A stretch of 64,000 nt of DNA, from the NCBI GenBank assembly GCA_964622265.1, contig CAZUNI010000008.1, positions 4,424-68,423 of the forward strand. The letters are read 5' to 3'. A model generated the notes under the pieces. That model made no database searches, was not told the origin of the DNA, and was given only the letters and a program-made list of their open reading frames with translations. Shown here one piece after another: positions 1-64,000 of this stretch (positions are counted from its first letter, which is position 1; every line of letters begins with the position of its first letter). The translations under genes were made by a program, and so were the position numbers. This stretch comes from an uncultured Acidobacteriaceae bacterium. GTDB lineage: Bacteria; Acidobacteriota; Terriglobia; Acidiferrales; UBA7541.

Positions 1-70
1 GCCTTCCGGAAGTCTCAATCGCAGTCTAAACGCTGTCAAACTCATGATGTAAGTGGCCATCTGGCCTAAT

Positions 71-1219
71 TTAGTACAGGTGCGTCTGCACGACTCCGAG
101 GGGTGCCGTCCCATGTTTAGTGGACTCGGAGTGCTTGCGGAGCAAAACGGAGACGATTCGCTCAGCGGCGTGACCATCCCATAGATGCGGGATACGTCCC
201 GCCTTCCATCTTCCAGCGACCACCGTGTCGACTGCATTAAGGATTCTATTGGGATCGAGACCGACAATCTCATTCGTGCCTTCCGTGACCGTTATTGGCC
301 GCTCCGTATTCTCGCGCAGTGTAAGACATGGCACACCAAGAGCAGTCGTTTCCTCCTGGATCCCTCCAGAGTCAGTCAAAACCAACTTGGCCCGGCTGAG
401 CAGAAACAGAAAATCGAGATAGCCGGCCGGCGGAATCATCTTGATCCCACGATGATTCCGATTCCCCAACTCTTCCAGCTTCTTCTGCGTGCGTGGGTGA
501 ACTGGGAAGATGACTGGCAATCGTTCGGCCACTGCGTCGATTGTTGTGAGCAGAGTTCCCAGACCCTCGGATGAGTCCACATTAGACGGCCTATGCAGCG
601 TCAACACAGCAAATGGACGGATGGTGCCATTCTTCGTCAAACCTAATTCATCGCCTATATGGGAGTCCTGAGCGAGAGGCAGAAATTGGCGCAGAGCGTC
701 AATCATCACATTGCCCACGAAATGGATGCTTTCACGGGAGCGGCCTTCGCGGACCAGATTTTCAATCGCATCCAGTTCGGTCACGAAAAGATAATCGGCG
801 AGTACGTCTGTCAAGACCCGATTGATCTCTTCGGGCATAGTCCGATCGAAGCTTCGAAGCCCTGCTTCCACGTGAGCAATACGGATACCGAGCTTTGCAG
901 CAGCTAGAGATACGGCAATCGTGGAATTCACATCGCCCACCACAAGAACCAAGTCAGGAGAATGCTCGATTAGAATCGGCTCAATGCGCTTCAGGACTTC
1001 AGCTGTTTGCCACGCCTGAGAACCCGAGCCGACTTCCAGATTCACTTGGGGTGCGGGGATACCCATTTGCCGGAAGAAAACCTCAGAGAGTTTTTCATCG
1101 TAGTGCTGGCCGGTGTGCACTAGAACGGGATGAATGTCCGGGCGTCTCTGCATTTCCCGGAGCAACGGCGCGATCTTAACCAGGTTAGGTCGTGCACCAA
1201 TGATGTTGATGATTTTCAT
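71..1219 (-). CDS. wecB: UDP-N-acetylglucosamine 2-epimerase (non-hydrolysing)
   Basis: 382-aa ORF. N-terminus MKIINIIGARPNLVKIAPL, HTGQHYD and DSGGIQEE motifs typical of the WecB/MnaA family. Confidence 0.9.
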   Translation of the reverse strand: MKIINIIGARPNLVKIAPLLREMQRRPDIHPVLVHTGQHYDEKLSEVFFRQMGIPAPQVNLEVGSGSQAWQTAEVLKRIEPILIEHSPDLVLVVGDVNSTIAVSLAAAKLGIRIAHVEAGLRSFDRTMPEEINRVLTDVLADYLFVTELDAIENLVREGRSRESIHFVGNVMIDALRQFLPLAQDSHIGDELGLTKNGTIRPFAVLTLHRPSNVDSSEGLGTLLTTIDAVAERLPVIFPVHPRTQKKLEELGNRNHRGIKMIPPAGYLDFLFLLSRAKLVLTDSGGIQEETTALGVPCLTLRENTERPITVTEGTNEIVGLDPNRILNAVDTVVAGRWKAGRIPHLWDGHAAERIVSVLLRKHSESTKHGTAPLGVVQTHLY

Positions 1220-1278
1220 AAAGTCATCTCAAAGACGCGGTGCCTGGCCCGCACGATTGTCACTCGAAGGACAAGTGT

Positions 1279-2454
1279 TCAAAGCCTACCTGAAGGCCGT
1301 CGAAAATGCATGGACAAGCTGCCCGCCAGGTCATGACGATCAAAGTTCGAATCGCGAGCTAACACCAGATCGACGGCCGAATTGAGAAGATTTCGATAGC
1401 GGCTAACCGGGGGATAATCGAACGTTTGAAGACTTCCGCGCAACGCGCAGACCATGTGCTTAAGTAAAGCGCGCTTGTTCGCGACGCGGCTATGTACACT
1501 ATTAAATCGGTGGTGGAGCGAACCAAGCCTGTAGCCGTAAGACTCAACACAGAGCGCCGGTTCATCGTAGCCGAGCCAGATCACCTTATCCGTTGTTCCG
1601 CCGAGGCGCGGATTGACCTCAAGAAAGTAAGATTGTGCATGCTCTGGATCATAGAGAAGATCAAAGTGATACGCTCCGGTCAGTCCTGCGAGACGGCTGA
1701 ATTCCATCAAACTCCGGCCGATTTCTGGTTGCAGCTCCGTTTTCCTTAGTCGCAGAGTTACGCCTTCGAACTTCCGGTCGGCGAGAAAAGCCACCAGGTG
1801 TTGCGGCTTGCCGTCCTCAGAACTAATTCCATGAACCACCAGAGTCGGTAACGATTGGAACGGTTGTCCCAGTATCGAATCAATAATCCGGCAACTTGCG
1901 AGCTGGCGCAACAATTCATCTGGTGAGTTTACGATTTCCACTTTAAACATCGGGTCAACAGCATCCTCAGCCGAAGGGCGCAGGCACAGCGGGTAATGTG
2001 TGGCAGGAACCTGGGCGGCATCTTCAGGCGCTCGGAACACATGCGTGGGTAAAACATTCAAACCTACCTTGCGCGCGAGATTGGCTTGAGCCTGTTTCGA
2101 TTTCAAGAAATCCAGAGTTTCGTATGGCGGAAGCAATACCTTCGCGGTGCCATCGAAAGCGATGCGTTCGCGAGAAAGCCACAGAATATGTTGTTCAGAA
2201 AGGGCAATCAGCGCTTGGGCCTTGACCTGTGTCACATAGTTGCGAATCGCGCAAATGCCTTCCGAACAATAGAGTAGCGAGGCGTCCAGGCTTCTGTAAC
2301 CAGCGACACTGGCGGAAAGATAGAACTGATGTGGGCCAATCTCAAGTAGATAAACCTGAACGCCTCTCGCATGGCAACTTCGGGCAAACGCGAGAAATGG
2401 CGGATTGAATACACCAACATAGACCAACCTCTTAAGCTGGGTCGATTGGTCCAT
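1279..2454 (-). CDS. ATP-grasp domain protein (putative carboxylate-amine ligase in the EPS locus)
   Basis: FLEVNPRLGGTTD near the C-terminus is an ATP-grasp-like Mg/ATP motif. The start is moved to the internal ATG (MDQSTQLKRLVYVG) at 2454 because the longer ORF overlaps the upstream gene by 86 nt. The start is uncertain (alternatives 2487 or 2547). Confidence 0.55.
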   Translation of the reverse strand: MDQSTQLKRLVYVGVFNPPFLAFARSCHARGVQVYLLEIGPHQFYLSASVAGYRSLDASLLYCSEGICAIRNYVTQVKAQALIALSEQHILWLSRERIAFDGTAKVLLPPYETLDFLKSKQAQANLARKVGLNVLPTHVFRAPEDAAQVPATHYPLCLRPSAEDAVDPMFKVEIVNSPDELLRQLASCRIIDSILGQPFQSLPTLVVHGISSEDGKPQHLVAFLADRKFEGVTLRLRKTELQPEIGRSLMEFSRLAGLTGAYHFDLLYDPEHAQSYFLEVNPRLGGTTDKVIWLGYDEPALCVESYGYRLGSLHHRFNSVHSRVANKRALLKHMVCALRGSLQTFDYPPVSRYRNLLNSAVDLVLARDSNFDRHDLAGSLSMHFRRPSGRL

Positions 2455-2461
2455 TAGCGTT

Positions 2462-3190
2462 TTACCCGCCAACGGCATTGCAGCCATCGTACCGATAGAT
2501 GATGTGCAGTTCACCTGTCTCCACAAGGGTCCAGACACCGCAAGCATCGATAACCGCGCGTGCCAAGGGCCTCACATAGATTAAGTAGCACTCACGCGGC
2601 TTCCCCCGCAGCGATTCCATGAGATTGGCGATGACTTTATTCATAACGGGTGCTTCGAACGGGTTGAAGAAAAAACACACCAGGTTTCCGTCAGGAATTT
2701 CGTAGTTTGCAGCGTCCATACAATCGAACTGGAGCGGAGCTTGACGCTTTGGGAGGTGGGCCGTCTTGTGCCCGTTCTGGACCGCCGCATTGTGCAATTC
2801 CTGGGCAAACTCGACACCTCGAACTTCTTTGAACGGGTACGTAGACGCAAACAAAGCGACGCGGCCCATTCCTGAACCAAAATCGATGAACGAGAACTGG
2901 TTATGGGGAATGTGCAAACTTTCGAGCAGCGATTTCACGAGCGTAATAGAGGCCGATGCGTAGAGGCGGCCGAATAAGACATTGTCGCTGCGCACCGTCA
3001 ACTCACCGAGTGGTATTCGGCCGGTGGTGCTGATGCCAAACTGCCGGTCAAATTCGAGTCCGGTCTCATCGTGCCGTCTTCGAAAGCCTAAGACCCGGAT
3101 TACTGCATCGACGGCCCCGCTTGGCACCAGTCGTACCGTGGGCCACACCCCGCGCCGTGCTACCGAATTGCGAATTCGACGAAGCCACAT
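2462..3190 (-). CDS. class I SAM-dependent methyltransferase
   Basis: FIDFGSGMGRVALFAS matches the glycine-rich SAM-binding motif I. The size is about 240 aa. Confidence 0.6.
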   Translation of the reverse strand: MWLRRIRNSVARRGVWPTVRLVPSGAVDAVIRVLGFRRRHDETGLEFDRQFGISTTGRIPLGELTVRSDNVLFGRLYASASITLVKSLLESLHIPHNQFSFIDFGSGMGRVALFASTYPFKEVRGVEFAQELHNAAVQNGHKTAHLPKRQAPLQFDCMDAANYEIPDGNLVCFFFNPFEAPVMNKVIANLMESLRGKPRECYLIYVRPLARAVIDACGVWTLVETGELHIIYRYDGCNAVGG

Positions 3191-3233
3191 AGAGTTCCTT
3201 TGCGAACTGCGCAGATTATGTATTACGTGCGTT

Positions 3234-4322
3234 TTACTTCCTCAGGCGGTCGTAAAGTTGCTCCACAACCCTCTGCATAGTTTCGGCCAGGTGGCCGCCC
3301 AACGGCACTCGGGGTAGGTTAACCGGAATTCGTTCGGAGTTGATGTCAGCGAAATGCTCCGTGCAAAAAAGATCTCGATGCCGGTCAAGATATGCACAAA
3401 GCCGCTCAAATCTCCCGACGACCTGAGGTCGAATGGATACATGTTTGCTGGACCACCGATTTTTCAAGCATTCGAAGCTATGGGAGACGATGACAAACGA
3501 CCACCAATTTGCACGCCACGCGTTTTCCATGGCTCGGATCATCTCGGCGCTGGAACAAGCTCCTAATTGTGTGTGACGGTAATGTCCGGGCCAATCTTGA
3601 AAGAAGGAAATCGGTATCTGCCACACGCCGTTCATTGGCACAGGTTGTAAGACAGGTGCGGGCGTCTGCAATCCACAGGATGATTTTAGATAGCAATAAT
3701 TATAACTTGTGTCGAATTCGATCCCCAGGGCCGTGAGCGCCTGGAGAGTGTTGGAATCGGCCGCATAATCTCCAGCGCGGAAGGCCCTCACATTTTCCGC
3801 TCCGCAACGCCGCAGGGTCTGAAGAGCCAATCGTATTAAAGTGGTCTGATCCGAAGTATTAAATCGATTCAATGCGGCCGATTTTCGCTCGGCTAACGCA
3901 CTGGCTAATTCCGGCGGCAACTCCGGAACCCATTCCGGATGCATGTGCATCTGGACCTCTTGCCCGGCCGCCTGAATTTCCTGGACGATTCGACGCAGCG
4001 GTTCCAAACCTACATGAGGCGACAATGCAAACAGTGGTTCGACGAAGAACGAAGCCTTTAAGTCATATTTGCGCAGCATTGCCAGTTGATAATTCAGGCC
4101 GCATTCGCGCGTGGCCACTAAGCCGTAAATGTCACGGTCGATATCTTGCCGTAGCCGATCGCGCCGCCACGTGGTGGTGATTGGATGCACCTCGGTATCG
4201 ATAGTGAAGAATACTTTCAGCGTGTGGCCAGTATCCGCCACATCGGTCGCTTTCGCGTAATTGCCGGAAAATTCGGCATCGACTGTGATGCTTGCGGATT
4301 TAGTTGCGAGATAGAGAGACAT
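3234..4322 (-). CDS. polysaccharide deacetylase-like protein
   Basis: VFFTIDTEVH start of a NodB-like fold, plus His-rich MHMHPEW. The call is motif-based only. Confidence 0.45.
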   Translation of the reverse strand: MSLYLATKSASITVDAEFSGNYAKATDVADTGHTLKVFFTIDTEVHPITTTWRRDRLRQDIDRDIYGLVATRECGLNYQLAMLRKYDLKASFFVEPLFALSPHVGLEPLRRIVQEIQAAGQEVQMHMHPEWVPELPPELASALAERKSAALNRFNTSDQTTLIRLALQTLRRCGAENVRAFRAGDYAADSNTLQALTALGIEFDTSYNYCYLKSSCGLQTPAPVLQPVPMNGVWQIPISFFQDWPGHYRHTQLGACSSAEMIRAMENAWRANWWSFVIVSHSFECLKNRWSSKHVSIRPQVVGRFERLCAYLDRHRDLFCTEHFADINSERIPVNLPRVPLGGHLAETMQRVVEQLYDRLRK

Positions 4323-4367
4323 TGTTCAAGTAAGATTTGGCGCTTCGTCCTGAAAGCGGCGGAGTGG

Positions 4368-5510
4368 TCAGTTGAAGCGGGGAATCAACGACGACCAATA
4401 AAAAGATTTTCTGGAAAGCGACGATTGATAGACAGTTTCATAAGCAAGTGCCATGGCTTCAATTGTAAATGAGCGGTTGGCGATGGCCTGTGCAGCTTGT
4501 CCCATTGCTGTTAGACGCTGAGGTTCCAAGATCGACAGGATGGCTTGCGCCATAGCTTCAGGATTACCCGACGGACTGTACACCGCGACTTCATGCTCGG
4601 GAGCGACTTCATAAGTCCCTCCTACCTGAGTGGAAACAATTGCTAAGCCTGCTGACATGGCTTCTAAAACAGCAAGCGGTAAACCTTCACTCAAAGAAGA
4701 TAACGCGAACAAATCCAGCCCGCTTAGGAATTCTGGGACGTTCGAGCTTGCTCCATGAAAAGTAATACTTTTGCCAAGGCCCAACTGCGACGTTAGAAGT
4801 TCCAGATTGTTTCTGAGAGGGCCGTTCCCCAGAATGTGCAATTCCGCGCCGGGAAAAACTTTTTGAACGAGGCGGAATGAACGAATTAGCGTCGCCTGGT
4901 CCTTGATATCCACGAGTCTCGCCACAGTTCCGATGCGGATTCTGGGCCATTGGGAACCCGGCTGCGCCGATTGCGCCACGAATTTGCCGACTGGGATGCC
5001 ATTCGGAATTATGTGAAATTTTTCAGTGTAGCGCGCGCGCTCCGATGCGAATTGGGCAGCAGTTTCGTCTGATACTGTGACCACTGCATCGGTCCAGGGC
5101 AACAGGATCCTATAGTTGCGATCGAGACGCCGGTCCACACCGCCCTTGCTCCCGTGAATGGTGTTTACAATGCAAGGAACACCCGCCAGCCTGCCCGCGA
5201 TTGTGCCGTACGTATGAACCAATTCGTTATGGGTATGAATCACGTAGGCGCAATCCCGGCGAAACTGCGTGGCCATCTCCCGGAGGGTTCGGATGGAGAA
5301 GCCCGTTCCTTTATTGAATTGAACCACGCGGACTCCCTCCCGCTCCGCCTCGTGAAGGAGGGCAGAATCATGCTTATAAACACAATATAGAACCACGCGA
5401 TGCCCGGAATTCTTTTGAGCGATCGCCAGGTCAACAGCGAGTCGTTCGAGGCCGCCACATTCAAGAGATCGGATTACATGGACAACGGTCATTGAATTCA
5501 GATTTGCCAC
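4368..5510 (-). CDS. glycosyltransferase family 4 (GT-B)
   Basis: C-terminal SSLSEGLPLAVLEAMSAGLAIVST (E-x7-E type motif). N-terminal GGLERL-type segment. Confidence 0.85.
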   Translation of the reverse strand: MANLNSMTVVHVIRSLECGGLERLAVDLAIAQKNSGHRVVLYCVYKHDSALLHEAEREGVRVVQFNKGTGFSIRTLREMATQFRRDCAYVIHTHNELVHTYGTIAGRLAGVPCIVNTIHGSKGGVDRRLDRNYRILLPWTDAVVTVSDETAAQFASERARYTEKFHIIPNGIPVGKFVAQSAQPGSQWPRIRIGTVARLVDIKDQATLIRSFRLVQKVFPGAELHILGNGPLRNNLELLTSQLGLGKSITFHGASSNVPEFLSGLDLFALSSLSEGLPLAVLEAMSAGLAIVSTQVGGTYEVAPEHEVAVYSPSGNPEAMAQAILSILEPQRLTAMGQAAQAIANRSFTIEAMALAYETVYQSSLSRKSFYWSSLIPRFN

Positions 5511-5528
5511 GAGTCTTGCAATGCGCGA

Positions 5529-7067
5529 TCAGGCGTTCAGTTTTGCGGACGCAGTTTCGGGAATTAGCCAATTGAGGCTGGCTTCGAGAATCCCGCCGAA
5601 ACTGGATGGAACATGTTGCTTCAAATTCAGCATGCGACGATGATCCGCCGGATTGAGAATGCCGGTCATCCGCAGGAGAAACATATAGATTGCCGCTCCC
5701 AGAATGACCGCTAGGATTACCCCCAGTAGGGGAGAAACCTGTCGAGAAGTAAAGTAAACAGTAATTGCCATGGCGATGGATATCAGGGCAATCTTTACCA
5801 CGGGGAAGATCGGAACCCGAATTTTGAGCAGACTAACTGCTGCCAGCCAAAGCGCGAGCACCGAGAACGTTTGCGCTATTCCATTCGCGAGCGCTGCGCC
5901 AACGGCCCCGTACCTGGGGATCAGTGAAAAATCAAGAATGAGGTTTAGCGCTCCTGCGACCAGTCCCCAACGAATGATCAGGTCCTGGCGTTCCCAGCTA
6001 GCCAGCAAGGCCTGGACGGGAAGGAGGAAGGCCTTTGGAATTCCCAGGCACGCAGCCACTATAAGGGCAGGCACCGCTTCCGAATATTTGTGGCCGTAAA
6101 TCATTAACATGACGGGAGCTGCAATTGCGGCCAACCCCAAGTGCACTGGAAAAGAGATGAGCGCCAGGTAACGAACGGAAGCGCCTATTAAATCGCCGCT
6201 GCGGCGAGAGTCGCGTCCGTACTGCGCCATAACCGTAGCTTCCGTGGCCGTCCCAAAGATTTGTGAAAAAATCAGGAGCCGCTCCGTGATGTTAAAAGCC
6301 ACCGAATAGAATGCGACTTGCCGGATGTCAGAGCAAAAGTTCTTTAAGAAAATCATTTCAGAGCGATCCCAGACAATTAAGCCAAGCAACAGAAGTACCA
6401 GACTCTGCCCCGAGAATAGAAACATCCGCTTGCTGAGTATCTGGTCGAGCGGCTCCGGCGGATGCGCATTCAACCGCCGGATCATGGGTACGAGACGAAC
6501 TATAAGCTCAGCCGTTCGCATCGTAAAAAGACCGATGGAAATACCGAGCAGATTCCAGCCGAAGTGGATGCTCAATCCTACGGCCAAAACAAAGATGCCG
6601 GTCGACACCAGGGAAGCAGGAACATTGGCTCTCAAATCCTCAAGTGCAGCGTTCGCACCCGCGACGACCGAATTCACCATGAACGGGAAAATACTGGCGA
6701 TCATGAAGAGCGACATCAGCCGATATCGGTGATCTCCAAAGAACCAGATCAGAACGAGACTGGTGACCATGGCAACCGCTGCGATGACTGTCTGCAAACG
6801 CAGGGTTTTGTAGAACACGGTTCTGGCAATTCCCATTTGTCCGCGCCCAAAATACTCGCTCATGTATTTACGGGTTGCCGACGGAATACCCAGACTGCCC
6901 ACCATCCCAGCCACTCCCGCAATCCACCACATGTATAGAAAGTATCCCAGTTTTTCCGGGCCGATCGAACGGGCGATGACGACGGAAGTGAAGAAGGACA
7001 GGAGGAGATTGGTGAAGGTTTCAATCCCGTACCAGAAAGAATTTTTCGCTATGGTGTTACTGTTCAT
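5529..7067 (-). CDS. oligosaccharide/polysaccharide flippase (Wzx, MOP superfamily)
   Basis: 512 aa and highly hydrophobic with many predicted TM helices. N-terminus IAKNSFWYGIETFTNLLLSFFTSVVIARSIGPEKLGYF is typical of polysaccharide biosynthesis (Wzx) proteins. Confidence 0.8.
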   Translation of the reverse strand: MNSNTIAKNSFWYGIETFTNLLLSFFTSVVIARSIGPEKLGYFLYMWWIAGVAGMVGSLGIPSATRKYMSEYFGRGQMGIARTVFYKTLRLQTVIAAVAMVTSLVLIWFFGDHRYRLMSLFMIASIFPFMVNSVVAGANAALEDLRANVPASLVSTGIFVLAVGLSIHFGWNLLGISIGLFTMRTAELIVRLVPMIRRLNAHPPEPLDQILSKRMFLFSGQSLVLLLLGLIVWDRSEMIFLKNFCSDIRQVAFYSVAFNITERLLIFSQIFGTATEATVMAQYGRDSRRSGDLIGASVRYLALISFPVHLGLAAIAAPVMLMIYGHKYSEAVPALIVAACLGIPKAFLLPVQALLASWERQDLIIRWGLVAGALNLILDFSLIPRYGAVGAALANGIAQTFSVLALWLAAVSLLKIRVPIFPVVKIALISIAMAITVYFTSRQVSPLLGVILAVILGAAIYMFLLRMTGILNPADHRRMLNLKQHVPSSFGGILEASLNWLIPETASAKLNA

Positions 7068-8248
7068 TGGAGGGCAAGGACGGAAGGTACACGCGCCAGG
7101 CGGTTTCTTTCGGCTAGCACTTCAAGACAAACGGCATATGTTTCGTCGGCAACCTGATCCCAGCTGCGGCCCATGCGCGCTGCGATCGTATCTACATTCC
7201 AAGTTCGTTTGAGACCTTCGCAAATTGCACTCGATAGTCTAGAAGAGTCGCCAACAGGGACAAGAATTCCCGAGCTATCATCGACTAACTCCGGAATGCC
7301 TCCGACGTGCGTAGCTATCACCGCGCGCCCAGAGGTTAGCGCCTCGACAACAACGTTTGGACATCCTTCAGATCTACTCGGAAGACATAGCAGGTCGCAT
7401 GCTCCCAGCCAGTCCGCGATTTCAAGACTGCTCTTGGCGCCCAAGGTGCGAACGCCATTTCCTGGAGCCGATAGAGCTTGCTTCAATGGGCCTTCGCCGA
7501 TGCAGACGAGCACTGCATTGGCGAATTCCCGGCGAACTTGGGAAAAAGCGGCAACGAGTTCAGGCAAACCCTTCGATGGCGTCAGCCATCCGACAAACAA
7601 CACCACACGGGCATCCAGATGGATGCCTAGTTTTGCTCTACTTGCGGCGCGATCTCGCGGAAAGAAAACGGAACGGTCACATCCATTAGAGATTGTTTTT
7701 ACGCGCTCAGCCGAAGCTCCCATCGAGATAACAGACGTTCGCAAATCCTCGCTCACCGTCAGAACACGATCCGCCTGCGTCACTGTCCGCATTGTCAGAT
7801 ACTTCCCGACGCCCTTGGACACAAGGACGTCGGAACCAAGTGCCCCGACGATTACGGGAATATTCAGATGCCGGCCAATCGTTAAGGCTGCATAGCCCTC
7901 AGGGTGAGTCCAAAAGGCCAGAATCAAATCAGGCTCAAGACTCTTTACGTAGGATTCAATCGCTAGACGGCATGAAATGCTGTTTATGGGGCGCGTGATT
8001 ACCGGGAGCCCTGGATAATTTATGTGCCGAACATTTACTTCCCTCGGAGAACTGTTCGAATTCGCCGGTCGATCTTGAGAAGCGTTCGAATGCACGGCGC
8101 CTCGCAAGGGATACTTGATGGTGGAGCTAACGACGTTGACGGTGGCATGGCGTTGCAGGCTCCGAACTGTGTTGTAGATATAAATTCCCCGGTGTGGTGA
8201 CGCGCTCGTGGGAAAAACGGGAGTTACTACAATAATTCGCAATGTCAT
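7064..8248 (-). CDS. glycosyltransferase family 4
   Basis: LPSRSEGCPNVVVEALTSGRAVIATHVGGIPELV motif. There is a 4-nt overlap with the downstream flippase gene. Confidence 0.85.
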   Translation of the reverse strand: MTLRIIVVTPVFPTSASPHRGIYIYNTVRSLQRHATVNVVSSTIKYPLRGAVHSNASQDRPANSNSSPREVNVRHINYPGLPVITRPINSISCRLAIESYVKSLEPDLILAFWTHPEGYAALTIGRHLNIPVIVGALGSDVLVSKGVGKYLTMRTVTQADRVLTVSEDLRTSVISMGASAERVKTISNGCDRSVFFPRDRAASRAKLGIHLDARVVLFVGWLTPSKGLPELVAAFSQVRREFANAVLVCIGEGPLKQALSAPGNGVRTLGAKSSLEIADWLGACDLLCLPSRSEGCPNVVVEALTSGRAVIATHVGGIPELVDDSSGILVPVGDSSRLSSAICEGLKRTWNVDTIAARMGRSWDQVADETYAVCLEVLAERNRLARVPSVLALQ

Positions 8249-8263
8249 GTTCCTTTGAACTTC

Positions 8264-9175
8264 TTAGAGTGGAAACGAATTTTGCTTTGGCGAGCAGACG
8301 GCTAACAAATACTTGCCGTAAATGAGAGAAAGTGGAAGAGAGCGCCAGATTCGATCCCAATATATTCTCCAGGTTCCCAGCGCCTTGAAGATCCAATACG
8401 TCTTGGGCAGGTAAATCCAGTAGCCGTGCAAGGAACGAATGGTGAAGTGTTCCGAGAGCAGATCGCACAATTCTGCTACTTCGAAGCGATGGTAAAACGA
8501 ACCGTTGTCCGGGGCTTCTTGAGGAATCCCTCTGCGCCGGTACCGGAAGCTGTAGTGCATGGCAGTTAAGATCAATCGCCCGTTGGGCTTGAGAACCCGG
8601 GCTAATTCGCTTAGATACCGAGCGCGCAAGTCAGAAGTTGGCAGATGCGAAAGGACCTGGCAGCTCAAGGCAACATCGAAAGTGCGATCTTGCAGGGGCA
8701 TACGGCTGACGTCACCCTGCACCAGACTGGCGCATTCACAACTCGGTTTCTGGAATCGAAGGAGTCCTTCCCAGGCGAAATCGATGCCCAGGAATAAAGC
8801 TGCATTCTTCACGGCGTGATTGAATTTGCCCACGCCGCAGCCTGCATCCACTACCGATAATCCCCGGCAGTCGCCCAGCGCGGCTCGCACTGCATCGAAT
8901 TCCGGAGCGGTGGCTGCATCGACCTTGGCGCCGGATCCTGCGCGGTATTCCTTATCTCGAACTTCCATCTCGGACTTTTGTAATGCGCAGAGATCGTTTT
9001 CTTTCGCAGACAAGAACCGGCTAATTTCTGCCTCGATTGGAAAAGCGCGTCCGCACAGCGGACATAACAAAGTTTCGCCAGGAGCGTCGACGTCTGTACT
9101 CGCCATTTTCTCTAAGAGGAATCGGCTATGGTCATAGGGACAGCCAAGGCGATCTAATACAAGGCTCTGCATCAT
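8264..9175 (-). CDS. SAM-dependent methyltransferase with N-terminal Trm112-like zinc-ribbon segment
   Basis: N-terminal LGCPYDHSRF...LLCPLCGRAFPIEAEISRF, followed by VVDAGCGVGKF (SAM motif I). Confidence 0.65.
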   Translation of the reverse strand: MMQSLVLDRLGCPYDHSRFLLEKMASTDVDAPGETLLCPLCGRAFPIEAEISRFLSAKENDLCALQKSEMEVRDKEYRAGSGAKVDAATAPEFDAVRAALGDCRGLSVVDAGCGVGKFNHAVKNAALFLGIDFAWEGLLRFQKPSCECASLVQGDVSRMPLQDRTFDVALSCQVLSHLPTSDLRARYLSELARVLKPNGRLILTAMHYSFRYRRRGIPQEAPDNGSFYHRFEVAELCDLLSEHFTIRSLHGYWIYLPKTYWIFKALGTWRIYWDRIWRSLPLSLIYGKYLLAVCSPKQNSFPL

Positions 9176-9888
9176 CGAATCTCTTTCGGGAGCAACCGTG
9201 CGGGGTTACCGACGGCAATGGAGAATGGCGGGACATCCTTTGCTACGACAGCGCCAGCACCTACTATCGCTCCTTCGCCAATGGTGACACCCTTGAGGAT
9301 ATAAGCTCCTCGGCCGATCCACGCATTCTTGCAGATGCGAACACTCTTTATGTCCGCAGCGGCGGGGGGCAAACCCTGCGCCCGGAGGTCCGCGTCCATA
9401 GGGTGTTCATCGCTGTCCGTAATATAGCAACCCTGCGCAATAAGAACTCCGTCTTCCACTACGATCTGCTGGCTTACCCGGAAAGAGACACGATGGCCTA
9501 AGAACACTCGATCGGATATGCGAAGCTGAGGCGCATCAAATACGTGCCCTCCAGCGATAAACAGCTCTCCTGAGATGCGCACGTCATCGCCCATGAAGAT
9601 TTTGACCGGGCCGCTTACGGCCGGGACCAGCTCAAGATACAGATTCTTTCCGCAGGAGACGCAGTAGCTCTTAAAGACAGGACTGAAATAAACAATGGCT
9701 AGAAATCGGCGTACAAACTCGATGGTGAGTTTTAGGGAGTCGTATGTCGCTCGGAGAAACAGGCCCCAGGGGCGCCAGTACGGCAGATTGAAACCAATCG
9801 CCGATTTTGCCGTTCGTTTTAGGGCGGCATAGAAAGGAGTTTCGGCGCGCTTAATTTTTAAGACAATTCCCATGAAACATCGCTCCAT
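9172..9888 (-). CDS. hexapeptide-repeat (LbH) acyl/acetyltransferase
   Basis: C-terminal NAWIGRGAYILKGVTIGEGAIVGAGAVVAKDVPPFSIAVGNPAR hexapeptide repeats, as in WcaF/CysE-type O-acetyltransferases. Confidence 0.75.
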   Translation of the reverse strand: MERCFMGIVLKIKRAETPFYAALKRTAKSAIGFNLPYWRPWGLFLRATYDSLKLTIEFVRRFLAIVYFSPVFKSYCVSCGKNLYLELVPAVSGPVKIFMGDDVRISGELFIAGGHVFDAPQLRISDRVFLGHRVSFRVSQQIVVEDGVLIAQGCYITDSDEHPMDADLRAQGLPPAAADIKSVRICKNAWIGRGAYILKGVTIGEGAIVGAGAVVAKDVPPFSIAVGNPARLLPKEIR

Positions 9889-9892
9889 TGGT

Positions 9893-10960
9893 TCATCGAC
9901 ACACCATCTCGGTTCCTAAATAGCCTGAGTTTTCCAATTTCTGCGGTGACCTGGCAGATTCAATTGCGTTGCGCATCTTCCATGCCGATCCATAGTGAAG
10001 CGCACTGCCTTGACGCGAACATTCATCCCGCATGAGGTGAAATGTGAGATCCAGATCACGTTCCAGGAGTTGCGCAGCATTGGTTTCCCGCGCTCCATGT
10101 GCGAACAGCTTTATGAACAGATCGTCTCCGATCCTGGGAGCGTATTTGAGCCAGAGGCGGACCCTTTGCCGGGTCACCGGGTTGGAAGCGGCCAGCTCGC
10201 CGGTTTCGAGCCGCGGCAAGAGGCCAAATTTCCTGCTGCTCCAGTTTAGGGTCAGTGGCCCTGGGATCATGAGAAGGTCGCCACACGAGGTTTCTCCGGC
10301 CCTGACCGGAACTCCTGTATCGTGGGACTTGGGGCGCAACGGATCGTCACTAGCCCAGTAGATCGTGTTTATCGTGCGGGTCTGCGCCGGCGACGGGGCG
10401 GAAGGCAGCGTGAAATCCGCGTAGCAGCCGATGTCACGCAAGAGAGCGATCTCATTGTTCAAACCGCACCAACGGCCACCTGGAAGGGAATTGTCCAATG
10501 CCCAATTCCCATGAATGAATCCGAAGACGATCGTGCCATTGTGTTTACGCAGAAGGCTGTGGCGTTCAGAAAGTATTTCCTTAAATCCGCTGATCCGGTC
10601 AACAAAATTCTGTTCACCCTCACCGTCGTGATGTAAATGGACTTCGACATCCGCGATCCCGGCTTGCGTCATTTCCGCCAGGCCATCGAGCAGTTGGGGG
10701 TTATATTCCTCTTCCGGGTAAAAGAAGGTATAGCATGGCGGAGTCCCGGCGGAGTCGCGGTGACGATGAGCAATCGCGGGCCATTTTTCGCTCCACGTTG
10801 CGACGCGTTTGTGGGCGATTGCTTCATTGCCCGGCTTACAAAATGGCTCAAAATGGTCGGCGATCAGCAGCCAAACTCTCGCTGGTGGGGGTGTTTTGAC
10901 GGACGTCAGGCTATCGAGATACCCCGGAAGCCACAATTGTGCATTCCGTGGGAGTTTCAA
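9893..10960 (-). CDS. hypothetical protein, possibly a metal-dependent carbohydrate esterase/deacetylase-like enzyme
   Basis: 355-aa ORF in operon context. His-rich segments VEVHLHHDGEG and FGFIHGNWALDNS. I recognise no firm family. Confidence 0.3.
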   Translation of the reverse strand: MKLPRNAQLWLPGYLDSLTSVKTPPPARVWLLIADHFEPFCKPGNEAIAHKRVATWSEKWPAIAHRHRDSAGTPPCYTFFYPEEEYNPQLLDGLAEMTQAGIADVEVHLHHDGEGEQNFVDRISGFKEILSERHSLLRKHNGTIVFGFIHGNWALDNSLPGGRWCGLNNEIALLRDIGCYADFTLPSAPSPAQTRTINTIYWASDDPLRPKSHDTGVPVRAGETSCGDLLMIPGPLTLNWSSRKFGLLPRLETGELAASNPVTRQRVRLWLKYAPRIGDDLFIKLFAHGARETNAAQLLERDLDLTFHLMRDECSRQGSALHYGSAWKMRNAIESARSPQKLENSGYLGTEMVCR

Positions 10961-12075
10961 ATTCTTTCCTGGAACTGCTTGTCGATCGGATGGGTGGGAA
11001 TTGTGGAGCCCCTTACCCTGTTGCTTCTCAGTCCAGGTTCAATACCGGGGCTCGTAATTTTATTGGTCCCAAGGTCCTCGCGGAACGCTGCGAATGATCT
11101 CCGCAAACCTTCCTCGGTCGAGACCAACTGGTGCCAGCCAATAGACCGTAGCTTGGAGTTGTCAAATTGATTGCCGGCCCACGTCGTTGCGACCTTATAA
11201 GGAGTGAAAATTGCAGGCAACTGGCCTTTTGAATGCTGATGATATTTCGTAAGCATTCTGGACAACAATTTCAAGCCGATATACGGGACAGAAATTGACC
11301 GCACGTTCTTAACATGTTTCTTGTAGGCCCGCAGGTATTCTCGACATGTCGGTAAAGAGTCGTCATGCACGTTATAGACTTGGCCGGCGGCGCGCTCGTG
11401 GGTGCCGGCGATCACCACGGCTTCTGCGCAGTTTTCTACGTACGTCAGTGGGAGCAAATTTCTGCCGCCGAGGTTCAGCTGCCACTTCCCAATTGTTAGA
11501 CCAATTCGATTTGAAAAATGGCCGCCACCGGGACCATAGATCACGCCCGGTCGAAGCACCACGAGTTCGAAGCCATTTCGCTGCTGGTATTCCCAGAATA
11601 GTTGTTCCTGACGTAGTTTTGAGTGGGAGTAATGATCGCGTCGCTCCGGATGTCGTTCGAGGACGGTCTGCTCATTCACGAGTGCCCCGCGATCGAGCTC
11701 CGCGATTCCGTACACACCGAATGAACTCACCAAGACGATGCGCATCGGCTTCCGTCCGCCGACGGCGTCGAGTAAATTTCTGGACGCCGCTACCGAATCC
11801 ATGAAGAGATCGGCGGCGGCTCCACTCTTGCCAGCGGCGAGGTGGAAAATAAGTTGCACGCCAGCCACGGCGCGATCGGCATCATCATGGCGCTTGAGGT
11901 TTCCGACACAATATTCAACGTGGGCACTCGGATATCGGCTCGCGAATGCGCTTAGCATTGGAATCTTGGCCTTGCGACGCACATTACAGCGAATGTCAGC
12001 GTAGCCGTGCGCCAGCAGCTGCTCGAAAACAGCGGTCCCGAGGAAACCTGAAGCTCCCGTAACCAGTACTTTCAC
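10957..12075 (-). CDS. NAD-dependent epimerase/dehydratase (extended SDR)
   Basis: MKVLVTGASGFLGTAV Rossmann motif and YSHSK (YxxxK) catalytic motif. Confidence 0.85.
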   Translation of the reverse strand: MKVLVTGASGFLGTAVFEQLLAHGYADIRCNVRRKAKIPMLSAFASRYPSAHVEYCVGNLKRHDDADRAVAGVQLIFHLAAGKSGAAADLFMDSVAASRNLLDAVGGRKPMRIVLVSSFGVYGIAELDRGALVNEQTVLERHPERRDHYSHSKLRQEQLFWEYQQRNGFELVVLRPGVIYGPGGGHFSNRIGLTIGKWQLNLGGRNLLPLTYVENCAEAVVIAGTHERAAGQVYNVHDDSLPTCREYLRAYKKHVKNVRSISVPYIGLKLLSRMLTKYHQHSKGQLPAIFTPYKVATTWAGNQFDNSKLRSIGWHQLVSTEEGLRRSFAAFREDLGTNKITSPGIEPGLRSNRVRGSTIPTHPIDKQFQERI

Positions 12076-13151
12076 GCCAGCACCGCTGGATAGACCTGTG
12101 CAGAAACTTCATCGATGATTTCCGATACTCGCAATATCTCCGAGTAGGGGATTGGAACCGGCGAATCGTCCAGAATGCTCTGGTAAAAGAGTGACAGTAA
12201 CCGATTCAATCCCTCGAAATAGTGGGAACGCGATCCGGCGAAATCGCGAACATTGTTAGTCGCCTGTTGCAGGCCCTGCCAGCTACTTTTGAAAGGGGGC
12301 AACAAACGCCCAAGTCCACTTGGAACAGTCTGTTTTTGTTCGACCGACATGGTACGGAACGTGTAATCGAGGTGCGCCGTGTTTTTCGTACCATACACAC
12401 GCATGAAATGACTCACGGGCCGCGCATGCGAACTGAAGGTTAGATACGCGGAAACGCCGCCGCAAAACATCATCACGCGCAATTCGTCTAGAATGTCATC
12501 GGTATCGGTATCGTTTAGATGTCTCCGGCGGTACCCTCGCGCAATGGTCTCCAACGGCTCGTCTGGAAGGAACGGTGTGATTTTATAGATCGCGTGATCG
12601 ATCACGTTCTGGAATAGCTTGCCGGGCAATCGATGGACCCAATGATGTTCGTCAGCGAGGACCGCCCGCCCAAATCCACCTGATAAGTCGTACCCGCAAA
12701 AGCTTTCGACGTGCACAGGCTCACCCAATTTGCCCTCCGCAACAAAATCTCTGAGTGCCAAGGAGGGCGCTTCGAACTTGTACCAATAGTTTATCGTCAT
12801 CTTCCGATTCGCCCTTTGAAAGCACTCGACCAGGCGGCGTCCATCTTCCGCGGTCAAGGCCAGGGGCTTCTCAAGAAATACGTGGCAACCAGCTTCCGCA
12901 GCCTTCCGGGCAAGCGCTAAGTGACTTTGTGGTGGCGTGGCGATATGAATGACGTCCAGCTGATGCATAGAAAGCATTAGGTCAAAATCGGTGTACCAGT
13001 TAGGAACGGAATAGCGGAGCGCGAGTTGCTCAGCAAGGATCGGCTCGATGTCACAGACGGCGACAACACGAGTCGAGCCGAACTTTTGTATTTCTTCGAT
13101 GTGGCCATCAGCAATTTTTCCGCAGCCGATTATTCCAATGTTTAGCGGCAT
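12072..13151 (-). CDS. Gfo/Idh/MocA family oxidoreductase
   Basis: NIGIIGCGKIADGH dinucleotide-binding motif and the FLEKPLALT (EKP) motif. Confidence 0.85.
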   Translation of the reverse strand: MPLNIGIIGCGKIADGHIEEIQKFGSTRVVAVCDIEPILAEQLALRYSVPNWYTDFDLMLSMHQLDVIHIATPPQSHLALARKAAEAGCHVFLEKPLALTAEDGRRLVECFQRANRKMTINYWYKFEAPSLALRDFVAEGKLGEPVHVESFCGYDLSGGFGRAVLADEHHWVHRLPGKLFQNVIDHAIYKITPFLPDEPLETIARGYRRRHLNDTDTDDILDELRVMMFCGGVSAYLTFSSHARPVSHFMRVYGTKNTAHLDYTFRTMSVEQKQTVPSGLGRLLPPFKSSWQGLQQATNNVRDFAGSRSHYFEGLNRLLSLFYQSILDDSPVPIPYSEILRVSEIIDEVSAQVYPAVLA

Positions 13152-13234
13152 GTTTTCTGGCTGCCTTTAAGTTTATGTCCGAACTAAATCGTGCGCGGCG
13201 CGGCGTTTTCCACTTACAACTTGGTCTGAACCGA

Positions 13235-14566
13235 TTATGGATTTGCGCGGCCCCACTGGACTGGCAGATGAGGATCCTGATTTTGGCAATCCGGTAGACT
13301 TGTCCCGAGAGCCCTGGAATAGATCTCGGAATAAACCGCGGTCGTTTTTTTCCAGGTACGATTTCGGCGAACCCATTCCGACCCCTGCGTAGCAAGTAGA
13401 TCTTGCAACCCAGGATCGTCCAGAACTCCAATAATGGATCGTGTCAAAGCAGAAACATCCCCCGACTTGAATAAGAGCCCGGTGTAACCATCCTGGATCA
13501 ATTCGCGGTGTCCGCCAATGTCGCTGGCGATGATGGGCTTACCCATAGCCATAGACTCCAGCGGTTTGAGAGGAGTGACCAGTTCGGTCAGGCGTACTGA
13601 ATAACGCGGGTAGACGAGAACATCAATGAGCGAATAAATTCCGGGAATTTTCTCTTGCGGTATTCTACCGGTTAAGATCACGTGATTTTGTAAGTTCGCT
13701 TGAGCGATCTGATTCCGGAGTTCCTGTTCCATTTCACCGCCTCCCACCAGAAGCAGGACGACGTCCGACCGTATCGCAACAATCCGCGCAATTGCTCTTA
13801 CTAGCAGGTCCAGATCCTCATATCGATTGAAGGAACCAATAAACCCGACAATCTTCTTGCCGTCGACACCCAGGGCACTAGCGACTGCCAAATCCGATTT
13901 CGTGGCGTGGAATGCTTCAGGATTGATTCCGTTGGGGACGATCGCAATTTTATTGTCCGGGATTCCCCGGTTGATCAGGTCTGTTCGCAATCCATCGCAA
14001 ATTACCGCCGTCTGCGCAACATAGTGGCAAGCGAATGTTTCCAACGTGCGAGTCGTTTTATATCTCAAGGAACCTGCGGAACATGTTCCACGGTCAACCA
14101 TTGCATCTTCCCAGAAGGCGCGAATTTCATAGACCACTGGAAGTCTGAGTTTGTGCCCGACCCAGAGCGCTGCGGCGGCATTCAAGACTGGTGAGTGTGC
14201 GTGTAGCAGGTCCGGACTTTCTATTTTGGCCACTCCCTCAATTCGTTTCGCCAGAGATTTGATGAGTTGAAGTTCGTCTGCGAAAGCGATGGATTTGTTC
14301 GAAGCCCCTGTCCGGTAGTAGCAGAAACTATCGATCCTATCTTTGTCTTTCGATGGACCCTTCCAGGTCGCCTCATGTTTGGGGGATGTTACGGCAACTG
14401 GCCTCCAACCTCTATTGTGCTGTGCCCTAAGGATGTTCTCGCTCCGGAACGCGTATCCGCTGTGTAATGGAAGACTGTGATCCAGAATGTGAAGAATCTT
14501 TAGAGGTGACCGACCGTATTCGGATTGGTCAATCTTAGAACCTGTGCGGTTCATTATTCTGCTCAT
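13235..14566 (-). CDS. glycosyltransferase family 4, exosortase-locus-associated type
   Basis: LKILHILDHSLPLHSGYAFRS N-terminus and PLKPLESMAMGKPIIASDIGGHRELI C-terminal GT-B motif. The start is moved to the internal ATG at 14566 to avoid overlapping the upstream gene (alternatives 14617 or 14701). Confidence 0.75.
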   Translation of the reverse strand: MSRIMNRTGSKIDQSEYGRSPLKILHILDHSLPLHSGYAFRSENILRAQHNRGWRPVAVTSPKHEATWKGPSKDKDRIDSFCYYRTGASNKSIAFADELQLIKSLAKRIEGVAKIESPDLLHAHSPVLNAAAALWVGHKLRLPVVYEIRAFWEDAMVDRGTCSAGSLRYKTTRTLETFACHYVAQTAVICDGLRTDLINRGIPDNKIAIVPNGINPEAFHATKSDLAVASALGVDGKKIVGFIGSFNRYEDLDLLVRAIARIVAIRSDVVLLLVGGGEMEQELRNQIAQANLQNHVILTGRIPQEKIPGIYSLIDVLVYPRYSVRLTELVTPLKPLESMAMGKPIIASDIGGHRELIQDGYTGLLFKSGDVSALTRSIIGVLDDPGLQDLLATQGSEWVRRNRTWKKTTAVYSEIYSRALGTSLPDCQNQDPHLPVQWGRANP

Positions 14567-14642
14567 TGAGTTATGTTCCAGACTCGGGATGTGTGTACCA
14601 TCCGCGCCAAATGTCATTTTGTTGAGGAACGGTTCGGTGAAC

Positions 14643-16049
14643 TTAATTTCGCAGGTGAACCATGCCGTATATACAAAATAGTGCGACCGTCTCTGTTGCA
14701 AGCGTGAAAAATAACCAGCGACTTCGAATGCAGGATTTCGCGGCGGGCCGTTGGAGCGCGATCATGGCAGTGGCCAGTCCCAGTACTAAGTACATCGGCG
14801 TGCTGTAACTTCGCGATAAGAACCAACTGGTGGTCATAAAACCGACCAACGCAAGGCGCATTGTATGCAACGCTTGAATCGGTACGTTGGGCTCGTGTTG
14901 CTGTTCAATTGGTTCGTCGATTCCTGCAGTCACAATGGTATCGACTTCCGGAGACTTACTAAAATCTGTTGCAGGGTTCACAAATGTAGAGTCTTCCTTG
15001 CGTTCTACATTCCCCGCTGAGGCGGGCTTCAACTGTCTCTTGCGCCACAACGAGATAATTTTATTCAGACTGGATGTCGTTGTAACCAGTAAGGCGACCC
15101 ATAGTGTGGTCCCCACTAATCCAAGTTCGGCGAGACAAAGGACGAATGAATTGTGGGCCGTGATCTCATTGAAGTCGGTGAAAGCGCCGAATCCAACCCC
15201 AAATAAAGGGGCTTTCTTGAACATTTCCAACCCGGTGGCCCAGGCCTCCAGCCTGTCGGCGCCGTCACCCACGGAGATTCCACGGCCGCCTGTAAAATTG
15301 ATGGCCACCATCCCTGCGATGAGTGCCGCGATCAACAACGAGGACGGGATGGAACCCAGTCGTTTTTGCGCAATCATTAACGTCAGAATCGCTAGCGCCA
15401 ACAGTGCACCGCGGGAATGTGTCAAAAATATGGCCCAAAGAAGCACAGCTGCGGGAACAAACATAGTCAGCGAGTTTGCGGTCCCGCGCCATTTCCGCCA
15501 GGCGATGAAGACAAGTGGCAAAGCAATGAGAAGCATCTGGGAGAAATCGTTGGGATCGCTCAGGAAACCAGCGCCACGCAAACGAGAAAGTTGCCCGAGA
15601 GCATTATCCGGCGAGGAAAGATTCTGGTGCAGTACGAATGTATCCGCGCGGAACCCCAGATAATATCCGCACAACGCTTCAACCACGACGATTAAGCAGG
15701 ACGCGGCAACGACCTTCGCAAGGATCTCCAGCCTGCGAATCGTAGTTACGTTTGCAACTATAAAGAAGAATACCGCCGCACTGGGCAGAAAGATTTGCCA
15801 GCTGACTAAGGCTCCGCCAATCCATCCATTGGCCACTCTCGAAAAAGCGATGGCGAGGATGAATCCGAGCATCAAGAATGTCTGGATGGAAGACCTTAAC
15901 TGTGTTCCGGAAATAATTGTCGGCATGGAAAATAGAAATGTAATTCCCGCCAGATATGTAAGCGCATGATAATTTGCCCATTCCGGCCCAAATTGCTCCG
16001 GAGAGATAATTGTCACAGCGATGTAGAGAGCTGTAAGTATGAATCCCAC
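14643..16049 (-). CDS. O-antigen ligase/polymerase-like membrane protein (Wzy_C type)
   Basis: 468 aa with about 10 or more hydrophobic helices. It has the Wzy_C-like segment THSRGALLALAILTL and a hydrophilic loop near the C-terminus. Confidence 0.65.
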   Translation of the reverse strand: MGFILTALYIAVTIISPEQFGPEWANYHALTYLAGITFLFSMPTIISGTQLRSSIQTFLMLGFILAIAFSRVANGWIGGALVSWQIFLPSAAVFFFIVANVTTIRRLEILAKVVAASCLIVVVEALCGYYLGFRADTFVLHQNLSSPDNALGQLSRLRGAGFLSDPNDFSQMLLIALPLVFIAWRKWRGTANSLTMFVPAAVLLWAIFLTHSRGALLALAILTLMIAQKRLGSIPSSLLIAALIAGMVAINFTGGRGISVGDGADRLEAWATGLEMFKKAPLFGVGFGAFTDFNEITAHNSFVLCLAELGLVGTTLWVALLVTTTSSLNKIISLWRKRQLKPASAGNVERKEDSTFVNPATDFSKSPEVDTIVTAGIDEPIEQQHEPNVPIQALHTMRLALVGFMTTSWFLSRSYSTPMYLVLGLATAMIALQRPAAKSCIRSRWLFFTLATETVALFCIYGMVHLRN

Positions 16050-16099
16050 CTCAGGCCGCGCTCCACTGGAGAGAATAAAACGTCTGTATACCTAGGTCT

Positions 16100-17323
16100 T
16101 TAAGCACCGACGATGGCACGCGTCGGCTCATCGTCTTCTTCTGCAGCTGCCGCAGGGAATGGCGAAGTCGGAATCCAGATCTTCCATAGGGGGCCCCGAT
16201 TGGAGACGAACTTATAGAAACCGAAAACCACTGCAACATTCAACATACAGAAGGCACGGGCAGCGCCACCAATCCGCGATGCGATGGATCGTCCTTTCCA
16301 TGCACTTACAGAGGCAATCATGTAGAGAAATACCTGCAAAACAAGGACGAATGCGTAGGATCGGGAACCAGTTGCGAGCACAGCGCTAGTGCCGAGTATT
16401 ACAATCAGGAGAGCAGGCACCAGTAGGCGGAGAAGTTTATGGGAGACCAGTTCGAATCGAAGCCGGTTCTCACCCGATAGGAGCCAGGGCGCCAGTTGCA
16501 TAAGTTGAAAGTTGCCCGCGAGGGTGCGTACCTTGCGATTGAATTCATCCCGCAAATTCTTTGGCCAAACATCGTAGACACGTGCGCGAATATCAATGAC
16601 CGACCGATAGCCTTGGCGAACAACGCTCAGGGGTTGCATCATATCATCGAGGATGGTTGCTTCCGGCAGAGGGCGAATCAACTTGTGACGAATTGCGTAA
16701 AAACCGCCATACACTCCCATTGGAGAATCGACCCGCGACTCGCACTTTCGAATCCACTGCTCATATCGCCAATAAAGACCACCGACTGCCCGCGCGCTCG
16801 ATGTATGGTTTTCATCGCGCAGTACCAGTTCACCAGCGACGCAGCCGATACGAGGATCGGCAAAATTGCTGACTAACAATTTCAATGAATTCCGCGCTGG
16901 CCGTGGACGGATGTCAACAAACAGTACGATCTCCCCTGCAGCATTTTCCACGCCAATGTTGACTGCTGCTGCTTTGCCACGACGCACTGCGTAGTGGATG
17001 GACTTTACAGCCGGGTGGCGAATCGTCTTGAGGACTGCATCGGTTCCGTCGGTGGACCCATCGGACACCACAATAAGGTTCATTAAATTCGGGGGATAAT
17101 CGAATGAAAGCAAGCGATCGATTTGTCCACGAAGCATCGGTGCGCCGTTGTACACGCCTAAAATAATGCTGACTGTGGGGAAAATCTGCCCCTGGGACCA
17201 CCGTTGAGGATGCCGGCGGCTAAGGAAGTAAATCCATAGCGGATACCCGGCATAAGTGTACAGCGTTAGACCAACTGCACCCCAAAATGCCAACACCAGC
17301 ATTAGATGCGAGGTGCCGCTCAT
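16100..17323 (-). CDS. glycosyltransferase family 2 (membrane-anchored)
   Basis: VSIILGVYNGAPML...VVSDGSTDGT GT-A signature, with N- and C-terminal TM segments. Confidence 0.85.
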   Translation of the reverse strand: MSGTSHLMLVLAFWGAVGLTLYTYAGYPLWIYFLSRRHPQRWSQGQIFPTVSIILGVYNGAPMLRGQIDRLLSFDYPPNLMNLIVVSDGSTDGTDAVLKTIRHPAVKSIHYAVRRGKAAAVNIGVENAAGEIVLFVDIRPRPARNSLKLLVSNFADPRIGCVAGELVLRDENHTSSARAVGGLYWRYEQWIRKCESRVDSPMGVYGGFYAIRHKLIRPLPEATILDDMMQPLSVVRQGYRSVIDIRARVYDVWPKNLRDEFNRKVRTLAGNFQLMQLAPWLLSGENRLRFELVSHKLLRLLVPALLIVILGTSAVLATGSRSYAFVLVLQVFLYMIASVSAWKGRSIASRIGGAARAFCMLNVAVVFGFYKFVSNRGPLWKIWIPTSPFPAAAAEEDDEPTRAIVGA

Positions 17324-17384
17324 TTCATCTGTGCCATTAAATTTCTCAAACGGTTAACGAGGCGACGGAGAGCAATAACCGGGC

Positions 17385-18803
17385 CTATTTTGCGCCTCGT
17401 CCGAGAAGTATGATTTTGATCGTGCTAAAGCAGATCAGTAAATCAAGCCCCATCGACATGTTCTTGACGTAATAGAGGTCATAACGGAGCTTTTCTTTGG
17501 CGTCCTCGACTGAGTTTCCGTATTTATAACGGATCTGAGCCCACCCGCTGATTCCAGGGCGAACAGTATGTCGCAATTGGTAAAAGGGAATCTCCCGGCT
17601 AAGCTCTTCGACGAATTCGGGGCGTTCCGGCCGCGGGCCAACTATGCTCATTTCGCCCTTTAACACATTCCACAATTGCGGAATTTCGTCCATACGAGAC
17701 TTCCGAAGGAACTTTCCCACAGGAGTGATTCGAGGATCGTCGTCGGTAGCCCACGTCGGCCCTATATCCGCCTCGGCGTCAGACCGCATCGTTCGAAACT
17801 TGTAGCAATGAAACACAACGCCATCGCGTCCGGTCCGTTTTTGCCGATATAGAATCGGTCCTTTCGAGGTCAGTCCGATGGCCAAGATAATGAAGGGAAG
17901 AAGGGGAAGGCTGAGTAGCAACCCCGTAACGGAGACCAATACAGCGGCGAAACGTTTGTAAAACAGGTGAAGGCGTGACGCATGACAGCCCGGCGAGAAA
18001 AGAAGCGAGGCCAAGCGAACGGATTCGATGGGGACTTTGCCGGCAATTGTCTCGTAGACCTCAGCCCCATCCTGAACGCGCACGCCGCGGCATTTCAGGG
18101 AAAGCAAACATTCGACGGGCAGCTTGCCGCGGCGTTCGCCCATCGCGACAACAATGCGGTTCACGCGCAGAAGTTTGACATCACGGCACAAACTGTCAGC
18201 CATGTCCGTTAAAAATATATCTGGTGAAGATTTATCGTTTCCGTCGTTTCCATGCCTTTTGCCACTATCATTTCCCCAACCTCGACCGACAACACGAAGT
18301 CCTAATTCAGGCCGCGATGCAAATTCAAACTGAAGGAGGTCAGCGAGCGATCCATCTCCCAAAATCAACGTGCGATCGGCAAATTCCGCCACGCTATTCA
18401 CTGCGAAGAATGCTCTGCGCCAGAAAAACAGTAGCATCGCGACGAGAGACAGACCGATTACGAATATTCCGCGGCCAAATTCCAAAGGAGGATATAAGTA
18501 GTAGACGAAAACCGAAACGCTATAGATCGTTCCCAGCACCTGAACCAAACGGATCAGCATCTCGCGCCGATTGGCCAAAACTGACGAATCATAAAGATCG
18601 AAGTAATACATGCAGGTGATGACGGCTACAGACACAACAAATATCTTCAACACTCCGTTCTGGTAATTGAGCATGCGCAACGCACTGTCAGGACCCAATC
18701 GCGCAACCATGGCAGCCAGGAAGGCTAAAGAGATGAGGCACGCTTCGGAAATCCACAGAAAGAGCGTACGCGCAGGAAAATAAGCGTGCAGGAGTCGAAT
18801 CAA
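17385..18803 (-). CDS. polyprenyl-phosphate glycosyl-1-phosphate transferase (priming sugar transferase, WbaP/EpsB-like)
   Basis: N-terminal TM helices and a C-terminal bacterial sugar transferase domain with MSIVGPRPERPEF and RPGISGWAQI motifs. Confidence 0.9.
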   Translation of the reverse strand: MIRLLHAYFPARTLFLWISEACLISLAFLAAMVARLGPDSALRMLNYQNGVLKIFVVSVAVITCMYYFDLYDSSVLANRREMLIRLVQVLGTIYSVSVFVYYLYPPLEFGRGIFVIGLSLVAMLLFFWRRAFFAVNSVAEFADRTLILGDGSLADLLQFEFASRPELGLRVVGRGWGNDSGKRHGNDGNDKSSPDIFLTDMADSLCRDVKLLRVNRIVVAMGERRGKLPVECLLSLKCRGVRVQDGAEVYETIAGKVPIESVRLASLLFSPGCHASRLHLFYKRFAAVLVSVTGLLLSLPLLPFIILAIGLTSKGPILYRQKRTGRDGVVFHCYKFRTMRSDAEADIGPTWATDDDPRITPVGKFLRKSRMDEIPQLWNVLKGEMSIVGPRPERPEFVEELSREIPFYQLRHTVRPGISGWAQIRYKYGNSVEDAKEKLRYDLYYVKNMSMGLDLLICFSTIKIILLGRGAK

Positions 18804-18916
18804 AGAACTACCTCAAAGTTGTCTGTCTCAATTCAATTCGACTACTTTTTGAGCGCGCAGAAAAAACCAAAGAAATACGGTACTGTCGGTTAACCAAACT
18901 CATTGCAGCAAAATAG

Positions 18917-19333
18917 TTATTTTCGCTCTCCACGCCACCGCCGAAGATAGAAAACTCCTGCACCGATCGCCAAGGCGGCGCCGAACGACAGCACGGTGGG
19001 CGGCTCGGGTACAGGTGCTGGGGCATGATCGTCTTTATCACCATTCTTGCCGTCATGATCCTTGTGATGGTCATCGCCATCCCTTCGGTCACGTTTTTCA
19101 TCGTTTTTGTCGTTATTCCAAATCAAGCTGCCTTGGCCAGTCCCGAGGGTGGGAAGCGAAGACGCTGAGACCATCAATTCTAAATCCGCCGATATAGCGG
19201 TCCCATTGAACGCCGCAAGCGTTTCGGACGGGCTTGGAGCAGCAGTTACTCTGCTATGCGCAGAAATAGCTACTCCGCCGATCAGTGTGACAATACACAG
19301 TACAAACGCACGGAACGATAAAGATTTGCTCAT
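18917..19333 (-). CDS. small secreted PEP-CTERM sorting-domain protein with a His/Asp/Lys-rich spacer
   Basis: Signal-peptide-like MSKSLSFRAFVLCIVTLIGGVAISAHS. C-terminal VPEPPTVLSFGAALAIGAGVFYLRRWR gives the PEP motif, a TM helix and a basic tail. Confidence 0.8.
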   Translation of the reverse strand: MSKSLSFRAFVLCIVTLIGGVAISAHSRVTAAPSPSETLAAFNGTAISADLELMVSASSLPTLGTGQGSLIWNNDKNDEKRDRRDGDDHHKDHDGKNGDKDDHAPAPVPEPPTVLSFGAALAIGAGVFYLRRWRGERK

Positions 19334-19485
19334 TTTATTCTCCTTCGTGAATGTGACTTGTGTTTCTGGAACGTGGCTCGACTTCTACTCTGCAATACAT
19401 ATCCTTGTGAAACCCTTCTCGGTTTCGAAACCTGTCTCCGGATGGGCAGGCGTGGTTCCTCTTCTCCATGGTCGAGCCCAGTCGG

Positions 19486-20139
19486 TCACTCCGGCAATAA
19501 GGCAGCGACTTGCGGATAAATGTGACTTGCGAACTCCGTGGCGCGCGCTCGTGCGCTTATTTCCCCATCAGATGCCGTAGTCCAAATGCGCACCATTGTG
19601 CCGTCCGTGCTCCTGCGCCTTAAACCGTCGACCACCAACCAGTACTTTGCCCCATATTCGCTGGCAATAATGCGCCAGCGCGTTTGATACCAATAGAGGA
19701 CTAAATCCCGGCTCGCACCCTTTTCCACCAAGTATTCGTTCACCAGCACGGGACGGCCTCCTTTGGTGCCGATCTCGATCCGGGCCGAATGGATTGGTTC
19801 CCATCCGCTGCCAGGAAGGCAATTCTCGGGAGAATGAATTCTGTCGCCTGAACGCTGATCTCTGTAATATCCGACATAGAGTTCGATGGGAGGTGTTCCT
19901 TCCGAATACACTCGGTTAATGTAATCGTCCGCTCCAATCGCGCTCACAACCTCGGCGTCGTATGGAATATCCTCGCTATGCCAGGAGGCTATCGTGGCCG
20001 GGAATTCATGCAACGGACGATGGACTTCAGGGATGTTGGCCGAAGGTATGTTGCGTGTCGCAAGAATGCCCCCTGCAAGAACGAGTACTGCAACGATGAT
20101 CCGCGGAGAAAGCATCAATATACCAACGTTGAATCCCAC
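19486..20139 (-). CDS. epsI: exosortase-associated EpsI family protein
   Basis: N-terminal TM helix. YINRVY...ELYVGYY...IHSPENCLPGSGW resembles the EpsI signature. It lies immediately downstream of the exosortase and overlaps it. Confidence 0.75.
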   Translation of the reverse strand: MGFNVGILMLSPRIIVAVLVLAGGILATRNIPSANIPEVHRPLHEFPATIASWHSEDIPYDAEVVSAIGADDYINRVYSEGTPPIELYVGYYRDQRSGDRIHSPENCLPGSGWEPIHSARIEIGTKGGRPVLVNEYLVEKGASRDLVLYWYQTRWRIIASEYGAKYWLVVDGLRRRSTDGTMVRIWTTASDGEISARARATEFASHIYPQVAALLPE

Positions 20140-21014
20140 TGATTTGTGATGTGGCGAAGCAGTTGATGAATTAGGACAATCGAAAGGAAGGCGAGCCCAA
20201 AAAATGCCAAGCCAAGTAGGGTATGGAGCGCCCCCGAATCCACGCCTGACCCGTAATCAAAACTCAAAACACCTGTCGCGACCAAGCGCAGTCCGTTACT
20301 TAGAATCACAATAGGAATGGTCAAGGCAACCAGGAGGCAACGTTTCCATATGCTTCGCTCCATCCAGTATCCATAGGCGACCACCGCGGCCAGCAAGGAG
20401 AGCAATGAGCGGACCCCGCTACAGGCTTCGACCACTTCAAGAGTGACATTGGGAAGCATGAGCAGATTTCCGTGTCGCAAGGTATGCACACCCAGGATTA
20501 CCAGGCCGTGAGTTCCCAGTCGCGAAGCCCACAATTGCATGGGAAACGTCAGTTGGTAGTACACAAGTGCCGGGAGCGGAATCATGAAAATCAAGTATCC
20601 GATCGGAAAGGCGACCGACCGAAGCGTTGGCCCACCTGCCAGGAACACGATGATTCCGGAAATCAAAACGATGAGCGAAACTCGCGCGGTGAACAGCTCC
20701 GCTGCCAGCATTCCAAGAACTAGCAACGCAAGCGCCAACAACATGATCAATAGACCGTAATCGTTTGGCCGACTCGGCACTGTTTGCCACCGGGCGCGAT
20801 CACGCCAAAGAATGTAGGCCACAAATAACGGGACAAGCAGAGCGTGGCCATAGTTCGGGTCATTCCACCATTGCCGGGCCAGCGGCCAAAGCACCGGCGC
20901 GTACATAATCACCACTAAACTGCTTAACAGGGCCAAAGAGAATAGATTGCCCCTTCTTGGATAGTTCCACGATAGGCTTCCGTCTAGGGTACTGATTGTG
21001 GGTTCGGAGGGCAC
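20115..21014 (-). CDS. exosortase (XrtA-like by context)
   Basis: Polytopic membrane protein with WWNDPNYGHALLVP N-terminal motif, catalytic-type VVEACSGVRSLLSLL and NGLRL motifs. Confidence 0.85.
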   Translation of the reverse strand: MPSEPTISTLDGSLSWNYPRRGNLFSLALLSSLVVIMYAPVLWPLARQWWNDPNYGHALLVPLFVAYILWRDRARWQTVPSRPNDYGLLIMLLALALLVLGMLAAELFTARVSLIVLISGIIVFLAGGPTLRSVAFPIGYLIFMIPLPALVYYQLTFPMQLWASRLGTHGLVILGVHTLRHGNLLMLPNVTLEVVEACSGVRSLLSLLAAVVAYGYWMERSIWKRCLLVALTIPIVILSNGLRLVATGVLSFDYGSGVDSGALHTLLGLAFFGLAFLSIVLIHQLLRHITNQWDSTLVY

Positions 21015-21021
21015 TGATTTG

Positions 21022-21924
21022 TCACATCAAGCTCTGGGCTTGACTCCCAAGTGGCGGACTAACGGAGCTGTAATATTGGTGATCGTAATGCCCTTGATCA
21101 GAGTCCGTTTCGTCGTTCAAGACGACGCCGATCAGTTTGGGATGATCGAGCGCTTGCAGACCCTTTTTGAGGGCATCGATGGGCGTTATACCCTGTCGGA
21201 CAACCAGGAGTGTCCCATCCACTATTTTCGACCACAGGTTGACGTCAACGATCGGTAGCATCGGAGTCGAATCCACTACAATCCACTCAAACTGGCTGAC
21301 CAATCTTGCAAAGGCGTTTGCAAATCGCTCCGAACGTATGATGTCTGAGGATCGATCACAAGGCTTCCCGGCGGAGAGAAACCAGAGTGGAATGTCATTG
21401 AATCTGTGGACGAATGGCGCGAGATCATGGCTCCCACTGGACCACCAGTGACCCAGTCCCCGCAATTCCGTCAGGCCGAGTTGTGTTGCCAAGGTGGGCG
21501 TGTGTAGGTCTCCTTCGATCAGGAGAGTTTTGCAGGCGGAATACTTGGCGAACGTAACCGCCACATTTCCGGCCACCAGAGTCTTTCCCTCGTCGATCGT
21601 GCCACTGGTAACCTGGAAGGATTTCAGCTCGCGCTGTTTGCGCATGTCATCCAACCGCGCAACGAGAGCGCGAAACTTCTCGGCGCCTAAACTGTTGGGA
21701 TATGTCAATGCCACCAAGCGCAGCTCGGGCGAGGTCTTCAGGACAAGAGAACACGCTTCTACGGCAGGCGAAACGTCGATTGGCCTCGACGCTATTTGAA
21801 TGGGCATGGGCGCAGCCGCGTCCACCGTAGATATCACCGGCGGAACAACGTTTGGTGTCGGAGCTCCCGTCGGAAGGTAGCGCCCCATCTCCAGACTGCT
21901 CAATGCTTCAAATAGGCGGCTCAT
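21022..21924 (-). CDS. BY-kinase-type tyrosine autokinase/ATPase (CpsD/EpsG-like)
   Basis: Walker A SGTIDEGKT, Walker A' LLIEGDLHTP, Walker B WIVVDSTP, and a C-terminal Tyr-rich tail HYDHQYYSS. Confidence 0.75.
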   Translation of the reverse strand: MSRLFEALSSLEMGRYLPTGAPTPNVVPPVISTVDAAAPMPIQIASRPIDVSPAVEACSLVLKTSPELRLVALTYPNSLGAEKFRALVARLDDMRKQRELKSFQVTSGTIDEGKTLVAGNVAVTFAKYSACKTLLIEGDLHTPTLATQLGLTELRGLGHWWSSGSHDLAPFVHRFNDIPLWFLSAGKPCDRSSDIIRSERFANAFARLVSQFEWIVVDSTPMLPIVDVNLWSKIVDGTLLVVRQGITPIDALKKGLQALDHPKLIGVVLNDETDSDQGHYDHQYYSSVSPPLGSQAQSLM

Positions 21925-22009
21925 ATCGTTTCCGTTATTGCCCCCACGATGAATTCAATGTTGCGTGTTGTGGATCGTGGTTCTATCCGATGTTTAACAA
22001 ATACGATTC

Positions 22010-23626
22010 TCAACGTTTGTGGAAGGCGTAAAGGTTGCCAATCGCAATCAAAGTGACGATGATCGTTGCTGCGCCAAACTCCAGCCACAGGTTCTTCTTG
22101 CGAGCAATATCTTCAGTTTGGGTACTTAAGTGGGGAATTCCCACCAGAACGCGGACTGGAACTAACCTTTCGACGTCTATTATGCCTCGCACCCGTACGT
22201 CCTTGAATTCAAGCAGAGCAGCTAGTCCTAATCCGAGGGCAATCCCCAAGGCCAAGCCAGCGAGACTGATCTTAAAGTGATTTGGGGCCGACGGCTTATT
22301 CGGCAAACTTGGCGGATCGACAATACGAAACTGCTCGCCCTTCTGCCTCTGTTCCAAGCTCGTAGCAAGCTGTGACTGCATTTGCTTTTGCAAAAGCGAA
22401 TCGTAATTGGATTTGGATTCTTCATACCCGCGGGAAATACTCGTCAGCTCCTGTTCGGTTTCGGGAGTCATGTTCAAGCGGGTTCGATAGGAGGAAATCT
22501 GTGACGACAGCTCGCTTTCCTGCTGCTGATAATTGCTAATCTCCAGTTGATTTGCCTTCAGCTGGCTTTCGAGTTGAATCATCGAAGTGGACGAACCTTG
22601 TGGCAACCCTTCAGAGGCGGCCAAATCGGAAGCATTTGCTGTTTTACCGGCACTTAGTTTCTCTACTTTCGCGATCTTGTCCTTCAGCGCGACGACGTCT
22701 GGATGGACATCAGTATAATGTGACTGTAAATCCTGGAGTCGGAGGCGGAGGTCCATCAGCTCTTTCTCAAACGTTCTATTTGGCGACATGGTTGAACTTG
22801 CGGTTTCGCTGGCAGATGCAATTCCTCCATTGTCGCTATCTGAACTTGTTCGCACGGATCGGTACTGTTGCAGCAATGACTCCAGGTAGAGCTTTTGTTG
22901 CCTCGCGGAGTCCAAGGCCTGATGAGTGTTCTGCAGCTGAGATTGAATGCCTGCAAGGATTTGGACGTTGCTCTCCAGTTGGCTGGGCAAATCTCCGAGG
23001 TGTCTGGTTTTAAATGCAGCAACCTTGGCTTCTTGCTCTTCCATCTTGGTTCGTGCCTCGACTAACTGGTTTTCAAGAAAAGATGTCGTGTCTTCGGATA
23101 ATTGCTGCTGTGCTCGCACATTTTCGTTGACGAAGAGCGAGGTCAATTCGGTGTTTACCTCCTGGGCAAGCTCGGGTGATCCGGCAGAGTAGCGGATCTT
23201 AAAAGCCGTAAATTCCTCCGGGTGGCTTGGGGCCCTCACAAGATCAATGGCAATGTCGTTGCGCATTGATTCGACTGGATCTCCTGTCTTGAGCATGTCG
23301 CCTAGACCGTCACGCCGGGGATAAAGATGGAGATGATCGATTGTTGCTTGAAGACGAGTACGGCTTAAAATTTGTTGAGATATGCTCTGCAAACGGTCTT
23401 GGAGGCTAGCACCGACGTTGGGCACGACGTACTGGTCGGGAACCTTCTGCTGCTCCACCAGGATTAGCGCCTCGGATTGATAAGAGGACGGCAATAGCCA
23501 GCTCACTCCCCACACCGCAGCCCATGCCAGAAATATGGGAAGCAATATCCACCACCGCCGACGAAGGGCAATGCGCCAGTAGTCCGCCCATCCGGAAAAC
23601 TTTGGATCATCTAGTTCATCGGGCAT
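22010..23626 (-). CDS. polysaccharide chain-length determinant (Wzz/GumC-like, PEP-CTERM locus type)
   Basis: N-terminal TM (WWILLPIFLAWAAVWGVSWLL), a long coiled-coil periplasmic region and a C-terminal TM helix. Confidence 0.85.
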   Translation of the reverse strand: MPDELDDPKFSGWADYWRIALRRRWWILLPIFLAWAAVWGVSWLLPSSYQSEALILVEQQKVPDQYVVPNVGASLQDRLQSISQQILSRTRLQATIDHLHLYPRRDGLGDMLKTGDPVESMRNDIAIDLVRAPSHPEEFTAFKIRYSAGSPELAQEVNTELTSLFVNENVRAQQQLSEDTTSFLENQLVEARTKMEEQEAKVAAFKTRHLGDLPSQLESNVQILAGIQSQLQNTHQALDSARQQKLYLESLLQQYRSVRTSSDSDNGGIASASETASSTMSPNRTFEKELMDLRLRLQDLQSHYTDVHPDVVALKDKIAKVEKLSAGKTANASDLAASEGLPQGSSTSMIQLESQLKANQLEISNYQQQESELSSQISSYRTRLNMTPETEQELTSISRGYEESKSNYDSLLQKQMQSQLATSLEQRQKGEQFRIVDPPSLPNKPSAPNHFKISLAGLALGIALGLGLAALLEFKDVRVRGIIDVERLVPVRVLVGIPHLSTQTEDIARKKNLWLEFGAATIIVTLIAIGNLYAFHKR

Positions 23627-23739
23627 TCCAACCCCCGTTTTGTTCTACATTCAAGAGATAAGGAAACACATGAAACAATTCTTTGCGATTACCACGTCCC
23701 GATTCGAAATCGTAATCCGTTAAAGCTCTGCGAGACATT

Positions 23740-25044
23740 TCACTTGGATGCTCGGCTTAAGATCGGTGACACTGCTCCCGATTGCTGCGGGACAGCTGGA
23801 TTTTTCTCTTTGGCGGTCAATTCCAAGAGCTGGCTGAGCAAAGTATTGTTTGAATCGGCCGGTGTTGCTTGGGCCGGAGACGTTGGTGACAGCGTCGGGA
23901 GAAACGAATTGTTGTTGCCGCCCGCGAAAGTGTGTCTTGAGAATACTATCCGCTTTCCGATATTAAACTGCACCCCGGCCCAACCGAGAGCGAAAAGCAC
24001 AGCACAGACAACAGCAATCTTTGGTAACGAGCCGCGTGGGGCAGATTCTTTGACGGTGAGCACCGCTGAGCGAGGATCTTGTGATACCGGTATACTCACT
24101 GTATCGTTTGATTTCGGCGCGAGGGTTGTCTTCGCATCTTGGGGGCCGAGATTCAAATCGGCCAGGATATCGCTCATCATCTCCCGGTCGACAGTTTTCT
24201 GCTTCGTAGCCCATCCGAGTGACATCGCACAAAAGCACATATTGTTTATGTTCCGAGGGATACCTTCACTAAATTCCACAAGTAATGTGCGCGCACTGAC
24301 GCTGAACAGGGAAGAACCTGTGTACCCGGCTACCCATAGGCGATGATCGATATAAGCATTGACCTCTTTACTGGTCAGGGGTTCGATTCGAATCGATAAA
24401 GAAACTCTTTGGCGAAGTTGGGCCATCGAGGGTTTAGCCAATCTCTTGGCAAGTTGCGGCTGTCCCGTTAGCACGATCTGCGTAAGTTTTGTCCACGGCG
24501 TCTCGAAATTTGACAGCAGCCGGATGGATTCGAGGACCTTCTCATCCAAGTTCTGCGCTTCATCAATGATGAGAACGAAGCGCCGACCCGCGCGCATTTC
24601 CTCCATTAGAACGCGGTTCAGCATCGCGTGCATTTCCGGAAGTTCTTTGCCCGTACCATCCAGTCCAAGATCATCGAGCAGGTAATACATGAGCTCACGT
24701 GGGTTGCCCGGCGTTTGAAATATGAAAGCTGTGCGAGCACGGTTCCGCAATCCGTCAAGATATTGGAAAAGTAGCGACGTTTTTCCCATTCCTGGAGGCG
24801 CAATCAGCGTCAGGAAACCTCGATTCAATTCCGTGCCGTAGTTGAGGGCGGCAAGCGCTTGCGAGTGTTTGGGGCCGAGGTAAAGGAATCGCGGGTCAGG
24901 TGTTACCCCAAACGGCTGTTCGTTAAGTCCAAAGTATTCGAGGAATTGTTGCTCAACGGTATGTAGTTCCTGACCTCCGACGCGATGATGGGCCTTTGGA
25001 GTATCCTCAACAACCCGTGTAACGCGGATTTGCGGCTCACTCAT
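23740..25044 (-). CDS. ExeA-like AAA ATPase (PEP-CTERM locus secretion-ATPase type)
   Basis: PFGVTPDPRFLYLG, Walker A LIAPPGMGKTSL and Walker B VLIIDEAQNL, with a C-terminal TM segment. Confidence 0.8.
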   Translation of the reverse strand: MSEPQIRVTRVVEDTPKAHHRVGGQELHTVEQQFLEYFGLNEQPFGVTPDPRFLYLGPKHSQALAALNYGTELNRGFLTLIAPPGMGKTSLLFQYLDGLRNRARTAFIFQTPGNPRELMYYLLDDLGLDGTGKELPEMHAMLNRVLMEEMRAGRRFVLIIDEAQNLDEKVLESIRLLSNFETPWTKLTQIVLTGQPQLAKRLAKPSMAQLRQRVSLSIRIEPLTSKEVNAYIDHRLWVAGYTGSSLFSVSARTLLVEFSEGIPRNINNMCFCAMSLGWATKQKTVDREMMSDILADLNLGPQDAKTTLAPKSNDTVSIPVSQDPRSAVLTVKESAPRGSLPKIAVVCAVLFALGWAGVQFNIGKRIVFSRHTFAGGNNNSFLPTLSPTSPAQATPADSNNTLLSQLLELTAKEKNPAVPQQSGAVSPILSRASK

Positions 25045-25194
25045 AACACTTTACCTTGACAGCTATGGGCTGAAGCAACCAGCATGAATCCAATTATGGA
25101 TCGCAAAGGTTTTACGATTCGCATATTCTGATATGTGTCCCTCAAAATCTTGGGTTTCTGAGGCCGAGGATGACTGACCATAGGAGAGAAATAA

Positions 25195-25755
25195 CTAAAG
25201 TAATTCAATGTCGTAACCTTCGACTCGGATCGAGACGGTCCGAGAAAGCAGCTCCACCGATACGAGAAGGCTTTGGTCATCACCTTGCAGCATAAATATT
25301 CCTTCGACGCCATCAAGAGCCCCACCGCGAATCCGAACGCGCTTTCCGGCACTGATGAAGCAATGCGGGAAGCACGGGACGTTCTCGTTGATCACTTTTC
25401 TGAGACTCTCGATCTGTTCATCAGGAATAGCGGTACCTCGTCTTTCGTTTCCCACGAAACCCAGCACGCCTGGCGTCCGCAGCACTTTTAAGCGCTCGTC
25501 TGAGGACTGAACCATGCGCACGAATGCATAGCAACTAAACATTGGGATTTCGACAATGCTCCTTCGGTCACTCCACCGGTGAATTTGGTGGAGGAGGGGG
25601 AGGAAAGTGCGGACGCGCTTTTCTTCAAATTGTGCAGCCACGCGTTTTTCATGCCGCGCCATAGTGTGAACCGCGTACCAATTCGGTTCTTCGGAAGAAA
25701 AACCCGCATTGAGAACTGGCGGTGTGGATTCGAGATGTCTCTGAAAACTAGCCAC
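25195..25755 (-). CDS. NusG-paralog transcription antiterminator (UpxY/RfaH-like)
   Basis: NGN-domain start WYAVHTMARHEKRVAAQF and KOW-like GKRVRIRGGALDGVEGIF. It is the first gene of the long minus-strand EPS gene array. Confidence 0.8.
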   Translation of the reverse strand: MASFQRHLESTPPVLNAGFSSEEPNWYAVHTMARHEKRVAAQFEEKRVRTFLPLLHQIHRWSDRRSIVEIPMFSCYAFVRMVQSSDERLKVLRTPGVLGFVGNERRGTAIPDEQIESLRKVINENVPCFPHCFISAGKRVRIRGGALDGVEGIFMLQGDDQSLLVSVELLSRTVSIRVEGYDIELL

Positions 25756-25969
25756 AGCTTCGCCCTCTCAGTCCCATATCTGTATTTGAAAAACATCGAC
25801 CAACTTTCATTCTCGTTTGCAATTTCAACCGAATTCGTCAACCACTAAATCAGAAAAGGCGCTAGGCATGATGATTCAATTTGGCACCAACATCGAATTT
25901 CATATAAATTCTTTACGGGACGTCGGAGCATCCTCATGCATTCTTTTGTACGGTCGGCGTGGATTCTCG

Positions 25970-26359
25970 CTATTCCTTCGACCCACCAAGTCCAAATTCA
26001 TTCCATGAATGTTGCTCGTCAATCACATGACCCTCCGCGTCGCGAAGCGTAACCGTATGGTTCATAGTTGCGAAGCCTGCCGCATGAGACCCCGAGTCGC
26101 CTTGATCAACGCGTACGACCCTGCCCTCGGCATGAAGTTCTGCCGGACGCTTGGTAGGTGCGAGGTGTGGCAGAAGAACACTTATCACTACAGATGAACC
26201 TATGGGTGGAATGAGATCCGCATGCACGAAAATACCTCGTCCATTAAGGTCGCGACTCCGTCCTTCGCTTCCCTGAACCAGACCACCCACATCCTTCCAC
26301 GAAAATGTGACGACAAGCTGCAATGGATACCGTGTTGCCCCTCGTCGCTCCATAAGCAA
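25970..26359 (-). CDS. PilZ domain protein (putative c-di-GMP receptor)
   Basis: RRGATR (RxxxR) near the N-terminus and a DLNGRGIFV (D/NxSxxG-like) motif. The protein is 129 aa. Confidence 0.6.
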   Translation of the reverse strand: MLMERRGATRYPLQLVVTFSWKDVGGLVQGSEGRSRDLNGRGIFVHADLIPPIGSSVVISVLLPHLAPTKRPAELHAEGRVVRVDQGDSGSHAAGFATMNHTVTLRDAEGHVIDEQHSWNEFGLGGSKE

Positions 26360-26873
26360 TGTCCTTCAGTCTCGGAGTTGAAGCACGACACGTCTTCTCT
26401 CCCCGTCTCATATTTGCAAAGGAACTACACTGCTCAATTAATTAGCACTCAAACTACACCAGAGAGGAACGCTGTAAAGAGGCGGATAGTAGGGGATTGT
26501 GATGGGACTTTAGTCTTTGCTCACACCGATCCGCAACAGGTTGGAAGCATGAAGCCAAGCTACTCCGAAGTCTAAAGAAAGAAGTCTCTGGCCCAAAACC
26601 TAAGACCTATATAAGAGACGAGTTGAAAGGTTGGGGTCAGTTGTTTTTTTGATCCTCGCGCGGCGCGAAAATGACGATTTGGAAAGCTCGAATATCGATG
26701 CCAAAAGAATATTATTTGATATACTATACTGAATTGCTATGGTGTCACTCGTGCGACTTATTGACCTTGGGAGGTTGAGTTTTTCAGCTGGATGTCACAG
26801 AAGAAAAGCGGTTCGTCGACCAAGGCTGCTACTGATTGTCAGGCGAGATTGTACCGATCAGGTAGAAAGATCC

Positions 26874-27620
26874 TCAAAAACTAGCCGTGGCCATCTGCCT
26901 TCCTGCGGAAATCGCCTTTCGAACTAGTAACTCCTTTTTCGTTGCCAACTCCTCGCGAGCACTTTCCTCCTGATGTAGACAGGAGAGAACAAGTTCCACT
27001 CGGTTGGAAACACCCAGCTTGTCAAAGACCCTAAACAGATAGTTCTTCACCGTGTGCTCGGTTAGTGCCAATTGTAGGGCAATCTCTCGATTGGAAAGAC
27101 CTTCGATAGCCAGGCGAACCACTGCTGCCTCACGCACCGTAACACGGCTTTCCACCGCCGGATCGAGCTTTTGGAGCCTTGGAGATTTGACAAAAGCACT
27201 CAAAACATAATGCAGCTCTTCAGCGTTCGCCCAAATTTGCCCTTGAGAGACTACTTCCACCGATTTGCAGAGCAGGTCAAACGGACCGTTTCGGCTAAAC
27301 ACCCCAACCGCCCCCAGCTTGAACGCGTCGATTACCAGATCCTTATTCGGAGATGGCATCACCACAATGGTCTTCGATTCTTGGTGCTTTCTTCGGATCT
27401 CCGGCAATATCCGGAGGCCGCTCAGGGGTCCGTCTTGGAGGTCCGAACTGAGGACGACGACTTGTGGTAGATCTTGTTCAAGTGCATTCAAGACCTCAGC
27501 GGTACTTGATGCAAAAGCCACGACCCGGAACCGCTGCCGGACAGAGTAAAACGCCTTGCGCAGAAGGTCGCAGTGCATTCTTGTTGAGTCCGAAATGAGT
27601 ACCGAAGTGTGCGAACGCAT
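26874..27620 (-). CDS. LuxR/FixJ-family response regulator (receiver + HTH)
   Basis: Receiver-like N-terminal half (VVVLSSDLQDG). C-terminal LuxR HTH REAAVVRLAIEGLSNREIALQLALTEHTVKNYLFRVFDKLGVSNRVEL. Confidence 0.8.
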   Translation of the reverse strand: MRSHTSVLISDSTRMHCDLLRKAFYSVRQRFRVVAFASSTAEVLNALEQDLPQVVVLSSDLQDGPLSGLRILPEIRRKHQESKTIVVMPSPNKDLVIDAFKLGAVGVFSRNGPFDLLCKSVEVVSQGQIWANAEELHYVLSAFVKSPRLQKLDPAVESRVTVREAAVVRLAIEGLSNREIALQLALTEHTVKNYLFRVFDKLGVSNRVELVLSCLHQEESAREELATKKELLVRKAISAGRQMATASF

Positions 27621-28109
27621 ATTCTTGCCCCCTCAGTGAATACTTAATACAACCGCAAGACTTAGCGGAGCCGGTCACGATTTTCTCTGACGAGATTTGC
27701 GTTCAATATCTAAATCTAACAAATACTTGACTGCCCGTGATCTAGTGGAGTGTCAATGAGGGAAATACCTATCATAAATATCTGTTCCTCCATCCAACAG
27801 TTAAACCTAAAGTGATTTCCTATTCCCAAGATATTGTAGCAATTCGGGGCTATATCAATTCTGTTCAATAATGCACACACAAAGCTGAATTGCATGCGGC
27901 GTGCAGAGTCAATCCGAACTAAGGGAGTAATTTGGAAGTTCATCCCAATGGCGATTCCGGCAAACAGCGCGCCGCAGGCAGGGAAGTGAAGGCCAGGGAA
28001 ACCAGGACGAAAGCTACTCTTTCGAGTGAGAAAGATTTGGGACAGAAGTCCAGTTACTCAATTTCCCGTTAAGTCGCACAGAATCACTGGGCAGTGAATT
28101 TTAGAACGT

Positions 28110-28155
28110 TCTCATAACCCGAAGGTCGTTGGTTCAAATCCAACCCCCCCAACCA
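28110..28155 (+). repeat. tRNA-Met 3' half relic (anticodon loop CTCATAA through T-arm GGTTCAAATCC and ACCA end), copy A
   Basis: tctcataacccgaaggtcgttggttcaaatccaacccccccaacca. There is no complementary 5' acceptor or anticodon-stem strand upstream, so it is not an intact tRNA. It matches copy B at 45 of 46 positions. Confidence 0.85.
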
Positions 28156-28176
28156 GCTATCATATTTGTTTTTCAA

Positions 28177-28208
28177 GGGCTTGCTCGAAGTGAGCAGGCC
28201 CATTTTTT
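28177..28208 (+). terminator. Rho-independent terminator-like hairpin downstream of tRNA relic A
   Basis: gggcttgctc-gaagt-gagcaggccc followed by a T6 run. A homologous hairpin occurs at 54875-54903. Confidence 0.7.
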
Positions 28209-28733
28209 AGGTTTTTATTGCCAGCGGTTTTCACTCCCGTTCCAAAGTCTAAGACAGCGACGTCCCACAATTCGGGGACGTTTCTTTCGCTCGATAAAGG
28301 CGCACAGTAAGGCCATTTGGTACGACTTCGCCGTCTAAAAATCCACAATCGAAAAATTTCAGCCTTGCGGAAAGCGGAAACCGGCCGAAAAGGATTGACG
28401 AATTCACTTCGCTTGCGGTCGACGAAGAATTCTTCAACCTGATTTCTGGTCTAAAGGCCTTTACAGGAAAGGGGCGCCAATCGCAAGAAGCCGCTCTAGT
28501 CCCCCTTGTCGGGTGAAGTACGATGGCCACTTGAATTGGGTCTATATGGAGAGTTTTGGAAAAGATGGTTCGCGAATCGAGTATCATAGAGCTCTCTTGA
28601 TGCTGAAATTAGTTCGAATCTTCCGATGGATTGTCTGCCCTTTGTCTCGGGTGGCTTTAGGTCTGCCACACGAGATGGATGTTCAAGGTATTCTACGGCT
28701 GGGGAGTTTCACCCTGGAGCGGTCCAGGAGACG
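28209..28733 (+). promoter_or_regulatory. long non-coding leader upstream of mgtA-like gene (possible cation-sensing leader)
   Basis: About 520 nt without a convincing ORF precede the SD-supported ATG at 28734. The function is unverified. Confidence 0.25.
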
Positions 28734-31427
28734 ATGACAACACCGAATGTGGATCCCACATCACCGACCGTGCCCGCCGACGCCGGGACGCCAAGCCCTA
28801 ATCTCGCCTCCCCACAGGCTCCTCCCAAAGAGCCGCCGGTTCCAACCAAATCGAAGAAGCAAACTATACATGTTTCTCCAGCAGTGCTCGACGCCGCTGG
28901 GAAAAAGGAAGATGAGTTACTACGCGACTTGCGAACGTCTCCAGGTGGGCTTACACAGGCCGAGGCTGAAGAACGGGCGCGCACGGCGGGCCCCAATGAA
29001 GTCGCACAGGCGCGCAAGCAAGGCTCGTTTATCCGCCTATTGAAAATCACTCGCAACCCTCTGGTAATTCTGCTGTCGTCCCTGTCTGCAATTTCTTATT
29101 TAACGGGCGATGCGCGCGCCGGCACCGTAATGGTGATTATGGTGATGCTGAGTGTAGGACTGCGCTTCTGGCAGGAGACACGCGCGGACGCTGCAGCAGA
29201 GAAGCTCAAGGCCATGATCCACGTGACCGCTACAGTGGTGCGCGATGGAGCGCCCCGGGAATTGCCACTGCGGGATTTGGTGCCTGGGGACATGATCAAG
29301 CTGGCTGCCGGCGATATGATTCCGGGCGATGTGCGGTTGCTGTCTTCGAAAGACGTCTTTGTGAGCCAGGGCAGCCTCACCGGTGAATCGCTTCCCGTCG
29401 AGAAGTTCCACGATCCTCAAACTAAAGAGGATTGCTCACCCACCGAACTCAACAATATTTGTTTCATGGGGACCAGCGTCGAGAGCGGCACGGCGACGGC
29501 AGTAGTGGTCACGACGGGAGTTCAAACCTACTTAGGGAGCATGGCCAAGTCGATCACCGGCGAGCGGGAGCTAACGAGTTTCGATCAGGGGCTCAACCGC
29601 TTCACCTGGCTGATGATGAAGTTCATGGCCGTCATGGTACCAATGGTCTTTTTCATCAATGGTTTCACCAAGCACGATTGGAAGGGGGCTTTCTTTTTCG
29701 CGTTGGCCGTAGCTGTAGGACTCACTCCTGAAATGCTCCCTATGATTGTCTCAGTCTGCCTTTCCAATGGCGCGCTGGCCATGAGCCGCAAAAAGGTCAT
29801 CGTCAAGCGGCTGAACTCCATCCAGAACTTCGGCGGGATGGACGTGCTGTGCACCGACAAGACGGGCACGCTCACCGAGGACCGCGTCGTCCTGATGCGG
29901 CACTGCAACGTCGCCGGGCGTGAATCAGATGACGTGCTCCTGGACGGCTACCTGATCAGCTACTTCCAGACTGGCCTGAAAAACCTGCTCGACCGGGCGA
30001 TTCTCGATACGCCCGACTTCCACGCGAAGACGACTCTGGATAAGTACAAGAAGCTCGATGAGATTCCGTTCGATTTCACGCGACGCATGATGTCGGTCTT
30101 AGTACAAGACCCAGAAGGCAAGGCGATCCTGCTGACGAAGGGGGCTCCCGAAGAGGTCTTTCACCACTGTTCCCAATTCGAACTCGATGAAAAACTTTCT
30201 GCAATGGACCCGGATAAGATCGCAGGCCTGAAGAAGCAGTACGACGACCTAAGCAACGACGGTTTCCGCGTGCTAGCCGTGGCCACAAGGGAACTCGCTG
30301 GCAAGCACATATGCGCACGGGAAGACGAACGCGACCTTGTGCTCAGAGGATACGTCGCGTTCCTGGACCCGCCCAAGCCCACCGCAGCACGCGCCCTGGC
30401 GGCCCTGCATAAGCACGGCGTATCCGTGAAAATTCTTACAGGCGACAATCAACTGGTTAGCCGTAAAGTTTGCAACGACGTTGGCCTTCAGGCAGATCCC
30501 ATGCTGCTGGGTGGCGACGTGGAGAAAATGTCCGACGTCGAACTGGCCGAAGCCGCCGACAAGGCCACGCTATTCGCCCGCCTTTCCCCCGCCCACAAAG
30601 AGCGCGTCATCCACGTCCTTCGTGGCAAAGGGCACGTCGTCGGATTTATGGGCGACGGAATCAACGATGCCCCCGCCTTGCGAGCGGCGGACGTCGGCAT
30701 CTCCGTGGACACCGCTACGGACATCGCCAAGGAGTCTGCGGATCTGATTTTGCTAGAGAAGGACCTCACGGTGCTCGAAGGGGGCGTCCTCGAAGGACGC
30801 AAGGTCTTCGCCAACATTGTTAAGTATATCCGGATGGGTGCGAGCTCCAACTTTGGGAACATGTTCAGCGTGCTTGGGGCGAGTGCTTTCCTTCCCTTCC
30901 TGCCAATGGCCCCGATTCAGGTTTTGACCAACAATCTGCTCTACGATTTCTCGCAGGTTCCGATCCCTGCGGACTCCGTGGACGAAGAACAAGTCTCCCG
31001 GCCGCGGCCCTGGAACATCGACGAACTCAAGCGGTTCATTCTCTTTATCGGTCCCATCAGTTCGATTTTCGACTACACGACTTTCTTCGTCATGCTTTAT
31101 GTCTTCAAGTGCTGGGATCCGGCCCGCGCGCCGCTATTTCAAACCGGCTGGTTCGTCGAATCGTTAATGACGCAGACGCTGATTATCCATGTCATTCGCA
31201 CCAACAAAATTCCATTCCTGCAGAGCCGGGCGAGTTGGCCGTTGACGGGCACAACGTTAGCCATCATGGCGCTTGGAATCTGGCTGCCCTATTCCCCATT
31301 GGCTTCCTCACTGGGCTTCGTGCGCCTGCCGGGATTGTACTGGCCGATTCTGCTAGTCACACTGCTGGGCTACATGGGCCTTACGCAGATTACTAAGGTG
31401 TCCTTGTTGCGAAAGCACTGGATTTAA
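28734..31427 (+). CDS. mgtA: magnesium-translocating P-type ATPase
   Basis: CTDKTGTLTEDRV phosphorylation motif, TGDN, GDGINDAPAL, and an MgtA-like C-terminal TM bundle. The start is set at the ATG preceded by aggaga. The ORF extends upstream to 28626. Confidence 0.9.
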   Translation: MTTPNVDPTSPTVPADAGTPSPNLASPQAPPKEPPVPTKSKKQTIHVSPAVLDAAGKKEDELLRDLRTSPGGLTQAEAEERARTAGPNEVAQARKQGSFIRLLKITRNPLVILLSSLSAISYLTGDARAGTVMVIMVMLSVGLRFWQETRADAAAEKLKAMIHVTATVVRDGAPRELPLRDLVPGDMIKLAAGDMIPGDVRLLSSKDVFVSQGSLTGESLPVEKFHDPQTKEDCSPTELNNICFMGTSVESGTATAVVVTTGVQTYLGSMAKSITGERELTSFDQGLNRFTWLMMKFMAVMVPMVFFINGFTKHDWKGAFFFALAVAVGLTPEMLPMIVSVCLSNGALAMSRKKVIVKRLNSIQNFGGMDVLCTDKTGTLTEDRVVLMRHCNVAGRESDDVLLDGYLISYFQTGLKNLLDRAILDTPDFHAKTTLDKYKKLDEIPFDFTRRMMSVLVQDPEGKAILLTKGAPEEVFHHCSQFELDEKLSAMDPDKIAGLKKQYDDLSNDGFRVLAVATRELAGKHICAREDERDLVLRGYVAFLDPPKPTAARALAALHKHGVSVKILTGDNQLVSRKVCNDVGLQADPMLLGGDVEKMSDVELAEAADKATLFARLSPAHKERVIHVLRGKGHVVGFMGDGINDAPALRAADVGISVDTATDIAKESADLILLEKDLTVLEGGVLEGRKVFANIVKYIRMGASSNFGNMFSVLGASAFLPFLPMAPIQVLTNNLLYDFSQVPIPADSVDEEQVSRPRPWNIDELKRFILFIGPISSIFDYTTFFVMLYVFKCWDPARAPLFQTGWFVESLMTQTLIIHVIRTNKIPFLQSRASWPLTGTTLAIMALGIWLPYSPLASSLGFVRLPGLYWPILLVTLLGYMGLTQITKVSLLRKHWI

Positions 31428-31472
31428 ACGGGCATTTCCTGCGGCGACGCCCAAAACTAGGAGGGTTCAAGA

Positions 31473-32168
31473 ATGCCCATAAGAAACAAGGAACGGCACC
31501 GCACAGAACGCATCGGCTGGCTGCGCGCGGCAGTGCTGGGCGCAAACGACGGCATCCTTTCAACATCCAGTTTGGTGCTCGGCGTCGCAGCGGCCCACGC
31601 GACTCACAGCAACGTAATGATCGCCGGGGTCGCCGGCCTGGTGGCTGGGGCTATGTCGATGGCTGCCGGCGAGTACGTGTCGGTCCATTCACAGGCAGAC
31701 ACGGAACAGGCCGATCTCGATATCGAACGCATGGAACTCAAGAAAGACAACGCGGGTGAGCACAAGGAACTGGCTGCGATCTACGTTAACCGAGGCCTGG
31801 ATCCTTCGCTCGCGAAGCAGGTCGCCGACCAATTGATGGCTCATGACGCGCTAGGCGCGCATGCCCGCGATGAACTCGGAATCAACGAAACCGTGCGCGC
31901 GCGTCCGATTCAGGCAGCTTTGGCATCGGCTGCCAGTTTCGCTGTTGGAGCGGCCATGCCATTGCTGGTCACTGTCATTTCCCCCGCAGCGCATTTGATC
32001 CCTTTTGTCTCCGGATCTTCGTTGGCGTTCCTCGCGCTTCTGGGAGGCCTGGCTGCCCGCGCGGGTGGCGCAGGGGTGACGATAGGCGCATTTCGTGTGA
32101 CGTTCTGGGGTGCGTTGGACATGGCCGTCACCGCAGGCATCGGGCGGCTATTCGGAACAGTGGTGTGA
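31473..32168 (+). CDS. VIT1/CCC1 family iron/manganese transporter
   Basis: GANDGILSTSSLVLGVAAA motif, a central acidic helix (EQADLDIERMEL) and C-terminal TM helices. Confidence 0.85.
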   Translation: MPIRNKERHRTERIGWLRAAVLGANDGILSTSSLVLGVAAAHATHSNVMIAGVAGLVAGAMSMAAGEYVSVHSQADTEQADLDIERMELKKDNAGEHKELAAIYVNRGLDPSLAKQVADQLMAHDALGAHARDELGINETVRARPIQAALASAASFAVGAAMPLLVTVISPAAHLIPFVSGSSLAFLALLGGLAARAGGAGVTIGAFRVTFWGALDMAVTAGIGRLFGTVV

Positions 32169-32460
32169 GCAGGGCTATCAAGAAGTCTTTCCCAAGCTAC
32201 TCCCAAGATCGAACCACGCCTACTTTTCCTTTCTTTTCACTGTCTCGGATCCACTGATATTCCCGTAACATCTCGAAATTACGTCCACTCCTGGTCTCGA
32301 TTCTCAGCGTGCTGCGCGCAAAATTGTGCCAGGCACATCATCCGACAACAATCCTGGCCCCTGTTTGGATACATGGTTGGGTACAAGTAAAAGCGTGAAA
32401 ATTGAGGAGTTACCTTCGGACGCAACATCAGGTAAACGAGATATAGTTCTTGACTTCATC

Positions 32461-32506
32461 TCTCATAACCCGAAGGTCGTTGGTTCAAATCCAACCCCCG
32501 CAACCA
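32461..32506 (+). repeat. tRNA-Met 3' half relic, copy B (left junction of the integrated element)
   Basis: tctcataacccgaaggtcgttggttcaaatccaacccccgcaacca. There is no 5' half upstream. The recombinase ORF on the opposite strand ends inside it. Confidence 0.85.
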
Positions 32507-34133
32507 TCCGAATGCGCCAGTCTGACGGCTGGCGCTCTCGGGCCACAACCGGGTCACTGCCGAGCAAGTTCCAGTTTCCTTCCGCCACATAGAAGCGATG
32601 CTCTGCGTTTTGGTACGGCGTCATCGTGATTTCGCTCGTGTGTTTCAAAAGTTCCGCCCTGGCAAGGGCGGAGTCCTTGCGCAGCAGTTCCCGAAGATTT
32701 CCCAAGCGGCTCGCCACGAAAGTCCGTATCTCGCCAATGCGTGCTTCAATCGATTCGGGGCTTGCTGATAGCAGGCGATCTGTGATCCCTTGCAACTCCG
32801 CTTCCTTCCGAGCAATCTCCGCGAGCAGAGCTTTCGAGTGTCCCGATTCCGCAATCGCTGCCGCCACGCGGCGTACTTCCATTTCCAGCCGTGCCTTTCG
32901 CTGACGCATCTCTGCAAGATCGCCAGACAAACTACCGAGCGCGATTCCAAGCTGTCTTTGAAACTCCACAATGGCGTGGTCCACAGCTTCTGGCCGCAAT
33001 ATTTCGCTTTGGAGTTTTCCGAGAAGCAAGTCTTCGAGATCATCGCGCCGGATATAGAGATCGTTTTCGCAGCCGCCGCGATTGAAACGCCGAGAGCACG
33101 CATACTTTGGATGTCGGTGCGTCCCGCCGCCAGTGGCGATTATCAGGTTCGCGCCACACTCGCCACACTTTAGAATCCCGCTGAATAGATACGGGCTCGT
33201 CATCGCGCGCGGCACCAGGCCGGGGGCTTTTTGGTTCTCCCATCCGGCAGCGAGCAACGCAAAACGCGAGCGGACCGCTTTCCAGAGACCCGGGCCGATG
33301 ATGGCTAAGTCGGGGTTGGTGCTGCGCAGCCACTCTGATTCAGGTCGAGGCCGGCGCTGGCGCTTATTTGTCCCTGGCACCTTCACGAATTTCGAGCGGT
33401 TCCAAATGACTCTGCCGACGTACAACTCGTTCCTCAGCATCTCGCGGATTGCAGTAGGACACCATTCCCCGCCTGTTCGATCCTTGCGTGCGCGGGGTGA
33501 TGGCACGCACTCCGCGTTCAGCGTCCTAGCGATTGCTTTCAAGGAACTGCCAGCCGCAGAGAGATTAAAGATTCGCTTCACGATGGCCGCTTCAGTCTTG
33601 TTCACGACCAGTTTTTTTCCGGTTCCTCCATCGGTCGGCACCGAGTCATAACCGAAGATTCGCCCGCCGGTATGTCTCCCGCTGAGTGCGCGGCCCTCAA
33701 GACCACGGTGAGTTTTCTTCGCTAGTTCGCGCACGTAGCTCGAATCCACAAGCCCATGAATGGTGAGGAGTGTTTCTGCCTGCTCGTGCTCGCTATCAAT
33801 GCCTTGACTGACGGCAATAAGCTGCACGCCGGAGAAGTTCAATCGCTTAAAAATTGTGAGGACGTCTTCCGTCGTGCGCGACAAGCGGCTCGTATCGTCA
33901 ACGAGGATCGCGGCAAATGGCGGAGCCGAAGCGAACGCGAGCGCGAGCATCCGCTTCAACGCGGGCCGGTCCGAGCCGACGCCACTCACCGCCTCGTCTG
34001 CGTAGATGTGCTCAGACAGAATTGCGAGACCGTGAGTTCCCGCGTATTGTCGGCATTTCCGAATCTGATCGTCAATGGAAGCGGGACTTTGGCGGTCGGT
34101 AGAATAGCGTGCGTAGATTGCGGTGTAGCCCAT
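32463..34133 (-). CDS. large serine recombinase (integrase)
   Basis: N-terminal resolvase catalytic domain AIYARYSTDRQ, a recombinase domain, the zinc-ribbon CGECGANL...YACSRRFNRGGC and a coiled coil. The last 16 codons (VAGVGFEPTTFGL) are antisense to the tRNA relic. Confidence 0.9.
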   Translation of the reverse strand: MGYTAIYARYSTDRQSPASIDDQIRKCRQYAGTHGLAILSEHIYADEAVSGVGSDRPALKRMLALAFASAPPFAAILVDDTSRLSRTTEDVLTIFKRLNFSGVQLIAVSQGIDSEHEQAETLLTIHGLVDSSYVRELAKKTHRGLEGRALSGRHTGGRIFGYDSVPTDGGTGKKLVVNKTEAAIVKRIFNLSAAGSSLKAIARTLNAECVPSPRARKDRTGGEWCPTAIREMLRNELYVGRVIWNRSKFVKVPGTNKRQRRPRPESEWLRSTNPDLAIIGPGLWKAVRSRFALLAAGWENQKAPGLVPRAMTSPYLFSGILKCGECGANLIIATGGGTHRHPKYACSRRFNRGGCENDLYIRRDDLEDLLLGKLQSEILRPEAVDHAIVEFQRQLGIALGSLSGDLAEMRQRKARLEMEVRRVAAAIAESGHSKALLAEIARKEAELQGITDRLLSASPESIEARIGEIRTFVASRLGNLRELLRKDSALARAELLKHTSEITMTPYQNAEHRFYVAEGNWNLLGSDPVVARERQPSDWRIRMVAGVGFEPTTFGL

Positions 34134-34417
34134 CAGATGGCCACCTTCCCGTTGGCCGGAGCCGCATTCGGTACGTCGTAACCTGCCACATGATGATCGG
34201 GCATGGCAAGCTGCTTTTCACTTCGTAAAATGTCGAGGAAATCCCGCACGAGAATCGGGACAAGGACGTTGTCGATCAAGGCCCGCACATCTGGGCTAAT
34301 CTCGGTCTGAACACGCGTCCCTCTACCGGAATCGACCGCACGCGCTTCCCTTGCGTCGAGTTTGCAAATATGCTCTGTCAGAAGAGTGTGCAACGCGAGT
34401 TTTGCCGAGGCTGTCAT
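34133..34417 (-). CDS. hypothetical protein, translationally coupled to the recombinase
   Basis: 94-aa ORF whose stop overlaps the recombinase ATG (TGATG). I recognise no motif. Confidence 0.4.
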   Translation of the reverse strand: MTASAKLALHTLLTEHICKLDAREARAVDSGRGTRVQTEISPDVRALIDNVLVPILVRDFLDILRSEKQLAMPDHHVAGYDVPNAAPANGKVAI

Positions 34418-34512
34418 TTCAAACTTTAACGGTCTCCGGGTTGCAGATGTCCACGCGAGGCTGACTCATGCACTTCATGTTTGATTCCAAAAATCTGCCC
34501 TGCTCGCAAACG

Positions 34513-34585
34513 TGTGGGCTGGAGCGACTCCACGTAACAGTTGGGCACGCCGCGTGCACAAATGGTGGGGTCGCTCCAGCCCACA
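34513..34585. repeat. long nested palindrome (16-bp perfect arms, central 13-bp palindrome)
   Basis: tgtgggctggagcgac (34513-34528) and gtcgctccagcccaca (34570-34585) are perfect reverse complements. GCACGCCGCGTGC (34545-34557) sits almost at the centre. Confidence 0.85.
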
Positions 34586-34877
34586 TAGCTTCGGTTCCGC
34601 GGCCAAACACTGTGGCCTCTCGCGCGCAGAGCTTTCTTTCTCTTTCACTTGCTCCAGCGACAGGGTGAACGAGAAGACAGCGAAATGGTGAACTGTGTCT
34701 TTCATGCACCGTTCACCCTTCCGCATCGCTGAAGCATTTGAAATCTCTTCGCGGTCATCAACGCCGCCATCGGTAAGCAGCCGTAAAAATTTCCGAGGGT
34801 GGGAAAGAATTTCACGGGTCGTGCCGTTTCTTGTGGCACATCCCATAATGGCTGCGAAGCGAGTTTTGCTGACGTAC

Positions 34878-35840
34878 TCATATGCTCGCTGAAATGCCCT
34901 TTCGGTCCGACACTGGATAGGACGCTGATGCCTGAGTCCAGACCGAGCCGCGCCCGACTGCCTGTTCATCCACTACGAATCTCACAGCATGGCCAACTGC
35001 CTCAGCGATCTGACCCATATATTTTGAACGGAGATTGCGAGCGCACGTCTCGGTTATCGTCGCGAGAATGAGCGAACCGTCTGAAGAGAAGCCCAGAGGC
35101 ACGAGCGGTTGAATCCAGGTGGAGAAGTTGTGTGGGTTAATGTCCTGACGGAGTTGCGTCCGTGTGCGCGCCCAAGTCTCGCGCGCTTCAGCCTCGCGTT
35201 CGAGCGCCGGGAGGGATCGTGTCACTTGTGTATGAGCCCACGCTGCTGCGTCAATTGCTGAGTCAACTGCTGAGTCTTCTTTGCTGAGAACAATTGTGTC
35301 CCTTCTGGGAGGACCGTTGTGTCCGTTCTCAAAGATGGATTTGTCCCTTGTCTCATTCTCAGATGGGACATTTTTGTCCGATCTCTTGTCGCGCGACCAG
35401 ATTCCGAATTTTTGAGAATTAGTCACTGAGAGCACGAGACCGTAAGGGGTACGGCGAGCTAACAGGTAGTGATTCTTTACCAGACGCCGCAGATGCCGCT
35501 CCACCGTCTTCGCGCTCTCTTTTAGGTCACGGGCGATTTCTTCTGCCTTGACTGGCTTGCCTCCGAGTATCACTCCGACCATCCTTCCATTCTCTTCATT
35601 GTGCTCGCGCGTGATCTTGTCGAGACACCAAATGAATTCCCAGATCGCCGAGCCCATCCGCTTCCGGTGTTCGAGCAGGCCGCTCCACACGGGGATTGGG
35701 TATGATTTCCCGCAGCCGAAGCGCCTATCCTTCACCGGCCTGCCTTGCCAACGGTTGGCAGCGCCGACGCTTCTGGCTCCATTGCGGGCGGCGAGGTCGC
35801 AGAGTCGGTGGCGCATTCGGTTTCTTCGAGCGAGGTCCAT
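34878..35840 (-). CDS. winged-HTH protein with a C-terminal DnaA-N-terminal-like segment (putative element replication/regulatory protein)
   Basis: wHTH-like AEEIARDLKESAKTVERHLRRLVKNHYLLARR. C-terminal WARTRTQLRQDINPHNFSTWIQPLVPLGF...ILATITETCARNLRSKYMGQIAEAV resembles the DnaA N-terminal domain pattern. The start is uncertain because the long ORF overlaps the XRE gene by 109 nt. Confidence 0.45.
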   Translation of the reverse strand: MDLARRNRMRHRLCDLAARNGARSVGAANRWQGRPVKDRRFGCGKSYPIPVWSGLLEHRKRMGSAIWEFIWCLDKITREHNEENGRMVGVILGGKPVKAEEIARDLKESAKTVERHLRRLVKNHYLLARRTPYGLVLSVTNSQKFGIWSRDKRSDKNVPSENETRDKSIFENGHNGPPRRDTIVLSKEDSAVDSAIDAAAWAHTQVTRSLPALEREAEARETWARTRTQLRQDINPHNFSTWIQPLVPLGFSSDGSLILATITETCARNLRSKYMGQIAEAVGHAVRFVVDEQAVGRGSVWTQASASYPVSDRKGISASI

Positions 35841-36001
35841 CGCTCACGAAGAAAACTCAACAATAGATTCCGCTCACCCTCAGTGAGTTCGGTTTGGCCC
35901 CTCTCGGCACCAGCAATCCGGTGCACCGAGATGCCAGTCGAAGCCCAGAGATCAATCTGCCTCAGCCCACAAAGCAATCGCATTCGTTTCAGATCGGTCA
36001 T
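35732..36001 (-). CDS. XRE-family HTH transcriptional regulator
   Basis: LKRMRLLCGLRQIDLWASTGISVHRIAGAERGQTELTEGE is a typical Cro/C1-type HTH. Confidence 0.7.
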   Translation of the reverse strand: MTDLKRMRLLCGLRQIDLWASTGISVHRIAGAERGQTELTEGERNLLLSFLRERWTSLEETECATDSATSPPAMEPEASALPTVGKAGR

Positions 36002-36102
36002 AATGGATGAAGTGTAGTTTGGAGCAGGCGGGGAAAGATGTAGCTTGGGGCATGAATCTACCTACAATTTTATTCGACAGAGCCGGGCGTCTGGTATTTC
36101 GG

Positions 36103-36915
36103 TTAGCGTAAACGTCGCGTGCGGAGGGTCGAGAGTGCCTGACGCACGCTCTCTGGGGTATAGTTTGTCACTGCTCCTATCAGCGTGTTGGCTAAAATCG
36201 CAGGCGTGATGCCGCCGGTTAAAAGTTCGGTCAGCACATCTGGCTTGCTTGCAATGAACTTTTTGAATACGGCTCGATTGTTTTGCAGGAATGGATAGGG
36301 ACACTCGTGGCGATCGAGGTCTGCGTTGACCAGCGTCAGTACGGTCTCTTTGTTCAGCGCTCTCCTTTGTTTTGCCTGTTCGGCTCGAAGTCGTTCTCGC
36401 AAGAGCTTGAAATCCGTCTGAGCATCCAGCTTGACCTGTTGGTAGCGAGGTTCCAATGGAACCCTTACACCTTCTTGGTTCGCCCGCGCATGGAGTTCTT
36501 GCTGACGGTGGAAACGATTCAGGAGCGCAGTTCCGTCAGGGTCACACTCTTGCCATGCGAACATGCGGTCACGAACTCTGTCTGAAAAGTACAGTCGCCA
36601 GCCAAAAGTAGCTGCCAGGCCGATGATTACTTCGTCCAGAGCGTGCTCAATCCGGGCGTCCGCCCCCTCGTCCTTCTCAGTCCCTGTAGGTGGTCCAAGC
36701 AGTCTGCGGTCTGCCTGAGAAAGCTCGGCGCTGACGCTCTGCAAAATGTAGTGATCCATTTCTTCCCTTAGCCGCGCATGCCCCTCGGGAGAAGTCGGAG
36801 GGCGAGACACGGCCATGAAGTCAAACGGGAGTGCGCCGTCTTGGCAGGACGCAGTGTCGCTAGCGGGCATTGTTTTCGACACTTGTGGGAGTTTATCTTG
36901 GCGGGCACGATTCAA
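36103..36915 (-). CDS. hypothetical protein
   Basis: 270-aa ORF with no competing long ORF and no recognisable motif. Confidence 0.4.
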   Translation of the reverse strand: MNRARQDKLPQVSKTMPASDTASCQDGALPFDFMAVSRPPTSPEGHARLREEMDHYILQSVSAELSQADRRLLGPPTGTEKDEGADARIEHALDEVIIGLAATFGWRLYFSDRVRDRMFAWQECDPDGTALLNRFHRQQELHARANQEGVRVPLEPRYQQVKLDAQTDFKLLRERLRAEQAKQRRALNKETVLTLVNADLDRHECPYPFLQNNRAVFKKFIASKPDVLTELLTGGITPAILANTLIGAVTNYTPESVRQALSTLRTRRLR

Positions 36916-37163
36916 GTGATCTTCCTTCCGCTCCTACGCCCACTGGATCGGTCCATGCAGCATCGAGAAATAGCGGTCGAGAACTTGTTGGTCGCTATGC
37001 TCAAACCAGTGAACGCTGTCAGACATCTCAACCCGCAAGATAAACGGGTCCTCAGGTATAGACCTTAATAGCACCACGGGTCGGCGAATCGGGCTTAACC
37101 ATCATTGTAAAACCTGCCGCCACGTTTCACAATCATTCGCCCGAGTCCGGGCAGAGGAAAATT

Positions 37164-37973
37164 ATGCCAATCCGTGATCCGCGCGAAATTGAGACCATCC
37201 TCCGAAGCAACGAATCGGGCCTTCGGGACAGTATCGTCCGCAATCTCGGAGACTTCACCGTCGCTCTCTTCGGAATATTCAGGTTTCCACAAGAGCGATT
37301 GAGGTTAGCCGGCACCGGAACTCTAGTAGTGCAGGATGGCAGGCATTTCATCCTGACGGCGCTCCATGTTTGGGAAGAGGTATTGAAAACGGCGGACCAG
37401 GTTGGAATTACGATGAAGGAGGATACGGTTCATTGCACGGTCATCGATCGACGTGCAATCCTGCCCTTCGGCCCACCAAAGCCGCAAGATTGGAGTGAGT
37501 GGGGGCCGGACCTTGTTCTACTTTCTGTGCCGACTGAGGACGTCGGACGAATAAGCGCATATCGATCATTCTGGAACGTCACAGCTCAGCGTGCCATCAA
37601 CGCCGCGGTTCTCGAATCTCTTGTCCTCATGGGCACGCCTGCGGCGCTAGGTACGTTCACCGAAACATTCGCGGACGTGCAAATAAACGGAATGTTCCTT
37701 GGTCCTGAGATTCAGCAAACGCGAGGGGAATTCGACTATTTGGATTACGAGATTGATCTCTCGCTTGACGTTCCGCGAGAGTATGGTGGGGTAAGTGGTG
37801 GCGGAGTTTGGAGTGTTTATGTCTATTGGGTTCCTGAGACTGGAGAAGTTGATTGGAAGATGAGTCTTCATGGTGTCGCATTCTTCCAGCTACCGATAAT
37901 CGCGGAGCGCAGGTCCATTCGCTGTCACGGGCCCGAATCTATTCGCGCTGCGCTGCGCCATATTGCACTCTAG
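37164..37973 (+). CDS. cytoplasmic trypsin/chymotrypsin-fold serine protease-like protein
   Basis: Candidate triad His68 (LTALHVW), Asp116 (GPDLVLL) and Ser211 (GGVSGGGVW). The spacing of 48 and 95 residues is close to chymotrypsin H57/D102/S195. There is no signal peptide. Confidence 0.6.
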   Translation: MPIRDPREIETILRSNESGLRDSIVRNLGDFTVALFGIFRFPQERLRLAGTGTLVVQDGRHFILTALHVWEEVLKTADQVGITMKEDTVHCTVIDRRAILPFGPPKPQDWSEWGPDLVLLSVPTEDVGRISAYRSFWNVTAQRAINAAVLESLVLMGTPAALGTFTETFADVQINGMFLGPEIQQTRGEFDYLDYEIDLSLDVPREYGGVSGGGVWSVYVYWVPETGEVDWKMSLHGVAFFQLPIIAERRSIRCHGPESIRAALRHIAL

Positions 37974-38800
37974 AAGAAGCTCACCAGATCGCACGAGTGG
38001 CGTAGGCGACGAGACGCGATCGCGAAGTCCAGCTTCGCGGATAATTCGGCGAATCTACCTTTTAAGGCGGTTCGCCTGTTCTCGAAAGGTACCGCACGAC
38101 TCTTTTCTGATTCAAGCAAGCTGTCGATAATCGAAATGAGCCCCTGAACTTCATTCTCGGTTGCGACTGCGAGAGTTTGTGATCCGCCGATCAGATTGCA
38201 CCGCTCCCTGTCCGTTTCCCGTCGCAGTGCGGATGTAGGGAGGTGAAACAGGCGCAGGTGAACAAAGTTGGCAAGCTCGCAGTTCATTACGTACTCTCGC
38301 CCCGGTTGGGTGGGAAAGACAGGCAGCCCAGAGGCGCTGGCGATTTGAGCCGCCATTCCCGAGACCCACTGCTGGCAATCGCGAGTGTAGTCCGTCCAGT
38401 CCTTGCAGAACGCCTCGATCGTGGCGATCAATTCGACGAAGTGACGATTACGCGCGTCCTCCAGCAGCGCTTGTTCAATCTCCCTGAAAATCCTCCCGAA
38501 CGGGAAATCTGCGACGATCATCCTCGCGGAGTACGTCGGTTCCTCTGTCGCCGTGGCGTTCGCTTTGAATTGCTGGGCGGTTGGGAGCACTGAAACGACA
38601 GGGAGGTTCTGATTTAGAAACGGCGCGAGATTCTCATTTAGGCCAGCGCGGAGGGGAATCAGGACCTTATCCCGAAGCGCTTCGAGATGAACGGTTTTAT
38701 GCGCGTGGTAAACTTGAATCTTGCTGCTGATCCACGATCCTGCCACGGTGGACGCAACCCCGCCCACCCAACCTAGAAATGCGTAAAACCATCCCGGCAT
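37970..38800 (-). CDS. hypothetical membrane-anchored protein
   Basis: N-terminal hydrophobic helix MPGWFYAFLGWVGGVASTVAGSWI. It is convergent with the protease gene and overlaps it by 4 nt. Confidence 0.4.
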   Translation of the reverse strand: MPGWFYAFLGWVGGVASTVAGSWISSKIQVYHAHKTVHLEALRDKVLIPLRAGLNENLAPFLNQNLPVVSVLPTAQQFKANATATEEPTYSARMIVADFPFGRIFREIEQALLEDARNRHFVELIATIEAFCKDWTDYTRDCQQWVSGMAAQIASASGLPVFPTQPGREYVMNCELANFVHLRLFHLPTSALRRETDRERCNLIGGSQTLAVATENEVQGLISIIDSLLESEKSRAVPFENRRTALKGRFAELSAKLDFAIASRRLRHSCDLVSFF

Positions 38801-38870
38801 GGTGCCCTATTAGAGCACGCGCCAAATTGTCTTGTCAGCTCTCTACATATGTGCTACAAGGGTGTGGCAG

Positions 38871-39080
38871 ATGCAGACATACTCAACACGCGAGGTTGCA
38901 CAGAAGCTAGGAATTGATCGCGTGACGCTCCAGCGATATATCGCCAAGAAGTTGATTTCAGTTCCGGCGGTGAAGTCGCTTGGAGGCGGCCAATTCCGAG
39001 AGTGGACCGATCGCGATGTTGAACGGGTTCGCAAGCAATTGCCTAAGATCAGGGACGGCAGGAAAAAGAAAAAGGCGTAA
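38871..39080 (+). CDS. excisionase/MerR-superfamily HTH protein (Xis/AlpA-like)
   Basis: YSTREVAQKLGIDRVTLQRYIAKKLI...REWTDRDVERVRKQL. The start is set at the internal ATG at 38871. The track ORF begins at a TTG at 38832. Confidence 0.6.
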   Translation: MQTYSTREVAQKLGIDRVTLQRYIAKKLISVPAVKSLGGGQFREWTDRDVERVRKQLPKIRDGRKKKKA

Positions 39081-39151
39081 AGTAAGCGGGACGCGCCGGT
39101 GTATCGAGCACCGACACGCCCCTGACCACCATCACCTAACTGGAGGCAACG

Positions 39152-39760
39152 ATGGGTTCGAATAGTTTACCTCGCGTCGCAATCTACGCACGAGTTTCAA
39201 CCACAAACCACGGCCAGGATGTGACTTTACAGACGCGCGAGCTTGAGCAATTCGCCCAGGCGCGCGGCTGGCATTTGGTGGATTCCTACCTCGACCTTGG
39301 AATCAGCGGCAGCAAAGGCAAACGCCCGGAGCTTGATCGCCTCATGGCAGACGCGCACCGTCGCAAGTTCGATGTGGTAATCGTGTGGAAGTTTGATCGC
39401 TTTGCTAGATCGGTGTCGCATCTTCTCCGTGCGCTCGAAAACTTCAACGCGCTCGGTATCGCTTTCGTTAGCCTCAGCGAACAAATGGATACCACGACGC
39501 CGACTGGAAAGATGATATTTACCGTCCTAGGAGCCGTGGCCGAACTGGAACGCAGTCTGATCGTGGAACGTGTCCGGGCCGGTCTCAGAAACGCCCGCGC
39601 GAAGGGAAAGACGTTGGGCAGGCCGCGCAAGACAGTGGACACCGCAAGAATTGCCGCCCTACGCGCACAAGGGCTCTCCTTGCGTGCGATTGCCTCCGAG
39701 CTAAGGGTTGGACTTGCCACACTGCATCGCGCGTCTGTACCCTGTTCCAAAATTCGGTAA
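39152..39760 (+). CDS. small serine recombinase (resolvase/invertase family)
   Basis: RVAIYARVSTTNHGQD catalytic serine motif, a resolvase core and C-terminal HTH GLSLRAIASELRVGLATLHR. A ggagg SD lies upstream. Confidence 0.9.
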   Translation: MGSNSLPRVAIYARVSTTNHGQDVTLQTRELEQFAQARGWHLVDSYLDLGISGSKGKRPELDRLMADAHRRKFDVVIVWKFDRFARSVSHLLRALENFNALGIAFVSLSEQMDTTTPTGKMIFTVLGAVAELERSLIVERVRAGLRNARAKGKTLGRPRKTVDTARIAALRAQGLSLRAIASELRVGLATLHRASVPCSKIR

Positions 39761-39809
39761 ATGGCTTTTGGAACGCGATAGAAGTCTCGCTTGGGGCTTA
39801 CGGGCCAAC

Positions 39810-42800
39810 TTACAAGAATGGCGTTTCTCGGGCGGAATCGGGCGCGGACGGTGGGAAATCTTTGAGCCGAAAAAGATCGGAGCGCCGTGACCACGTAATT
39901 TTAGACTCGGGCTCGTACTCATTCGTGGTCCTTTCCACATTCAACTGTACCCAGTATGTCCAGCCGTGCGTCGTTGCCAGAGACGTGAGCGTGTCAGCCG
40001 AAGCCTCGAGCAGGAAACCAGAAGAGCGTGGTTCATGGCGTCGCCGGCTTTGGTCGAAGGCTTCCTGCCAAGCCGTAGATCGTACGGCTGCCCGGCAATC
40101 GCGAGAATATCCCAGCCAATCTGCTTCATCGCTCTCAAGGCCGAGTTCACGGGCAAACTCTGGGCGGAGGGCCGCTATGTCGAGGTGATGGCGCCCTCGA
40201 AATGCTCGCGTGGAAGCCTGGACGAGTGGGACGATCGCAGGATTCAGCACCTCACGGCGGCCGGCCTCGACCCGCCGCAGCTCAAAACGATAGCGATTCC
40301 TGAATTCGATAGCGGCATCCCTCACGTTATCCGCACTGGGAATAACCTGGTCAACCAGGACTGCTACGACTAGCGCACGCACTCGCGTGGCGCGCCGGCG
40401 GAGCGGTCCGTGCTCGCCACCCGTGCGCTGCTCGGTATGTTCAAAAAGCGTGTACCACGCAGGATGGCGATCGAGGAATGCCCGCGCAAGGTGATCCCAG
40501 TCGTTGAAGGAAAGAAACTCGACGTCGCCGATATCGGTGTCAATCCACTTGATAAAGGGAGGGGGCGTCGTCAACTGAATCAGGGGCTCCGTCGGGTCCG
40601 ACACCCGGAGAAGGTCTGCGACATTGTTCGCAGTAACGTCATCCAGAATTTGTGCCTGGCGAAGCTCGTCCAGGACAACATTGATGCTTTCGCGGACGGT
40701 GCCGTCATAGGTACCGCTGATCTCTATCGGGTCGAAGTTGTCGTTGATGTTATAGCCTCGATGCGTGGCCATTTCCTCGGCAAATCCTTCCTCTCGGGAG
40801 GGATAACGCTCGGCGACTCGGGCGTGGATTAATCGGAGTAGGGGCTCTCTCGAGATAGACTTTGCGAGATGAGCCATCATCCATCTCGGATACGGCAGAA
40901 GAGGAATGGAACTGACGCCGAACAGCGGAGTGCGAAGCGGACGCGCCACTGCGGGAGATGCGCAAAGGCGACGCGCATCGTCGAGCAGCGTGGAGTTGAG
41001 TTGAGCTCCACGGTCATTCGTTGTAAGGATCGCTTCGGAGACAGTTCTCCTGAGATTGAAATGCGGCTCCTGGACTTTAAGCTTGAGAAGAGAATTTGCC
41101 CAGCTGTGGCTCGCCTCTGGTTTTGAGAGGCCGAAAGAGAAAAATAGGACTGCCAACAGCTCTTTCTGCGCTGCAGCAAACGTATCCCATTGCGCAAGCA
41201 ATGCATCAGGTGTTGTGACGCCCTCCGAAAGCAGACGAAGAAGCTCACCCACGGCCAGCAACCGCACGTCCACGACCGGGTACTTAAGAAGCCATAGAAC
41301 GTAACCTAGAATCTCGTCGGTCAGGGGTCTGTCGGCTGCATCCAAGAACCAATCGAGATTCAGCGGTGGGGCTGAGAGGCCCCTCACGAGATGTTCGTTG
41401 TATTCGGCCCAAAGATTGTAAATTTCATCGAAATCGACTCCACGAAAGTGATCGGCGAACCGAAGGATGCGATCGAGGCGCTGAACGATCAACCCTGGGA
41501 ATTGTTTGTGTTGGACAATGAATGCGTCCAGGAGAGTTTCGCAGCCGAGTTTCGGGTCCACCGACATGATCTCGGAAAGGATTGCGTTCGAGAGCTCTGT
41601 GTATTCAAAAAACAGAGTCGCGTGCGACCGCCAGGCCTCCTGAAGTAGTGCCTTAGCACGCTCCGGATCGAGCGGACGAATGCGCCGAGCAATGGCGAGA
41701 AGCCCCCATGCTTTGCATGAATCACTAAATCTCGTGCGGCAGAGTTCGATCCACGAGTCGAGATCACTCATCCGAGCCGCGGCGATCCAATCGGGCAGCA
41801 ATTTTTCGAGATCGTATTGATAAGGCACGCGGGACGTGAAAACTAAGGGGAGCCGCTCAAGCCAACTCTCCATGTCTAACGAATTTGAAAGGTGTTCGGC
41901 GAGTTGTGGCGGCTCGAACTTCTCTGCGATCGCTTTGATCATGTCGCTCATGGCGAGCCGAATGGCAGCTTTGGTTTGAATCCGATCGGATGGCGTCAGG
42001 CCCGCGACTCGGTTCTGGGTCGCTTTCAGTGCGGGAGCAACGTTGGTTCGTTCGTCGGTGGTCAGCTCGCGACCGAGAGCTGCAGAGACGATTTCAAGCA
42101 AATCAGGGAGCACTCGCTCGATCTCGTTTTGCCATCTCTCCGTCATCTGCCGTCGGGCGAGCTGATTCAATACTTCTTGGAGTTCGGAGACACCTTTTTC
42201 GGCGGCAGCCGTAAAGATGGCCGGATCACCCGAGAAAGAGCGAGAAGGTTGCGTTTCTTTTGAATCTTCCTTTGGAGCATCACTCGCGTGGGATTGGATG
42301 TCGCCTTGTACGTAAGCTGGGGCATCGCCAATCTCAATCCACAATCGAGCCCACTTAGCTAGTTCTTGCGGAGCCCCCTTTTCTACCAGGAAGACGTGCT
42401 TCGCATCTCGATAAATTGTTTCTGCGGCTACAAAGTCCTTGCGCCGAAGAGCTGCCTCGAATATCGCTTCTCTCATGGGCAATACATGATCGCGATATTC
42501 TGAATAATCATCCCAGCGTGCTGCCGTCGAGGCGAGTGCCCATAACCAAGTAAGCGGCACGTCCGCAGAGTTGATCCATTTCAGCACCAAAGAATGGAGC
42601 GCCCTCTCTCGATAGATCGAGTCCTCAAGGTGAGCGAGCATTTTGAGAGGAAGTCCGGGTGAAATGTGCCGCGCGAACACGATCAGGTCTTCGATAGCAA
42701 CTGCCGAGGTCTTTGCGCGTGCAGCATCTCCAAGCCGGTGAGCGAGATTAAGCTGGTCTGCAATTCGTTGACGGGTCGCAGTTGGATTCCGGTCATGTGC

Positions 42801-45800
42801 AAAGCGGAGGGGCGATAAGATCTCATTGAATTGATAGTCCTTCCGGTAGTTCACACCGCACGCTAGATCAAGCAACTCTCTCCACAAACGATCAGCTTCC
42901 GGGTTGAAGCCACACATCCCCCACGCTGTGGCTGTGGCAAGAATTTCGGAAGCCAAGACCGAGGTTTCCTCATCGGATCGGGCGGCGCGTTCGACAATGG
43001 AAAGCAATGAGCGTATAAGTTCTTTGGCGGCGGCTTTGAGACGCATAGCTAGACAAGCGGCAAAGTCTTTCGTTGCTCCTGAGTTGTTGACGGCTCGGCG
43101 TCCTTCGTTCGACTCTGCCCACCACTCACCGAGAGCTTGGAGATCATCTTCCTTGAGGATCCTTGCTGCTACATTCCACACAATGGCGAAAAGACGTGGC
43201 GACTCCTGCCGATAGAGACTCCTTGCAAGAAAATTCGAATGGCCCAACCCATCAAAGGCATGCGAACGAAGGTCAAGCTCTGAAAGAATGCCTTCGAGCC
43301 GCGGGAGCGCGTTAAGCGGTTTCCATCCCCCGCGCACCCAATCGGTCCAAACAAGCGCCAACTCCCCAAGTGCACTGATCACGGGATGGATTGGCTCGGG
43401 TAAGCCGGTTACGACCGATTCGAACCAAGCTTTCGCTTCCTTGTTGGAGAGAAAATAGAAACGAAAACGGTCGTATATGGTGAAAAGTTCTGGTTCGAGT
43501 TGGTTGTAAAGCTGATCCCTAAGGAATCCTTTTGGGAGAACAGGTGCTGTGGCGTCGGTATACCAAACTGTGTCCCACATGCCAGAGTCAGCCAGATCTA
43601 GCAACATCGTTCGGCGTTCAGATTCGGGTATGCTCGCGAAATTCACTGAACTAGCTGCGGTTCGGGCTTCCGCCATCTCACCAACGCGGACCAAAAGCAG
43701 CGCGCGCGCGACGCGAGCAAATTGAGCCACTTCGTTTGATGGAGTGCCGCCACCGGCCACGATCCGATCTAGCTCGGGGAGATTCTTGCTGTTACAGAGC
43801 TCCCGAATTACGGCGAATTGCAATGCGAGGTTCGTTGCCTGTCGATCGGGATCGGAAACCTGTTTCCTAGTGAACTTGTGTTCAGGCCGAATGGTCCACG
43901 AGAGCTTTGAGATTTCCTCGAGTATTTCGACCGCGGACTGAACATAGGTCGAGGCACGATAGTAGCTGGCAAGATCTATCGAGGACGCCTCAACGGGCCG
44001 GTCGGTAAGGACCGTTTTGATGATCGACAGTGGCGGGGGGCTACCGAACCGCTCGCGGTAGTGGAGGCAAAATTCTGCAAAGGCTACGGGCCCGCAGTGA
44101 GCTCTTTCACCGTCCCAGACAGTCCTGATCGCCTCAGCGTCGAGACCAGTATCGACAAGAAACCGCGCGATTTGTTCGGGTTTCAGATCAAGATGGTGCT
44201 CAACCAGTGCGAGGCGCTGCTTGATCAGCGCCAGTCGCAAAAAAGAAGCGAGATCTTGGGTTATCGAAGCAGCTTGCCAAGCTAAATCGATGTTTTGATG
44301 GATTTCGGAGACAGGACGGTGGGCCGTCCAACTGCTGACGAACCAATCGTAGGTCAGTTGCTGCTTCAGCTCCTCATACTTGCCGAGCTGAAAAAGGTGC
44401 CTGAAACGGTGGCGCCACGCCTCATCCCTGTCGGGGTGCGCCGCGTACCAATCGACTAGAGTTTCGTTGATCGCTGTAGTGAGAGCTTGGGTCTGTTCCA
44501 GCACAAACTCGCGAAAGCTGTTGTGGCGAATGGCGACACCGCGGCCCTCGGAGTTCCGCAATACGTGAGCAGTCGTACGTAGGGCTTGCTCAACGGAGAG
44601 CAGATTCGCGGGCACATGGAGCCGCTCCAGTAACTCTGCCATATCCGCCGGCGTCGTGAATTCATGACGAATCGCCAAAATGGCAAGTGCGTATATCGCT
44701 GTTTGGTCGTCCTCAAGACTTCTCCAGAGATGACGATGATATGCGTCAATCGTTTCGCTGCTGAGGGATGGCTGATGTTTCAACAATTCTTCCCGTTCAT
44801 AATCGCTCAGCGCAGCCAGCCTCATTCCGAGATACTCCAGGTAAATGGGCACTCCTCCAGAAACTTCCTGCGCCAACACAAGAAGCTCGGGCTCGAGATC
44901 CACTCCACGGCGAGCGAGGAATTCCTTGACTTGGGCCTGCACAAAGCGAGGAACCTTGATGTGTCGCAGCTGATCGCTCGCAATATGGTCCCGGACCGAA
45001 CGCGGCAGCGCTGCTAGGTATTGAGAACTCAGAACCATCAACACGTTGTCAGGCGGCAAATGATCGAGCACCGAAGTCAAAGGCTCCCTGATCATGTGTT
45101 GGGCGTACTTGGCATGCACATGGTCCAAGCCGTCAATTAGGAAAACGACACGCTCGTCCCGCTCCGAAACGTAACGGAGCCAACTATTGAGGAGCTCGAG
45201 CGAAAACTCCCCATACGGCTGCGGAAATTCGAGATCGGGGAACGCTTTCGACAAGCCAATGCACATCGATCTCACGAAGGCGGCCTGCTCGAGACGATAG
45301 TTGCCAAGTGAGGGGTCACTGGGTACATGGCAGCGATAGGCAAATGTCACGTCGTCCGGCCTTTGCATTGCGTACTCCGCGAGCAAGGTCGATTTCCCAA
45401 TGCCAGGCTCCCCTTCGAGCAGGATAAATCCACTATTGAGCTTGCTCAGAGATTCATCGAGGGCTTGAAACACTATGGGTGTAGGAACCCATTGCTCTTG
45501 AACTACCGGAAAAATGTGGTCGACTGGATCTATGAAATGGGTGGCGAGCCCCAAGGCGTCGAGGACATTGCTGACCTTCACGTTGGCACTGTCGATCGAC
45601 CACTTGACGACCTGGTTGAGTAACGTCCCGTATTGGACCTGTGCAATACCCAGACGGGTAAGCTTGGCTCGAACGCTGTTTTCTCGCGAGATGAGGTCCG
45701 GTTGGCCTAGGCGGAAGCGTAGGTGGCGCAGGAATGTGTTGAATTCCTCGAAAGTTGCGAGACCGGATGCTTGCAACAGCTGATTCACAATCTCTTTGTA

Positions 45801-46271
45801 CTCGGGGAATCGAGGGTTCTCGCGAATATCTGCAGAAGGCAGACCTTTCGTCAAGGGCTCTTGTACGTCCGAAATAAATTCTTCGAGACTTCGGGGAAAG
45901 CCTTTCGCGGGTTGTCGGTTCGAGCCGGCCTTCCGCGTCGAAAGAAGAACTATCTCTTTTGATCCGGGTTCGCCGCTTACCCTGCTGAATCCTGAAGCAA
46001 GCTTGGCTATGAGCGCCACCTCGGAGGACTCATCCGCCGTAACAAGATTGTGAAGGGTCAATGTTGCTGAATCGTCGTTCGCCCACTTGACTTGGACGAA
46101 GACCGTCCCACCGTCGCGCTCCACAATGATGTCGTCAACGAACTTGGCACGTTCGGCACTTTCCAGTGACACCGACTTCACGGAGGTGCCGATCTCAAGC
46201 AACTCAAGAACGTAGCCCGCTGCGACAACATTCTGGTAGTAAAATCCCGCCTGTGCGTCTGAGCCTGCCAT
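39810..46271 (-). CDS. giant NLR-like (NACHT/STAND) NTPase with an N-terminal Cap4/Mrr-type PD-(D/E)xK nuclease domain
   Basis: N-terminus GFYYQNVVAAGYVLELL...VDDIIVERDGGTVFVQVKW (DUF4297/Cap4-like D...QxK). Walker A LLEGEPGIGKSTLL and NACHT-like Walker B VVFLIDGLDHV. About 1700 further residues are uncharacterised. The uninterrupted ORF runs to 46391, and I prefer the internal ATG at 46271 (MAGSDAQAGFYYQ). Confidence 0.8.
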   Translation of the reverse strand: MAGSDAQAGFYYQNVVAAGYVLELLEIGTSVKSVSLESAERAKFVDDIIVERDGGTVFVQVKWANDDSATLTLHNLVTADESSEVALIAKLASGFSRVSGEPGSKEIVLLSTRKAGSNRQPAKGFPRSLEEFISDVQEPLTKGLPSADIRENPRFPEYKEIVNQLLQASGLATFEEFNTFLRHLRFRLGQPDLISRENSVRAKLTRLGIAQVQYGTLLNQVVKWSIDSANVKVSNVLDALGLATHFIDPVDHIFPVVQEQWVPTPIVFQALDESLSKLNSGFILLEGEPGIGKSTLLAEYAMQRPDDVTFAYRCHVPSDPSLGNYRLEQAAFVRSMCIGLSKAFPDLEFPQPYGEFSLELLNSWLRYVSERDERVVFLIDGLDHVHAKYAQHMIREPLTSVLDHLPPDNVLMVLSSQYLAALPRSVRDHIASDQLRHIKVPRFVQAQVKEFLARRGVDLEPELLVLAQEVSGGVPIYLEYLGMRLAALSDYEREELLKHQPSLSSETIDAYHRHLWRSLEDDQTAIYALAILAIRHEFTTPADMAELLERLHVPANLLSVEQALRTTAHVLRNSEGRGVAIRHNSFREFVLEQTQALTTAINETLVDWYAAHPDRDEAWRHRFRHLFQLGKYEELKQQLTYDWFVSSWTAHRPVSEIHQNIDLAWQAASITQDLASFLRLALIKQRLALVEHHLDLKPEQIARFLVDTGLDAEAIRTVWDGERAHCGPVAFAEFCLHYRERFGSPPPLSIIKTVLTDRPVEASSIDLASYYRASTYVQSAVEILEEISKLSWTIRPEHKFTRKQVSDPDRQATNLALQFAVIRELCNSKNLPELDRIVAGGGTPSNEVAQFARVARALLLVRVGEMAEARTAASSVNFASIPESERRTMLLDLADSGMWDTVWYTDATAPVLPKGFLRDQLYNQLEPELFTIYDRFRFYFLSNKEAKAWFESVVTGLPEPIHPVISALGELALVWTDWVRGGWKPLNALPRLEGILSELDLRSHAFDGLGHSNFLARSLYRQESPRLFAIVWNVAARILKEDDLQALGEWWAESNEGRRAVNNSGATKDFAACLAMRLKAAAKELIRSLLSIVERAARSDEETSVLASEILATATAWGMCGFNPEADRLWRELLDLACGVNYRKDYQFNEILSPLRFAHDRNPTATRQRIADQLNLAHRLGDAARAKTSAVAIEDLIVFARHISPGLPLKMLAHLEDSIYRERALHSLVLKWINSADVPLTWLWALASTAARWDDYSEYRDHVLPMREAIFEAALRRKDFVAAETIYRDAKHVFLVEKGAPQELAKWARLWIEIGDAPAYVQGDIQSHASDAPKEDSKETQPSRSFSGDPAIFTAAAEKGVSELQEVLNQLARRQMTERWQNEIERVLPDLLEIVSAALGRELTTDERTNVAPALKATQNRVAGLTPSDRIQTKAAIRLAMSDMIKAIAEKFEPPQLAEHLSNSLDMESWLERLPLVFTSRVPYQYDLEKLLPDWIAAARMSDLDSWIELCRTRFSDSCKAWGLLAIARRIRPLDPERAKALLQEAWRSHATLFFEYTELSNAILSEIMSVDPKLGCETLLDAFIVQHKQFPGLIVQRLDRILRFADHFRGVDFDEIYNLWAEYNEHLVRGLSAPPLNLDWFLDAADRPLTDEILGYVLWLLKYPVVDVRLLAVGELLRLLSEGVTTPDALLAQWDTFAAAQKELLAVLFFSFGLSKPEASHSWANSLLKLKVQEPHFNLRRTVSEAILTTNDRGAQLNSTLLDDARRLCASPAVARPLRTPLFGVSSIPLLPYPRWMMAHLAKSISREPLLRLIHARVAERYPSREEGFAEEMATHRGYNINDNFDPIEISGTYDGTVRESINVVLDELRQAQILDDVTANNVADLLRVSDPTEPLIQLTTPPPFIKWIDTDIGDVEFLSFNDWDHLARAFLDRHPAWYTLFEHTEQRTGGEHGPLRRRATRVRALVVAVLVDQVIPSADNVRDAAIEFRNRYRFELRRVEAGRREVLNPAIVPLVQASTRAFRGRHHLDIAALRPEFARELGLESDEADWLGYSRDCRAAVRSTAWQEAFDQSRRRHEPRSSGFLLEASADTLTSLATTHGWTYWVQLNVERTTNEYEPESKITWSRRSDLFRLKDFPPSAPDSARETPFL

Positions 46272-46732
46272 CGGAGTATCACCCAGTAACTGAACGAAGA
46301 TTCTAATGCAATTTGGGATAGGATGAGCGGCCAAGTGGACCGGTCGAGTTCTTGCCCACGCAAATTGGATCACAACGATAGCGAGTGGCATCTCAGAACG
46401 AGGAACAGATTGGAAACAGAAAACATTTCTCGGGAAATTCCTGGATCACCCGTGAAACACTACATCGCAGTTCAACGAAATCCCCCTGAAGTCCTAGGTA
46501 GGTGGCCTTTTGCCAGTGTTCCGAAAACCCCTCCGAGCGGTTACCCGTAAGCCTTTGAATCTATACGGTAGGAAATCGGCGGTTAAGGTGTTCCGGAAAC
46601 ACTTGATTTTGAAGTGTTGGTGCCGAGCTGCAGGGCGCATCGGGATCGCCCGACGGAGCAGGACTCATATTTGAGTCTATTAAAAGTTTTTCGAACCTTG
46701 ACCGAGAAAAGCCAGATGCCGTACGGCAGCGG

Positions 46733-47476
46733 TCAGCGCTCGCGATCTTTCACCCTTGCAACTGCCATGGCATGCGCTAGGAGCGATGAAAAAAAAGTCT
46801 CGAAGCTCAGCTCTGGCGACGGTTCTCTGTAATACCCTGTCACCCCTCGTCTGGCGTCCGAAAGAAGAAAACAGGCCGAATCGTAAAGGCGTTCGCGCAC
46901 GAGTTTGGTCAGCAAAATTTCGTAACGCTTCGCATAAGACGAGGCCTTGAACTCGGCGAACACTTTGAAGTGTGGCTCCTTGGCTCGTACAGACCGCATC
47001 GATCCAGGTGCCTCTTCTAGAAGCATCATGTACCCTAGCCATGGACGGGCCGATGGCTTGAACGCGCCTTCTCGATACGCCGCCCAGATGTCGGTGGCGC
47101 TCCCGATCGCTTCTTCTGTGCGATTGTTGTAGTTGTTTCCGAAGGATCCAACTTGGGATTTGAATTCAATTCCGGCCAGCAACTTGCCATCAGCGACCAC
47201 GAGCAAATCCCACCTCTTCTCCGGTCGGTACCACCCCGGAAGTTCGATCCGCTTTTCGCAATACACATGTGCTCTTGGCAAGCCGTTTTCGCACAGGTGG
47301 TCGCGGACCATCGAAACGAATCCATCCATCTGTCGACCGCCGGTTACGGCTGTTCGGGAACCCGCATCGCGTGATCCCGTCTTCGTACCTTGTTTTTCGG
47401 ATTGAGACTCGCGTGTCTTCCAAAAATGCTGCACGGCCCCGCGAAGGCGTTCCTCAATCTTCGAGTGTAAAGCCAT
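46733..47476 (-). CDS. type II restriction endonuclease (PD-(D/E)xK; possibly PaeR7I-like family)
   Basis: WDLLVVADGKLLAGIEFKSQ gives D...E-x-K. It lies 4 nt downstream of the methyltransferase stop. The family name is from memory only and is not verified. Confidence 0.6.
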   Translation of the reverse strand: MALHSKIEERLRGAVQHFWKTRESQSEKQGTKTGSRDAGSRTAVTGGRQMDGFVSMVRDHLCENGLPRAHVYCEKRIELPGWYRPEKRWDLLVVADGKLLAGIEFKSQVGSFGNNYNNRTEEAIGSATDIWAAYREGAFKPSARPWLGYMMLLEEAPGSMRSVRAKEPHFKVFAEFKASSYAKRYEILLTKLVRERLYDSACFLLSDARRGVTGYYREPSPELSFETFFSSLLAHAMAVARVKDRER

Positions 47477-47480
47477 TGTT

Positions 47481-48521
47481 TTATTCGCCCGGACTCGAGT
47501 GGATTTCCGCCAAACTGAACAGTGAAGATGTTTCGCATTCGAGTCGATTCAACGCCAACTCATAATAGTGGCGGTCAATTTCAAAACCGATGCTGTTCCG
47601 TCCCCATTTCGCAGCCGCCACTGCCGTTGTTGCCGTTCCCATGAACGGATCGAGAATAGTGTCGCCTACGAAACTGAACATCCTAATCAGGCGCTCGGCC
47701 AGTTCCGAAGGGTACGGGGCCGGATGTTGCCGCGTCGAAGCACCCGTGACTCCAGACCAAATTTGCTGGAACCACTTTTTGTGGTTCTCTGCCGAGAGAA
47801 GGCTCAGCACTTTCTTCGAAATGTCGGGGGCCCTGTAACCTCCGGGTTTCCTCTCCATCAAGATAAACTCAATGTCATTCTTGATTACTCCGTTGGGTTC
47901 GTAAGGCTTTCCCAGAAAGCTTGAGCCGTTTTCGACCTCGTGTGCGGCATTTGAAATTTTGTACCAGATGATGGGTGCCAAGTTGTCATAACCGAGCTTT
48001 CGGCAGTGTTCCTGAATCGAAGCGTGTAAAGGCACAACGGTGTGCCTTCCTCCGTTTTCACGACGCGACAGGCACACGTCGCCAACGACAACGATCAAAC
48101 GCCCGCCTGGAACCAGGACCCTGAAGCAGTGGGCCCAAACCTTGTCGAGCTCGCCGAGGAACTCATCGTAATCCTCGATGTGACCGAGCTGACCGTCGGA
48201 ATCCCTATATTCTTTGAGCGTCCAATAAGGAGGAGAGGTGAGCACCAAGTGAACGCTCTCAGCCGGAACCGCATCTAGAACTCTGCCATCTCCGCGGTTG
48301 AGCCGGTGACGGGTTGGAACGCTCCGAACCGCCCGCTCGATTTCGAGAACGGCTTTCGGATCCTTGGCAAGCCGCGGGATTGCCGTCTGTGGATTGTCTA
48401 GCTCTACGAATCGCTTCGGGACGTAAACGGACAAGTCCCGTTCCGGCCCATCGGACTTTGCGGCCTCTCGCTTTGTCTTTGTCCCAAGCATCATCCCTCT
48501 ATTTCCCAAGCTATCGGCCAC
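47481..48521 (-). CDS. beta-class N4-cytosine/N6-adenine DNA methyltransferase
   Basis: Motif IV LVLTSPPYW precedes motif I VGDTILDPFMGTATTAVAA, which is the beta permutation. SPPY favours N4-cytosine specificity. Confidence 0.85.
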   Translation of the reverse strand: MADSLGNRGMMLGTKTKREAAKSDGPERDLSVYVPKRFVELDNPQTAIPRLAKDPKAVLEIERAVRSVPTRHRLNRGDGRVLDAVPAESVHLVLTSPPYWTLKEYRDSDGQLGHIEDYDEFLGELDKVWAHCFRVLVPGGRLIVVVGDVCLSRRENGGRHTVVPLHASIQEHCRKLGYDNLAPIIWYKISNAAHEVENGSSFLGKPYEPNGVIKNDIEFILMERKPGGYRAPDISKKVLSLLSAENHKKWFQQIWSGVTGASTRQHPAPYPSELAERLIRMFSFVGDTILDPFMGTATTAVAAAKWGRNSIGFEIDRHYYELALNRLECETSSLFSLAEIHSSPGE

Positions 48522-48602
48522 CAGAGTAACACGTGCTGACTCGCACTGCTTTGTCCGGAAAATCTTCCAGATTGGGAACGGATTTTTAAAGCGCAGCAGC
48601 GC

Positions 48603-49952
48603 TTAACCAAGCGAAATGGTTCTACCCTGTGATTCGAGTGAGCTCATCAATTGCATGTGAGCGCGCCAACCGTCGCCCTCCGGATCCGCTTCGACTCGCA
48701 GCAGCCGATCGCCGCTTGGAGCATATCGCAACAACTGTTCACGGATGCCCGATCGCCCCAGAATCCAACATACGGTTCGGTGACGCGATAGCATCACGCA
48801 AAGACGGCCGGCGTCCAAATGAAACTCGGATGCATCGGCGCGCCCGGAGAGCGGATGGTGGACAAGCGTAATTTCCCGCTCGAGGCCCTGGAATCGGTCA
48901 GCCGTCTCGACCAGCACATCCGATAGATCGCTGGGAAGACGTTCACGCACGGCATTTACCTGTGAAACGTGTGCGCAAACAATGCCAATCATCGCGGGCG
49001 TAACCTGCCGTGAGGCATCTCCTTCTCTGATTCGCGCGGACCTTTCGAGCACGCGAACGGTCATTTCCACGAGTACCGTAGCCAATTCCTCGTCCACTTC
49101 ACCAACTATTCTTGCAGGAAGCCCGATGAAGGAAAGGCTCGCGCCGCCTTCGGCCGCGTCCAACGCTTGATCGGTTCTCTTCCGCCCCGAGATCGGGGTT
49201 GCAACAGCAAGCGTACGTGCGCCGCTTGGTGAGAGGGCCGCAAAATTCAAATCTGGATAGAAGGCAGGCTGAACAAAATTAACTGTGTCTTGCACGAGTC
49301 TTCTAGAAACGGGCAGGCTAAGGCGCTCAACTCCGCATAGACGCTTCACCAGCGAGACTGGACACGGAACGTGCGGGCCAGCGGGATCACACCGCCATCT
49401 TTCGATTTCACACCCAATGACGGGGGCGATTTGTCCTGGGTCGCCAACAAGTACGAATCGTCTCGCGAGGCAGGCGATCAGGTGAAACCGATAATCTGGC
49501 AACTGAAAAGCCTCATCGACGATCTGCAGATCGAAAGTTTGCTCATGGTGTTGAATCCACGACCACTTCCAAGCGTTCGCGATCACAACGCAGGGGCCCG
49601 CCGGAAGTTCATCGAACTGGTCGATCACCACAAGATTCTGGATCTGGGTCAATGAAGGAGGAAGCGTCAGGTCCCTCCGCGTGAGCAGATAGAAGGTATG
49701 TCGTGGGAATCCGCACGATAGTCGTCGCGCTAGATCGAAAGCTTGCTCGTTCGTCTGGGTGGCAATCATGCATCGCTCGCGCAGCAGCGCAAGCGATTGC
49801 ACAGCGAGACGCTCCACAATATCAGTTTTTCCTGCACCTGGAGGTGAGTCTAGACGAACGGCGGGAATGCCCGCCCACTGCGTTTCGAGAACTCGGCGCA
49901 CGGCTGCATCCGCCAATTCCTGTGGTGCCGTCGCAATTGTTGTTACGCTCAT
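48603..49952 (-). CDS. SF1 helicase-like P-loop ATPase (gene D of the four-gene operon)
   Basis: Walker A DSPPGAGKT, Walker B IVDEAFQLP, and motifs LVGDPGQIAPV, TADRFQGLERE and VMLSRHR. Confidence 0.8.
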   Translation of the reverse strand: MSVTTIATAPQELADAAVRRVLETQWAGIPAVRLDSPPGAGKTDIVERLAVQSLALLRERCMIATQTNEQAFDLARRLSCGFPRHTFYLLTRRDLTLPPSLTQIQNLVVIDQFDELPAGPCVVIANAWKWSWIQHHEQTFDLQIVDEAFQLPDYRFHLIACLARRFVLVGDPGQIAPVIGCEIERWRCDPAGPHVPCPVSLVKRLCGVERLSLPVSRRLVQDTVNFVQPAFYPDLNFAALSPSGARTLAVATPISGRKRTDQALDAAEGGASLSFIGLPARIVGEVDEELATVLVEMTVRVLERSARIREGDASRQVTPAMIGIVCAHVSQVNAVRERLPSDLSDVLVETADRFQGLEREITLVHHPLSGRADASEFHLDAGRLCVMLSRHRTVCWILGRSGIREQLLRYAPSGDRLLRVEADPEGDGWRAHMQLMSSLESQGRTISLG

Positions 49953-51397
49953 CGCAGGCCTTCAACGGCCGCGAGCAAATCAGCGGGCTTCGGGGTGCCC
50001 GTGGGTGAAGCGTCCGGGACCTGTCCGTTCTGGTGCGTCCAAACGGGTTGAGCAAGGCGGTCCCGCATCTGCTTTCGCAGCCGGATAATGCGATTCCAAT
50101 CAGGAGGAGAGGAGCCTAGCGACACCTCCTGGTCCGGCACAGGCAGCCCGACGGAACGCTTGCCCTGTAGCATTAAGACGGAAACCCGCTTGATTTGCCC
50201 GTTGCGGCGAACGTCCGTTATAACCACCTTCATTCGAGGATCGGCCAACAGATATAGCTCATCCCTCCGTCGGACGTGCAGCATTCTCTGCTCGGTCACG
50301 ACAGTGAACCGGCACTCAAACCGACGTGGAGATAAACGTGTTCTTACTGGATTTTCAACGATTCCGCACAAAATCCTCCCCGCCAACCGCTCGCGCTCAA
50401 AGTGGACCTTGTCGCCATAGAGCAACGCAGCGCGCGCGCCATCTGCGGCGTCCTCGCGGGAAGCCAAACGGAATGCCGCCGACTTCGGGCTGTCGCGCAG
50501 TGGCAACGCATGACCGAGCTCTCTCGATGTCATAAAAGAACGAAATTCATCCGCCTCTCGGGCTTCCAAACCGTCGAGATGCACAATTGGATCGAGTTGC
50601 TCTTGGATCAAAAGTGAGATCGCATCTTGTGTAGCTTCGTAGATTCGTAGGACCACTGGACGCAACACCGCTTCGATTCGCGAGGCCCGCGTCGCAAGTT
50701 CAGCGCTGGTAGCCTTTCTCTTTCGGGCCCCGTTGTATCGTGACACAAGCGGATCGAGCTCGTTGCGATCGAAATCCGGATCGGTCTTTACGCTCATCGG
50801 TAAATCTTCCGCAGCGGCGACGGCGGCCAAAACGTTTCGACCCGCAGGAGGGCGCATCCAGACAAGCAATGCACCCAAATGCTCATCTTCCGCTTCCTGC
50901 TGACCCGTAGCGAAATGCATCCTGAGTGCGCCGGTTGCCGTCACTAGAGCTTGCTGCCCTTCAACCGGAAAGCGTTCGGTGGCATAAGAAAGCAGTTCGC
51001 CGAAACGCTTCACGCGGAGATTTTCGCGATTGAACCGCAAACGGTCACCGAGTGTGTCCAGCAATCCCACCGCACCGGAGGATGGTAGCCAAATCTGCGG
51101 GTACGTTCCGTCCTGCTGACACTCTTCAAAATATCGCTCCACGCGTTCTCCGAGCCATTCAAAGAGATCATATTGGTCGTCCCGATAACGTGGATCCGGA
51201 ACACATCGAATGTCTGCTGGCTGGCCAAGGTGCCCGCACGCCACGATGTGGATCGTTGTGTCTTCTCCAGCCATCGCGATTGGGCAGATCACGAGTGCGT
51301 CTGGGCGGATTGCGATCCGCTGGTTGGATGCAATGCGGACAGCGCGTCCTTCTCGGAACGCCAGTAGCCTCGACACGACATTTAAAATATCGAGCAT
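49949..51397 (-). CDS. hypothetical protein (gene C of the four-gene operon)
   Basis: Uninterrupted ORF. The preferred ATG at 51397 lies 1 nt after the gene B stop (TGAGATG), and its stop overlaps the gene D start (ATGA). I recognise no motif. Confidence 0.55.
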   Translation of the reverse strand: MLDILNVVSRLLAFREGRAVRIASNQRIAIRPDALVICPIAMAGEDTTIHIVACGHLGQPADIRCVPDPRYRDDQYDLFEWLGERVERYFEECQQDGTYPQIWLPSSGAVGLLDTLGDRLRFNRENLRVKRFGELLSYATERFPVEGQQALVTATGALRMHFATGQQEAEDEHLGALLVWMRPPAGRNVLAAVAAAEDLPMSVKTDPDFDRNELDPLVSRYNGARKRKATSAELATRASRIEAVLRPVVLRIYEATQDAISLLIQEQLDPIVHLDGLEAREADEFRSFMTSRELGHALPLRDSPKSAAFRLASREDAADGARAALLYGDKVHFERERLAGRILCGIVENPVRTRLSPRRFECRFTVVTEQRMLHVRRRDELYLLADPRMKVVITDVRRNGQIKRVSVLMLQGKRSVGLPVPDQEVSLGSSPPDWNRIIRLRKQMRDRLAQPVWTHQNGQVPDASPTGTPKPADLLAAVEGLR

Positions 51398-51398
51398 C

Positions 51399-52502
51399 TC
51401 AGCCTGCCCTCCGCAGCGCCGCTGCCACCTCTTGAAGTTTCTCGGCCAACGCCCTTTCAGCTTCCGTCCTGGGTCGCGTGCCATGGAGGAGGTCTGCAGC
51501 ACGCGAAATTGAACCCGCCGGAATCAAGAGTTCTTTCGCCTGTTCGCCCAGGAGGATTGGATCCTGAGTGGCAATCGCAGCTTGCTTGCAGTGCTTCGCT
51601 AAAGCGCAGTATTCACGGCAATTCGAGCGATAACTGTTCGGCACAGCTTCCAGGACCCTTGCCTGGTCGAGCCTCCCGCCTGCGGGTAGTAATGCTTCGA
51701 GTTCGTCGAGATTTCTGGGTGCTTCCCCAAATGCACGCTCGAGGGAAGCCACTTCGTTGCGAATCGTCATTTCGCTTAGCCGTCCTTGACGCGACGCAGG
51801 AATACGCAACACTAGATCGCAGATTGGCGGAACGGCCGTAGTCGCTTCGGGAATTCCAAGCCGCTCCGCAACTTGGCGAAGAGAAACAACAGCAACCGCA
51901 GCCTGGCGGCAGGCGCTGCGGAGGTCTGCCGGATCTGTTTTGCCTGCGCGGTCCGAATACGATTTCAGTTCAATCGGGCGGTAGAATTTGTCCGCGTCTG
52001 CGGCCACGATAGCATCCGGCTCGATTCCGTGTTCAATACCGAGCAGCGCGACAGTCAACCGTGGTTTGATAATCAAATTTGGGGCCGCCGCATCTCCAGA
52101 TGCTTTGAGGCGAAGAAAGCGGAGCGTCTCCGCAGCACGCTGCGCGACAACGCGGGGCCCCACTCCGGGGACCAGATCGGGAATCACGACAACTTTGCAC
52201 TCAGCGGTAGTGAGGTGCTCCGCGTCGCGCAGAAGCTTCAGAAGGGCTGCCGCGCCGTCTTTGATCAATCCCTGCTCAAAAGCGTTGCCGATTGCTAAAG
52301 CAAATGGCGACTGCCCTCGCTGCGTCTGTTCTCCATAAACACTTTCGGCGGCAGTCTTCGGCGTGATTCCTGCAATCGTTAACGCGCGCAGCCTCGTGCA
52401 TTCCGGATTCCGGGCGATGCGTTCAATTCCTCGCGCGCCGGGTTCCTCAGCGGGCAAGCTTCCCCGTAAATGCGCAAGTCGTTGATCAACTGGCAAGCTC
52501 AT
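51399..52502 (-). CDS. Cas4/RecB-like PD-(D/E)xK nuclease candidate (gene B of the four-gene operon)
   Basis: GIEPDAIVAAD...YRPIELKS (GxxD ... ExK), plus one N-terminal Cys (NPECTRL) and the C-terminal cluster CREYCALAKHC (C-x3-C-x5-C), reminiscent of Fe-S Cas4/AddB nucleases. Confidence 0.5.
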   Translation of the reverse strand: MSLPVDQRLAHLRGSLPAEEPGARGIERIARNPECTRLRALTIAGITPKTAAESVYGEQTQRGQSPFALAIGNAFEQGLIKDGAAALLKLLRDAEHLTTAECKVVVIPDLVPGVGPRVVAQRAAETLRFLRLKASGDAAAPNLIIKPRLTVALLGIEHGIEPDAIVAADADKFYRPIELKSYSDRAGKTDPADLRSACRQAAVAVVSLRQVAERLGIPEATTAVPPICDLVLRIPASRQGRLSEMTIRNEVASLERAFGEAPRNLDELEALLPAGGRLDQARVLEAVPNSYRSNCREYCALAKHCKQAAIATQDPILLGEQAKELLIPAGSISRAADLLHGTRPRTEAERALAEKLQEVAAALRRAG

Positions 52503-53359
52503 CGTCCGGCTGCCTTCCTGATGGAGCCAGTATGGCCTTCAATTACCGCAGGGCGGCCCCAAAGTTGCGCGTACGCAGGAAGTTTCAAAAGTTCCGGAAC
52601 ATCGGCTTTGCGTTCTCCAAGGTCGAGAGATTCGATCGCATCGAGCTCGGATTGTGCCGCTTCGCGAATTTGATCCGTATCGATTTCGTCCGCCGTGGAA
52701 GTTGCACCGGGAATGCTACGCGCGTAGCGCCGCAGTAATTCAAGGAGCCTGTCGCTGCTACCCGAAGCCTTCGTTTGATTCAATACGGTGAGGCGTCGCA
52801 GCAGGGCAAACACGGTCTTCAAATGGTTGACCCGCAGAGTGCGAGGCCCGATTAGCCTTCTTTCCGGCTCCCAAACTGAACTTACCACTAGCCGGGGGAT
52901 GGCTCGAAATCCTCGCGCGTTCAATGCGGGAACCAACCAAGCGGGTCTCGCCAGCGAATCCCTTCGATATGCGCTGTGCTCGTCTCTCCGCAAACTCGCA
53001 AACCTACCCGCAGGAACTAACATTCCGAACCAGACAGCAGCGCATTCGGAGAGCGTTCCCGGAGAAGAAGGGACTCCCAACTCGTCCAGGATGTCCAACA
53101 CCACTTCTCGAATCGGACGCTGTCCGGAGCGCGCGTTGTACGCGCCATAGCGTTCGGGCTTTTCCAGATCGCACAGCTTTAAATCTTGCACAATCCGCTG
53201 GTGCTGAGAGTTCAGACGGGCAACAACTGCTTGAATCTCGTCAATCGCGTTGGAAGAACTACCCGGGCTCGCAAGAAGCTTTCCCAATTCGGCAAGGGCG
53301 ACCTGTTGTTTTTTTACTACCGCCGCAAGCCGGCTTTTCAAGTGCGCTGTCTGATTCAT
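52499..53359 (-). CDS. hypothetical protein with N-terminal coiled coil (gene A of the four-gene operon)
   Basis: 286-aa ORF whose stop overlaps the gene B start (ATGA). It has a coiled-coil-like N-terminus and a possible wHTH (PIREVVLDILDELGVPSSPGTLSE). Confidence 0.5.
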   Translation of the reverse strand: MNQTAHLKSRLAAVVKKQQVALAELGKLLASPGSSSNAIDEIQAVVARLNSQHQRIVQDLKLCDLEKPERYGAYNARSGQRPIREVVLDILDELGVPSSPGTLSECAAVWFGMLVPAGRFASLRRDEHSAYRRDSLARPAWLVPALNARGFRAIPRLVVSSVWEPERRLIGPRTLRVNHLKTVFALLRRLTVLNQTKASGSSDRLLELLRRYARSIPGATSTADEIDTDQIREAAQSELDAIESLDLGERKADVPELLKLPAYAQLWGRPAVIEGHTGSIRKAAGR

Positions 53360-53436
53360 GGAACAAGTCTAGCATTCCACGCTTTTCCACGCAAGTCCAT
53401 AATGAGCCGATTCTGTCGCCGTGGTAGTGCGGTGCG

Positions 53437-54075
53437 TCAGTCGCTGATGTGGGAGACCCGGCTCTTTTTCAGATCGCTGAGGCGAAGGCGTCCGCGCTGG
53501 TCGATGCCGACCGGATAATCGCGGCCACTTTTGACATACCTTCTCTTGTTGATGGGGATAGCCGTCGGACCGCAATTGCTGGCTGCGAGCACAGCGGCGT
53601 ATGCCTTGGTTGGTACGAGGGCGCGCACAAAGTTATCACCAATCTTGAATTCCGCTAGCTTCCAGCGGCGGGGGCCACGCAGCAACCCGCGCTCTCTCAA
53701 CTTCTGTGTTTCCCATTGCGCTGCCCTAAGCTGTTCAAAAGTCGCGAGGGGATAGCGATCCCGAGGCATCTGTAGCCGCCCATCCGCGAAAAATCCTTCA
53801 AGTAATGGCACGGGCCAGTACGCCGCGAATTCCCGCACGAGCTTTTGAACCCACGTGTGGCTTACTCCGATCCGCCGCGCAAGCTCGCGGCGCGAGCATC
53901 GTGGTCCCTGGTCGATGTACCACTGCCAAACAAGGCGCTGGATCGTCTGCGACTCAGCCAAGCTCCGCCATAGTCGTGGCTTTCGGCCATTCGCATTGGC
54001 TTTCGCGAGGTTCTGTCGGGATGTTTCACGTGACGGCACCGGGGAATTGTTAGCGGAGTTGCCAGTCCTCCTCAA
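53437..54075 (-). CDS. HTH-containing hypothetical protein
   Basis: CSRRELARRIGVSHTWVQKLV HTH-like segment. It lies 77 nt upstream of gene A on the same strand. Confidence 0.45.
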   Translation of the reverse strand: MRRTGNSANNSPVPSRETSRQNLAKANANGRKPRLWRSLAESQTIQRLVWQWYIDQGPRCSRRELARRIGVSHTWVQKLVREFAAYWPVPLLEGFFADGRLQMPRDRYPLATFEQLRAAQWETQKLRERGLLRGPRRWKLAEFKIGDNFVRALVPTKAYAAVLAASNCGPTAIPINKRRYVKSGRDYPVGIDQRGRLRLSDLKKSRVSHISD

Positions 54076-54365
54076 TCGTGTCTAAAGGACTTAGGAAAAC
54101 AGACTATCAAGCGTGGCAAATTATTCTTGCCTTGACGCCCATATTCCGTCCCTTGCCACTCCTCCAGCCGCTGGAGGTAGAAACTCAGAAGTTGGTGTGA
54201 GGTTCCCATCTCGGCTGCGAGTGTCCGCAGCGAACTCCTGAACGATTCCGGCGTGTGCTTCCACTCCATGAGTCTTGCTCGAATCTCTGCCGCGCGAGAT
54301 TCACTAGTGGGCTTGCGCCCTCGCTTATGGCGGGTAGCATTAACGGGCTTGGACGATCCATTCAT
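54072..54365 (-). CDS. small hypothetical protein (possible HTH)
   Basis: 97-aa ORF with a 4-nt overlap with the downstream gene. LRTLAAEMGTSHQLLSFYLQRL is HTH-like. Confidence 0.35.
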   Translation of the reverse strand: MNGSSKPVNATRHKRGRKPTSESRAAEIRARLMEWKHTPESFRSSLRTLAAEMGTSHQLLSFYLQRLEEWQGTEYGRQGKNNLPRLIVCFPKSFRHD

Positions 54366-54408
54366 TGAACTTTGCCCTCTGGCTCACAGTCCGGTTTACG
54401 ATTTCGCA

Positions 54409-54771
54409 TTACAGGCGATTTGCCGAAGCAAACCGTTCGTCTTGCCCGTCACCCTGAATGAACTGACTTTCGACGACAGGCGGTGCGTTGTGACGCGGCA
54501 CCCGGCCATCCGTCGAACAATCGCGGTCGAACTTTCTTCCGCAATGTGGGCATCGGCCGCTTCTCGCCTTCCGTCGTTTCTCTTGCATCCGCTCTCGTTT
54601 GTCTGCTCGTCGGCATTCTTGGCCGCAAAAATTGCGGTCGTATATCGGGCGCCCATCGCTTCCAATGAGGAGCTTGCCGCATCCTGCGCGGCTGCACACT
54701 CGTCCTCGGACGTTAGACGTCGGCTCAATGCGACCCGGTATTTGCGGCTGTGCGGGAAATGTTTCCATCAA
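54409..54771 (-). CDS. small Cys-rich zinc-ribbon-like protein
   Basis: CSRAGCGKLL...FCGQEC...CPHCGRKF cysteine pairs. It is one of three overlapping frames, chosen for the CxxC pairs. Confidence 0.35.
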   Translation of the reverse strand: MMETFPAQPQIPGRIEPTSNVRGRVCSRAGCGKLLIGSDGRPIYDRNFCGQECRRADKRERMQEKRRKARSGRCPHCGRKFDRDCSTDGRVPRHNAPPVVESQFIQGDGQDERFASANRL

Positions 54772-54841
54772 GCCGCCACGTCTGGGACGAGTTCAAATCG
54801 GTAGGGGAGAATTAGGGCTGTCGCGTTCGGAGCGTTGCAAG

Positions 54842-54853
54842 CCCCCGCAACCA
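54842..54853 (+). repeat. 12-nt copy of the tRNA-Met 3' tip (right junction of the integrated element), copy C
   Basis: cccccgcaacca is identical to 32495-32506. It is followed by actatcat and a terminator hairpin homologous to the sequence following copy A. Confidence 0.75.
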
Positions 54854-54874
54854 ACTATCATCTGAAATCACAAT

Positions 54875-54903
54875 GGCTTGCTTGAAGTGAGCAAGCCCAT
54901 TTT
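54875..54903 (+). terminator. terminator-like hairpin homologous to 28177-28208
   Basis: ggcttgct-tgaagtg-agcaagcc followed by cat-tttt. It aligns with the hairpin after tRNA relic A. Confidence 0.6.
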
Positions 54904-55088
54904 GATTACCCAATGGTTATCAATCGTGATTCAAGTCCGGAATCAATGAAACATCACAGATCGGAAAGGACTTCCATTTGTTCGGTCAATGCCCACGGCT
55001 AGCCCGTTGGGTACATGTTCGGGCGTTGAACAAAGAATCATCTATAAATATCTGGTGTTCTTCCTCGGTGCGTCACGGTCCGGGTGCT

Positions 55089-55307
55089 TTACCGAATATT
55101 GACCGATTCCAAGGGCAGAGCACTTGGCGAGCGGAGAGTTCGAAAATCCAACATGGGTGTCTGGCCGAAGAAACGGCTGTATTCGCGATTGAATTGCCTG
55201 GGGCTTTCGTATTCGACCTCAAAGGTGGCACTGGCGGGGGCCGCGCCGATAAGCTCTGTCAACATGATGGCCATCAACTGCGGAGTGATTGGCGGTTGGC
55301 GGCACAC
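55089..55307 (-). pseudogene. AraC-family regulator C-terminal remnant
   Basis: FEVEYESPRQFNREYSRFFGQTPMLDFR matches only the second HTH of AraC/XylS proteins. No in-frame N-terminal domain is present. Confidence 0.4.
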
Positions 55308-55409
55308 TCTTGCACGCGGAATCGGCTCCGTCGCCGGCGAAAATGGATTCCTCGTCGGTGATTTCGTTGTGTTCCTTCCTCATGTCGAGTCGAAGCCTGC
55401 CAAAGATAC

Positions 55410-55712
55410 TCATATAGATGTTTGCCACCCAGACCAGTGAAAAGTCGGAATCAGATACCCACGCCAATCCGGATACAAAAGTTTGTAGTGGGTAACAATC
55501 AAAAAGGATGCGGTGACGTAGTGGCTGAAACAGTATTCGCAGGTGAAGAGATAGAAGAATTTACGCTCGAAGCTGAACCGGCACGTTTTGCCGTTGGCGA
55601 CGCAGAAGTTATGAAATTCTCGAACGACTTCTTCGTGCGCTAAAATCCATGCAACGGACGCAATGGTTAGAGCAATGATAAAAAGTTCTAAAACCTGTAG
55701 CGAAATATTCAT
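55410..55712 (-). CDS. small hypothetical membrane protein
   Basis: 100-aa ORF with hydrophobic helices and no recognisable motif. Confidence 0.3.
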   Translation of the reverse strand: MNISLQVLELFIIALTIASVAWILAHEEVVREFHNFCVANGKTCRFSFERKFFYLFTCEYCFSHYVTASFLIVTHYKLLYPDWRGYLIPTFHWSGWQTSI

Positions 55713-55879
55713 AACCCTAACCTAGTCTCCGGAATGCAATCGCATCTGTTCCAAACAGGACAGCTTTCTTGCAGACGTGCTGCCATGCTGCGTTTTCAGG
55801 AAAACCATTTCTCGAATATGTCGTCACGCAGATACAGCCAGGAACTGGAGTGAATTAGAAAATTGAAAGGACTGCGATC

Positions 55880-56665
55880 ATGTTAATTAAAGCGAAAACG
55901 ATGGTGGACTATAAGTTGGATAGCCTCGACGGTGAAATCGGAAAGGTCAAGGAATTCTACTTCGATGACCGGCACTGGGCGATTCGTTATCTGGTCGCCG
56001 ACACGGGCAACTGGCTTACCGGAAGGCAGGTGTTGATCTCCCCTTATGCGCTCGATGGCGTGATGAAAGAAGAACAAACAATCGCTGTCAATTTGACCAA
56101 AAAACAGATTGAGGACAGTCCGTCACTCGATAGTGACAAGCCCGTGTCGCGACAATTCGACGAAGTCTACTATGGCTATCATGCATTTCCGACCTACTGG
56201 AGCGGCCCCTACATGTGGGGATCATCTCCTTACATCCTGCGGGACCGTTCCCAATGGAAAGATACTGTCCAGGCGGAGAAATCCTGGGATCCCCATTTGC
56301 GCAGCACTCAAGATGTGAGCGGCCGTCACATCCAGGCCCTCGATGGGGAGATTGGCCACGTCGCGGACTTTATCATCGATGACGAAACCTGGGCGATTCG
56401 TTATCTCGTCGTCGATACTCAGAACTGGTGGCCCGGGAAAATGGTCCTGATCTCGCCACAATGGATCGAGCGTGTGAGTTGGAGCGATTCGAAAGTCTTC
56501 GTCAGTCTCTCCCGACAAGCCATCAAGGATGCGCCGGAATACACCGAGGATTCTCCGATTACTCGGGATTATGAGACGACCTTGCATCGGCATTACGATC
56601 GTAAGGGCTATTGGCTCGATGAATCAGTGGCGAAGGGGCATTTCACTGCTGCAGGCCGGCGCTAA
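55880..56665 (+). CDS. tandem PRC-barrel domain protein
   Basis: Two internal repeats: LDGEIGKVKEFYFDDRHWAIRYLVADTGNWLTGRQVLISP and LDGEIGHVADFIIDDETWAIRYLVVDTQNWWPGKMVLISP. Confidence 0.8.
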   Translation: MLIKAKTMVDYKLDSLDGEIGKVKEFYFDDRHWAIRYLVADTGNWLTGRQVLISPYALDGVMKEEQTIAVNLTKKQIEDSPSLDSDKPVSRQFDEVYYGYHAFPTYWSGPYMWGSSPYILRDRSQWKDTVQAEKSWDPHLRSTQDVSGRHIQALDGEIGHVADFIIDDETWAIRYLVVDTQNWWPGKMVLISPQWIERVSWSDSKVFVSLSRQAIKDAPEYTEDSPITRDYETTLHRHYDRKGYWLDESVAKGHFTAAGRR

Positions 56666-56823
56666 AGGCGGCTCAGGCGGCTGAAGAAAGCTGGAAGAGA
56701 GTGCGTAGGTCAACAGGATATTCAGCAGGATGAGCCAGGAAGAGGTCGCTTTGCGGCAGCAAGGCCTGCCCGAACCGCAAAGCGACTTCTTGCCAGAGAC
56801 CTATTTCTGGAATGGATGTTTCG

Positions 56824-57141
56824 TCACCGGGATTTTTTAGCCGTCTCGTGTTTCTTTACACGCTTTTTTGTCACAGCGGTACCGGTTTGATATGCCGGAC
56901 CCCAATTGACTCCGTGGCGCACAGAGCCATGAGTTCCCGTCGTCATACCTTGGTTCAGATCCTGCTGTTCATTTCTTGCGGTGGTGTCGCGATCGTCTTC
57001 CTGCTTCTGTTCTCCCGCTCCCAAACCCTGATCCAAATTGCGTTCTTCAGTTTGCCCCATTGGGCTGCGCTCCGCTTCCCTCTGCTCTTCGTCAGCAGCC
57101 ACATTGCCGAGATTTGATTTTGCAGTTCGCGTGCCACTCAT
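56824..57141 (-). CDS. small hydrophilic stress-type protein (hypothetical)
   Basis: The ATG at 57141 is preceded by aaggagg with 5-nt spacing. The product is 105 aa and rich in charged and Gln residues. Confidence 0.4.
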   Translation of the reverse strand: MSGTRTAKSNLGNVAADEEQREAERSPMGQTEERNLDQGLGAGEQKQEDDRDTTARNEQQDLNQGMTTGTHGSVRHGVNWGPAYQTGTAVTKKRVKKHETAKKSR

Positions 57142-57442
57142 CTGTGCCTCCTTGAAATCTGGAAAAGTCATCGCCGCCAGAAATTGCAGGATGATTATTT
57201 CGCATTGGGGGAAGTGCGTCTGTTCAATTGGGCACATGGATCGGATGAAGGCGATGAATTCCAGCGGGCGCACGCACGGCAGCATCTCCTTTTAACGATG
57301 CATTTTTGCGCGTGATGGCGAAGAATTCGAAGCGATTTGTTCCATTGTGAACAGTGCTTCATTGAACGCAGTCCTATTCTACTCGTGGAATGTGGCTTGA
57401 TGATTGTGAACGGCGGGGGAATCCACCGAGGAGCTTACGATA

Positions 57443-57985
57443 ATGGCGAATGACAATTCAGTAGTCGCAGTGTATCGCACGCATGATGAAGCGGATCAGG
57501 CAGTAAAGGAACTTCAACGCGACGGTGTCGACATGCACAATTTGTCGATCGTTGGGAAGGGGTATCACACGGACGAACAAGCCGTGGGCTATTACAACAC
57601 TGGCGACCGCATGAAGTATTGGGGCAAAGTCGGCGCGTTTTGGGGCGGCTTCTGGGGGCTCTTGTTCGGCTCTGCTTTTTTCATGATTCCCGGCCTGGGT
57701 CCAATCTTAGCGGCGGGGCCAGTGGTGGCATGGATCGTGGCAGGGATCGAAGGCGCTGTGGAAGTTGGAGCTTTGGGCGCGCTGGGCGCTGGACTTTATA
57801 GCATCGGAATTCCCAAGGACAGTATTGTGAAGTATGAAGCGGCGCTCAGGACAGATCAGTTCCTGCTGATCGTTCACGGGACAGCCGAAGAAGTTGCGAA
57901 GGCGAAAAAAATCATAACTGAAACTACCAATCCTGCCCTTTGCACATTGCATAGAGCTGGAGTGGCTGCGGCGGCCACGGTTTAG
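57443..57985 (+). CDS. general-stress-type membrane protein (DUF1269/YflT-like)
   Basis: N-terminal VVAVYRTHDEADQAVKELQRDGVDMHNLSIVGKG followed by a glycine-zipper TM region FWGGFWGLLFGSAFFMIPGLGP. Confidence 0.55.
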   Translation: MANDNSVVAVYRTHDEADQAVKELQRDGVDMHNLSIVGKGYHTDEQAVGYYNTGDRMKYWGKVGAFWGGFWGLLFGSAFFMIPGLGPILAAGPVVAWIVAGIEGAVEVGALGALGAGLYSIGIPKDSIVKYEAALRTDQFLLIVHGTAEEVAKAKKIITETTNPALCTLHRAGVAAAATV

Positions 57986-58184
57986 GTTCTCTGCGAATTG
58001 AGTGGGCAAGGCGGTTTCGATAGGCCTTGCCCATTGAGTTTTATTTCTCGTAATACTGCCGGCCATGCCACCTCGGCGTGAAATCATATGGTTGTTTTTT
58101 TGTGCGGTTTGTCGTACGCCAGAACGAAGAGCGCCGAACCTGCTGCAGCGTAGAATTCGAGCCGAGTCGGACGAGGAGAAGGAC

Positions 58185-58643
58185 ATGACAGGCAAGTCAC
58201 AACCCGGAGAAGCACAATCGGTACAAATCGTCGAGGCCGACGTGCTCGACAGAATGAATGAAACCAATGAATTGATCGCGCAGCGTGCCTACGAACTTTT
58301 CGAGTCTCGCGGCGGCGCGCATGGCTCGGACCGGGACGATTGGTTCGTCGCGGCAGACGAGGTTCTGCATCCCCTCGACATCGAACGTATTGAAACCAAT
58401 GGCGAATTGCGATTAACCGCGCGAGTGCCTGGTTTTGACGCAAAAGACCTTGAAGTCGCCATTGGGCATCGGCGGGCCGTTATTTGCGGTATCCACGAAG
58501 ATTCAAATCAACCAGAAGATGGCCTTCGCGGGGACACAAAGGTTATGCGGATTGTTGAACTGCCCTTTGACGTCGATCCGATATTGGCTAGGGCAACGCT
58601 TGAAAGCGGGACGTTGCAGGTCGTGTTACCGCGCTCGCGGTAA
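58185..58643 (+). CDS. Hsp20/alpha-crystallin family protein with N-terminal DUF2934-like segment
   Basis: IAQRAYELFESRGGAHGSDRDDWFVAADEV (DUF2934 pattern), then LRLTARVPGFDAKDLEVAI...GTLQVVLPRS (ACD). The ATG at 58185 is preceded by gaggagaagg. Confidence 0.7.
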   Translation: MTGKSQPGEAQSVQIVEADVLDRMNETNELIAQRAYELFESRGGAHGSDRDDWFVAADEVLHPLDIERIETNGELRLTARVPGFDAKDLEVAIGHRRAVICGIHEDSNQPEDGLRGDTKVMRIVELPFDVDPILARATLESGTLQVVLPRSR

Positions 58644-58737
58644 GTAAGCTTTTCTTAGTTAGTAGGCACACTCCCCTGTATCTGGTCCTGCCAGGGCAGT
58701 TCTGCTGGTTTCTCGGTTTATGAACCCAGGAGTAGAG

Positions 58738-59235
58738 ATGCTTGAATCGCGGACAGATTTATTCAAGACGCCGAAACGGATTGGTGTCGCTGCCGATGAT
58801 GGTGGATTTGCCGCGAAGGAGTATCTGACTGGGATGTTGCGCGAGGCCAACTTTGACGTGGTTGACTTTGGTGACCATCAGTTGAAGCTGGATGACGACT
58901 ATCCGGATTTTGTCGTGCCGCTGGCCCGGGCGGTTGCTCGCGGCGACGTGGATCGCGGCGTGGCCATCTGCGGCAGTGGCGTGGGTGCGTGTATTGCCTC
59001 CAACAAGGTTGCGGGCGTGAGGGCATGCCTGATCCATGAAAGTTTTTCGGCTCGCCAAGGGGTCGAGGACGACGACCTGAACGTGATCTGCCTGGGCGGC
59101 CGCGTGATCGCGAATACGTTCGCCTGGGATCTGGTCAAAATCTTTCTTGAAGCACGATTCAGCAGCGCTGAGCGGCACCTCCGTCGTTTGGCCAAAGTCG
59201 CGGCACTGGAAATCGTGGACGCGAGAACGTCATGA
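58738..59235 (+). CDS. rpiB: ribose-5-phosphate isomerase B / sugar-phosphate isomerase (RpiB/LacA/LacB family)
   Basis: RIGVAADDGGF, ICGSGVGACIASNK and NVICLGGRV motifs. The start is set at the ATG preceded by aggag (alternative 58720). Confidence 0.85.
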   Translation: MLESRTDLFKTPKRIGVAADDGGFAAKEYLTGMLREANFDVVDFGDHQLKLDDDYPDFVVPLARAVARGDVDRGVAICGSGVGACIASNKVAGVRACLIHESFSARQGVEDDDLNVICLGGRVIANTFAWDLVKIFLEARFSSAERHLRRLAKVAALEIVDARTS

Positions 59236-60905
59236 ACATAAGTTCCCTTGCCGGAAAACCGGCCCCGCCATCCTTGCTGGTGAACGTTCCGAGGCTCGTC
59301 ACGGCCTACTACACGGAAGTGCCCGACCCTTCAGTAGCGGCGCAAAGGGTAGCTTTCGGGACCTCGGGACATCGCGGCTCCTCTTTCGACATTGCCTTCA
59401 ATGAATGGCACATCCTGGCCATTAGTCAGGCGATTTGCCTTTACCGAAAGCAGCACCAGATCGATGGCCCGTTGTTTCTGGGCATGGATACGCATGCGCT
59501 TTCGGTCCCGGCGCTGGCAAGCGCGGTGGAAGTGTTGGCGGCCAATGGCGCGGACGTTATGCTTGCGGAAGGCGACGAATACACGCCTACACCGGCTATT
59601 TCCCACGCGATTCTCACTTACAATCGCGGGCGCAAGGCCGGGCTTGCTGACGGTATCGTCATAACGCCGTCGCACAATCCGCCGCATGATGGTGGGTTCA
59701 AATACAATCCCCCCAACGGCGGTCCGGCAGAAGGCGCCGTCACGGATTGGATTCAGGCGAAAGCAAATGAGTTTCTCGAGCGCAAGCTGCAAGGCGTGAA
59801 AAGAATTCCTTACGAGAAGGCGCTTCGCGCTTCGACAACGCATCGCCACGACTACCTCAATAGCTACGTTGACGATCTTTCGAACGTGGTTGATATGGAC
59901 GCCATTCGCGGCGCAAAGCTCCATATGGGCGTCGATCCTCTTGGCGGCGCTGGTGTCCACTATTGGGCGCCGATCACCGAGCGATATGGGCTGAACCTCA
60001 CGGTGGTCAGCGAGGAAGTCGATCCAACTTTTCGTTTCATGAGCGTGGATTGGGATGGCCAAATCCGGATGGACCCTTCCTCCGTCTACGCGATGCAGCG
60101 ATTGATAGGCATGAAGAATCACTTCGATCTTTCCTTCGCCTGTGACACCGACCATGATCGCCACGGCATTCTCACTAAAAGCGCGGGGTTGCTGCCGCCC
60201 AACCATTATCTTTCTGTTGCGATCCTCTACTTGTTTCAACATCGGCCGAGGTGGGGCATGGAAGCAGCGGTTGGCAAAACGGTAGTGAGCAGCCGGATGA
60301 TCGATCGCGTCACCGCGAAGCTTGGCCGAAAGCTGTATGAAGTCCCGGTCGGATTCAAGTGGTTCGTCGATGGCTTGCTCGATGGTTCGCTCGGCTTTGG
60401 CGGTGAAGAAAGCGCGGGGGCATCGTTTTCGCGTCTGGACGGCACAGTTTGGACCACGGACAAAGATGGAATTGTCCCGGCGATGCTGGCGGCAGAGATC
60501 ACTTCCCGGATGGGTCGCGATCCGGGTGAAATCTACCGCGAACTCACGAGCGAATTCGGCGATCCCGTCTATGACCGCGTGGAGGCGCCCGCGACCCCGG
60601 ATGAAAAGAAACTGCTGGCGAAACTTTCGCCTGAGCAGGTGAAGCTGACCGAGTTGGCAGGCGAAAAAATCCAGACAGTTCTTACGAAGGCGCCAGGCAA
60701 CGGCGCGCCCATCGGCGGATTGAAAGTGATTGCCGAAAGCGCATGGTTCGCGGCCCGCCCGTCCGGGACCGAAAATATTTACAAGATTTATGCAGAGAGT
60801 TTACAAGGGCAGGATCATTTGCGTCTCATTCTGGAAGAAGCGCAGAAGATCGTCAGCGGCGCCCTGGCCAAAGTGCCGCTGCAAAGCAAAGGAAAAGTAG
60901 CGTAA
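59232..60905 (+). CDS. pgm: phosphoglucomutase (alpha-D-glucose phosphate-specific)
   Basis: FGTSGHRG, the TPSHNPPHDGG active-site serine loop and GGEESAGASF. Confidence 0.9.
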   Translation: MNISSLAGKPAPPSLLVNVPRLVTAYYTEVPDPSVAAQRVAFGTSGHRGSSFDIAFNEWHILAISQAICLYRKQHQIDGPLFLGMDTHALSVPALASAVEVLAANGADVMLAEGDEYTPTPAISHAILTYNRGRKAGLADGIVITPSHNPPHDGGFKYNPPNGGPAEGAVTDWIQAKANEFLERKLQGVKRIPYEKALRASTTHRHDYLNSYVDDLSNVVDMDAIRGAKLHMGVDPLGGAGVHYWAPITERYGLNLTVVSEEVDPTFRFMSVDWDGQIRMDPSSVYAMQRLIGMKNHFDLSFACDTDHDRHGILTKSAGLLPPNHYLSVAILYLFQHRPRWGMEAAVGKTVVSSRMIDRVTAKLGRKLYEVPVGFKWFVDGLLDGSLGFGGEESAGASFSRLDGTVWTTDKDGIVPAMLAAEITSRMGRDPGEIYRELTSEFGDPVYDRVEAPATPDEKKLLAKLSPEQVKLTELAGEKIQTVLTKAPGNGAPIGGLKVIAESAWFAARPSGTENIYKIYAESLQGQDHLRLILEEAQKIVSGALAKVPLQSKGKVA

Positions 60906-60966
60906 CCACGGGGCCCTGACAGATGCGCTCGAAGACGCGGTCCATCCTAAATTTGGTGCGGAACTT

Positions 60967-63513
60967 ATGAGCGAACAAAAACGTGTAAGCCACCCGCTTT
61001 ACAGTCTTCTCCCCACTGAAGTTGACGGATTCGGTTCCCTGGCGGAGCTGGCCCTGGACATGCGCTGGTCGTGGAACCATGCCACGGATGGAGTGTGGCG
61101 CACGCTCGATCCTGTGCTGTGGAATCTCACTCAAAATCCCTGGGTCATCCTTCAAACGGTCTCACGGGATCAACTCGAGCGCGTATTGGCCGATCCAGCT
61201 TTCCGAAAGAATATCGATACATTGTTGGAAGGCAAGCGTGCGGCATCCGAGACGGACGCCTGGTTCCAGCAAAAGCATCCGCAAGCCCCGCTGACCAGCG
61301 TCGCGTATTTCAGCATGGAATTCATGCTCAGCGAAGCGCTGCCAATCTATTCGGGAGGCCTTGGCAACGTGGCCGGCGACCAACTCAAGGCCGCCAGTGA
61401 TTTGGGCGTTCCGGTGGTCGGTGTTGGATTGCTCTACCAGCAAGGCTATTTTCGCCAGGTGATTGACAAAAATGGGGCGCAGCAGGCTCTTTACCCGTAC
61501 AACGATCCCGGACAGTTGCCGGTAACTCCGTTGCGGCAACCCAACGGTGAGTGGTTGCGCCTGGAGGTCGCATTGCCGGGCTACTCGGTCTGGCTGCGCG
61601 CCTGGCAAGTCCAGGCCGGTCGAGTCAAGCTCTACCTGCTGGATAGCAATGACGCAGCGAACTATCCCGCCCATCGAGGGATTACCAGCCAGTTGTATGG
61701 CGGCGGGCCGGAATTGCGTTTGAAGCAGGAAATGCTTCTCGGGATTGGTGGCTGGCGGTTGCTTGTCGCTCTGGGAATCAAGCCGGAAGTATGTCACCTG
61801 AATGAAGGCCATGCGGCCTTTGCGACAATCGAGCGCGCAAGGGATTTCATGGAAGAAAGCGGTCAGACTTTCGAAGTCGCGCTTGCCGCCACGCGAGCCG
61901 GGAACATCTTCACCACACATACGGCAGTGGCTGCTGGCTTCGATCGTTTCTCTCCCACTCTCATTGAGCAATACGTCAAAAGGTATGCGGAAGAAAAACT
62001 CAAAATCGGTGTCAATGATTTGCTGGCGTTGGGCCGCCAAAATCCGAGTGATTCATCGGAGAGTTTCAACATGGCCTATCTGGCGATCCGCGGAAGCGGG
62101 GCGGTGAATGGCGTGAGCCGCTTGCACGGGAAAGTCAGCCGGCAACTCTTTGAACCGCTATTTCCCCATTGGCCGGAGGACGAAATTCCTGTCGGACATG
62201 TCACCAATGGAGTGCACATGCCAAGCTGGGACTCGGCGGCATCCGATGAACTCTGGACGCAGGCCTGCGGAAAAAGCCGTTGGTTGGGGACGACCGAAAA
62301 CATGGAGCAGGAAATTCGCCGCCTCCCCGATTCCACGCTTTGGCAATTGCGCACCGCCGCCAGCAAGTCTCTGGTGGAGTACGCTCGCAATCGCTTGTCC
62401 GGACAGCTGGCCGCATCTGGCGCATCTCCCGATGCAGTTGAAGAGGCAAAACATTTGTTCGACCCCAATGCATTGACTTTGGGGTTTGCGCGGCGCTTCG
62501 CCACGTATAAGAGACCCGACTTACTGCTGCATGACCGGGAACGGCTGCTGCGGATATTGAGCAATTCCCAGCGTCCGGTGCAACTCATCATCGCCGGAAA
62601 GGCCCATCCTGCCGACCAGGCTGGGCAGGACTTGATCCAGGCATGGATTCAGTTTATTCGCCAGCCTGCGACGCGCCCTCATGTGATCTTCCTCAGTGAT
62701 TACGACATGCAGTTGACCGAGCAACTGGTGCAGGGAGTGGATGTGTGGATCAATACGCCACGCCGTCCCTGGGAAGCCTGCGGCACCAGCGGCATGAAAG
62801 TCCTGGTCAACGGCGGCATCAATCTATCGGAATTGGACGGCTGGTGGGCGGAAGCCTATACGCCGGAGGTTGGTTGGGCGTTGGGTGACGGCCAGGAACA
62901 CGGCAACGACCCGGCCTGGGACGCCATTGAGGCCGAGGAACTCTATGCCTTGCTCGAAGACAAGGTAGTCCCGGAGTTTTATGCGCGTGACGAACACGGC
63001 ATTCCTACGGCTTGGGTGGCTCGGATGAGAGAAAGCATGGCGCGATTGACGCCGAGCTTTTCCGCACATCGCGCGGTGCGCGACTACACCGGACAACGCT
63101 ACCTCCCCGCGGCTGCCGCCTACCGTGAACGCATAGCGAATAAAGGCGCTTTGGGCAAACAAATCGTTGACTGGGAGCACAGCCTGGAGCAGAAATGGGC
63201 CGGGATACATTTCGGCGAAACGAAAGTTGAGACGCAGGGCCCGCAACACTTTTTCGAGATTCACGTATATCTCAATGATCTTGACCCCCAGGCGGTAAGG
63301 GTGGAGCTGTACGCGGACGGAATCCACGGCGGCGACATTGTGCGCGAAGAGATGAAATGCGCGGGATCGCTTCCGGACCATACCGGCGGTTGCGTCTTTC
63401 ACGCAACGGTGCCCAGCGCACGTCCTGTCAGCGACTACACGGCGCGAATAATACCTCAGCGATCCGGCGTAGCTGTTCCGCTGGAATTCGATCGGATCCT
63501 ATGGCAACGATGA
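60967..63513 (+). CDS. glgP: alpha-glucan (glycogen/maltodextrin) phosphorylase, GT35
   Basis: GGLGNVAGDQLKAASDLG, GKAHPAD and the EACGTSGMK PLP-lysine motif. The protein is 848 aa. Confidence 0.9.
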   Translation: MSEQKRVSHPLYSLLPTEVDGFGSLAELALDMRWSWNHATDGVWRTLDPVLWNLTQNPWVILQTVSRDQLERVLADPAFRKNIDTLLEGKRAASETDAWFQQKHPQAPLTSVAYFSMEFMLSEALPIYSGGLGNVAGDQLKAASDLGVPVVGVGLLYQQGYFRQVIDKNGAQQALYPYNDPGQLPVTPLRQPNGEWLRLEVALPGYSVWLRAWQVQAGRVKLYLLDSNDAANYPAHRGITSQLYGGGPELRLKQEMLLGIGGWRLLVALGIKPEVCHLNEGHAAFATIERARDFMEESGQTFEVALAATRAGNIFTTHTAVAAGFDRFSPTLIEQYVKRYAEEKLKIGVNDLLALGRQNPSDSSESFNMAYLAIRGSGAVNGVSRLHGKVSRQLFEPLFPHWPEDEIPVGHVTNGVHMPSWDSAASDELWTQACGKSRWLGTTENMEQEIRRLPDSTLWQLRTAASKSLVEYARNRLSGQLAASGASPDAVEEAKHLFDPNALTLGFARRFATYKRPDLLLHDRERLLRILSNSQRPVQLIIAGKAHPADQAGQDLIQAWIQFIRQPATRPHVIFLSDYDMQLTEQLVQGVDVWINTPRRPWEACGTSGMKVLVNGGINLSELDGWWAEAYTPEVGWALGDGQEHGNDPAWDAIEAEELYALLEDKVVPEFYARDEHGIPTAWVARMRESMARLTPSFSAHRAVRDYTGQRYLPAAAAYRERIANKGALGKQIVDWEHSLEQKWAGIHFGETKVETQGPQHFFEIHVYLNDLDPQAVRVELYADGIHGGDIVREEMKCAGSLPDHTGGCVFHATVPSARPVSDYTARIIPQRSGVAVPLEFDRILWQR

Positions 63514-63603
63514 CCAGGATGTCCAAATGAGTCTCCATTCGAGAAACATACGTTTGGCCCGACCAATGAGCGGTCAAAATCGGATGGCTTTGAAGGAAAT
63601 CAA

Positions 63604-64000
63604 ATGAAGAGAGGTGCCCCGATCACGACGCTGTTTGTAGATGTCGGCGGCGTCTTGCTCACCAACGGCTGGGACCATCACGCCCGCCGACGGGCGGCCA
63701 GGCACTTCAATTTGAATTATACCGAGATGCAAGATCGGCACGACCTGAACTTTGCCGCTCATGAGGAAGGTAGGGTCACGTTTCAGGAATATTTAAACCG
63801 CGTGGTTTTCTACAAGAAACGATCGTTCACCAGGGCCCAATTTCGGGCTTTTATGTTCACGCAATCCAAACCCTTCACAAAGATGATCGCGCTGGTTCGC
63901 AATCTCAAGGCGCGGTACGGCCTGCGAATCGCCGTGGTCAGCAATGAATCGCGTGAGGTGAATACGCATCGAATTCGCGAGTTCAAGCTCGACGGATTTG
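63604..64000 (+). CDS. HAD-superfamily hydrolase (partial, runs off the window end)
   Basis: I translated this manually: MKRGAPITTLFVDVGGVLLTNGWDHH...RIAVVSNESREV. There is no stop before 64000. HAD motif I-like DVGGVL and motif II-like VSN are present. It is absent from the ORF track because it is open-ended. Confidence 0.6.
   Translation, partial: MKRGAPITTLFVDVGGVLLTNGWDHHARRRAARHFNLNYTEMQDRHDLNFAAHEEGRVTFQEYLNRVVFYKKRSFTRAQFRAFMFTQSKPFTKMIALVRNLKARYGLRIAVVSNESREVNTHRIREFKLDGF

Follow-up and report, generated by a model that had tools for sequence, protein, structure and literature searches.

Tandem arrays of genomic islands built at tRNA and tmRNA genes by tyrosine integrases have been described, with the sublocation scheme of Williams, 2002 and the Islander signature (PMC4383910) as points of reference. 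Among serine enzymes, a CcrB-like integrase, DsiB, is carried by the ssrA-specific islands of Dehalococcoides (PMC3146451). Serine recombinases have also been reported at tRNA genes, in Mycobacterium AICEs (tRNA-Leu) and phage phiRSM (tRNA-Ser; PMC3218068) and in Paracoccus phage vB_PamS_Pami6, which integrates into tRNA-Met (PMC6536676); the authors of these reports call such use of a tRNA rare. Cis-mobilisable elements (CIMEs) and accretion arrays of ICE and IME families have been reviewed (PMC5704250).

The locus considered here lies in a 64,000-nucleotide stretch (the window) of C8, a 107-kb contig of genome G000, which is a 108-contig MAG of a soil acidobacterium of the class Terriglobia, from rhizosphere metagenomes. 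What the window contains is very probably the distal portion of a composite array, made up of integrative elements that accumulated at a single tRNA-fMet gene and involving two recombinase classes and two sublocations. A first-pass annotation had proposed successive integrations at the anticodon loop and at the 3' tip; this is supported and largely right: the loop appears to have been used by tyrosine integrases, with complete islands in relatives as the template, and the last 12 nt by a large serine recombinase (LSR). The pieces of the gene and their surroundings are as follows.

28008-28109, forward strand: family-1 P arm, the apparent right end of a tyrosine-integrase-type element left of A
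28110-28155, forward strand: relic A, displaced tRNA-fMet 3' half, anticodon loop to CCA
28156-28212, forward strand: tRNA-type flank after A, with GCTATCAT, a hairpin (terminator) at 28177-28201 and a T run
32330-32460, forward strand: family-2 P arm, with the tandem repeat TTGGATACATGGTTGGGTACA at 32365-32385
32461-32506, forward strand: relic B, tRNA-fMet 3' half, identical at 45/45 nt to the intact gene
54842-54853, forward strand: relic C, CCCCCGCAACCA, the right copy of a 12-bp repeat (attR core)
54854-54925, forward strand: native-type tRNA-fMet flank after C, with ACTATCAT, a terminator hairpin at 54875-54897, a T run and CCCAATGGTTATC

All three relics derive from the 3' part of the initiator gene, tRNA-fMet. 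The earlier description of A and B as 46-nt copies differing at one base and starting just 5' of the anticodon loop, and of C as the last 12 nt only, has been reproduced in coordinates and sequence, while the assignment to tRNA-Met has been kept and refined to the initiator. Relics A and B share their start position exactly, one nucleotide 5' of the loop CTCATAA; their opening T is not derived from the tRNA, because the gene has G there, which leaves 45 nt identical to the gene. Their single difference (C/G) lies at the position pairing with acceptor-stem base 3, and the G-to-C change in A would unpair that base from base 70. No match like that of A and B was found in 100 dinucleotide shuffles. 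The 12 nt of C, CCCCCGCAACCA, are the acceptor 3' strand plus ACCA; about 0.008 such matches are expected by chance in 64 kb, and C is accepted as real because the sister genome G015 ends a homologous island with the same 12-mer, with flanking island DNA 87.5% identical. As had been reported, no intact tRNA overlaps A or B: ARAGORN finds none in the window or in the whole of C8, and an Rfam search gave no matches.

The sole intact copy, at C53:3411-3487, lies on a contig other than the window's and is identified as the initiator by its C1-A72 mismatch and GGG/CCC anticodon stem; it is the genome's single initiator tRNA gene. Of the two fates suggested for the functional 5' half, loss or a position beyond the window, the first is discarded, the functional gene being intact on C53. 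The physical linkage of C53 to the window's contig is presumed only, and this counts against the reading as an array. Additional 3' relics lie at C7:486, C66:1654, C66:11295, C41:202 and C8:106879, and one 5' relic at C53:371; genome-wide, 3' relics number seven at the least, beside the one 5' relic. The 10 tRNA-fMet matches in this genome are the highest number among 31 related genomes, the others having 1-5, and at least eight relatives carry relics beginning at position 33 (or 27). Genes conserved upstream of tRNA-fMet in relatives map here to C2:2458-3494, with no tRNA after them, a further point against the array reading.

The flanks following A and C had been called homologous to each other and that following B unrelated, and alignment confirms this. 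The first two have in common R-CTATCAT and, beyond a spacer, the hairpin GGCTTGCT..AGCA(A/G)GCC with a T run behind it. The flank after A is 92% identical to the sequence directly 3' of the intact tRNA-fMet in relative L072, and that after C aligns, CCCAATGGTYATC motif included, with the flanks of L064 (intact tRNA) and L063 (family-1 attR). The sequence 3' of C is the ancestral tRNA flank. The empty site sought in relatives is present in L064 and L072, where the conserved upstream genes are followed by an intact tRNA-fMet and then by the GCTATCAT-hairpin flank. For this strain itself, neither an excised circle nor an empty site was seen in contig-level public data, which drop rare forms. That native-type flanks follow both A and C also counts against the array reading, as it calls for either a flank copy carried by an element or a rearrangement.

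The anatomy around A and B, together with complete islands in relatives, suggests that the two are displaced 3' halves left by anticodon-loop tyrosine-integrase elements. In G011 and G012 these islands run from the tRNA through a P' arm that bears a tandem repeat, the integrase, the cargo and a P arm with the same repeat to a 45-nt relic and the native flank, and both of their ends share the arm design seen before A. The family-1 arm includes a degenerate tandem repeat, GTGAGAAAGATTTGGGACAGAA, at 28026-28047 and matches sequences upstream of the relics C66a and C66b at 88-89% identity along some 130 nt; tandem TGGGAAAGA repeats occur before A, C66a and C66b and also just downstream of the intact C53 tRNA, and a relative's contig, L063, joins a family-1 arm to a relic and native flank. 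The family-2 arm matches the region upstream of the relic at C7:486-531 at 82% identity over 133 nt. The tandem repeats of the arms probably bind integrase. No tyrosine integrase was found adjoining the intact gene or any relic in this genome, and the family-1 and family-2 elements are therefore known from their arms only. The arms also match up poorly across the array: after C66b comes a GGGAACA-type P' arm, and the P arm that matches it is 100 kb away, at C8:106778. Deletions or rearrangements must therefore be assumed.

Such elements would recombine in the 7-nt anticodon loop: since each would carry its own 3' 45 nt, integration would rebuild the gene and push the old 3' half, with the DNA downstream, to the far end. 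Relics A and B would be such old halves, and just before each would stand the right (P) arm of its displacing element. The cognate integrase genes would since have gone from the window, leaving the family-1 end, which adjoins a response-regulator gene and the EPS locus, and the 4.3-kb cassette between A and B.

28249-28587, reverse strand: 112-aa ORF or mgtA leader region, with no family match
28626-31427, forward strand: MgtA-type Mg2+-translocating P-type ATPase (TIGR01524, 1159.7 bits against a cut-off of 610.75; Pfam matches)
31473-32168, forward strand: VIT1/CCC1-family metal transporter (PF01988, E = 3.5e-64)

This cassette and the doubled native-type flank could instead stem from events between older relics, whether ectopic homologous recombination, deletion or segmental duplication, with no family-2 integration, MgtA and VIT1 then being ordinary chromosomal DNA caught between scars. 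We regard this as rather unlikely, though it deserves some weight. No integrase, excisionase, transfer or recombinase gene was found between A and B, the cassette GC (0.559) equals the genome mean, and a VIT1 3' fragment lies elsewhere on C8. The flank after A is of the native tRNA type and not an arm whose repeats match those of the family-2 P arm, and other points of the array show mismatched arm families. The foreign assembly contig L114 has MgtA-VIT1-B-LSR with another left neighbor and no relic A, but its MgtA is mosaic and it may be chimeric. Integration, on the other hand, is favored by the 130-nt arm before B, which is common to the independent C7 relic and has tandem repeats typical of integrase arm sites, and by the identical start base of the two relics.

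The DNA from B to C is a separate, intact-looking island, apparently the best preserved of the elements, with cargo predicted to serve in anti-phage defence.

32507-54841, no strand assigned: putative LSR-mobilised island, 22.3 kb, with conserved ends and variable defence cargo
32463-34133, reverse strand: LSR, 556 aa (Pfam Resolvase, Recombinase and Zn_ribbon_recom)
34878-35840, reverse strand: HTH and DnaA_N-like protein of the recombinase-proximal module (PF11638, E = 2.4e-10)
39152-39760, forward strand: small serine recombinase of resolvase/invertase type, 202 aa (PF00239, E = 8.7e-49)
39810-46391, reverse strand: Avs-like STAND/NACHT NTPase, 2193 aa (Pfam NACHT and Cap4_nuclease)
46733-47476, reverse strand: XhoI-type restriction endonuclease (PF04555, E = 6.7e-78)
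47481-48521, reverse strand: N6/N4 DNA methyltransferase (PF01555, E = 6.8e-39)
48603-53359, reverse strand: four-gene operon, the last gene an SF1 helicase (helicase domains), the rest without annotation
54834-54841, forward strand: island-side sequence beside the core, GTTGCAAG, forming an inverted repeat with the core GCAAC

The NTPase has an N-terminal Cap4/LmuA-type nuclease (PADLOC Avs1b, E = 8.4e-24; LmuA, E = 6.2e-11); three of the four genes in the helicase operon matched no PADLOC family. The G015 island has an LSR 93% identical to that of the window and carries the 12-bp repeat twice; its DNA is 90.7% identical over the first 2.4 kb and 87.5% over the last 0.76 kb, and the region of the small serine recombinase is kept (86% DNA identity), while the middle cargo differs.

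The LSR gene lies at the tRNA-proximal end of the island, its last 14-15 codons and stop codon antisense to relic B, the final 12 nt of which form the left direct-repeat copy (attL). All three domains and the catalytic serine motif are present, with the motif YARYSTDRQ intact; we infer that the enzyme is catalytically active and the island mobile at present. Among 15 homologous loci, which come from several phyla, 12 have the LSR gene adjoining a tRNA-fMet 3' end, that of an intact gene in seven and of a partial copy in five; one further locus, L051, is attP-like, with only the 12-mer and then a sequence like the island end, a related c(c/t)tgcaac following the core. GTTGCAAG precedes the 12-mer at both right ends of the G015 LSR islands, and a low-depth contig of run X1 joins a related island end to another species' native flank. 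These comparative data show the last 12 nt of tRNA-fMet to be the target of the LSR. The stretch CCCCCGCAACCA is nearly invariant among bacterial initiator tRNAs.

The junctions joining all these segments are not assembly artefacts. Binning of a 108-contig MAG from rhizosphere metagenomes might have produced chimeric joins at repeated tRNA fragments, so that A, B and C were not true neighbors; the fragment is present at least 8 times, Logan k=31 contigs end at A and B, and contig ends flanked by IS are joined differently in different assemblies. This is scarcely credible, however, as at least seven contigs of other assemblies (MEGAHIT k141, JGI) repeat the order response regulator-A-MgtA-VIT1-B-LSR, or parts of it, at 99-100% identity. 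In other metagenome assemblies L112, L113 and L115 show it in full, preceded by NusG; the B junction recurs in L116-L119, so that L112-L119 bridge it, and the A junction in L066. In four runs, Logan contigs span the C junction, the LSR reading frame runs through B, two contigs of G015, a different species, have the same relic-LSR-island-12-mer layout, and sequencing depth is equal across the segments.

The LSR island would have recombined within CCCCCGCAACCA, the short repeat then forming the end of B and C. Either the LSR acted first, with later tyrosine-integrase insertions upstream, or it may have entered an already displaced half. The half-tRNA copies might also be kept for a function, as spare LSR landing sites (attB decoys) or as expressed tRNA-like RNAs: each 46-nt copy keeps the whole tRNA-side half of the LSR target, a partial copy and not an intact gene stands at 5 of the 12 LSR loci, and B is still identical to the gene at 45/45 nt. 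We consider this very improbable, because other copies decay (the acceptor mismatch of A; C41, 84% and C8:106879, 80% identical to the gene), no Rfam family or tRNA-like fold was detected, and later upstream insertions explain equally well the LSR genes beside partial copies.

The EPS locus may plausibly lie inside an island as well: the family-1 arm adjoins A on that side, the EPS side is low in GC, and the exosortase is patchy in the genus. The leftward link to the next relic (C66) passes through a repeated IS, and other assemblies disagree on it.

Like the arrays of the Williams scheme and Islander (PMC4383910), this one sets displaced 3' fragments, in direct orientation, beside an intact gene. 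The block of identity reaches from the anticodon loop to the 3' end, tandem-repeat arms stand on either side, the newest element is nearest the gene and segments between relics lack an integrase. Unlike them, it has no tyrosine integrase left beside gene or relics, its arm families pair poorly, the gene has lost its ancestral upstream neighbors and the relic number is the highest among the 31 related genomes (10 versus 1-5). The A-B cassette resembles CIMEs (PMC5704250) in being att-flanked, devoid of recombination and transfer genes and in tandem with a recombinase-bearing element; in contrast to CIMEs, trans-mobilisation is not expected, since the neighboring LSR acts at another sublocation than the enzyme that made A and B.

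The island resembles those of DsiB (PMC3146451) in several ways. Both kinds encode, on the reverse strand at attL, a serine integrase of 540-556 aa, and in both the 3' end of a small stable-RNA gene recurs as a short direct repeat, of 20 bp in Dehalococcoides and 12 bp in the window, that lies within the integrase gene's own 3' end. Both also have a second serine recombinase of roughly 200 aa and tandem arrays with variable cargo, and the best match of the LSR among curated models is likewise CcrB. The target, however, is tRNA-fMet and not tmRNA, the small recombinase lies 5 kb away on the other strand and not in one operon with the LSR, there is no ParB/Mom/RecF module, and the hosts are Acidobacteriota and other soil phyla. 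As in the reported serine-recombinase cases (PMC3218068, PMC6536676), the 3' part of a tRNA gene serves as the apparent attB; here, though, the element is non-phage and carries defence cargo, its LSR is no more than 35.5% identical to the closest phage LSRs, and the family occupies the initiator tRNA across several phyla. Serine recombinases that target tRNA genes are rare and have already been reported, so the event is of a known sort, while the pairing of recombinase and target is uncommon.

Three 3' fragments of a tRNA-Met gene, here called relics A, B and C, lie in direct orientation in the window, where the first-pass annotation had placed them; A and B are each 46 nt long and differ from one another by a single base.

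28110-28155: relic A, from the anticodon loop
32461-32506: relic B, from the anticodon loop
54842-54853: relic C, CCCCCGCAACCA

No intact tRNA accompanies them: ARAGORN returned nothing for the window or for the whole of its 107-kb contig, C8, and Rfam had no match to the window or, scanned separately, to 27.8-32.7 kb. The source gene was found elsewhere in this metagenome-assembled genome (G000; 108 contigs, 4.3 Mb), which encodes three tRNAs with a CAT anticodon. One of them, at C53:3411-3487 on a separate contig, is the initiator tRNA-fMet, with its C1-A72 mismatch and GGG/CCC anticodon stem. From the anticodon loop to CCA, 45/45 nt of B and 44/45 nt of A agree with this gene, and C equals its last 12 nt; the T with which A and B begin does not come from the tRNA, the gene having G at that position. 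The 5' half had been proposed either to have been lost or to lie beyond the window; the intact gene on C53 shows that it was not lost. The flanking sequences are likewise as originally read, those after A and C being alike (R-CTATCAT, a spacer, the hairpin GGCTTGCT..AGCARGCC and a T run) and that of B being different, in that it passes directly into a recombinase gene. Further relics of the same tRNA were detected outside the window:

C7:486-531: 3' relic
C66:1654-1699: 3' relic (C66a)
C66:11295-11340: 3' relic (C66b)
C41:202-245: decayed 3' relic, 84% identical
C8:106879-106922: decayed 3' relic, 80% identical, ~38 kb past the right end of the window
C53:263-422 (locus L001): 5' relic with duplicated promoter, 3 kb upstream of the intact gene

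In all, the genome has at least seven relics from the 3' side and one from the 5' side, and 10 matches to tRNA-fMet as against 1-5 in the others among 31 related genomes; an intact gene at one end with a direct-orientation fragment at the other is seen in relatives G011 and G012 and in the sister genome G015. The observation of A, B and C is thus real and its interpretation as an integration hotspot is supported, the hotspot being a known kind of structure. Stacked islands at tRNA genes are textbook biology, and as such the hotspot is nothing unusual.

The assembly, a bin drawn from rhizosphere metagenomes, was compared with independent contigs. Logan contigs (k=31) have even depth on all segments but are interrupted at A and B, which is what 46-nt repeats would be expected to cause, and so cannot reveal excision or empty sites there; the C junction is crossed in four runs. 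The order NusG-RR-A-MgtA-VIT1-B-LSR (LSR, large serine recombinase) is reproduced in three contigs from other assemblies (L112, L113 and L115), the B junction in four more (L116-L119) and the A junction in one (L066), all at 99-100% identity. One further contig, L114 (ENA k141_1271349), has MgtA-VIT1-B-LSR at 99% identity, with a mosaic MgtA gene whose 5' part has diverged, a Ham1-like gene to its left and no relic A; strain variation, recombination or contig chimerism may account for it. In this bin, as seen at C8, C66, C53, C2, C95, C104 and C106, most contig ends lie in copies of two insertion sequence (IS) families, one with an rve_3 transposase, many contig ends having 50-55 nt in common. 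The breaks in the assembly near the hotspot are due to these IS copies and not to the tRNA relics; in 8/8 assemblies inspected, C53 ends on its left at an IS.

Relics A and B are each preceded by a recognizable element arm. The ~100-130 nt before A are 88-89% identical to the sequences before C66a and C66b (family 1), and a tandem pair of TGGGAAAGA is found in all three of these places as well as at C53:3542, just past the intact gene. The 130 nt before B are 82% identical to the sequence preceding the relic on C7 (family 2), with a tandem TTGGRTACA repeat. Tandem repeats sharing one motif between the P' arm (the element end beside the intact gene) and the P arm (that beside the relic), though with other motifs, occur in G011, G012 and G015. 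Complete islands are present in the first two of these (16.8 kb in G011, 7.6 kb in G012), where the order is intact tRNA-fMet, P' arm with terminator and tandem repeat, tyrosine integrase, cargo, P arm repeating the tandem motif of the P' arm, a 45-nt relic starting in the anticodon loop, and native flank. Because of these arms and of the G011 and G012 islands, A and B are read as attR-type scars of tyrosine-integrase elements with crossover in the anticodon loop. The tyrosine integrase adjacent to attL in the relatives is absent next to the intact gene on C53, PF00589 matches lying on other contigs, and neither the A-B cassette nor the element ending at A contains an integrase gene. Directly after the intact tRNA (C53:3724-5677, part of L001) lie an unknown ORF, a CagX/VirB9 gene and a truncated, 184-aa VirB4/TraG P-loop fragment, the latter two being the remnant of an ICE (conjugative element); a gene for a DUF7933-repeat adhesin of ~5900 aa follows. 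One of the PF00589 matches, a 425-aa tyrosine integrase preceded by a tandem GTAGCCCAA repeat, is on the unplaced 1635-nt contig C98, which looks like the tRNA-proximal end of an element severed by the assembler at the repeat.

The comparison with relatives for an empty site, which had been proposed, was made by a pattern scan of metagenome contigs for the tRNA 3' end followed by RYTATCAT, giving 13 loci. In L064 and L072 the genus-wide upstream genes are followed by an intact tRNA-fMet gene and then by GCTATCAT and the same hairpin, while L063 has a family-1 arm, a relic and the same native flank; an extra CCCAATGGTYATC motif is common to the C flank, L064 and L063. These loci supply the empty site that the proposed comparison required. 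The flank after C is the ancestral flank of tRNA-fMet. DNA-level synteny of the right flank was not obtained against 40 relatives, the species being too diverged. The flank after A is 92% identical to that of L072, and only a 112-aa ORF, MgtA and VIT1 lie between it and B, with no recombination or transfer gene; in being att-flanked and without such genes, the A-B cassette resembles a CIME, and a tyrosine integrase matching it was not found. Two origins are possible for the A flank: a copy carried by the family-2 element along with its tRNA half, or a rearrangement. That the A-B cassette arose by rearrangement is considered rather unlikely. Past the window, C8:89656-89865 holds a fragment for the C-terminal 70 aa of a VIT1 protein, 84% identical to the one in the cassette; a decayed family-2 arm after this fragment was looked for and is unsupported, homology ending at the stop codon.

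To the left of A lie the exosortase exopolysaccharide (EPS) genes, and here it must be asked whether they too are inside the array. On balance it is slightly favored that C66a and A bracket some 35 kb including the EPS locus. The family-1 arm adjoins the regulator, PilZ, NusG-like and exosortase EPS genes; GC on the EPS side is 0.52-0.53, falling to 0.49 beside A, values at the 0-8th percentile of 5-kb windows in a genome that averages 0.561; exosortase is found in 5/15 same-genus relatives, where it is not near tRNA-fMet; and two contigs, L078 and L105, connect C66 via a 1.3-kb IS to the start of C8, with C66 so oriented that its relics C66a and C66b run collinear with A, B and C. Against this, the same IS leads to C95 in two other contigs and to C106 in one, at least 760 nt are identical between its copies, and the first 100 nt of C8 recur at the start of C95; since the C66-IS-C95 and C66-IS-C106 joins cross an exact IS repeat, the C66-IS-C8 join has been downgraded. 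The lowest GC of the window, 0.49, is at 25001-28109, below all 817 5-kb windows of the genome; this segment, at the edge of the exosortase EPS genes, encodes a NusG-like paralogue, a PilZ protein and a LuxR-type response regulator.

The array as a whole is much eroded. In every same-genus relative, and in L064 and L072, tRNA-fMet is preceded by two genes that in this genome lie at C2:2458-3494, where a secreted-protein gene comes after them instead of a tRNA; the initiator gene has thus been separated from its ancestral neighbors. The 5' relic near it consists of ~108 nt of promoter region and the first 40-49 nt of tRNA-fMet (85-87% identical), and with the intact gene brackets an NmrA-like gene and an epoxide-hydrolase gene; it could reflect a 5'-side integration or a duplication. 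The P' arm after C66b has a tandem GGGAACA (C66:11164) whose matching P arm is at C8:106778, before the decayed relic at C8:106879, and such poor pairing of arms indicates that the array underwent deletions or rearrangements. An element with the GGGAACA repeats at C66:11164 and C8:106778-106922 as its two ends would span >100 kb, with housekeeping-like genes inside. The relic on C7 (C7:1-1500, L004) is followed by GTTATCATA and a palindromic MITE-like insert, with a tRNA-Gly gene at a distance of 1.9 kb; the two small ORFs (97 and 110 aa, belonging to no family) that close the LSR island at 54195-54708 recur, inverted and at 95% DNA identity, ~300 nt upstream of the arm of the C7 relic. The genome thus serves as an example of a far-eroded hotspot, with integrases lost, arms mismatched and the sole initiator gene away from its ancestral neighbors, and as a caution for automated island callers that need an integrase and an intact tRNA.

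The stretch between B and C (32507-54841) is a different kind of element, containing its own integrase gene:

32463-34133, minus strand: LSR gene, with Resolvase, Recombinase and zinc-ribbon domains
B-C cargo: Avs1b-like NACHT protein, 2193 aa, with a Cap4/LmuA nuclease head
B-C cargo: XhoI-type endonuclease and its methyltransferase
B-C cargo: four-gene operon with an SF1 helicase
B-C cargo: several unknown genes

The 556-aa LSR has an N-terminal resolvase domain (PF00239, E = 1.9e-26) with its catalytic motif, YARYSTDRQ, intact at residues 7-15, and a C-terminal part matching PF07508 (E = 8.7e-22) and the zinc ribbon PF13408 (E = 7.3e-14). The ends of the island can be delimited from G015, whose array begins with the intact gene, a 24-kb island with a tyrosine integrase and a relic. 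There follow a 6.4-kb LSR island with the right end GTTGCAAG-CCCCCGCAACCA, a further stretch and another relic; a second LSR island, of 24.2 kb and with an LSR 93% identical, has the right end GAGCGTTGCAAG-CCCCCGCAACCA, followed by the GGGCTTGCT hairpin. The larger island matches the window over its first 2.4 kb (90.7%), a small resolvase-type gene (86%) and its last 0.76 kb (87.5%), with nothing shared between these segments; the resolvase-type gene (202 aa) that is kept lies 5 kb from the LSR gene on the opposite strand. In run X1, moreover, there is a low-depth contig in which a variant right end of the island is fused to the native flank characteristic of other same-genus species. The G015 islands and this contig identify the 12-bp repeat as the att core of an LSR element whose ends are conserved and whose cargo is swappable. 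Strain-level attP or an empty attB at C gave no signal in the Logan contigs (k=31). At 34513-34585, in the recombinase-proximal module, is a 73-nt palindrome detected as an inverted self-match, with an 83% match on C83. The island, its ends conserved and its cargo differing between two species, is a compact natural carrier of defense genes, and the ends help to delimit its unannotated genes and prioritize them as defense candidates.

The att sites of the LSR are simple, a 12-bp core with no arm sites, and the island-side GTTGCAAG is kept in three islands. The attP junction is predicted to read ...GAGCGTTGCAAG-CCCCCGCAACCA-TCCGAATGCGCC..., and the repaired site after excision ...AATCCAA-CCCCCGCAACCA-ACTATCATCTG.... 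The LSR ORF ends at 32463, inside B, so that the attL repeat lies in the 3' end of the gene, as in 12 homologous loci, and its last 14-15 codons and stop codon are antisense tRNA sequence. A role for this tail as a functional switch altered by excision was considered and rejected, the homologues crossing the tRNA in three frames and the tail not being conserved as protein; given these three frames, and an ORF of 570 aa in the reconstructed attP form, just 14 aa longer, the tail is incidental. A scan for LSR homologues, with one genome per species, gave 15 loci at 41-93% identity. Their 3' end adjoins an intact tRNA-fMet gene, antisense, in 7/15 and a partial copy in 5/15; one (L051) has only TGGTTGCGGGGG, followed by sequence resembling the island's other end, and looks like an unrecombined attP. 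The hosts, as annotated, are Terriglobia, other Acidobacteriota, Verrucomicrobiia, Dormibacterota and Eisenbacteria. The best-scoring model for the LSR is the CcrB equivalog NF047343, though at 117.8 bits against a cut-off of 900 it is not a member, and phage LSRs of the INPHARED set are distant relatives, at most 35.5% identical. Somewhat more probably than otherwise, the LSR represents an undescribed clade of CcrB-like serine integrases that use as their attB core the acceptor end of the initiator tRNA gene of bacteria, CCCCGCAACCA, which has identical letters in E. coli tRNA-fMet.

It is this family, with its use of the conserved initiator-tRNA acceptor end, that is worth pursuing. The integrase is well delimited, with predicted attL and attR and a reconstructed attP, and it targets the best-conserved part of a gene that is essential and near-universal. 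If the assignment is true, one family with exchangeable defense cargo could settle in phyla as different as Acidobacteriota, Verrucomicrobiota, Dormibacterota and Eisenbacteria (51-93% protein identity), and the LSR could double as a broad-host-range landing system; a recombinase with a core site in almost every bacterium would be attractive for engineering the genomes of non-model soil bacteria.

Tandem tRNA-gene islands formed by tyrosine integrases are standard, and the authors of Islander stated in 2014 that no serine integrase was known to have a tRNA gene as its target (PMC4383910). Such use is rare, a few cases having already been reported: AICEs of Mycobacterium in tRNA-Leu and phage phiRSM in tRNA-Ser are serine-recombinase examples (PMC3218068), and Paracoccus phage Pami6 integrates in tRNA-Met (PMC6536676). 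The closest analogue of the LSR island is the family of ssrA islands of Dehalococcoides, which occur in tandem arrays and encode a 540-aa CcrB-like serine integrase on the reverse strand at attL, with a 20-bp repeat of the tmRNA 3' end inside the integrase gene, and a second serine recombinase of ~200 aa (PMC3146451). As in dsiB (PMC3146451), the LSR gene is target-proximal, on the reverse strand and has the attL repeat in its 3' end; it differs from the CcrB/DsiB systems in that their partner small serine recombinase is co-transcribed, whereas the 202-aa resolvase here is not in the LSR operon.

Follow-up and report, generated by a model that had tools for sequence, protein, structure and literature searches.

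A rare giant nuclease-STAND protein of an uncultured Acidobacteriaceae bacterium with a predicted sensor fold like that of SeAvs3

[quoted passage not shown] The large terminase is sensed by Avs1-3, of which Avs1 is predicted to resemble Avs3 very closely in structure, and the beta-rich C-terminal sensor common to Avs2 and Avs3 binds the ATPase domain of terminase (PMC13601566). In SeAvs3 from Salmonella enterica, whose complex with the PhiV-1 large terminase is available as PDB 8DGC, terminase binding leads to tetramerisation and to activation of the nuclease (PMC13601566, PMC11564622), and the ATP bound to the terminase is read by ATP-contact residues, Y1714 and the H1770 loop (bioRxiv 10.64898/2026.08.25.746987). 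Specificity can shift or widen among related Avs sensors, and KpAvs2 senses Ksap1/2 too (PMC11564622). The Cap4 PD-(D/E)xK effector, activated by oligomerisation, is also that of SeAvs7 and of CBASS Cap4 (PMC13581612).

The window analysed here is a stretch of 64,000 nucleotides from an uncultured Acidobacteriaceae bacterium (GCA_964622265.1, CAZUNI010000008.1:4424-68423), in which an earlier note, made from the sequence alone, had pointed to a giant NLR-like protein encoded by a single uninterrupted ORF. The gene is indeed intact, and its features and neighbours are listed in Table 1. The longest ORF at the locus (39810..46391, minus strand) would encode 2,193 aa, and in the translation coordinate 46271 corresponds to an internal Met of 'MAGSDAQAGFYYQ', from which 2,153 aa and a stop codon follow. 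Since the N-termini of 50 homologues open with M-x-G-S-x-AQAGFYYQ in the family alignment, the true start is likely at 46271; the public (JGI) gene call, at 2,193 aa, is probably 40 codons in excess, and the corresponding extension is probably untranslated. An identical protein is borne by 17 metagenome contigs, with the same gene neighbourhood at the four loci shown, from four different samples, and full-length homologues, grouped in about 120 clusters and 24-74% identical, keep a near-constant length of 2,116-2,194 aa; because of these identical copies and homologues, the giant gene is not a chance ORF. All of the motifs quoted previously could be located: GFYYQ (residues 9-13), VDDIIVE (45-51) and FVQVKW (58-63) at the N-terminus, both Walker motifs, and WTYWVQLNVERTTNEYEPESKITW at residues 2104-2127. 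The tail (residues 596-2153) has the composition ascribed to it, with 12.5% Leu, 11.6% Ala, 8.9% Arg and 7.6% Glu.

Table 1. Features of the giant gene, of its surroundings in the window and of its sister family
Feature	Position	Strand	Evidence or remarks
Large serine recombinase, island edge	32463..34133	-	Pfam Resolvase + Recombinase + Zn_ribbon_recom
Small serine resolvase/invertase, convergent with giant gene	39152..39760	+	Pfam Resolvase E 9e-49
Giant STAND protein, complete CDS	39810..46271	-	2,153 aa; stop codon 39810-39812; ORF list and translation
Beta-rich C-terminal domain, residues 1935-2140	39852..40469	-	Long beta-strands in model; invariant residues
Solenoid sensor, about 1,300 residues, all-alpha, TPR/HEAT-like, residues 596-1900	40572..44486	-	AlphaFold2, conservation, Foldseek
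Extended loop motif H-R-x-[YH]-N-I-N-x-N-[FY]-D-x-I-E-I, residues 1835-1851	40719..40769	-	Family alignments
Helical and winged-helix domains, residues 445-595	44487..44939	-	Secondary structure of N-half model; invariance
STAND/NACHT-like nucleotide-binding domain, residues 265-440	44952..45479	-	Pfam, PADLOC, invariance, fold
Walker B, residues 377-385	45117-45143	-	FLIDGLDHV
Walker A, residues 287-295	45387-45413	-	GEPGIGKST
Cap4-type PD-(D/E)xK nuclease effector, N-terminal, residues 1-245	45537..46271	-	Pfam, PADLOC, profiles, invariance, alpha/beta model fold
In-frame upstream extension in public gene call, 40 codons	46272..46391	-	Homologues start at Met of 46271
XhoI-type type II restriction endonuclease, directly upstream of giant gene with methyltransferase	46733-47476	-	Pfam XhoI E 7e-78; PADLOC REase_II
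N6/N4 DNA methyltransferase, upstream	47481-48521	-	Pfam N6_N4_Mtase E 7e-39; PADLOC MTase_II
Cap4-STAND sister family, about 2,048 aa			Nitrosococcus halophilus pNHAL01 WP_013028141; Klebsiella WP_064323944; Vibrio, E. coli, Providencia, Pseudomonas

The N-terminal head is recognised by Pfam Cap4_nuclease just past the threshold (27.0 bits against a GA of 26.2) and by the nuclease parts of the PADLOC LmuA and SAVED_PDDEXK models, and the superfamily profile finds 8zue_A (E 6.5e-5) and Cap4 7yib (E 1.4e-3) in the PDB, in agreement with the Cap4-type nuclease proposed earlier. In the family alignment Q7, Q13, N14, D46, D47, Q60 and K62 are invariant, and D46/D47...Q60-x-K62 is kept in all 51 family members and throughout the superfamily; the AlphaFold2 model of the N-half gives the head an alpha/beta fold. 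A CBASS Cap4 effector was discarded as an identity for the whole protein: the SAVED_PDDEXK models matched only at the nuclease (profile positions 13-124 of 483), and the remainder is NTPase and solenoid.

The NACHT-like NTPase in the centre of the protein, also anticipated from the sequence, is matched by Pfam NACHT (PF05729) at 39.2 bits against a GA of 26.7, and precomputed PF05729 matches are present in most homologues. The residues G287, G290, G292, K293 and S294 of Walker A and D380, G381 and D383 of Walker B (pattern applied: hhhhDG[LF]D[EH]) are invariant in the 51 family members and in the superfamily, so that, at the level of sequence, the NTPase is assigned to the NACHT-like STAND kind. 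H583 and S585 of 'HNSFREF' are likewise invariant in family and superfamily, and by analogy with other STANDs H583 may sense the nucleotide, as the MHD His does in NLRs. In Foldseek searches the best match of the N-half model was 8dgc, the SeAvs3 structure (E 3e-17), and further matches were the STAND protein 6mfv, plant NLRs, Cdc6/ORC and Cap4 structures.

The long tail had been described as uncharacterised, whereas its predicted fold specifically matches the SeAvs3 sensor, including a beta-rich C-terminal domain as in Avs2 and Avs3. AlphaFold2 was run without templates on the two halves of the protein (pLDDT 86.3 and 87.8), and the C-half (residues 1001-2153) matched 8dgc_A with E 4.3e-11, prob 1.0 and TMq 0.50 over 1,223 columns and 8dgc_B with E 3.1e-10, prob 1.0 and TMq 0.53; the next match in the PDB stood at E 0.014 and TM 0.1. 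The match spans essentially the whole sensor half of 1,153 residues, C-terminal domain included, at a Foldseek identity of only 12%. In published clustering, sensors are grouped when Foldseek coverage reaches 80%, E does not exceed 1e-10 and TM is 0.40 or higher (PMC13581612); 8dgc_A falls within these limits, with query boundaries that differ from those of that paper, and 8dgc_B is narrowly over the E cut-off. At the sequence level, SeAvs3 (8dgc) was found neither by phmmer nor by the family, C-terminal-domain and broad superfamily profiles, nor with members of the sister family. Judged from the models, the sensor arm is specifically SeAvs3-like in its predicted fold, which agrees with the C-terminal sensor that had been expected from the class.

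Along the solenoid, for which the superfamily profile search gave a weak HEAT-like match to 2db0, the landmarks are a conserved patch at 1121-1160 (RKDYQF), a variable disordered loop at 1333-1347 and the invariant H1737. The extended loop motif, which served as a search pattern, is strongly conserved, with N1843 and E1850 invariant, and is modelled as a loop. D1892, W2068, G2085 and R2114, in the C-terminal domain and the linker preceding it, are invariant in the superfamily. As modelled, the beta-rich domain is likely the 'C-terminal sensor'; an exhaustive profile search found it only in the family of the giant protein and in remote Cap4-STANDs that are about 2,030-2,060 aa long. H1737, Y/H1840, the N1843/E1850 loop and D1892 are candidates, at the level of a guess, for counterparts of the ATP-reading residues of SeAvs3.

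SeAvs3, likewise a single-protein system, has the identical order of parts (Cap4 nuclease, STAND NTPase, alpha-solenoid, beta-rich C-terminal domain); its chain has 2,028 residues, about 125 fewer than the 2,153 aa found here, its identity of about 12% escapes phmmer and profile HMMs, and its host range is different. With this chain and the sister family of about 2,048 aa at hand, the sensor is not unusually long for this group, contrary to the earlier note. The sister family aligns with the family profile over nearly the full length, C-terminal domain included (hhalign Prob 100, E 2e-51, 1,862 columns), has an equal partial match to the Avs1b NTPase and holds the invariant residues in common, but differs in being only about 16-18% identical, about 100 residues shorter and far more abundant (478 hits); its members carry no annotation beyond 'ATP-binding', 'NACHT domain-containing' or 'hypothetical' protein.

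Avs1b (PADLOC PDLC02159) is by far the best-scoring PADLOC match (81 bits; residues 269-718, which make up the NTPase-WHD module). No other STAND-family model appears in the PADLOC results, the further matches being nuclease-domain models and weak partial ones. The Avs1b match covers only model positions ~211-658 of ~1,924-1,931, leaving the sensor part (~700-1924) unmatched, and the Avs1b model of NCBIfam (NF041810) reaches 63.9 bits against an equivalog cut-off of 1,500 bits. Furthermore, Avs1b has an N-terminal protease where the protein here has a Cap4 nuclease, and the Avs1a and Avs1c partner genes were not found as conserved neighbours at 30 loci; the score, the NTPase-limited match, the Cap4 head and these missing partners rule out an Avs1b equivalog. 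Avs2 (EcAvs2, VcAvs2-trypsin) is a terminase-sensing STAND with TPRs and a beta-rich C-terminal sensor or CTD (PMC13601566; bioRxiv 10.64898/2026.08.25.746987), but it is shorter (about 1,460 aa in the trypsin form), differs in TPR architecture and in its effectors, and gave no Foldseek or HMM match to the protein. Avs7 differs in that its TPR sensor is bilobed and recognises the major capsid protein, and in its use of EF-Tu; CBASS Cap4 responds to cyclic nucleotides by way of a SAVED domain, which the giant protein does not have.

The restriction-modification pair and the two serine recombinases, the larger of which adjoins the housekeeping VIT1 and P-type ATPase genes, bear out the suggestion that the gene sits in a mobile element. 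A conserved neighbour was sought in 30 homologue loci and none was found, pointing to a solitary gene; tyrosine integrases flank the homologues in 8 of these loci, and in six other genomes Gabija-like OLD+UvrD, GmrSD, AbiEi/Eii, RelE/MqsA, other STANDs, integrases and IS elements lie nearby, the defence and mobile-element surroundings being a qualitative observation. The family is rare and sporadic, occurring in about 35-40 of 185,579 species genomes (~0.02%) from several, mostly environmental, phyla, with Acidobacteriota, Bacteroidota and other environmental bacteria as hosts. All three parts of the Avs architecture, a death effector, a STAND NTPase (NBD-HD-WHD) and a C-terminal sensor of at least 400 aa, are present, and the NTP-binding and effector catalytic residues are intact; a nuclease head, a STAND NTPase and a sensor in a mobile defence context are the Avs architecture. 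Of the undescribed clade that had been suspected, it holds that the full protein is recognised by no curated PADLOC or NCBIfam model, but the protein stays within the described Avs1/Avs3-like architecture, and the 2026 census, with its 589 STAND clades, would very probably have taken in the family as well (PMC13581612).

A single-protein system of the Avs1/Avs3 type, in which terminase triggers oligomerisation, release of the Cap4 nuclease and abortive infection, is the reading that we hold to be probable. The same architecture and nuclease output could also rest on an Avs3-like scaffold retargeted to other conserved phage or mobile-element proteins (another ASCE ATPase or nuclease, the portal, the capsid) or to several triggers. 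Such retargeting is possible, if somewhat doubtful: the low identity leaves SeAvs3 without a sequence-level link, the phages of the environmental phyla that mostly host the family are poorly known, and most core phage proteins are within reach of Avs families that differ in their sensors, some of these sensors having multiple triggers (PMC13581612, PMC11564622); yet the SeAvs3 match over nearly all of the sensor half is unique in the PDB, and Avs1, Avs2 and Avs3, which all share the scaffold or the C-terminal sensor, sense terminase (PMC13601566).

It is unlikely, in our judgement, that the C-terminal alpha/beta domain is a second catalytic or ligand-binding domain, whether one that senses nucleotides or small molecules or, as in Upx, a further nuclease, with activation or killing unlike those of SeAvs3. 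No enzyme family was matched in Pfam, PADLOC, NCBIfam or PDB sequences, and the polar residues that could suggest it, D1892, W2068 and R2114 across two families (domain and linker) and N1843, E1850, R1889, N1992 and R2077 within the family, would be expected just as much of a surface that, as in SeAvs3, recognises bound ATP or an active site that does not vary; on the other side, the conservation score of the domain equals that of the NTPase, short stand-alone or split versions occur, and Upx, also a terminase sensor, bears a C-terminal PD-(D/E)xK nuclease (PMC13601566). A regulatory or housekeeping signalling ATPase lying in the island by chance is very improbable, even though many STAND clades are non-defence and interspersed among defence clades (PMC13581612), given the fusion of the NTPase to an invariant nuclease active site, the sporadic occurrence, the always variable surroundings with integrase, toxin-antitoxin or defence genes and the fold match to a proven antiviral sensor.

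The computed basis of the terminase-triggered reading consists of the domains present, catalytic and NTP-binding residues that are intact, a fold match specific to SeAvs3 and a gene that stands alone in mobile defence surroundings; what we infer beyond it concerns which trigger is sensed, which oligomer forms, and that DNA is degraded and the infection aborted. In the uninfected cell the protein would be an autoinhibited monomer. Upon infection, the alpha-solenoid and the beta-rich C-terminal domain would close around a conserved protein of the phage, the large terminase subunit being the likeliest, and this binding would free the NTPase module to bind ATP and form an oligomer (a tetramer in SeAvs3), gathering the Cap4 PD-(D/E)xK domains into an active nuclease that would cut double-stranded DNA indiscriminately and abort the infection. 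On the strength of the predicted structures, the giant gene belongs to a known kind of antiviral sensor, as a rare environmental relative, and is not a new type of system.

The giant gene on the minus strand encodes a protein of 2,153 aa (the window protein) that is very probably a defence nuclease of the antiviral STAND (Avs) type. The longest minus-strand ORF listed for the window at this place, 39810-46391, is uninterrupted and would give 2,193 aa, while the 39810-46271 model starts at the internal methionine of MAGSDAQAGFYYQ and its translation gives 2,153 aa. Since the aligned N-termini of 50 homologues begin at M-x-G-S-x-AQAGFYYQ, 46271 is the probable true start of the gene. A public JGI gene call of 2,193 aa begins 40 codons upstream of this homologue-supported start (46272-46391), and is probably an over-extended annotation. 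This is a real gene under selection: the identical protein occurs on 17 metagenome contigs, with an identical gene neighbourhood at the 4 displayed places, from 4 different samples, and its full-length homologues form about 120 clusters of 24-74% identity in which the length is nearly constant (2,116-2,194 aa) and indels are hardly seen. Every motif quoted in the earlier note was found in the translation at its described relative position, and the tail does show the described abundance of Leu, Ala, Arg and Glu.

The same note had proposed a Cap4-type nuclease joined to a NACHT-like NTPase in an Avs-type architecture, and this core interpretation proved right, with both Pfam domains above their gathering scores: at residues 2-119 Cap4_nuclease reaches 27.0 bits, only marginally more than the 26.2 required, and at residues 283-454 NACHT reaches 39.2 bits vs 26.7. 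The head is also matched by the nuclease parts of the LmuA, HamA and SAVED-PDDEXK effector models of PADLOC, and a broad superfamily profile searched against the PDB retrieved 8zue, ‘Anti-bacteriophage protein A’ (E 6.5e-5), and the CBASS Cap4 7yib (E 1.4e-3). In 51 members of the 2,153-aa family (the window protein and its full-length homologues, numbered as in the former) and in the wider superfamily, the PD-(D/E)xK residues D46, D47, Q60 and K62, the Walker A G287-x-P-G-x-G-K293-S294, the Walker B D380-G-x-D383 and the winged-helix His583 in ‘HNSFREF’ are invariant. Avs1b was by a wide margin the top PADLOC match and the sole STAND-family model among the matches, covering the NTPase-WHD part alone (residues 269-718; 81 bits); the NCBIfam Avs1b model, limited to the same part, scored 64 bits vs an equivalog cut-off of 1,500. 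The curated HMMs of PADLOC and NCBIfam do not class the protein as an Avs1b equivalog or as any other named AVAST type.

Residues 720-2153 have no match in the Pfam, PADLOC, NCBIfam or PDB sequence libraries. Both halves of the protein were considered as AlphaFold2 models, built without templates from alignments of 36 family members, with a mean pLDDT of 87.8 for the N-half (1-1100) and of 86.3, with a pTM of 0.77, for the C-half (1001-2153), whose predicted features are collected in the table.

Features of the predicted C-terminal half of the window protein (AlphaFold2 model of residues 1001-2153)
Feature	Residues	Remark
All-alpha solenoid	to ~1890	
Variable disordered loop	1333-1347	sole such loop in the solenoid
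Conserved extended loop HRx[YH]NINxNFDxIEI	1835-1851	after the solenoid
Compact beta-rich domain	~1935-2140	

A Foldseek search of the PDB with the C-half gave one specific match, chains A and B of 8dgc, ‘Avs3 bound to phage PhiV-1 terminase’ (E 4.3e-11 and 3.1e-10, probability 1.0, TM 0.50-0.53 over about 1,220 columns), the runner-up being a karyopherin (E 0.014, TM 0.10). The best match of the N-half was also 8dgc (E 3.4e-17); generic STAND, plant NLR, Cdc6/ORC and Cap4 structures came next. The AlphaFold2 weights are older than the release of 8dgc, so memorisation is an unlikely source of this match. The description of the tail as uncharacterised is weakened accordingly, its predicted fold specifically matching that of Salmonella enterica Avs3 (SeAvs3). 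Among viral structures in BFVD, an unnamed 670-aa protein, A0A2H4PQT3, partially matched the modelled sensor fold (E 1.9e-6, target-normalised TM 0.42), and no other gave a comparable match; it may represent a decoy or a sensor fragment carried by a phage.

Phage large terminase is the target sensed by Avs1, Avs2 and Avs3 (PMC13601566), and its binding induces tetramerisation of SeAvs3, which activates the Cap4 nuclease and leads to dsDNA degradation (PMC13601566, PMC11564622). The long TPR of SeAvs3 forms a dual cavity that holds the ATPase and nuclease domains of the terminase, and Y1714 and the H1770 loop touch the terminase-bound ATP (bioRxiv 10.64898/2026.08.25.746987). The window protein appears to combine traits of these systems: its NTPase is closest by sequence to Avs1, whereas its modelled sensor fold and whole-protein architecture are closest to Avs3, and its C-terminal domain is predicted to be beta-rich, as has been described for terminase sensors. 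Unlike Avs1, it lacks both the protease and the partner genes. No SeAvs3 match was obtained in the PDB sequence library, taken to contain 8dgc, with the protein itself or with the family, C-terminal-domain or broad superfamily profiles, nor with sister-family members from Nitrosococcus, Salmonella and Klebsiella; because sequence searches never reached SeAvs3, the link to Avs3 is one of predicted structure only. A 2,021-aa Cap4-STAND on a Salmonella IncHI2 plasmid (locus L008) was considered as SeAvs3 itself and rejected, since it has no PDB sequence match and aligns with the 2,153-aa family over residues 52-911 only. Placing the equivalents of SeAvs3 Y1714 and H1770 by their distance from the C-terminus is numerology, and was discarded as evidence.

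The family is rare. An exhaustive HMMER search of 1.84 billion representatives with the C-terminal-domain profile returned only 121 proteins, and 185,579 species genomes contained 52 loci, about 35-40 of them full-length, in Acidobacteriota (the closest, 55%), Pseudomonas, Nevskia, many Bacteroidota, Ignavibacteria and Spirochaetes. No relative was encoded in 50,697 phage records; plasmids carried no full-length member, the matches there being confined to the N-terminal part (Cap4 plus NTPase) and belonging to other STANDs; Pfam gave no match for the short, stand-alone proteins related to the C-terminal domain. The remote matches of the exhaustive search were other Cap4-STANDs of 2,029-2,058 aa, with stronger partial Avs1b matches. 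A 2,064-aa protein of a Nitrosococcus plasmid aligned with the family profile over nearly its full length (hhalign E 2e-51, 1,862 columns), and the sister family of about 2,048 aa to which it belongs is much larger (478 hits, in Vibrio, Klebsiella, E. coli, Providencia, Pseudomonas and others). The length of its members, like that of the SeAvs3 chain (2,028 residues), weakens the view that the tail is unusually long. D1892, W2068, G2085 and R2114 are invariant in both families. Although abundant, the sister family is called by neither PADLOC nor NCBIfam and is annotated in RefSeq only as hypothetical, ATP-binding or NACHT; no paper was found under the accessions of either family. On the 66-kb Nitrosococcus halophilus plasmid pNHAL01, the sister Cap4-STAND lies one small gene from an annotated Dsr1 anti-phage sirtuin. 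Another locus (L013:3379-9524) has a 1,540-aa ORF whose stop overlaps the start of a 507-aa protein, P0211, together 2,047 aa; their island also carries a serine recombinase and a methyltransferase. The C-terminal part of P0211 is distantly related to the C-terminal domain of the 2,153-aa family. From its sequence the pair looks like the same architecture split in two, reminiscent of the ‘split-TPR variant of Avs1’ (PMC13601566).

The mobile-element setting beside a restriction-modification pair was confirmed: an XhoI-type R-M pair lies upstream of the giant gene and a small resolvase downstream, and a large serine recombinase beside housekeeping genes marks the island edge. Neighbours vary in 6 other genomes (Gabija-like OLD+UvrD, GmrSD, another STAND, AbiEi/Eii, RelE/MqsA, integrases and IS elements), clustering of the flanking ORFs of 30 loci gave no conserved partner gene, and the biggest shared cluster consisted of tyrosine integrases (8 of the 30); the giant gene thus stands alone, is horizontally mobile and belongs to defence islands. 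A scan of the surroundings of the island for att-like direct repeats gave chance-level matches only, as expected for recombinases of the serine type; promoter and terminator scans stayed at background level.

Other genes of the island deserve mention. A homologue of the XhoI-type REase (46733-47476) adjoins the giant gene also in an unrelated uncultured Ilyomonas sp. MAG, which may mean that the STAND gene and an R-M system of this type are occasionally transferred together. Four co-directional minus-strand genes that abut or overlap (48603-53359; 286, 367, about 482-517 and 449 aa) lie upstream of the R-M pair and may form an undescribed defence operon of the same island; in the 449-aa product an SF1-helicase C-terminal module (AAA_11/AAA_12) is the sole domain recognised, beside weak partial MkoA/MkoC/DpdJ and PLuB helicase-like matches, and Pfam, PADLOC, PHROG and NCBIfam recognise nothing in the other three. 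A DnaD-like helicase-loader/DnaA_N-domain gene (34878-35840; phrog_7498) and a 69-aa HTH_17/MerR-type gene adjoining the resolvase (39080-39150 region), present in the JGI calls of the identical contig, suggest that the element is integrative and encodes a module for its own replication and excision.

The best-supported reading is that of a single-gene Avs1/Avs3-type antiviral STAND, in which the solenoid and the C-terminal domain would capture a conserved protein of the phage, the large terminase being the likeliest candidate; capture would drive ATP-dependent oligomerisation, and the oligomer would degrade DNA through Cap4, resulting in abortive infection. That the trigger is the large terminase we hold to be somewhat probable. 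The same scaffold may have been retargeted to another phage protein: in this alternative, which we judge doubtful, the Avs3-like scaffold suggested by the models would read, through its C-terminal domain and loop (N1843, E1850, D1892, W2068 and R2114 invariant), another conserved phage or mobile-element ATPase or nuclease, or a bound nucleotide, and would represent a new trigger specificity inside the Avs1/3 structural group. Much less probably, the conservation of the C-terminal domain might reflect a catalytic or ligand-binding role. A non-defence function is unlikely.

The 2026 literature already lists 90 or more structurally distinct Avs families, besides a census of 589 STAND clades and 684 sensor clusters (PMC13581612), and against this the 2,153-aa family is a rare, uncharacterised addition to an already described Avs kind rather than a new kind. 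The proposal of an undescribed clade stands insofar as no curated PADLOC or NCBIfam model calls the full protein, and is weakened by the Avs1/Avs3-type architecture, which has already been described. Nor does the window protein open up a new mechanism, because its architecture and logic are established for Avs1-4 and Avs7-21. Each of the two families could be given its own detection model, and the invariant sensor residues are mutagenesis targets for studying how extremely diverged sensors would still recognise the same phage fold. To our knowledge, the phage-defence biology of Acidobacteriota and Bacteroidota is almost unexplored. If the preferred Avs1/Avs3-type reading is true, terminase-type recognition by giant Cap4-STANDs would reach far past Enterobacteriaceae, into soil and aquatic Acidobacteriota, Bacteroidota, Ignavibacteria and others, via a family uncalled by PADLOC and NCBIfam.

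What the first reader, a model, noticed from the sequence alone, without database searches (positions are those of the whole stretch)
48603..53359. Tightly coupled four-gene operon (unknown - Cas4/RecB-like nuclease - unknown - SF1 helicase): candidate undescribed defence or DNA-processing system
Seen in sequence:
- Four consecutive minus-strand ORFs of 286, 367, about 482 and 449 aa.
- Junctions of ATGA (A/B), TGAGATG (B/C) and ATGA (C/D), which imply translational coupling and fixed stoichiometry.
- Gene D has SF1 helicase motifs (GAGKT, DEAFQ, GDPGQ, RFQGLERE).
- Gene B has GxxD...ELK plus a Cys cluster C-x3-C-x5-C and an N-terminal Cys, as in Fe-S Cas4/AddB-type nucleases.
- Genes A and C have no motif I can recognise.

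Inference: this is a nuclease-helicase machine with two novel partners, placed directly upstream of an R-M pair and an NLR-like gene inside a mobile element. I cannot match the gene order or sizes to a named system I know (Gabija, Hachiman, Wadjet, Zorya, Druantia, DISARM, Nhi, Mokosh).
Basis: partly seen in the sequence, partly recalled or inferred. Interest (0 to 1): 0.8.

Follow-up and report, generated by a model that had tools for sequence, protein, structure and literature searches.

The report
Unnamed helicase-nuclease operon tied to restriction-modification
Four tightly coupled genes (an iron-sulfur Cas4-like nuclease, a small Dna2/Upf1-type helicase and two proteins of unknown kind) form a conserved, so far unnamed module found in at least five bacterial phyla; here it travels as one six-gene unit with an XhoI-type restriction-modification pair and is most likely a new anti-foreign-DNA defence machine.

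Summary
In detail: four overlapping minus-strand genes, A 286 aa, B 367 aa, C 482 aa and D 449 aa. B is a Cas4/RecB-family PD-(D/E)xK nuclease with an invariant four-Cys iron-staple pattern, shown by a confident AF2 model and Foldseek. D is a minimal SF1B (Upf1/Dna2-like) helicase with every motif invariant. A and C match nothing in Pfam, NCBIfam, PADLOC, PHROGs or PDB; C's confident model has no significant structural neighbour. B-C-D occur in this order in 78 of 78 independent loci with enough flank, and A in 59 of them. The loci come from Acidobacteriota, Proteobacteria, Chloroflexota, Myxococcota and Actinomycetota. Neighbours are often Gabija, GmrSD, Wadjet, SIR2, Bil, integrases or conjugation genes. 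The module was not found in phage collections.

The real unit here is larger than reported. Window 46733-53400 (A-B-C-D plus the M.XhoI-like and R.XhoI-like genes) is one conserved block in three relatives with unrelated flanks. In proteobacterial relatives an unrelated 434-aa DNA methyltransferase co-diverges with the quartet (r=0.89).

Best reading: a split Dna2/AddAB-like helicase-nuclease complex acting as the effector or processor of a methylation-linked defence system. Function is untested.

Verdict: new variant of a known kind; interest about 0.62.

The parts
52499..53359 (-). Gene A, 286 aa. It has an N-terminal helical hairpin or coiled coil (about residues 3-64) and a conserved core of unknown fold. 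It is the most divergent subunit.
   Evidence: No hit in Pfam, PADLOC, NCBIfam or PHROGs, and none in 93 diverse members. The profile matches only coiled-coil chains in PDB. The family has 610 representative clusters at E<=1e-3 among 1.84 billion. A is 38-45% identical across phyla against 55-62% for D. It is absent from the chromosomal Streptomyces clade.
51399..52502 (-). Gene B, 367 aa. It is a Cas4/RecB-family PD-(D/E)xK nuclease with a 4-Cys 'iron-staple' (putative [4Fe-4S]).
   Evidence: The AF2 model has pLDDT 93.9. The top 31 Foldseek PDB hits are all RecB/Cas4/lambda-Exo family nucleases: ACE1 at 1.3e-3, MGME1, Cas4 SSO0001, RecE at prob 1.0 and TMt 0.52, EXO5 and AdnAB; AddAB follows at rank 36. 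C35, C295, C299, C305, E161, D163 and K180 are conserved in all clades. Pfam Cas4 and PDDEXK_1 models do not hit.
49949..51397 (-). Gene C, 482 aa, the signature protein of unknown function. It has an N-terminal alpha/beta domain (possibly RNase-H-like), a long helical stalk (about 207-338) and a C-terminal beta-barrel (about 343-428).
   Evidence: The AF2 model has pLDDT 90.3 and pTM 0.85. No Foldseek hit reaches E<0.05 in PDB or E<0.018 in BFVD. Only weak partial hits appear (Sen1/SETX, RNase H, HerA). No profile-library or PDB sequence hit exists. The family has 179 clusters of very uniform length.
48603..49952 (-). Gene D, 449 aa. It is a minimal SF1B (Upf1/Dna2-like) helicase. Walker A starts at residue 36, so there is no N-terminal accessory domain.
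   Evidence: Pfam AAA_12 scores 2.7e-10 (above cut-off), and AAA_11 and AAA_19 also hit. The best PDB sequence hits are the DNA2 helicase domain (7.5e-5), Sen1 and SETX. Motifs I, Ia, II, III, V and VI are invariant in 54 sequences.
47481..48521 (-). N6/N4 DNA methyltransferase (M.XhoI-like), 81 nt downstream of D on the same strand. It is part of the co-inherited six-gene block.
   Evidence: Pfam N6_N4_Mtase scores 6.8e-39 and PADLOC MTase_II scores 1e-59. It always follows D in the window clade despite different outer flanks. No terminator-like site lies between D and M.
46733..47476 (-). XhoI-family Type II restriction endonuclease, the last gene of the conserved block.
   Evidence: Pfam XhoI scores 6.7e-78 and PADLOC REase_II scores 2.7e-87. 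The nucleotide homology block with L005, L057 and L058 ends exactly at its stop codon.
46733..53400 (-). Whole conserved six-gene unit, A-B-C-D-M-R.
   Evidence: blastn shows one continuous block of 72-73% identity in three relatives, with window ends at 46733-46738 and 53159-53400. The flanks are unrelated. All six genes have dN/dS of about 0.1 or less with saturated dS.

Best explanation
A-B-C-D encode the subunits of one multi-protein helicase-nuclease machine. The family is conserved, horizontally mobile and so far unnamed. Its enzymatic core is a 'split Dna2': an Fe-S Cas4/RecB-type nuclease (B) and a minimal SF1B motor (D). These are joined by a large scaffold of new fold (C) and a fast-evolving coiled-coil subunit (A) that probably acts as adaptor or sensor.

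The module most likely serves defence against foreign DNA and works with a DNA-methylation module. In this window it forms a single six-gene unit with an XhoI-type methyltransferase and endonuclease.

Proposed mechanism (inferred):
1. M marks host DNA.
2. R.XhoI-like cuts unmethylated incoming DNA.
3. The ABCD complex loads on the resulting ends or 5' tails.
4. D translocates 5'->3' while B degrades the strand, so the invader is destroyed processively instead of being repaired or recombined.

In relatives that carry only a methyltransferase, ABCD itself would have to make the first cut, as in Type III or Type ISP systems.

Shown: gene structure, conservation, co-occurrence, the fold and catalytic residues of B, the helicase motifs of D, linkage to methyltransferases, and defence or mobile-element context.

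Inferred: complex formation, polarity, DNA-end loading, the defence role, and functional coupling to the R-M pair.
For: - Gene order B-C-D holds in 78 of 78 loci with enough flank, and A is present in 59 of 78.
- Start/stop overlaps of 1-8 nt are conserved across phyla.
- B's fold and its invariant D...ExK and 4-Cys residues are established.
- D's motifs are invariant, and its closest solved relatives are Dna2 and Sen1.
- Distribution is rare and patchy with high cross-phylum identity, which is typical of horizontally moving accessory systems. Only 44 of 185,579 species genomes matched by pattern scan, and identity is 48-61% between Acidobacteriota, Chloroflexota and Burkholderia.
- Immediate neighbours include Gabija twice, GmrSD_N plus HEPN twice, AbiEii, SIR2, UvrD-PDDEXK and BilABCD, Wadjet and SbcCD, DISARM-like genes, Cap4-NACHT here, and integrases, recombinases and conjugation genes.
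- The six-gene block has exact common ends and unrelated flanks, and all six genes are under purifying selection.
- An unrelated 434-aa N6/N4 MTase adjoins A in at least 27 proteobacterial loci. Its pairwise identities track those of C (r=0.89; 0 of 2000 Mantel permutations reach that value; for comparison D vs C gives r=0.97).
- A C5 MTase is adjacent in another clade.
Against: - No experiment supports any of this. 'Defence' rests on guilt by association.
- Several clades have no methyltransferase within about 8-10 kb (L004 and L061, L055, L059, the Streptomyces plasmids, and chromosomal Streptomyces). Methylation therefore cannot be obligatory for ABCD.
- Defence islands are rich in MTases, so some adjacency is expected by chance.
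- The XhoI pair is a complete Type II system on its own and may simply hitch-hike.
- In chromosomal Streptomyces, B-C-D sits without A in a syntenic, housekeeping-looking neighbourhood (PAP2 and luciferase-like genes). That looks more like a cellular DNA-metabolism function.
- Many alphaproteobacterial cassettes lie among ordinary genes.
- C's role and any A-B-C-D contacts were not modelled.
Confidence: 0.55

Rival explanations
1. ABCD is a stand-alone helicase-nuclease defence system in the manner of Hachiman, Gabija or Nhi. It would sense aberrant DNA, free ends or replication intermediates. The methyltransferases or R-M pairs next to it are separate systems that merely co-travel in defence islands.
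For: The quartet occurs without any nearby MTase in several clades. The XhoI pair is self-sufficient. Three unrelated MTase types are involved, which could reflect island shuffling. The MTase in proteobacteria is transcribed with a RES-Xre toxin-antitoxin pair or an AAA_16 ATPase, often divergently from ABCD.
Against: The six-gene block keeps exact common ends through saturating synonymous divergence. The MTase co-diverges with C over 40-98% identity despite inversions of orientation. Plain neighbours in islands normally reshuffle much faster, as the other flanks here do.
Confidence: 0.25
2. ABCD is a DNA-end resection, repair or recombination complex, an AddAB/RecBCD/Dna2 analogue. It would serve the host or the mobile element's own maintenance, for example processing breaks made by its R-M system or maintaining linear or integrative replicons. 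It would not be an immune effector.
For: The domain content of B plus D equals that of Dna2/AddAB-type resection enzymes. A divergent SbcCD sits next to it on Streptomyces plasmids. The chromosomal, syntenic B-C-D of Streptomyces lies in a non-defence context. ParAB genes are nearby in two loci.
Against: The distribution is very sparse and patchy for a repair function. Placement next to classic defence systems recurs. There is no consistent linkage to replication, partition or integrase genes. Hosts already have RecBCD, AddAB or AdnAB (established knowledge, not tested here).
Confidence: 0.15
3. The four ORFs are an annotation artefact or a decaying remnant with no current function.
For: One relative has a fragmented D among IS elements (L059). 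Another has a shortened XhoI gene (L058).
Against: dN/dS is at most about 0.1. Catalytic residues are invariant. The AF2 models are confident. There are hundreds of homologous clusters.
Confidence: 0.01

Closest known systems
Dna2 nuclease-helicase (eukaryotes and archaea; PDB 5EAN)
   Same: Both have an Fe-S RecB/Cas4-type PD-(D/E)xK nuclease with one Cys upstream and three downstream of the core, plus an SF1B Upf1-like motor. Dna2's helicase domain is D's best solved sequence relative.
   Different: Here the nuclease and the motor are separate, translationally coupled polypeptides. Two extra subunits (A, C) have no counterpart. The Cys spacing is C-x3-C-x5-C rather than C-x2-C-x5-C (the Dna2 spacing is recalled, not tested). 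The genes are borne on mobile islands and are not housekeeping.
AddAB / AdnAB / RecBCD end-processing helicase-nucleases
   Same: They are multi-subunit helicase plus RecB-family nuclease machines, with an Fe-S staple in AddB. They load at DNA ends and destroy restricted phage DNA. AdnAB and AddAB chains appear among B's Foldseek hits.
   Different: Their motors are SF1A UvrD-like (plus RecD). Subunits are 2-3 times larger with fused domains. There is no sequence-level relationship to A or C, and no evidence for Chi-like regulation here.
Helicase-nuclease defence systems (Hachiman HamAB, Gabija GajAB, Nhi, Mokosh)
   Same: They share a nuclease plus helicase logic and residence in defence islands. 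D's helicase core weakly matches the MkoA, MkoC and DpdJ models.
   Different: No HMM of any of these systems matches A, B or C. The helicase and nuclease families differ (HamB is SF2, GajA is OLD/TOPRIM, MkoB is PLD). This module has four subunits.
Methyltransferase-coupled multi-gene restriction systems (Type III R-M, Type ISP, DISARM, BREX, MADS)
   Same: A DNA MTase is genetically and evolutionarily coupled to a helicase plus PD-(D/E)xK nuclease.
   Different: Those systems use SF2 helicases or other ATPases. No component models match. The only hits are faint ones of the neighbouring Xre, MTase and AAA_16 genes to mad1, mad2 and mad8. The MTase is dispensable in some clades, and here it comes with its own Type II endonuclease.
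Cas4 / ACE1 (Argonaute-associated Cas4-family enzyme), MGME1, EXO5, RecE
   Same: These are the best structural neighbours of B. They share the catalytic motif order and, for Cas4, ACE1 and EXO5, the four-Cys cluster.
   Different: B is larger (367 aa) with N- and C-terminal helical additions. It is not detected by Pfam Cas_Cas4 or PDDEXK_1. It is not linked to CRISPR or Argonaute loci.

Membership tests
Cas4/RecB-family PD-(D/E)xK nucleases (gene B) | PD-(D/E)xK restriction-endonuclease-like core fold | tested here: met
   The AF2 model has pLDDT 93.9. The top 31 Foldseek PDB hits all belong to this family, with prob up to 1.0 and E from 1.3e-3. TM-scores are modest (0.2-0.5) because of insertions.
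Cas4/RecB-family PD-(D/E)xK nucleases (gene B) | Catalytic D ... (D/E)xK residues conserved | tested here: met
   E161, D163 and K180 are conserved in all clades, and E178 is nearly invariant.
Cas4/RecB-family PD-(D/E)xK nucleases (gene B) | Four-Cys 'iron staple' (one N-terminal Cys plus a C-terminal triad) binding a [4Fe-4S] cluster | tested here: inconclusive
   C35 and C295-x3-C299-x5-C305 are invariant in 79 sequences, including the distant clade. Actual cluster binding cannot be tested in silico.
Cas4/RecB-family PD-(D/E)xK nucleases (gene B) | Match to curated family profiles (Pfam Cas_Cas4 PF01930, PDDEXK_1 PF12705) | tested here: not met
   There is no Pfam, NCBIfam or PADLOC hit at E<=0.01-0.1, and the profile against PDB sequences finds nothing. 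B is a divergent new subfamily, related at the fold level only.
SF1B Upf1/Dna2-like helicases (gene D) | AAA_11/AAA_12 helicase core with motifs I, Ia, II, III, V and VI | tested here: met
   AAA_12 scores 40.6 bits against a cut-off of 27. AAA_11 scores 24.9 bits, just below its cut-off. Dna2, Sen1 and SETX are the best PDB sequence hits. The motifs are invariant.
SF1B Upf1/Dna2-like helicases (gene D) | 5'->3' translocation; accessory 1B barrel and stalk domains | not testable with these tools
   Polarity needs biochemistry. D begins 35 residues before Walker A, so it lacks an N-terminal stalk and barrel. C gives weak Foldseek hits to Sen1/SETX (prob 0.97, E 0.06-0.3), but the aligned regions are not reported.
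Dna2-type nuclease-helicase | Nuclease and SF1B helicase domains in one polypeptide | tested here: not met
   B and D are separate genes with C between them. The module works like Dna2 at the level of domain content but is not a member.
Named defence systems in PADLOC v2.0.0 (Gabija, Hachiman, Mokosh, Dpd, DISARM, Zorya, Druantia, Wadjet, MADS, PDC candidates and others) | All core components match the system's HMMs | tested here: not met
   A, B and C have zero hits. D has only helicase-core hits to MkoA, MkoC and DpdJ. NCBIfam (June 2026) likewise gives only a PLuB_AAA helicase-core hit far below its cut-off.
Type II R-M, XhoI family (downstream pair) | XhoI endonuclease domain with an adjacent amino-methyltransferase | tested here: met
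   PF04555 scores 6.7e-78 and PF01555 scores 6.8e-39. PADLOC REase_II scores 2.7e-87 and MTase_II scores 1e-59.
Anti-phage / anti-MGE defence system (generic) | Recurrent location in defence islands or mobile elements | tested here: met
   Known defence genes lie within 1-3 genes in 8 of 11 Pfam-annotated contexts. No formal enrichment statistic against genome background was computed.
Anti-phage / anti-MGE defence system (generic) | Experimental protection against phage or plasmid | not testable with these tools
   This needs cloning and challenge assays. Four of the six literature searches run were aimed at finding a description of such a system, and none turned one up.

The most novel reading that the evidence does not exclude
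ABCD is the restriction/effector complex of a previously unrecognised class of methylation-linked immunity. It is a four-subunit 'split-Dna2' machine built around two new protein folds (A and C). It either reads the methylation state itself, in the MTase-only clades, or is coupled to a Type II enzyme to turn single cuts into processive destruction of invading DNA. C may supply in trans the stalk and barrel regulatory domains that Upf1-like helicases normally carry in cis, or it may be a second nuclease with an RNase-H-like fold.
Probability: 0.3. Interest if true: 0.8.

Novelty: new variant of a known kind. Interest (0 to 1): 0.62.

Why it matters
If it is confirmed as a defence system, it would add a phylogenetically broad family that current detectors (PADLOC v2, NCBIfam, Pfam) cannot see. 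The family spans Acidobacteriota, Alpha-, Beta- and Gammaproteobacteria, Chloroflexota, Myxococcota and Actinomycetota.

It would also give a bacterial, genetically separable version of the Dna2 architecture. Nuclease, motor and accessory parts could be studied as individual subunits.

Two confidently folding families without known relatives (A and C) would be available for structural work.

Finally, the repeated and independent capture of different methyltransferases, and here of a whole Type II R-M pair, offers a testable case of how classical restriction is upgraded by an end-processing machine.

Tried and rejected
- **Concatenated A+B alignment.** I built it to get both structures and a possible interface from one AF2 job. 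MAFFT placed the A homologues on the B half (identity 13-19%), so I did not submit it. A therefore has no model.
- **Profile searches against PDB sequences.** Profiles of A, B and C found nothing useful.
- **Foldseek of C.** Neither PDB nor BFVD gave a significant hit. The RNase-H-like and Sen1-like partial hits are too weak to assign, and the aligned regions are not reported.
- **Internal homology among the four families.** hhalign probabilities are all below 1%.
- **A versus the Streptomyces A-slot gene.** hhalign gives prob 0.25, and that gene is a PAP2_3 protein.
- **Nucleotide and collection searches.** Megablast of the operon against plasmids and E. coli found nothing. tblastn of C against phage records and a scan of IMG/VR found nothing.
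- **Literature.** Six full-text searches were run in all. Four aimed at such a system (Cas4-like with Upf1-like, Dna2-like with anti-phage, SF1B with defence, MTase with SF1 and Cas4) found no description. The PLuB search returned only unrelated papers. The sixth search returned the 2017 Cas4 phylogenomics paper (PMC5704561), which describes UvrD-Cas4 and YprA-Cas4 links, not this one.
- **A replication or conjugation module.** I considered and rejected this because there is no consistent linkage to rep, relaxase or partition genes.
- **MADS.** I rejected it because only the neighbouring genes give faint mad1, mad2 and mad8 hits, while A-D give none.

Full report
**1. Observation**

The four minus-strand ORFs exist exactly as described: A 52499-53359 (286 aa), B 51399-52502 (367 aa), C 49949-51397 (482 aa) and D 48603-49952 (449 aa). 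The mechanical ORF for C starts at a GTG at 51502 (517 aa). Homologues are 478-484 aa, which supports the ATG at 51397.

A/B and C/D overlap by ATGA, and B/C reads TGAgATG. The same 1-8 nt overlaps recur in Burkholderia, Chloroflexota and metagenomic relatives. Translational coupling is therefore a conserved feature and not an accident of this sequence.

**2. The four proteins**

*Gene D.* D matches Pfam AAA_12 above its cut-off, plus AAA_11 and AAA_19. Its best solved sequence relatives are the helicase domains of DNA2, Sen1 and SETX. PADLOC and NCBIfam give only helicase-core matches (MkoA, MkoC, DpdJ, PLuB_AAA). In an alignment of 54 family members, Walker A, Ia, DEAxQ, GDPGQ and RFQGxE are invariant. 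D is an intact, minimal SF1B helicase. Walker A starts at residue 36, so D lacks the N-terminal accessory domains of Upf1-like enzymes.

*Gene B.* B has no hit in Pfam, PADLOC, NCBIfam, PHROGs or PDB sequences.
- Alignment A1 (69 sequences) shows invariant C35, C295, C299, C305 and K180, and near-invariant E161, D163 and E178. These are kept in the actinobacterial clade at only about 30% identity.
- An AF2 model with pLDDT 93.9 retrieves only RecB/Cas4/lambda-Exo-family nucleases among its first 31 PDB hits: ACE1, MGME1, Cas4 SSO0001, RecE, EXO5 and AdnAB. AddAB follows at rank 36.
- E-values are modest (1e-3 to 5e-2), but the hit list is uniform and the catalytic and Cys motifs sit in the right order.
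- B is therefore a divergent Cas4/RecB-family nuclease with an iron-staple Cys pattern.

*Gene C.* C has no hit in any profile library or in PDB sequences. Its AF2 model is confident (pLDDT 90.3, pTM 0.85).
- The model shows an N-terminal alpha/beta domain with beta1-beta2-beta3-alpha-beta4-alpha...beta5 order, very long helices (207-338) and a C-terminal beta-barrel (343-428).
- Foldseek finds nothing below E=0.05 in PDB or below E=0.018 in BFVD.
- Recurrent weak partial hits go to RNase H or polynucleotidyl-transferase folds and to Sen1/SETX (prob up to 0.97). These are leads only.

*Gene A.* A has no Pfam hit in itself or in 92 other diverse members. Its profile matches only coiled-coil or helical-bundle chains over residues 3-64. 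The four families are not related to each other (hhalign).

**3. Conservation and distribution**

- Word-indexed searches found 179 (C), 130 (B) and 107 (A) clusters. All are 'hypothetical' with no Pfam domains.
- An exhaustive profile search with A found 610 representative clusters (424 at E<=1e-10) among 1.84 billion.
- A pattern scan of one genome per species found C in 44 of 185,579 species (a lower bound): an Acidobacteriota MAG (79% identical, the closest), many Alphaproteobacteria, Paraburkholderia, a Polyangiaceae MAG, and a distant Streptomyces/Virgisporangium clade.
- Protein hits add Chloroflexota, Gammaproteobacteria and Burkholderia pseudomallei.
- With 53 further metagenomic loci, 78 of 78 non-redundant loci with enough flank have B-C-D in the same order and strand, and 59 of 78 also have A. 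The count of 59 may be one or two too low: tblastn does find A in L027, which this test scored as lacking it.
- Most A-less loci are the chromosomal Streptomyces clade. There the upstream gene is an unrelated PAP2_3 protein. Streptomyces plasmids carry the full quartet.
- Cross-phylum identity is highest for D (55-62%) and lowest for A (38-45%).
- C is absent from 50,697 phage records and from IMG/VR.

**4. Context**

In the window the operon lies in an island bounded by a large serine recombinase (32463-34133). The island also holds a resolvase, a 2193-aa Cap4-nuclease-NACHT (Avs-like) protein and the XhoI-type R-M pair. Ordinary carbohydrate and stress genes follow after about 55.8 kb.

| Locus or group | Genes next to the quartet |
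|---|---|
| L053, L056 | Gabija |
| L054, L056 | GmrSD_N plus HEPN |
| L056 | AbiEii |
| L004, L061 | SIR2, UvrD-PDDEXK-M78, BilABCD |
| L055 | Lhr-like helicase |
| L057 | SLFN-type helicase |
| L062 | DISARM-like genes and Mrr |
| Streptomyces plasmids | Wadjet and SbcCD |
| Several loci | Integrases, IS elements, conjugation genes |

Beyond this the flanks are heterogeneous. The cassette is self-contained and mobile.

**5. Link to methyltransferases**

This is the new finding.

- blastn of the window against its three closest relatives (L005, L057, L058) gives one continuous block of 72-73% identity. It runs from 46733-46738 to 53159-53400, that is from the stop codon of the XhoI-like endonuclease to the start of A. 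The flanks are unrelated (contexts).
- All six genes show dN 0.07-0.28 with saturated dS. A-B-C-D-M-R has therefore been inherited and moved as one unit for a long time.
- No terminator-like site separates D from M.
- In the proteobacterial clade a different, roughly 434-aa N6/N4 DNA MTase sits directly upstream of A in at least 27 loci, co-directional or divergent. It is often co-transcribed with a RES-Xre toxin-antitoxin pair or an AAA_16 ATPase.
- The pairwise identities of that MTase track those of C over the range 40-98% (r=0.89; 0 of 2000 Mantel permutations reach that value; D vs C gives r=0.97).
- One mid-clade locus has a C5 MTase adjacent.
- Other clades have no MTase nearby.

The link to methylation is thus recurrent, of independent origin and long-lived, but it is not universal.

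**6. Mechanism**

B plus D reproduce the domain content of Dna2 (an Fe-S RecB-type nuclease plus an SF1B motor) and, functionally, of AddAB, AdnAB and RecBCD. All of these load on DNA ends or 5' tails and couple translocation to degradation. That statement is established knowledge of those families. Its transfer to this module is inference.

Tight coupling and strict co-occurrence argue for a stoichiometric A-B-C-D complex. C is the natural scaffold, with its long helices and barrel. A, with its coiled coil and fastest evolution, is a candidate adaptor or sensor.

I consider the following most likely for this window:
1. The methyltransferase marks self DNA.
2. R.XhoI-like makes the first cut in unmodified DNA.
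3. ABCD enters at the break and destroys the DNA processively.

In MTase-only relatives, ABCD must also initiate cleavage.

Confidence is about 0.55 that this is a defence-type helicase-nuclease complex functionally tied to methylation or R-M. It is about 0.3 for the specific order of events. The rivals are stand-alone defence with hitch-hiking R-M (0.25) and a repair or element-maintenance function (0.15). The Streptomyces chromosomal B-C-D and the SbcCD adjacency are the best arguments for the repair rival.

**7. Comparison and novelty**

The module works like Dna2 and AddAB and resembles MTase-coupled systems (Type III, DISARM). It fails the membership tests for all of them:
- its polypeptides are split;
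- it uses an SF1B motor rather than an SF2 or SF1A motor;
- no component profile matches.

Six full-text searches were run; the four aimed at a published description of such a system found none, one returned only unrelated papers, and one returned the 2017 Cas4 phylogenomics paper, which reports other Cas4-helicase links. The libraries and papers at hand are not exhaustive, so an unindexed recent description cannot be excluded.

I rate it a new variant of a known kind: a helicase-nuclease, methylation-linked defence module with two protein families of unknown relationship.

**8. Limits**

- There was no structure for A and no multimer modelling.
- Foldseek output gives no alignment coordinates, so the domains of C stay unassigned.
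- Defence and MTase enrichment were judged from about 80 loci without a genome-wide background model.
- Gene calls in GC-rich loci used a home-made GC3-weighted ORF picker.

Noticed in passing
window 39810-46391 (-): A 2193-aa protein has an N-terminal Cap4-type dsDNA endonuclease domain, a NACHT/STAND ATPase and a long C-terminal region. PADLOC Avs1b scores 8.4e-24, and the nuclease part resembles LmuA/HamA. It is an Avs-like NLR immediately downstream of the six-gene unit. It is not part of the conserved block, because it is absent in L005, L057 and L058.
   Followed up: partly
window 32463-39760: The left end of the island holds a large serine recombinase (32463-34133), a protein with a DnaA_N domain (34878-35840), three ORFs without Pfam hits, and a small resolvase/invertase (39152-39760). 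A P-type ATPase and VIT1 lie to the left, and stress and carbohydrate genes lie beyond about 55.8 kb. The integrative element is therefore probably about 32.4-55.7 kb. Attachment sites were not searched.
   Followed up: no
L019:5334-7943 and about 20 other alphaproteobacterial loci (e.g. L012:5317-8036): A conserved three-gene operon, Xre/MbcA-ParS antitoxin, RES toxin and a 434-aa N6/N4 DNA methyltransferase, sits next to the quartet. In L001 and L009 an AAA_16 (BrxC/D- or STAND-like) ATPase replaces the toxin-antitoxin pair. A toxin-antitoxin pair co-transcribed with a methyltransferase is unusual.
   Followed up: partly
L060, L063, L064 (Streptomyces plasmids NZ_CP108489, NZ_CP027023, NZ_CP060826): The full A-B-C-D quartet is flanked by a divergent SbcCD, and in two of the plasmids by Wadjet (JetABCD). 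In all three records it lies about 5-14 kb from a record end (two records are linear, one is flagged circular). A possible link to terminal regions of linear replicons was not examined.
   Followed up: partly
L035-L048 (Streptomyces chromosomes), e.g. L048:7814-14119: B-C-D occurs without A in a syntenic chromosomal site in 13-14 species. It is preceded by an overlapping PAP2_3 membrane phosphatase gene and followed by a luciferase-like monooxygenase. C is 529 aa there. This may be a domesticated or functionally different version.
   Followed up: partly
L062:5646-21452: The quartet sits between a 638-aa C5 DNA methylase and a run of genes that looks like class-2 DISARM (786 aa, a 1033-aa Helicase_C protein, 571 aa, PLDc_2), followed by an Mrr/AspBHI-like enzyme. 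It may be an insertion into, or a partnership with, a DISARM locus.
   Followed up: no
L004:12947-14424 and L061:12897-14413: In the Chloroflexota-type clade two further conserved genes without Pfam hits (about 275-292 aa and 213-217 aa) follow D. After them come a UvrD-PDDEXK_1-Peptidase_M78 fusion and a BilABCD cluster. They could be clade-specific accessory genes of the system.
   Followed up: no
L059:11449-12933; L058:7929-8525: Decay is seen in some copies. D is broken into four small ORFs among IS66 and IS3 elements in L059. The XhoI-like endonuclease is shortened to 198 aa in L058, while its methyltransferase and A-D stay intact.
   Followed up: no
window 53437-54365 (-): Two small same-strand ORFs lie upstream of A. 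One is 97 aa. The other is 110-212 aa depending on the start, with faint HTH-like hits. They are present in the identical contigs L049-L052 but not in L005, L057 or L058. They are therefore not part of the conserved unit, though they may act as local regulators.
   Followed up: partly
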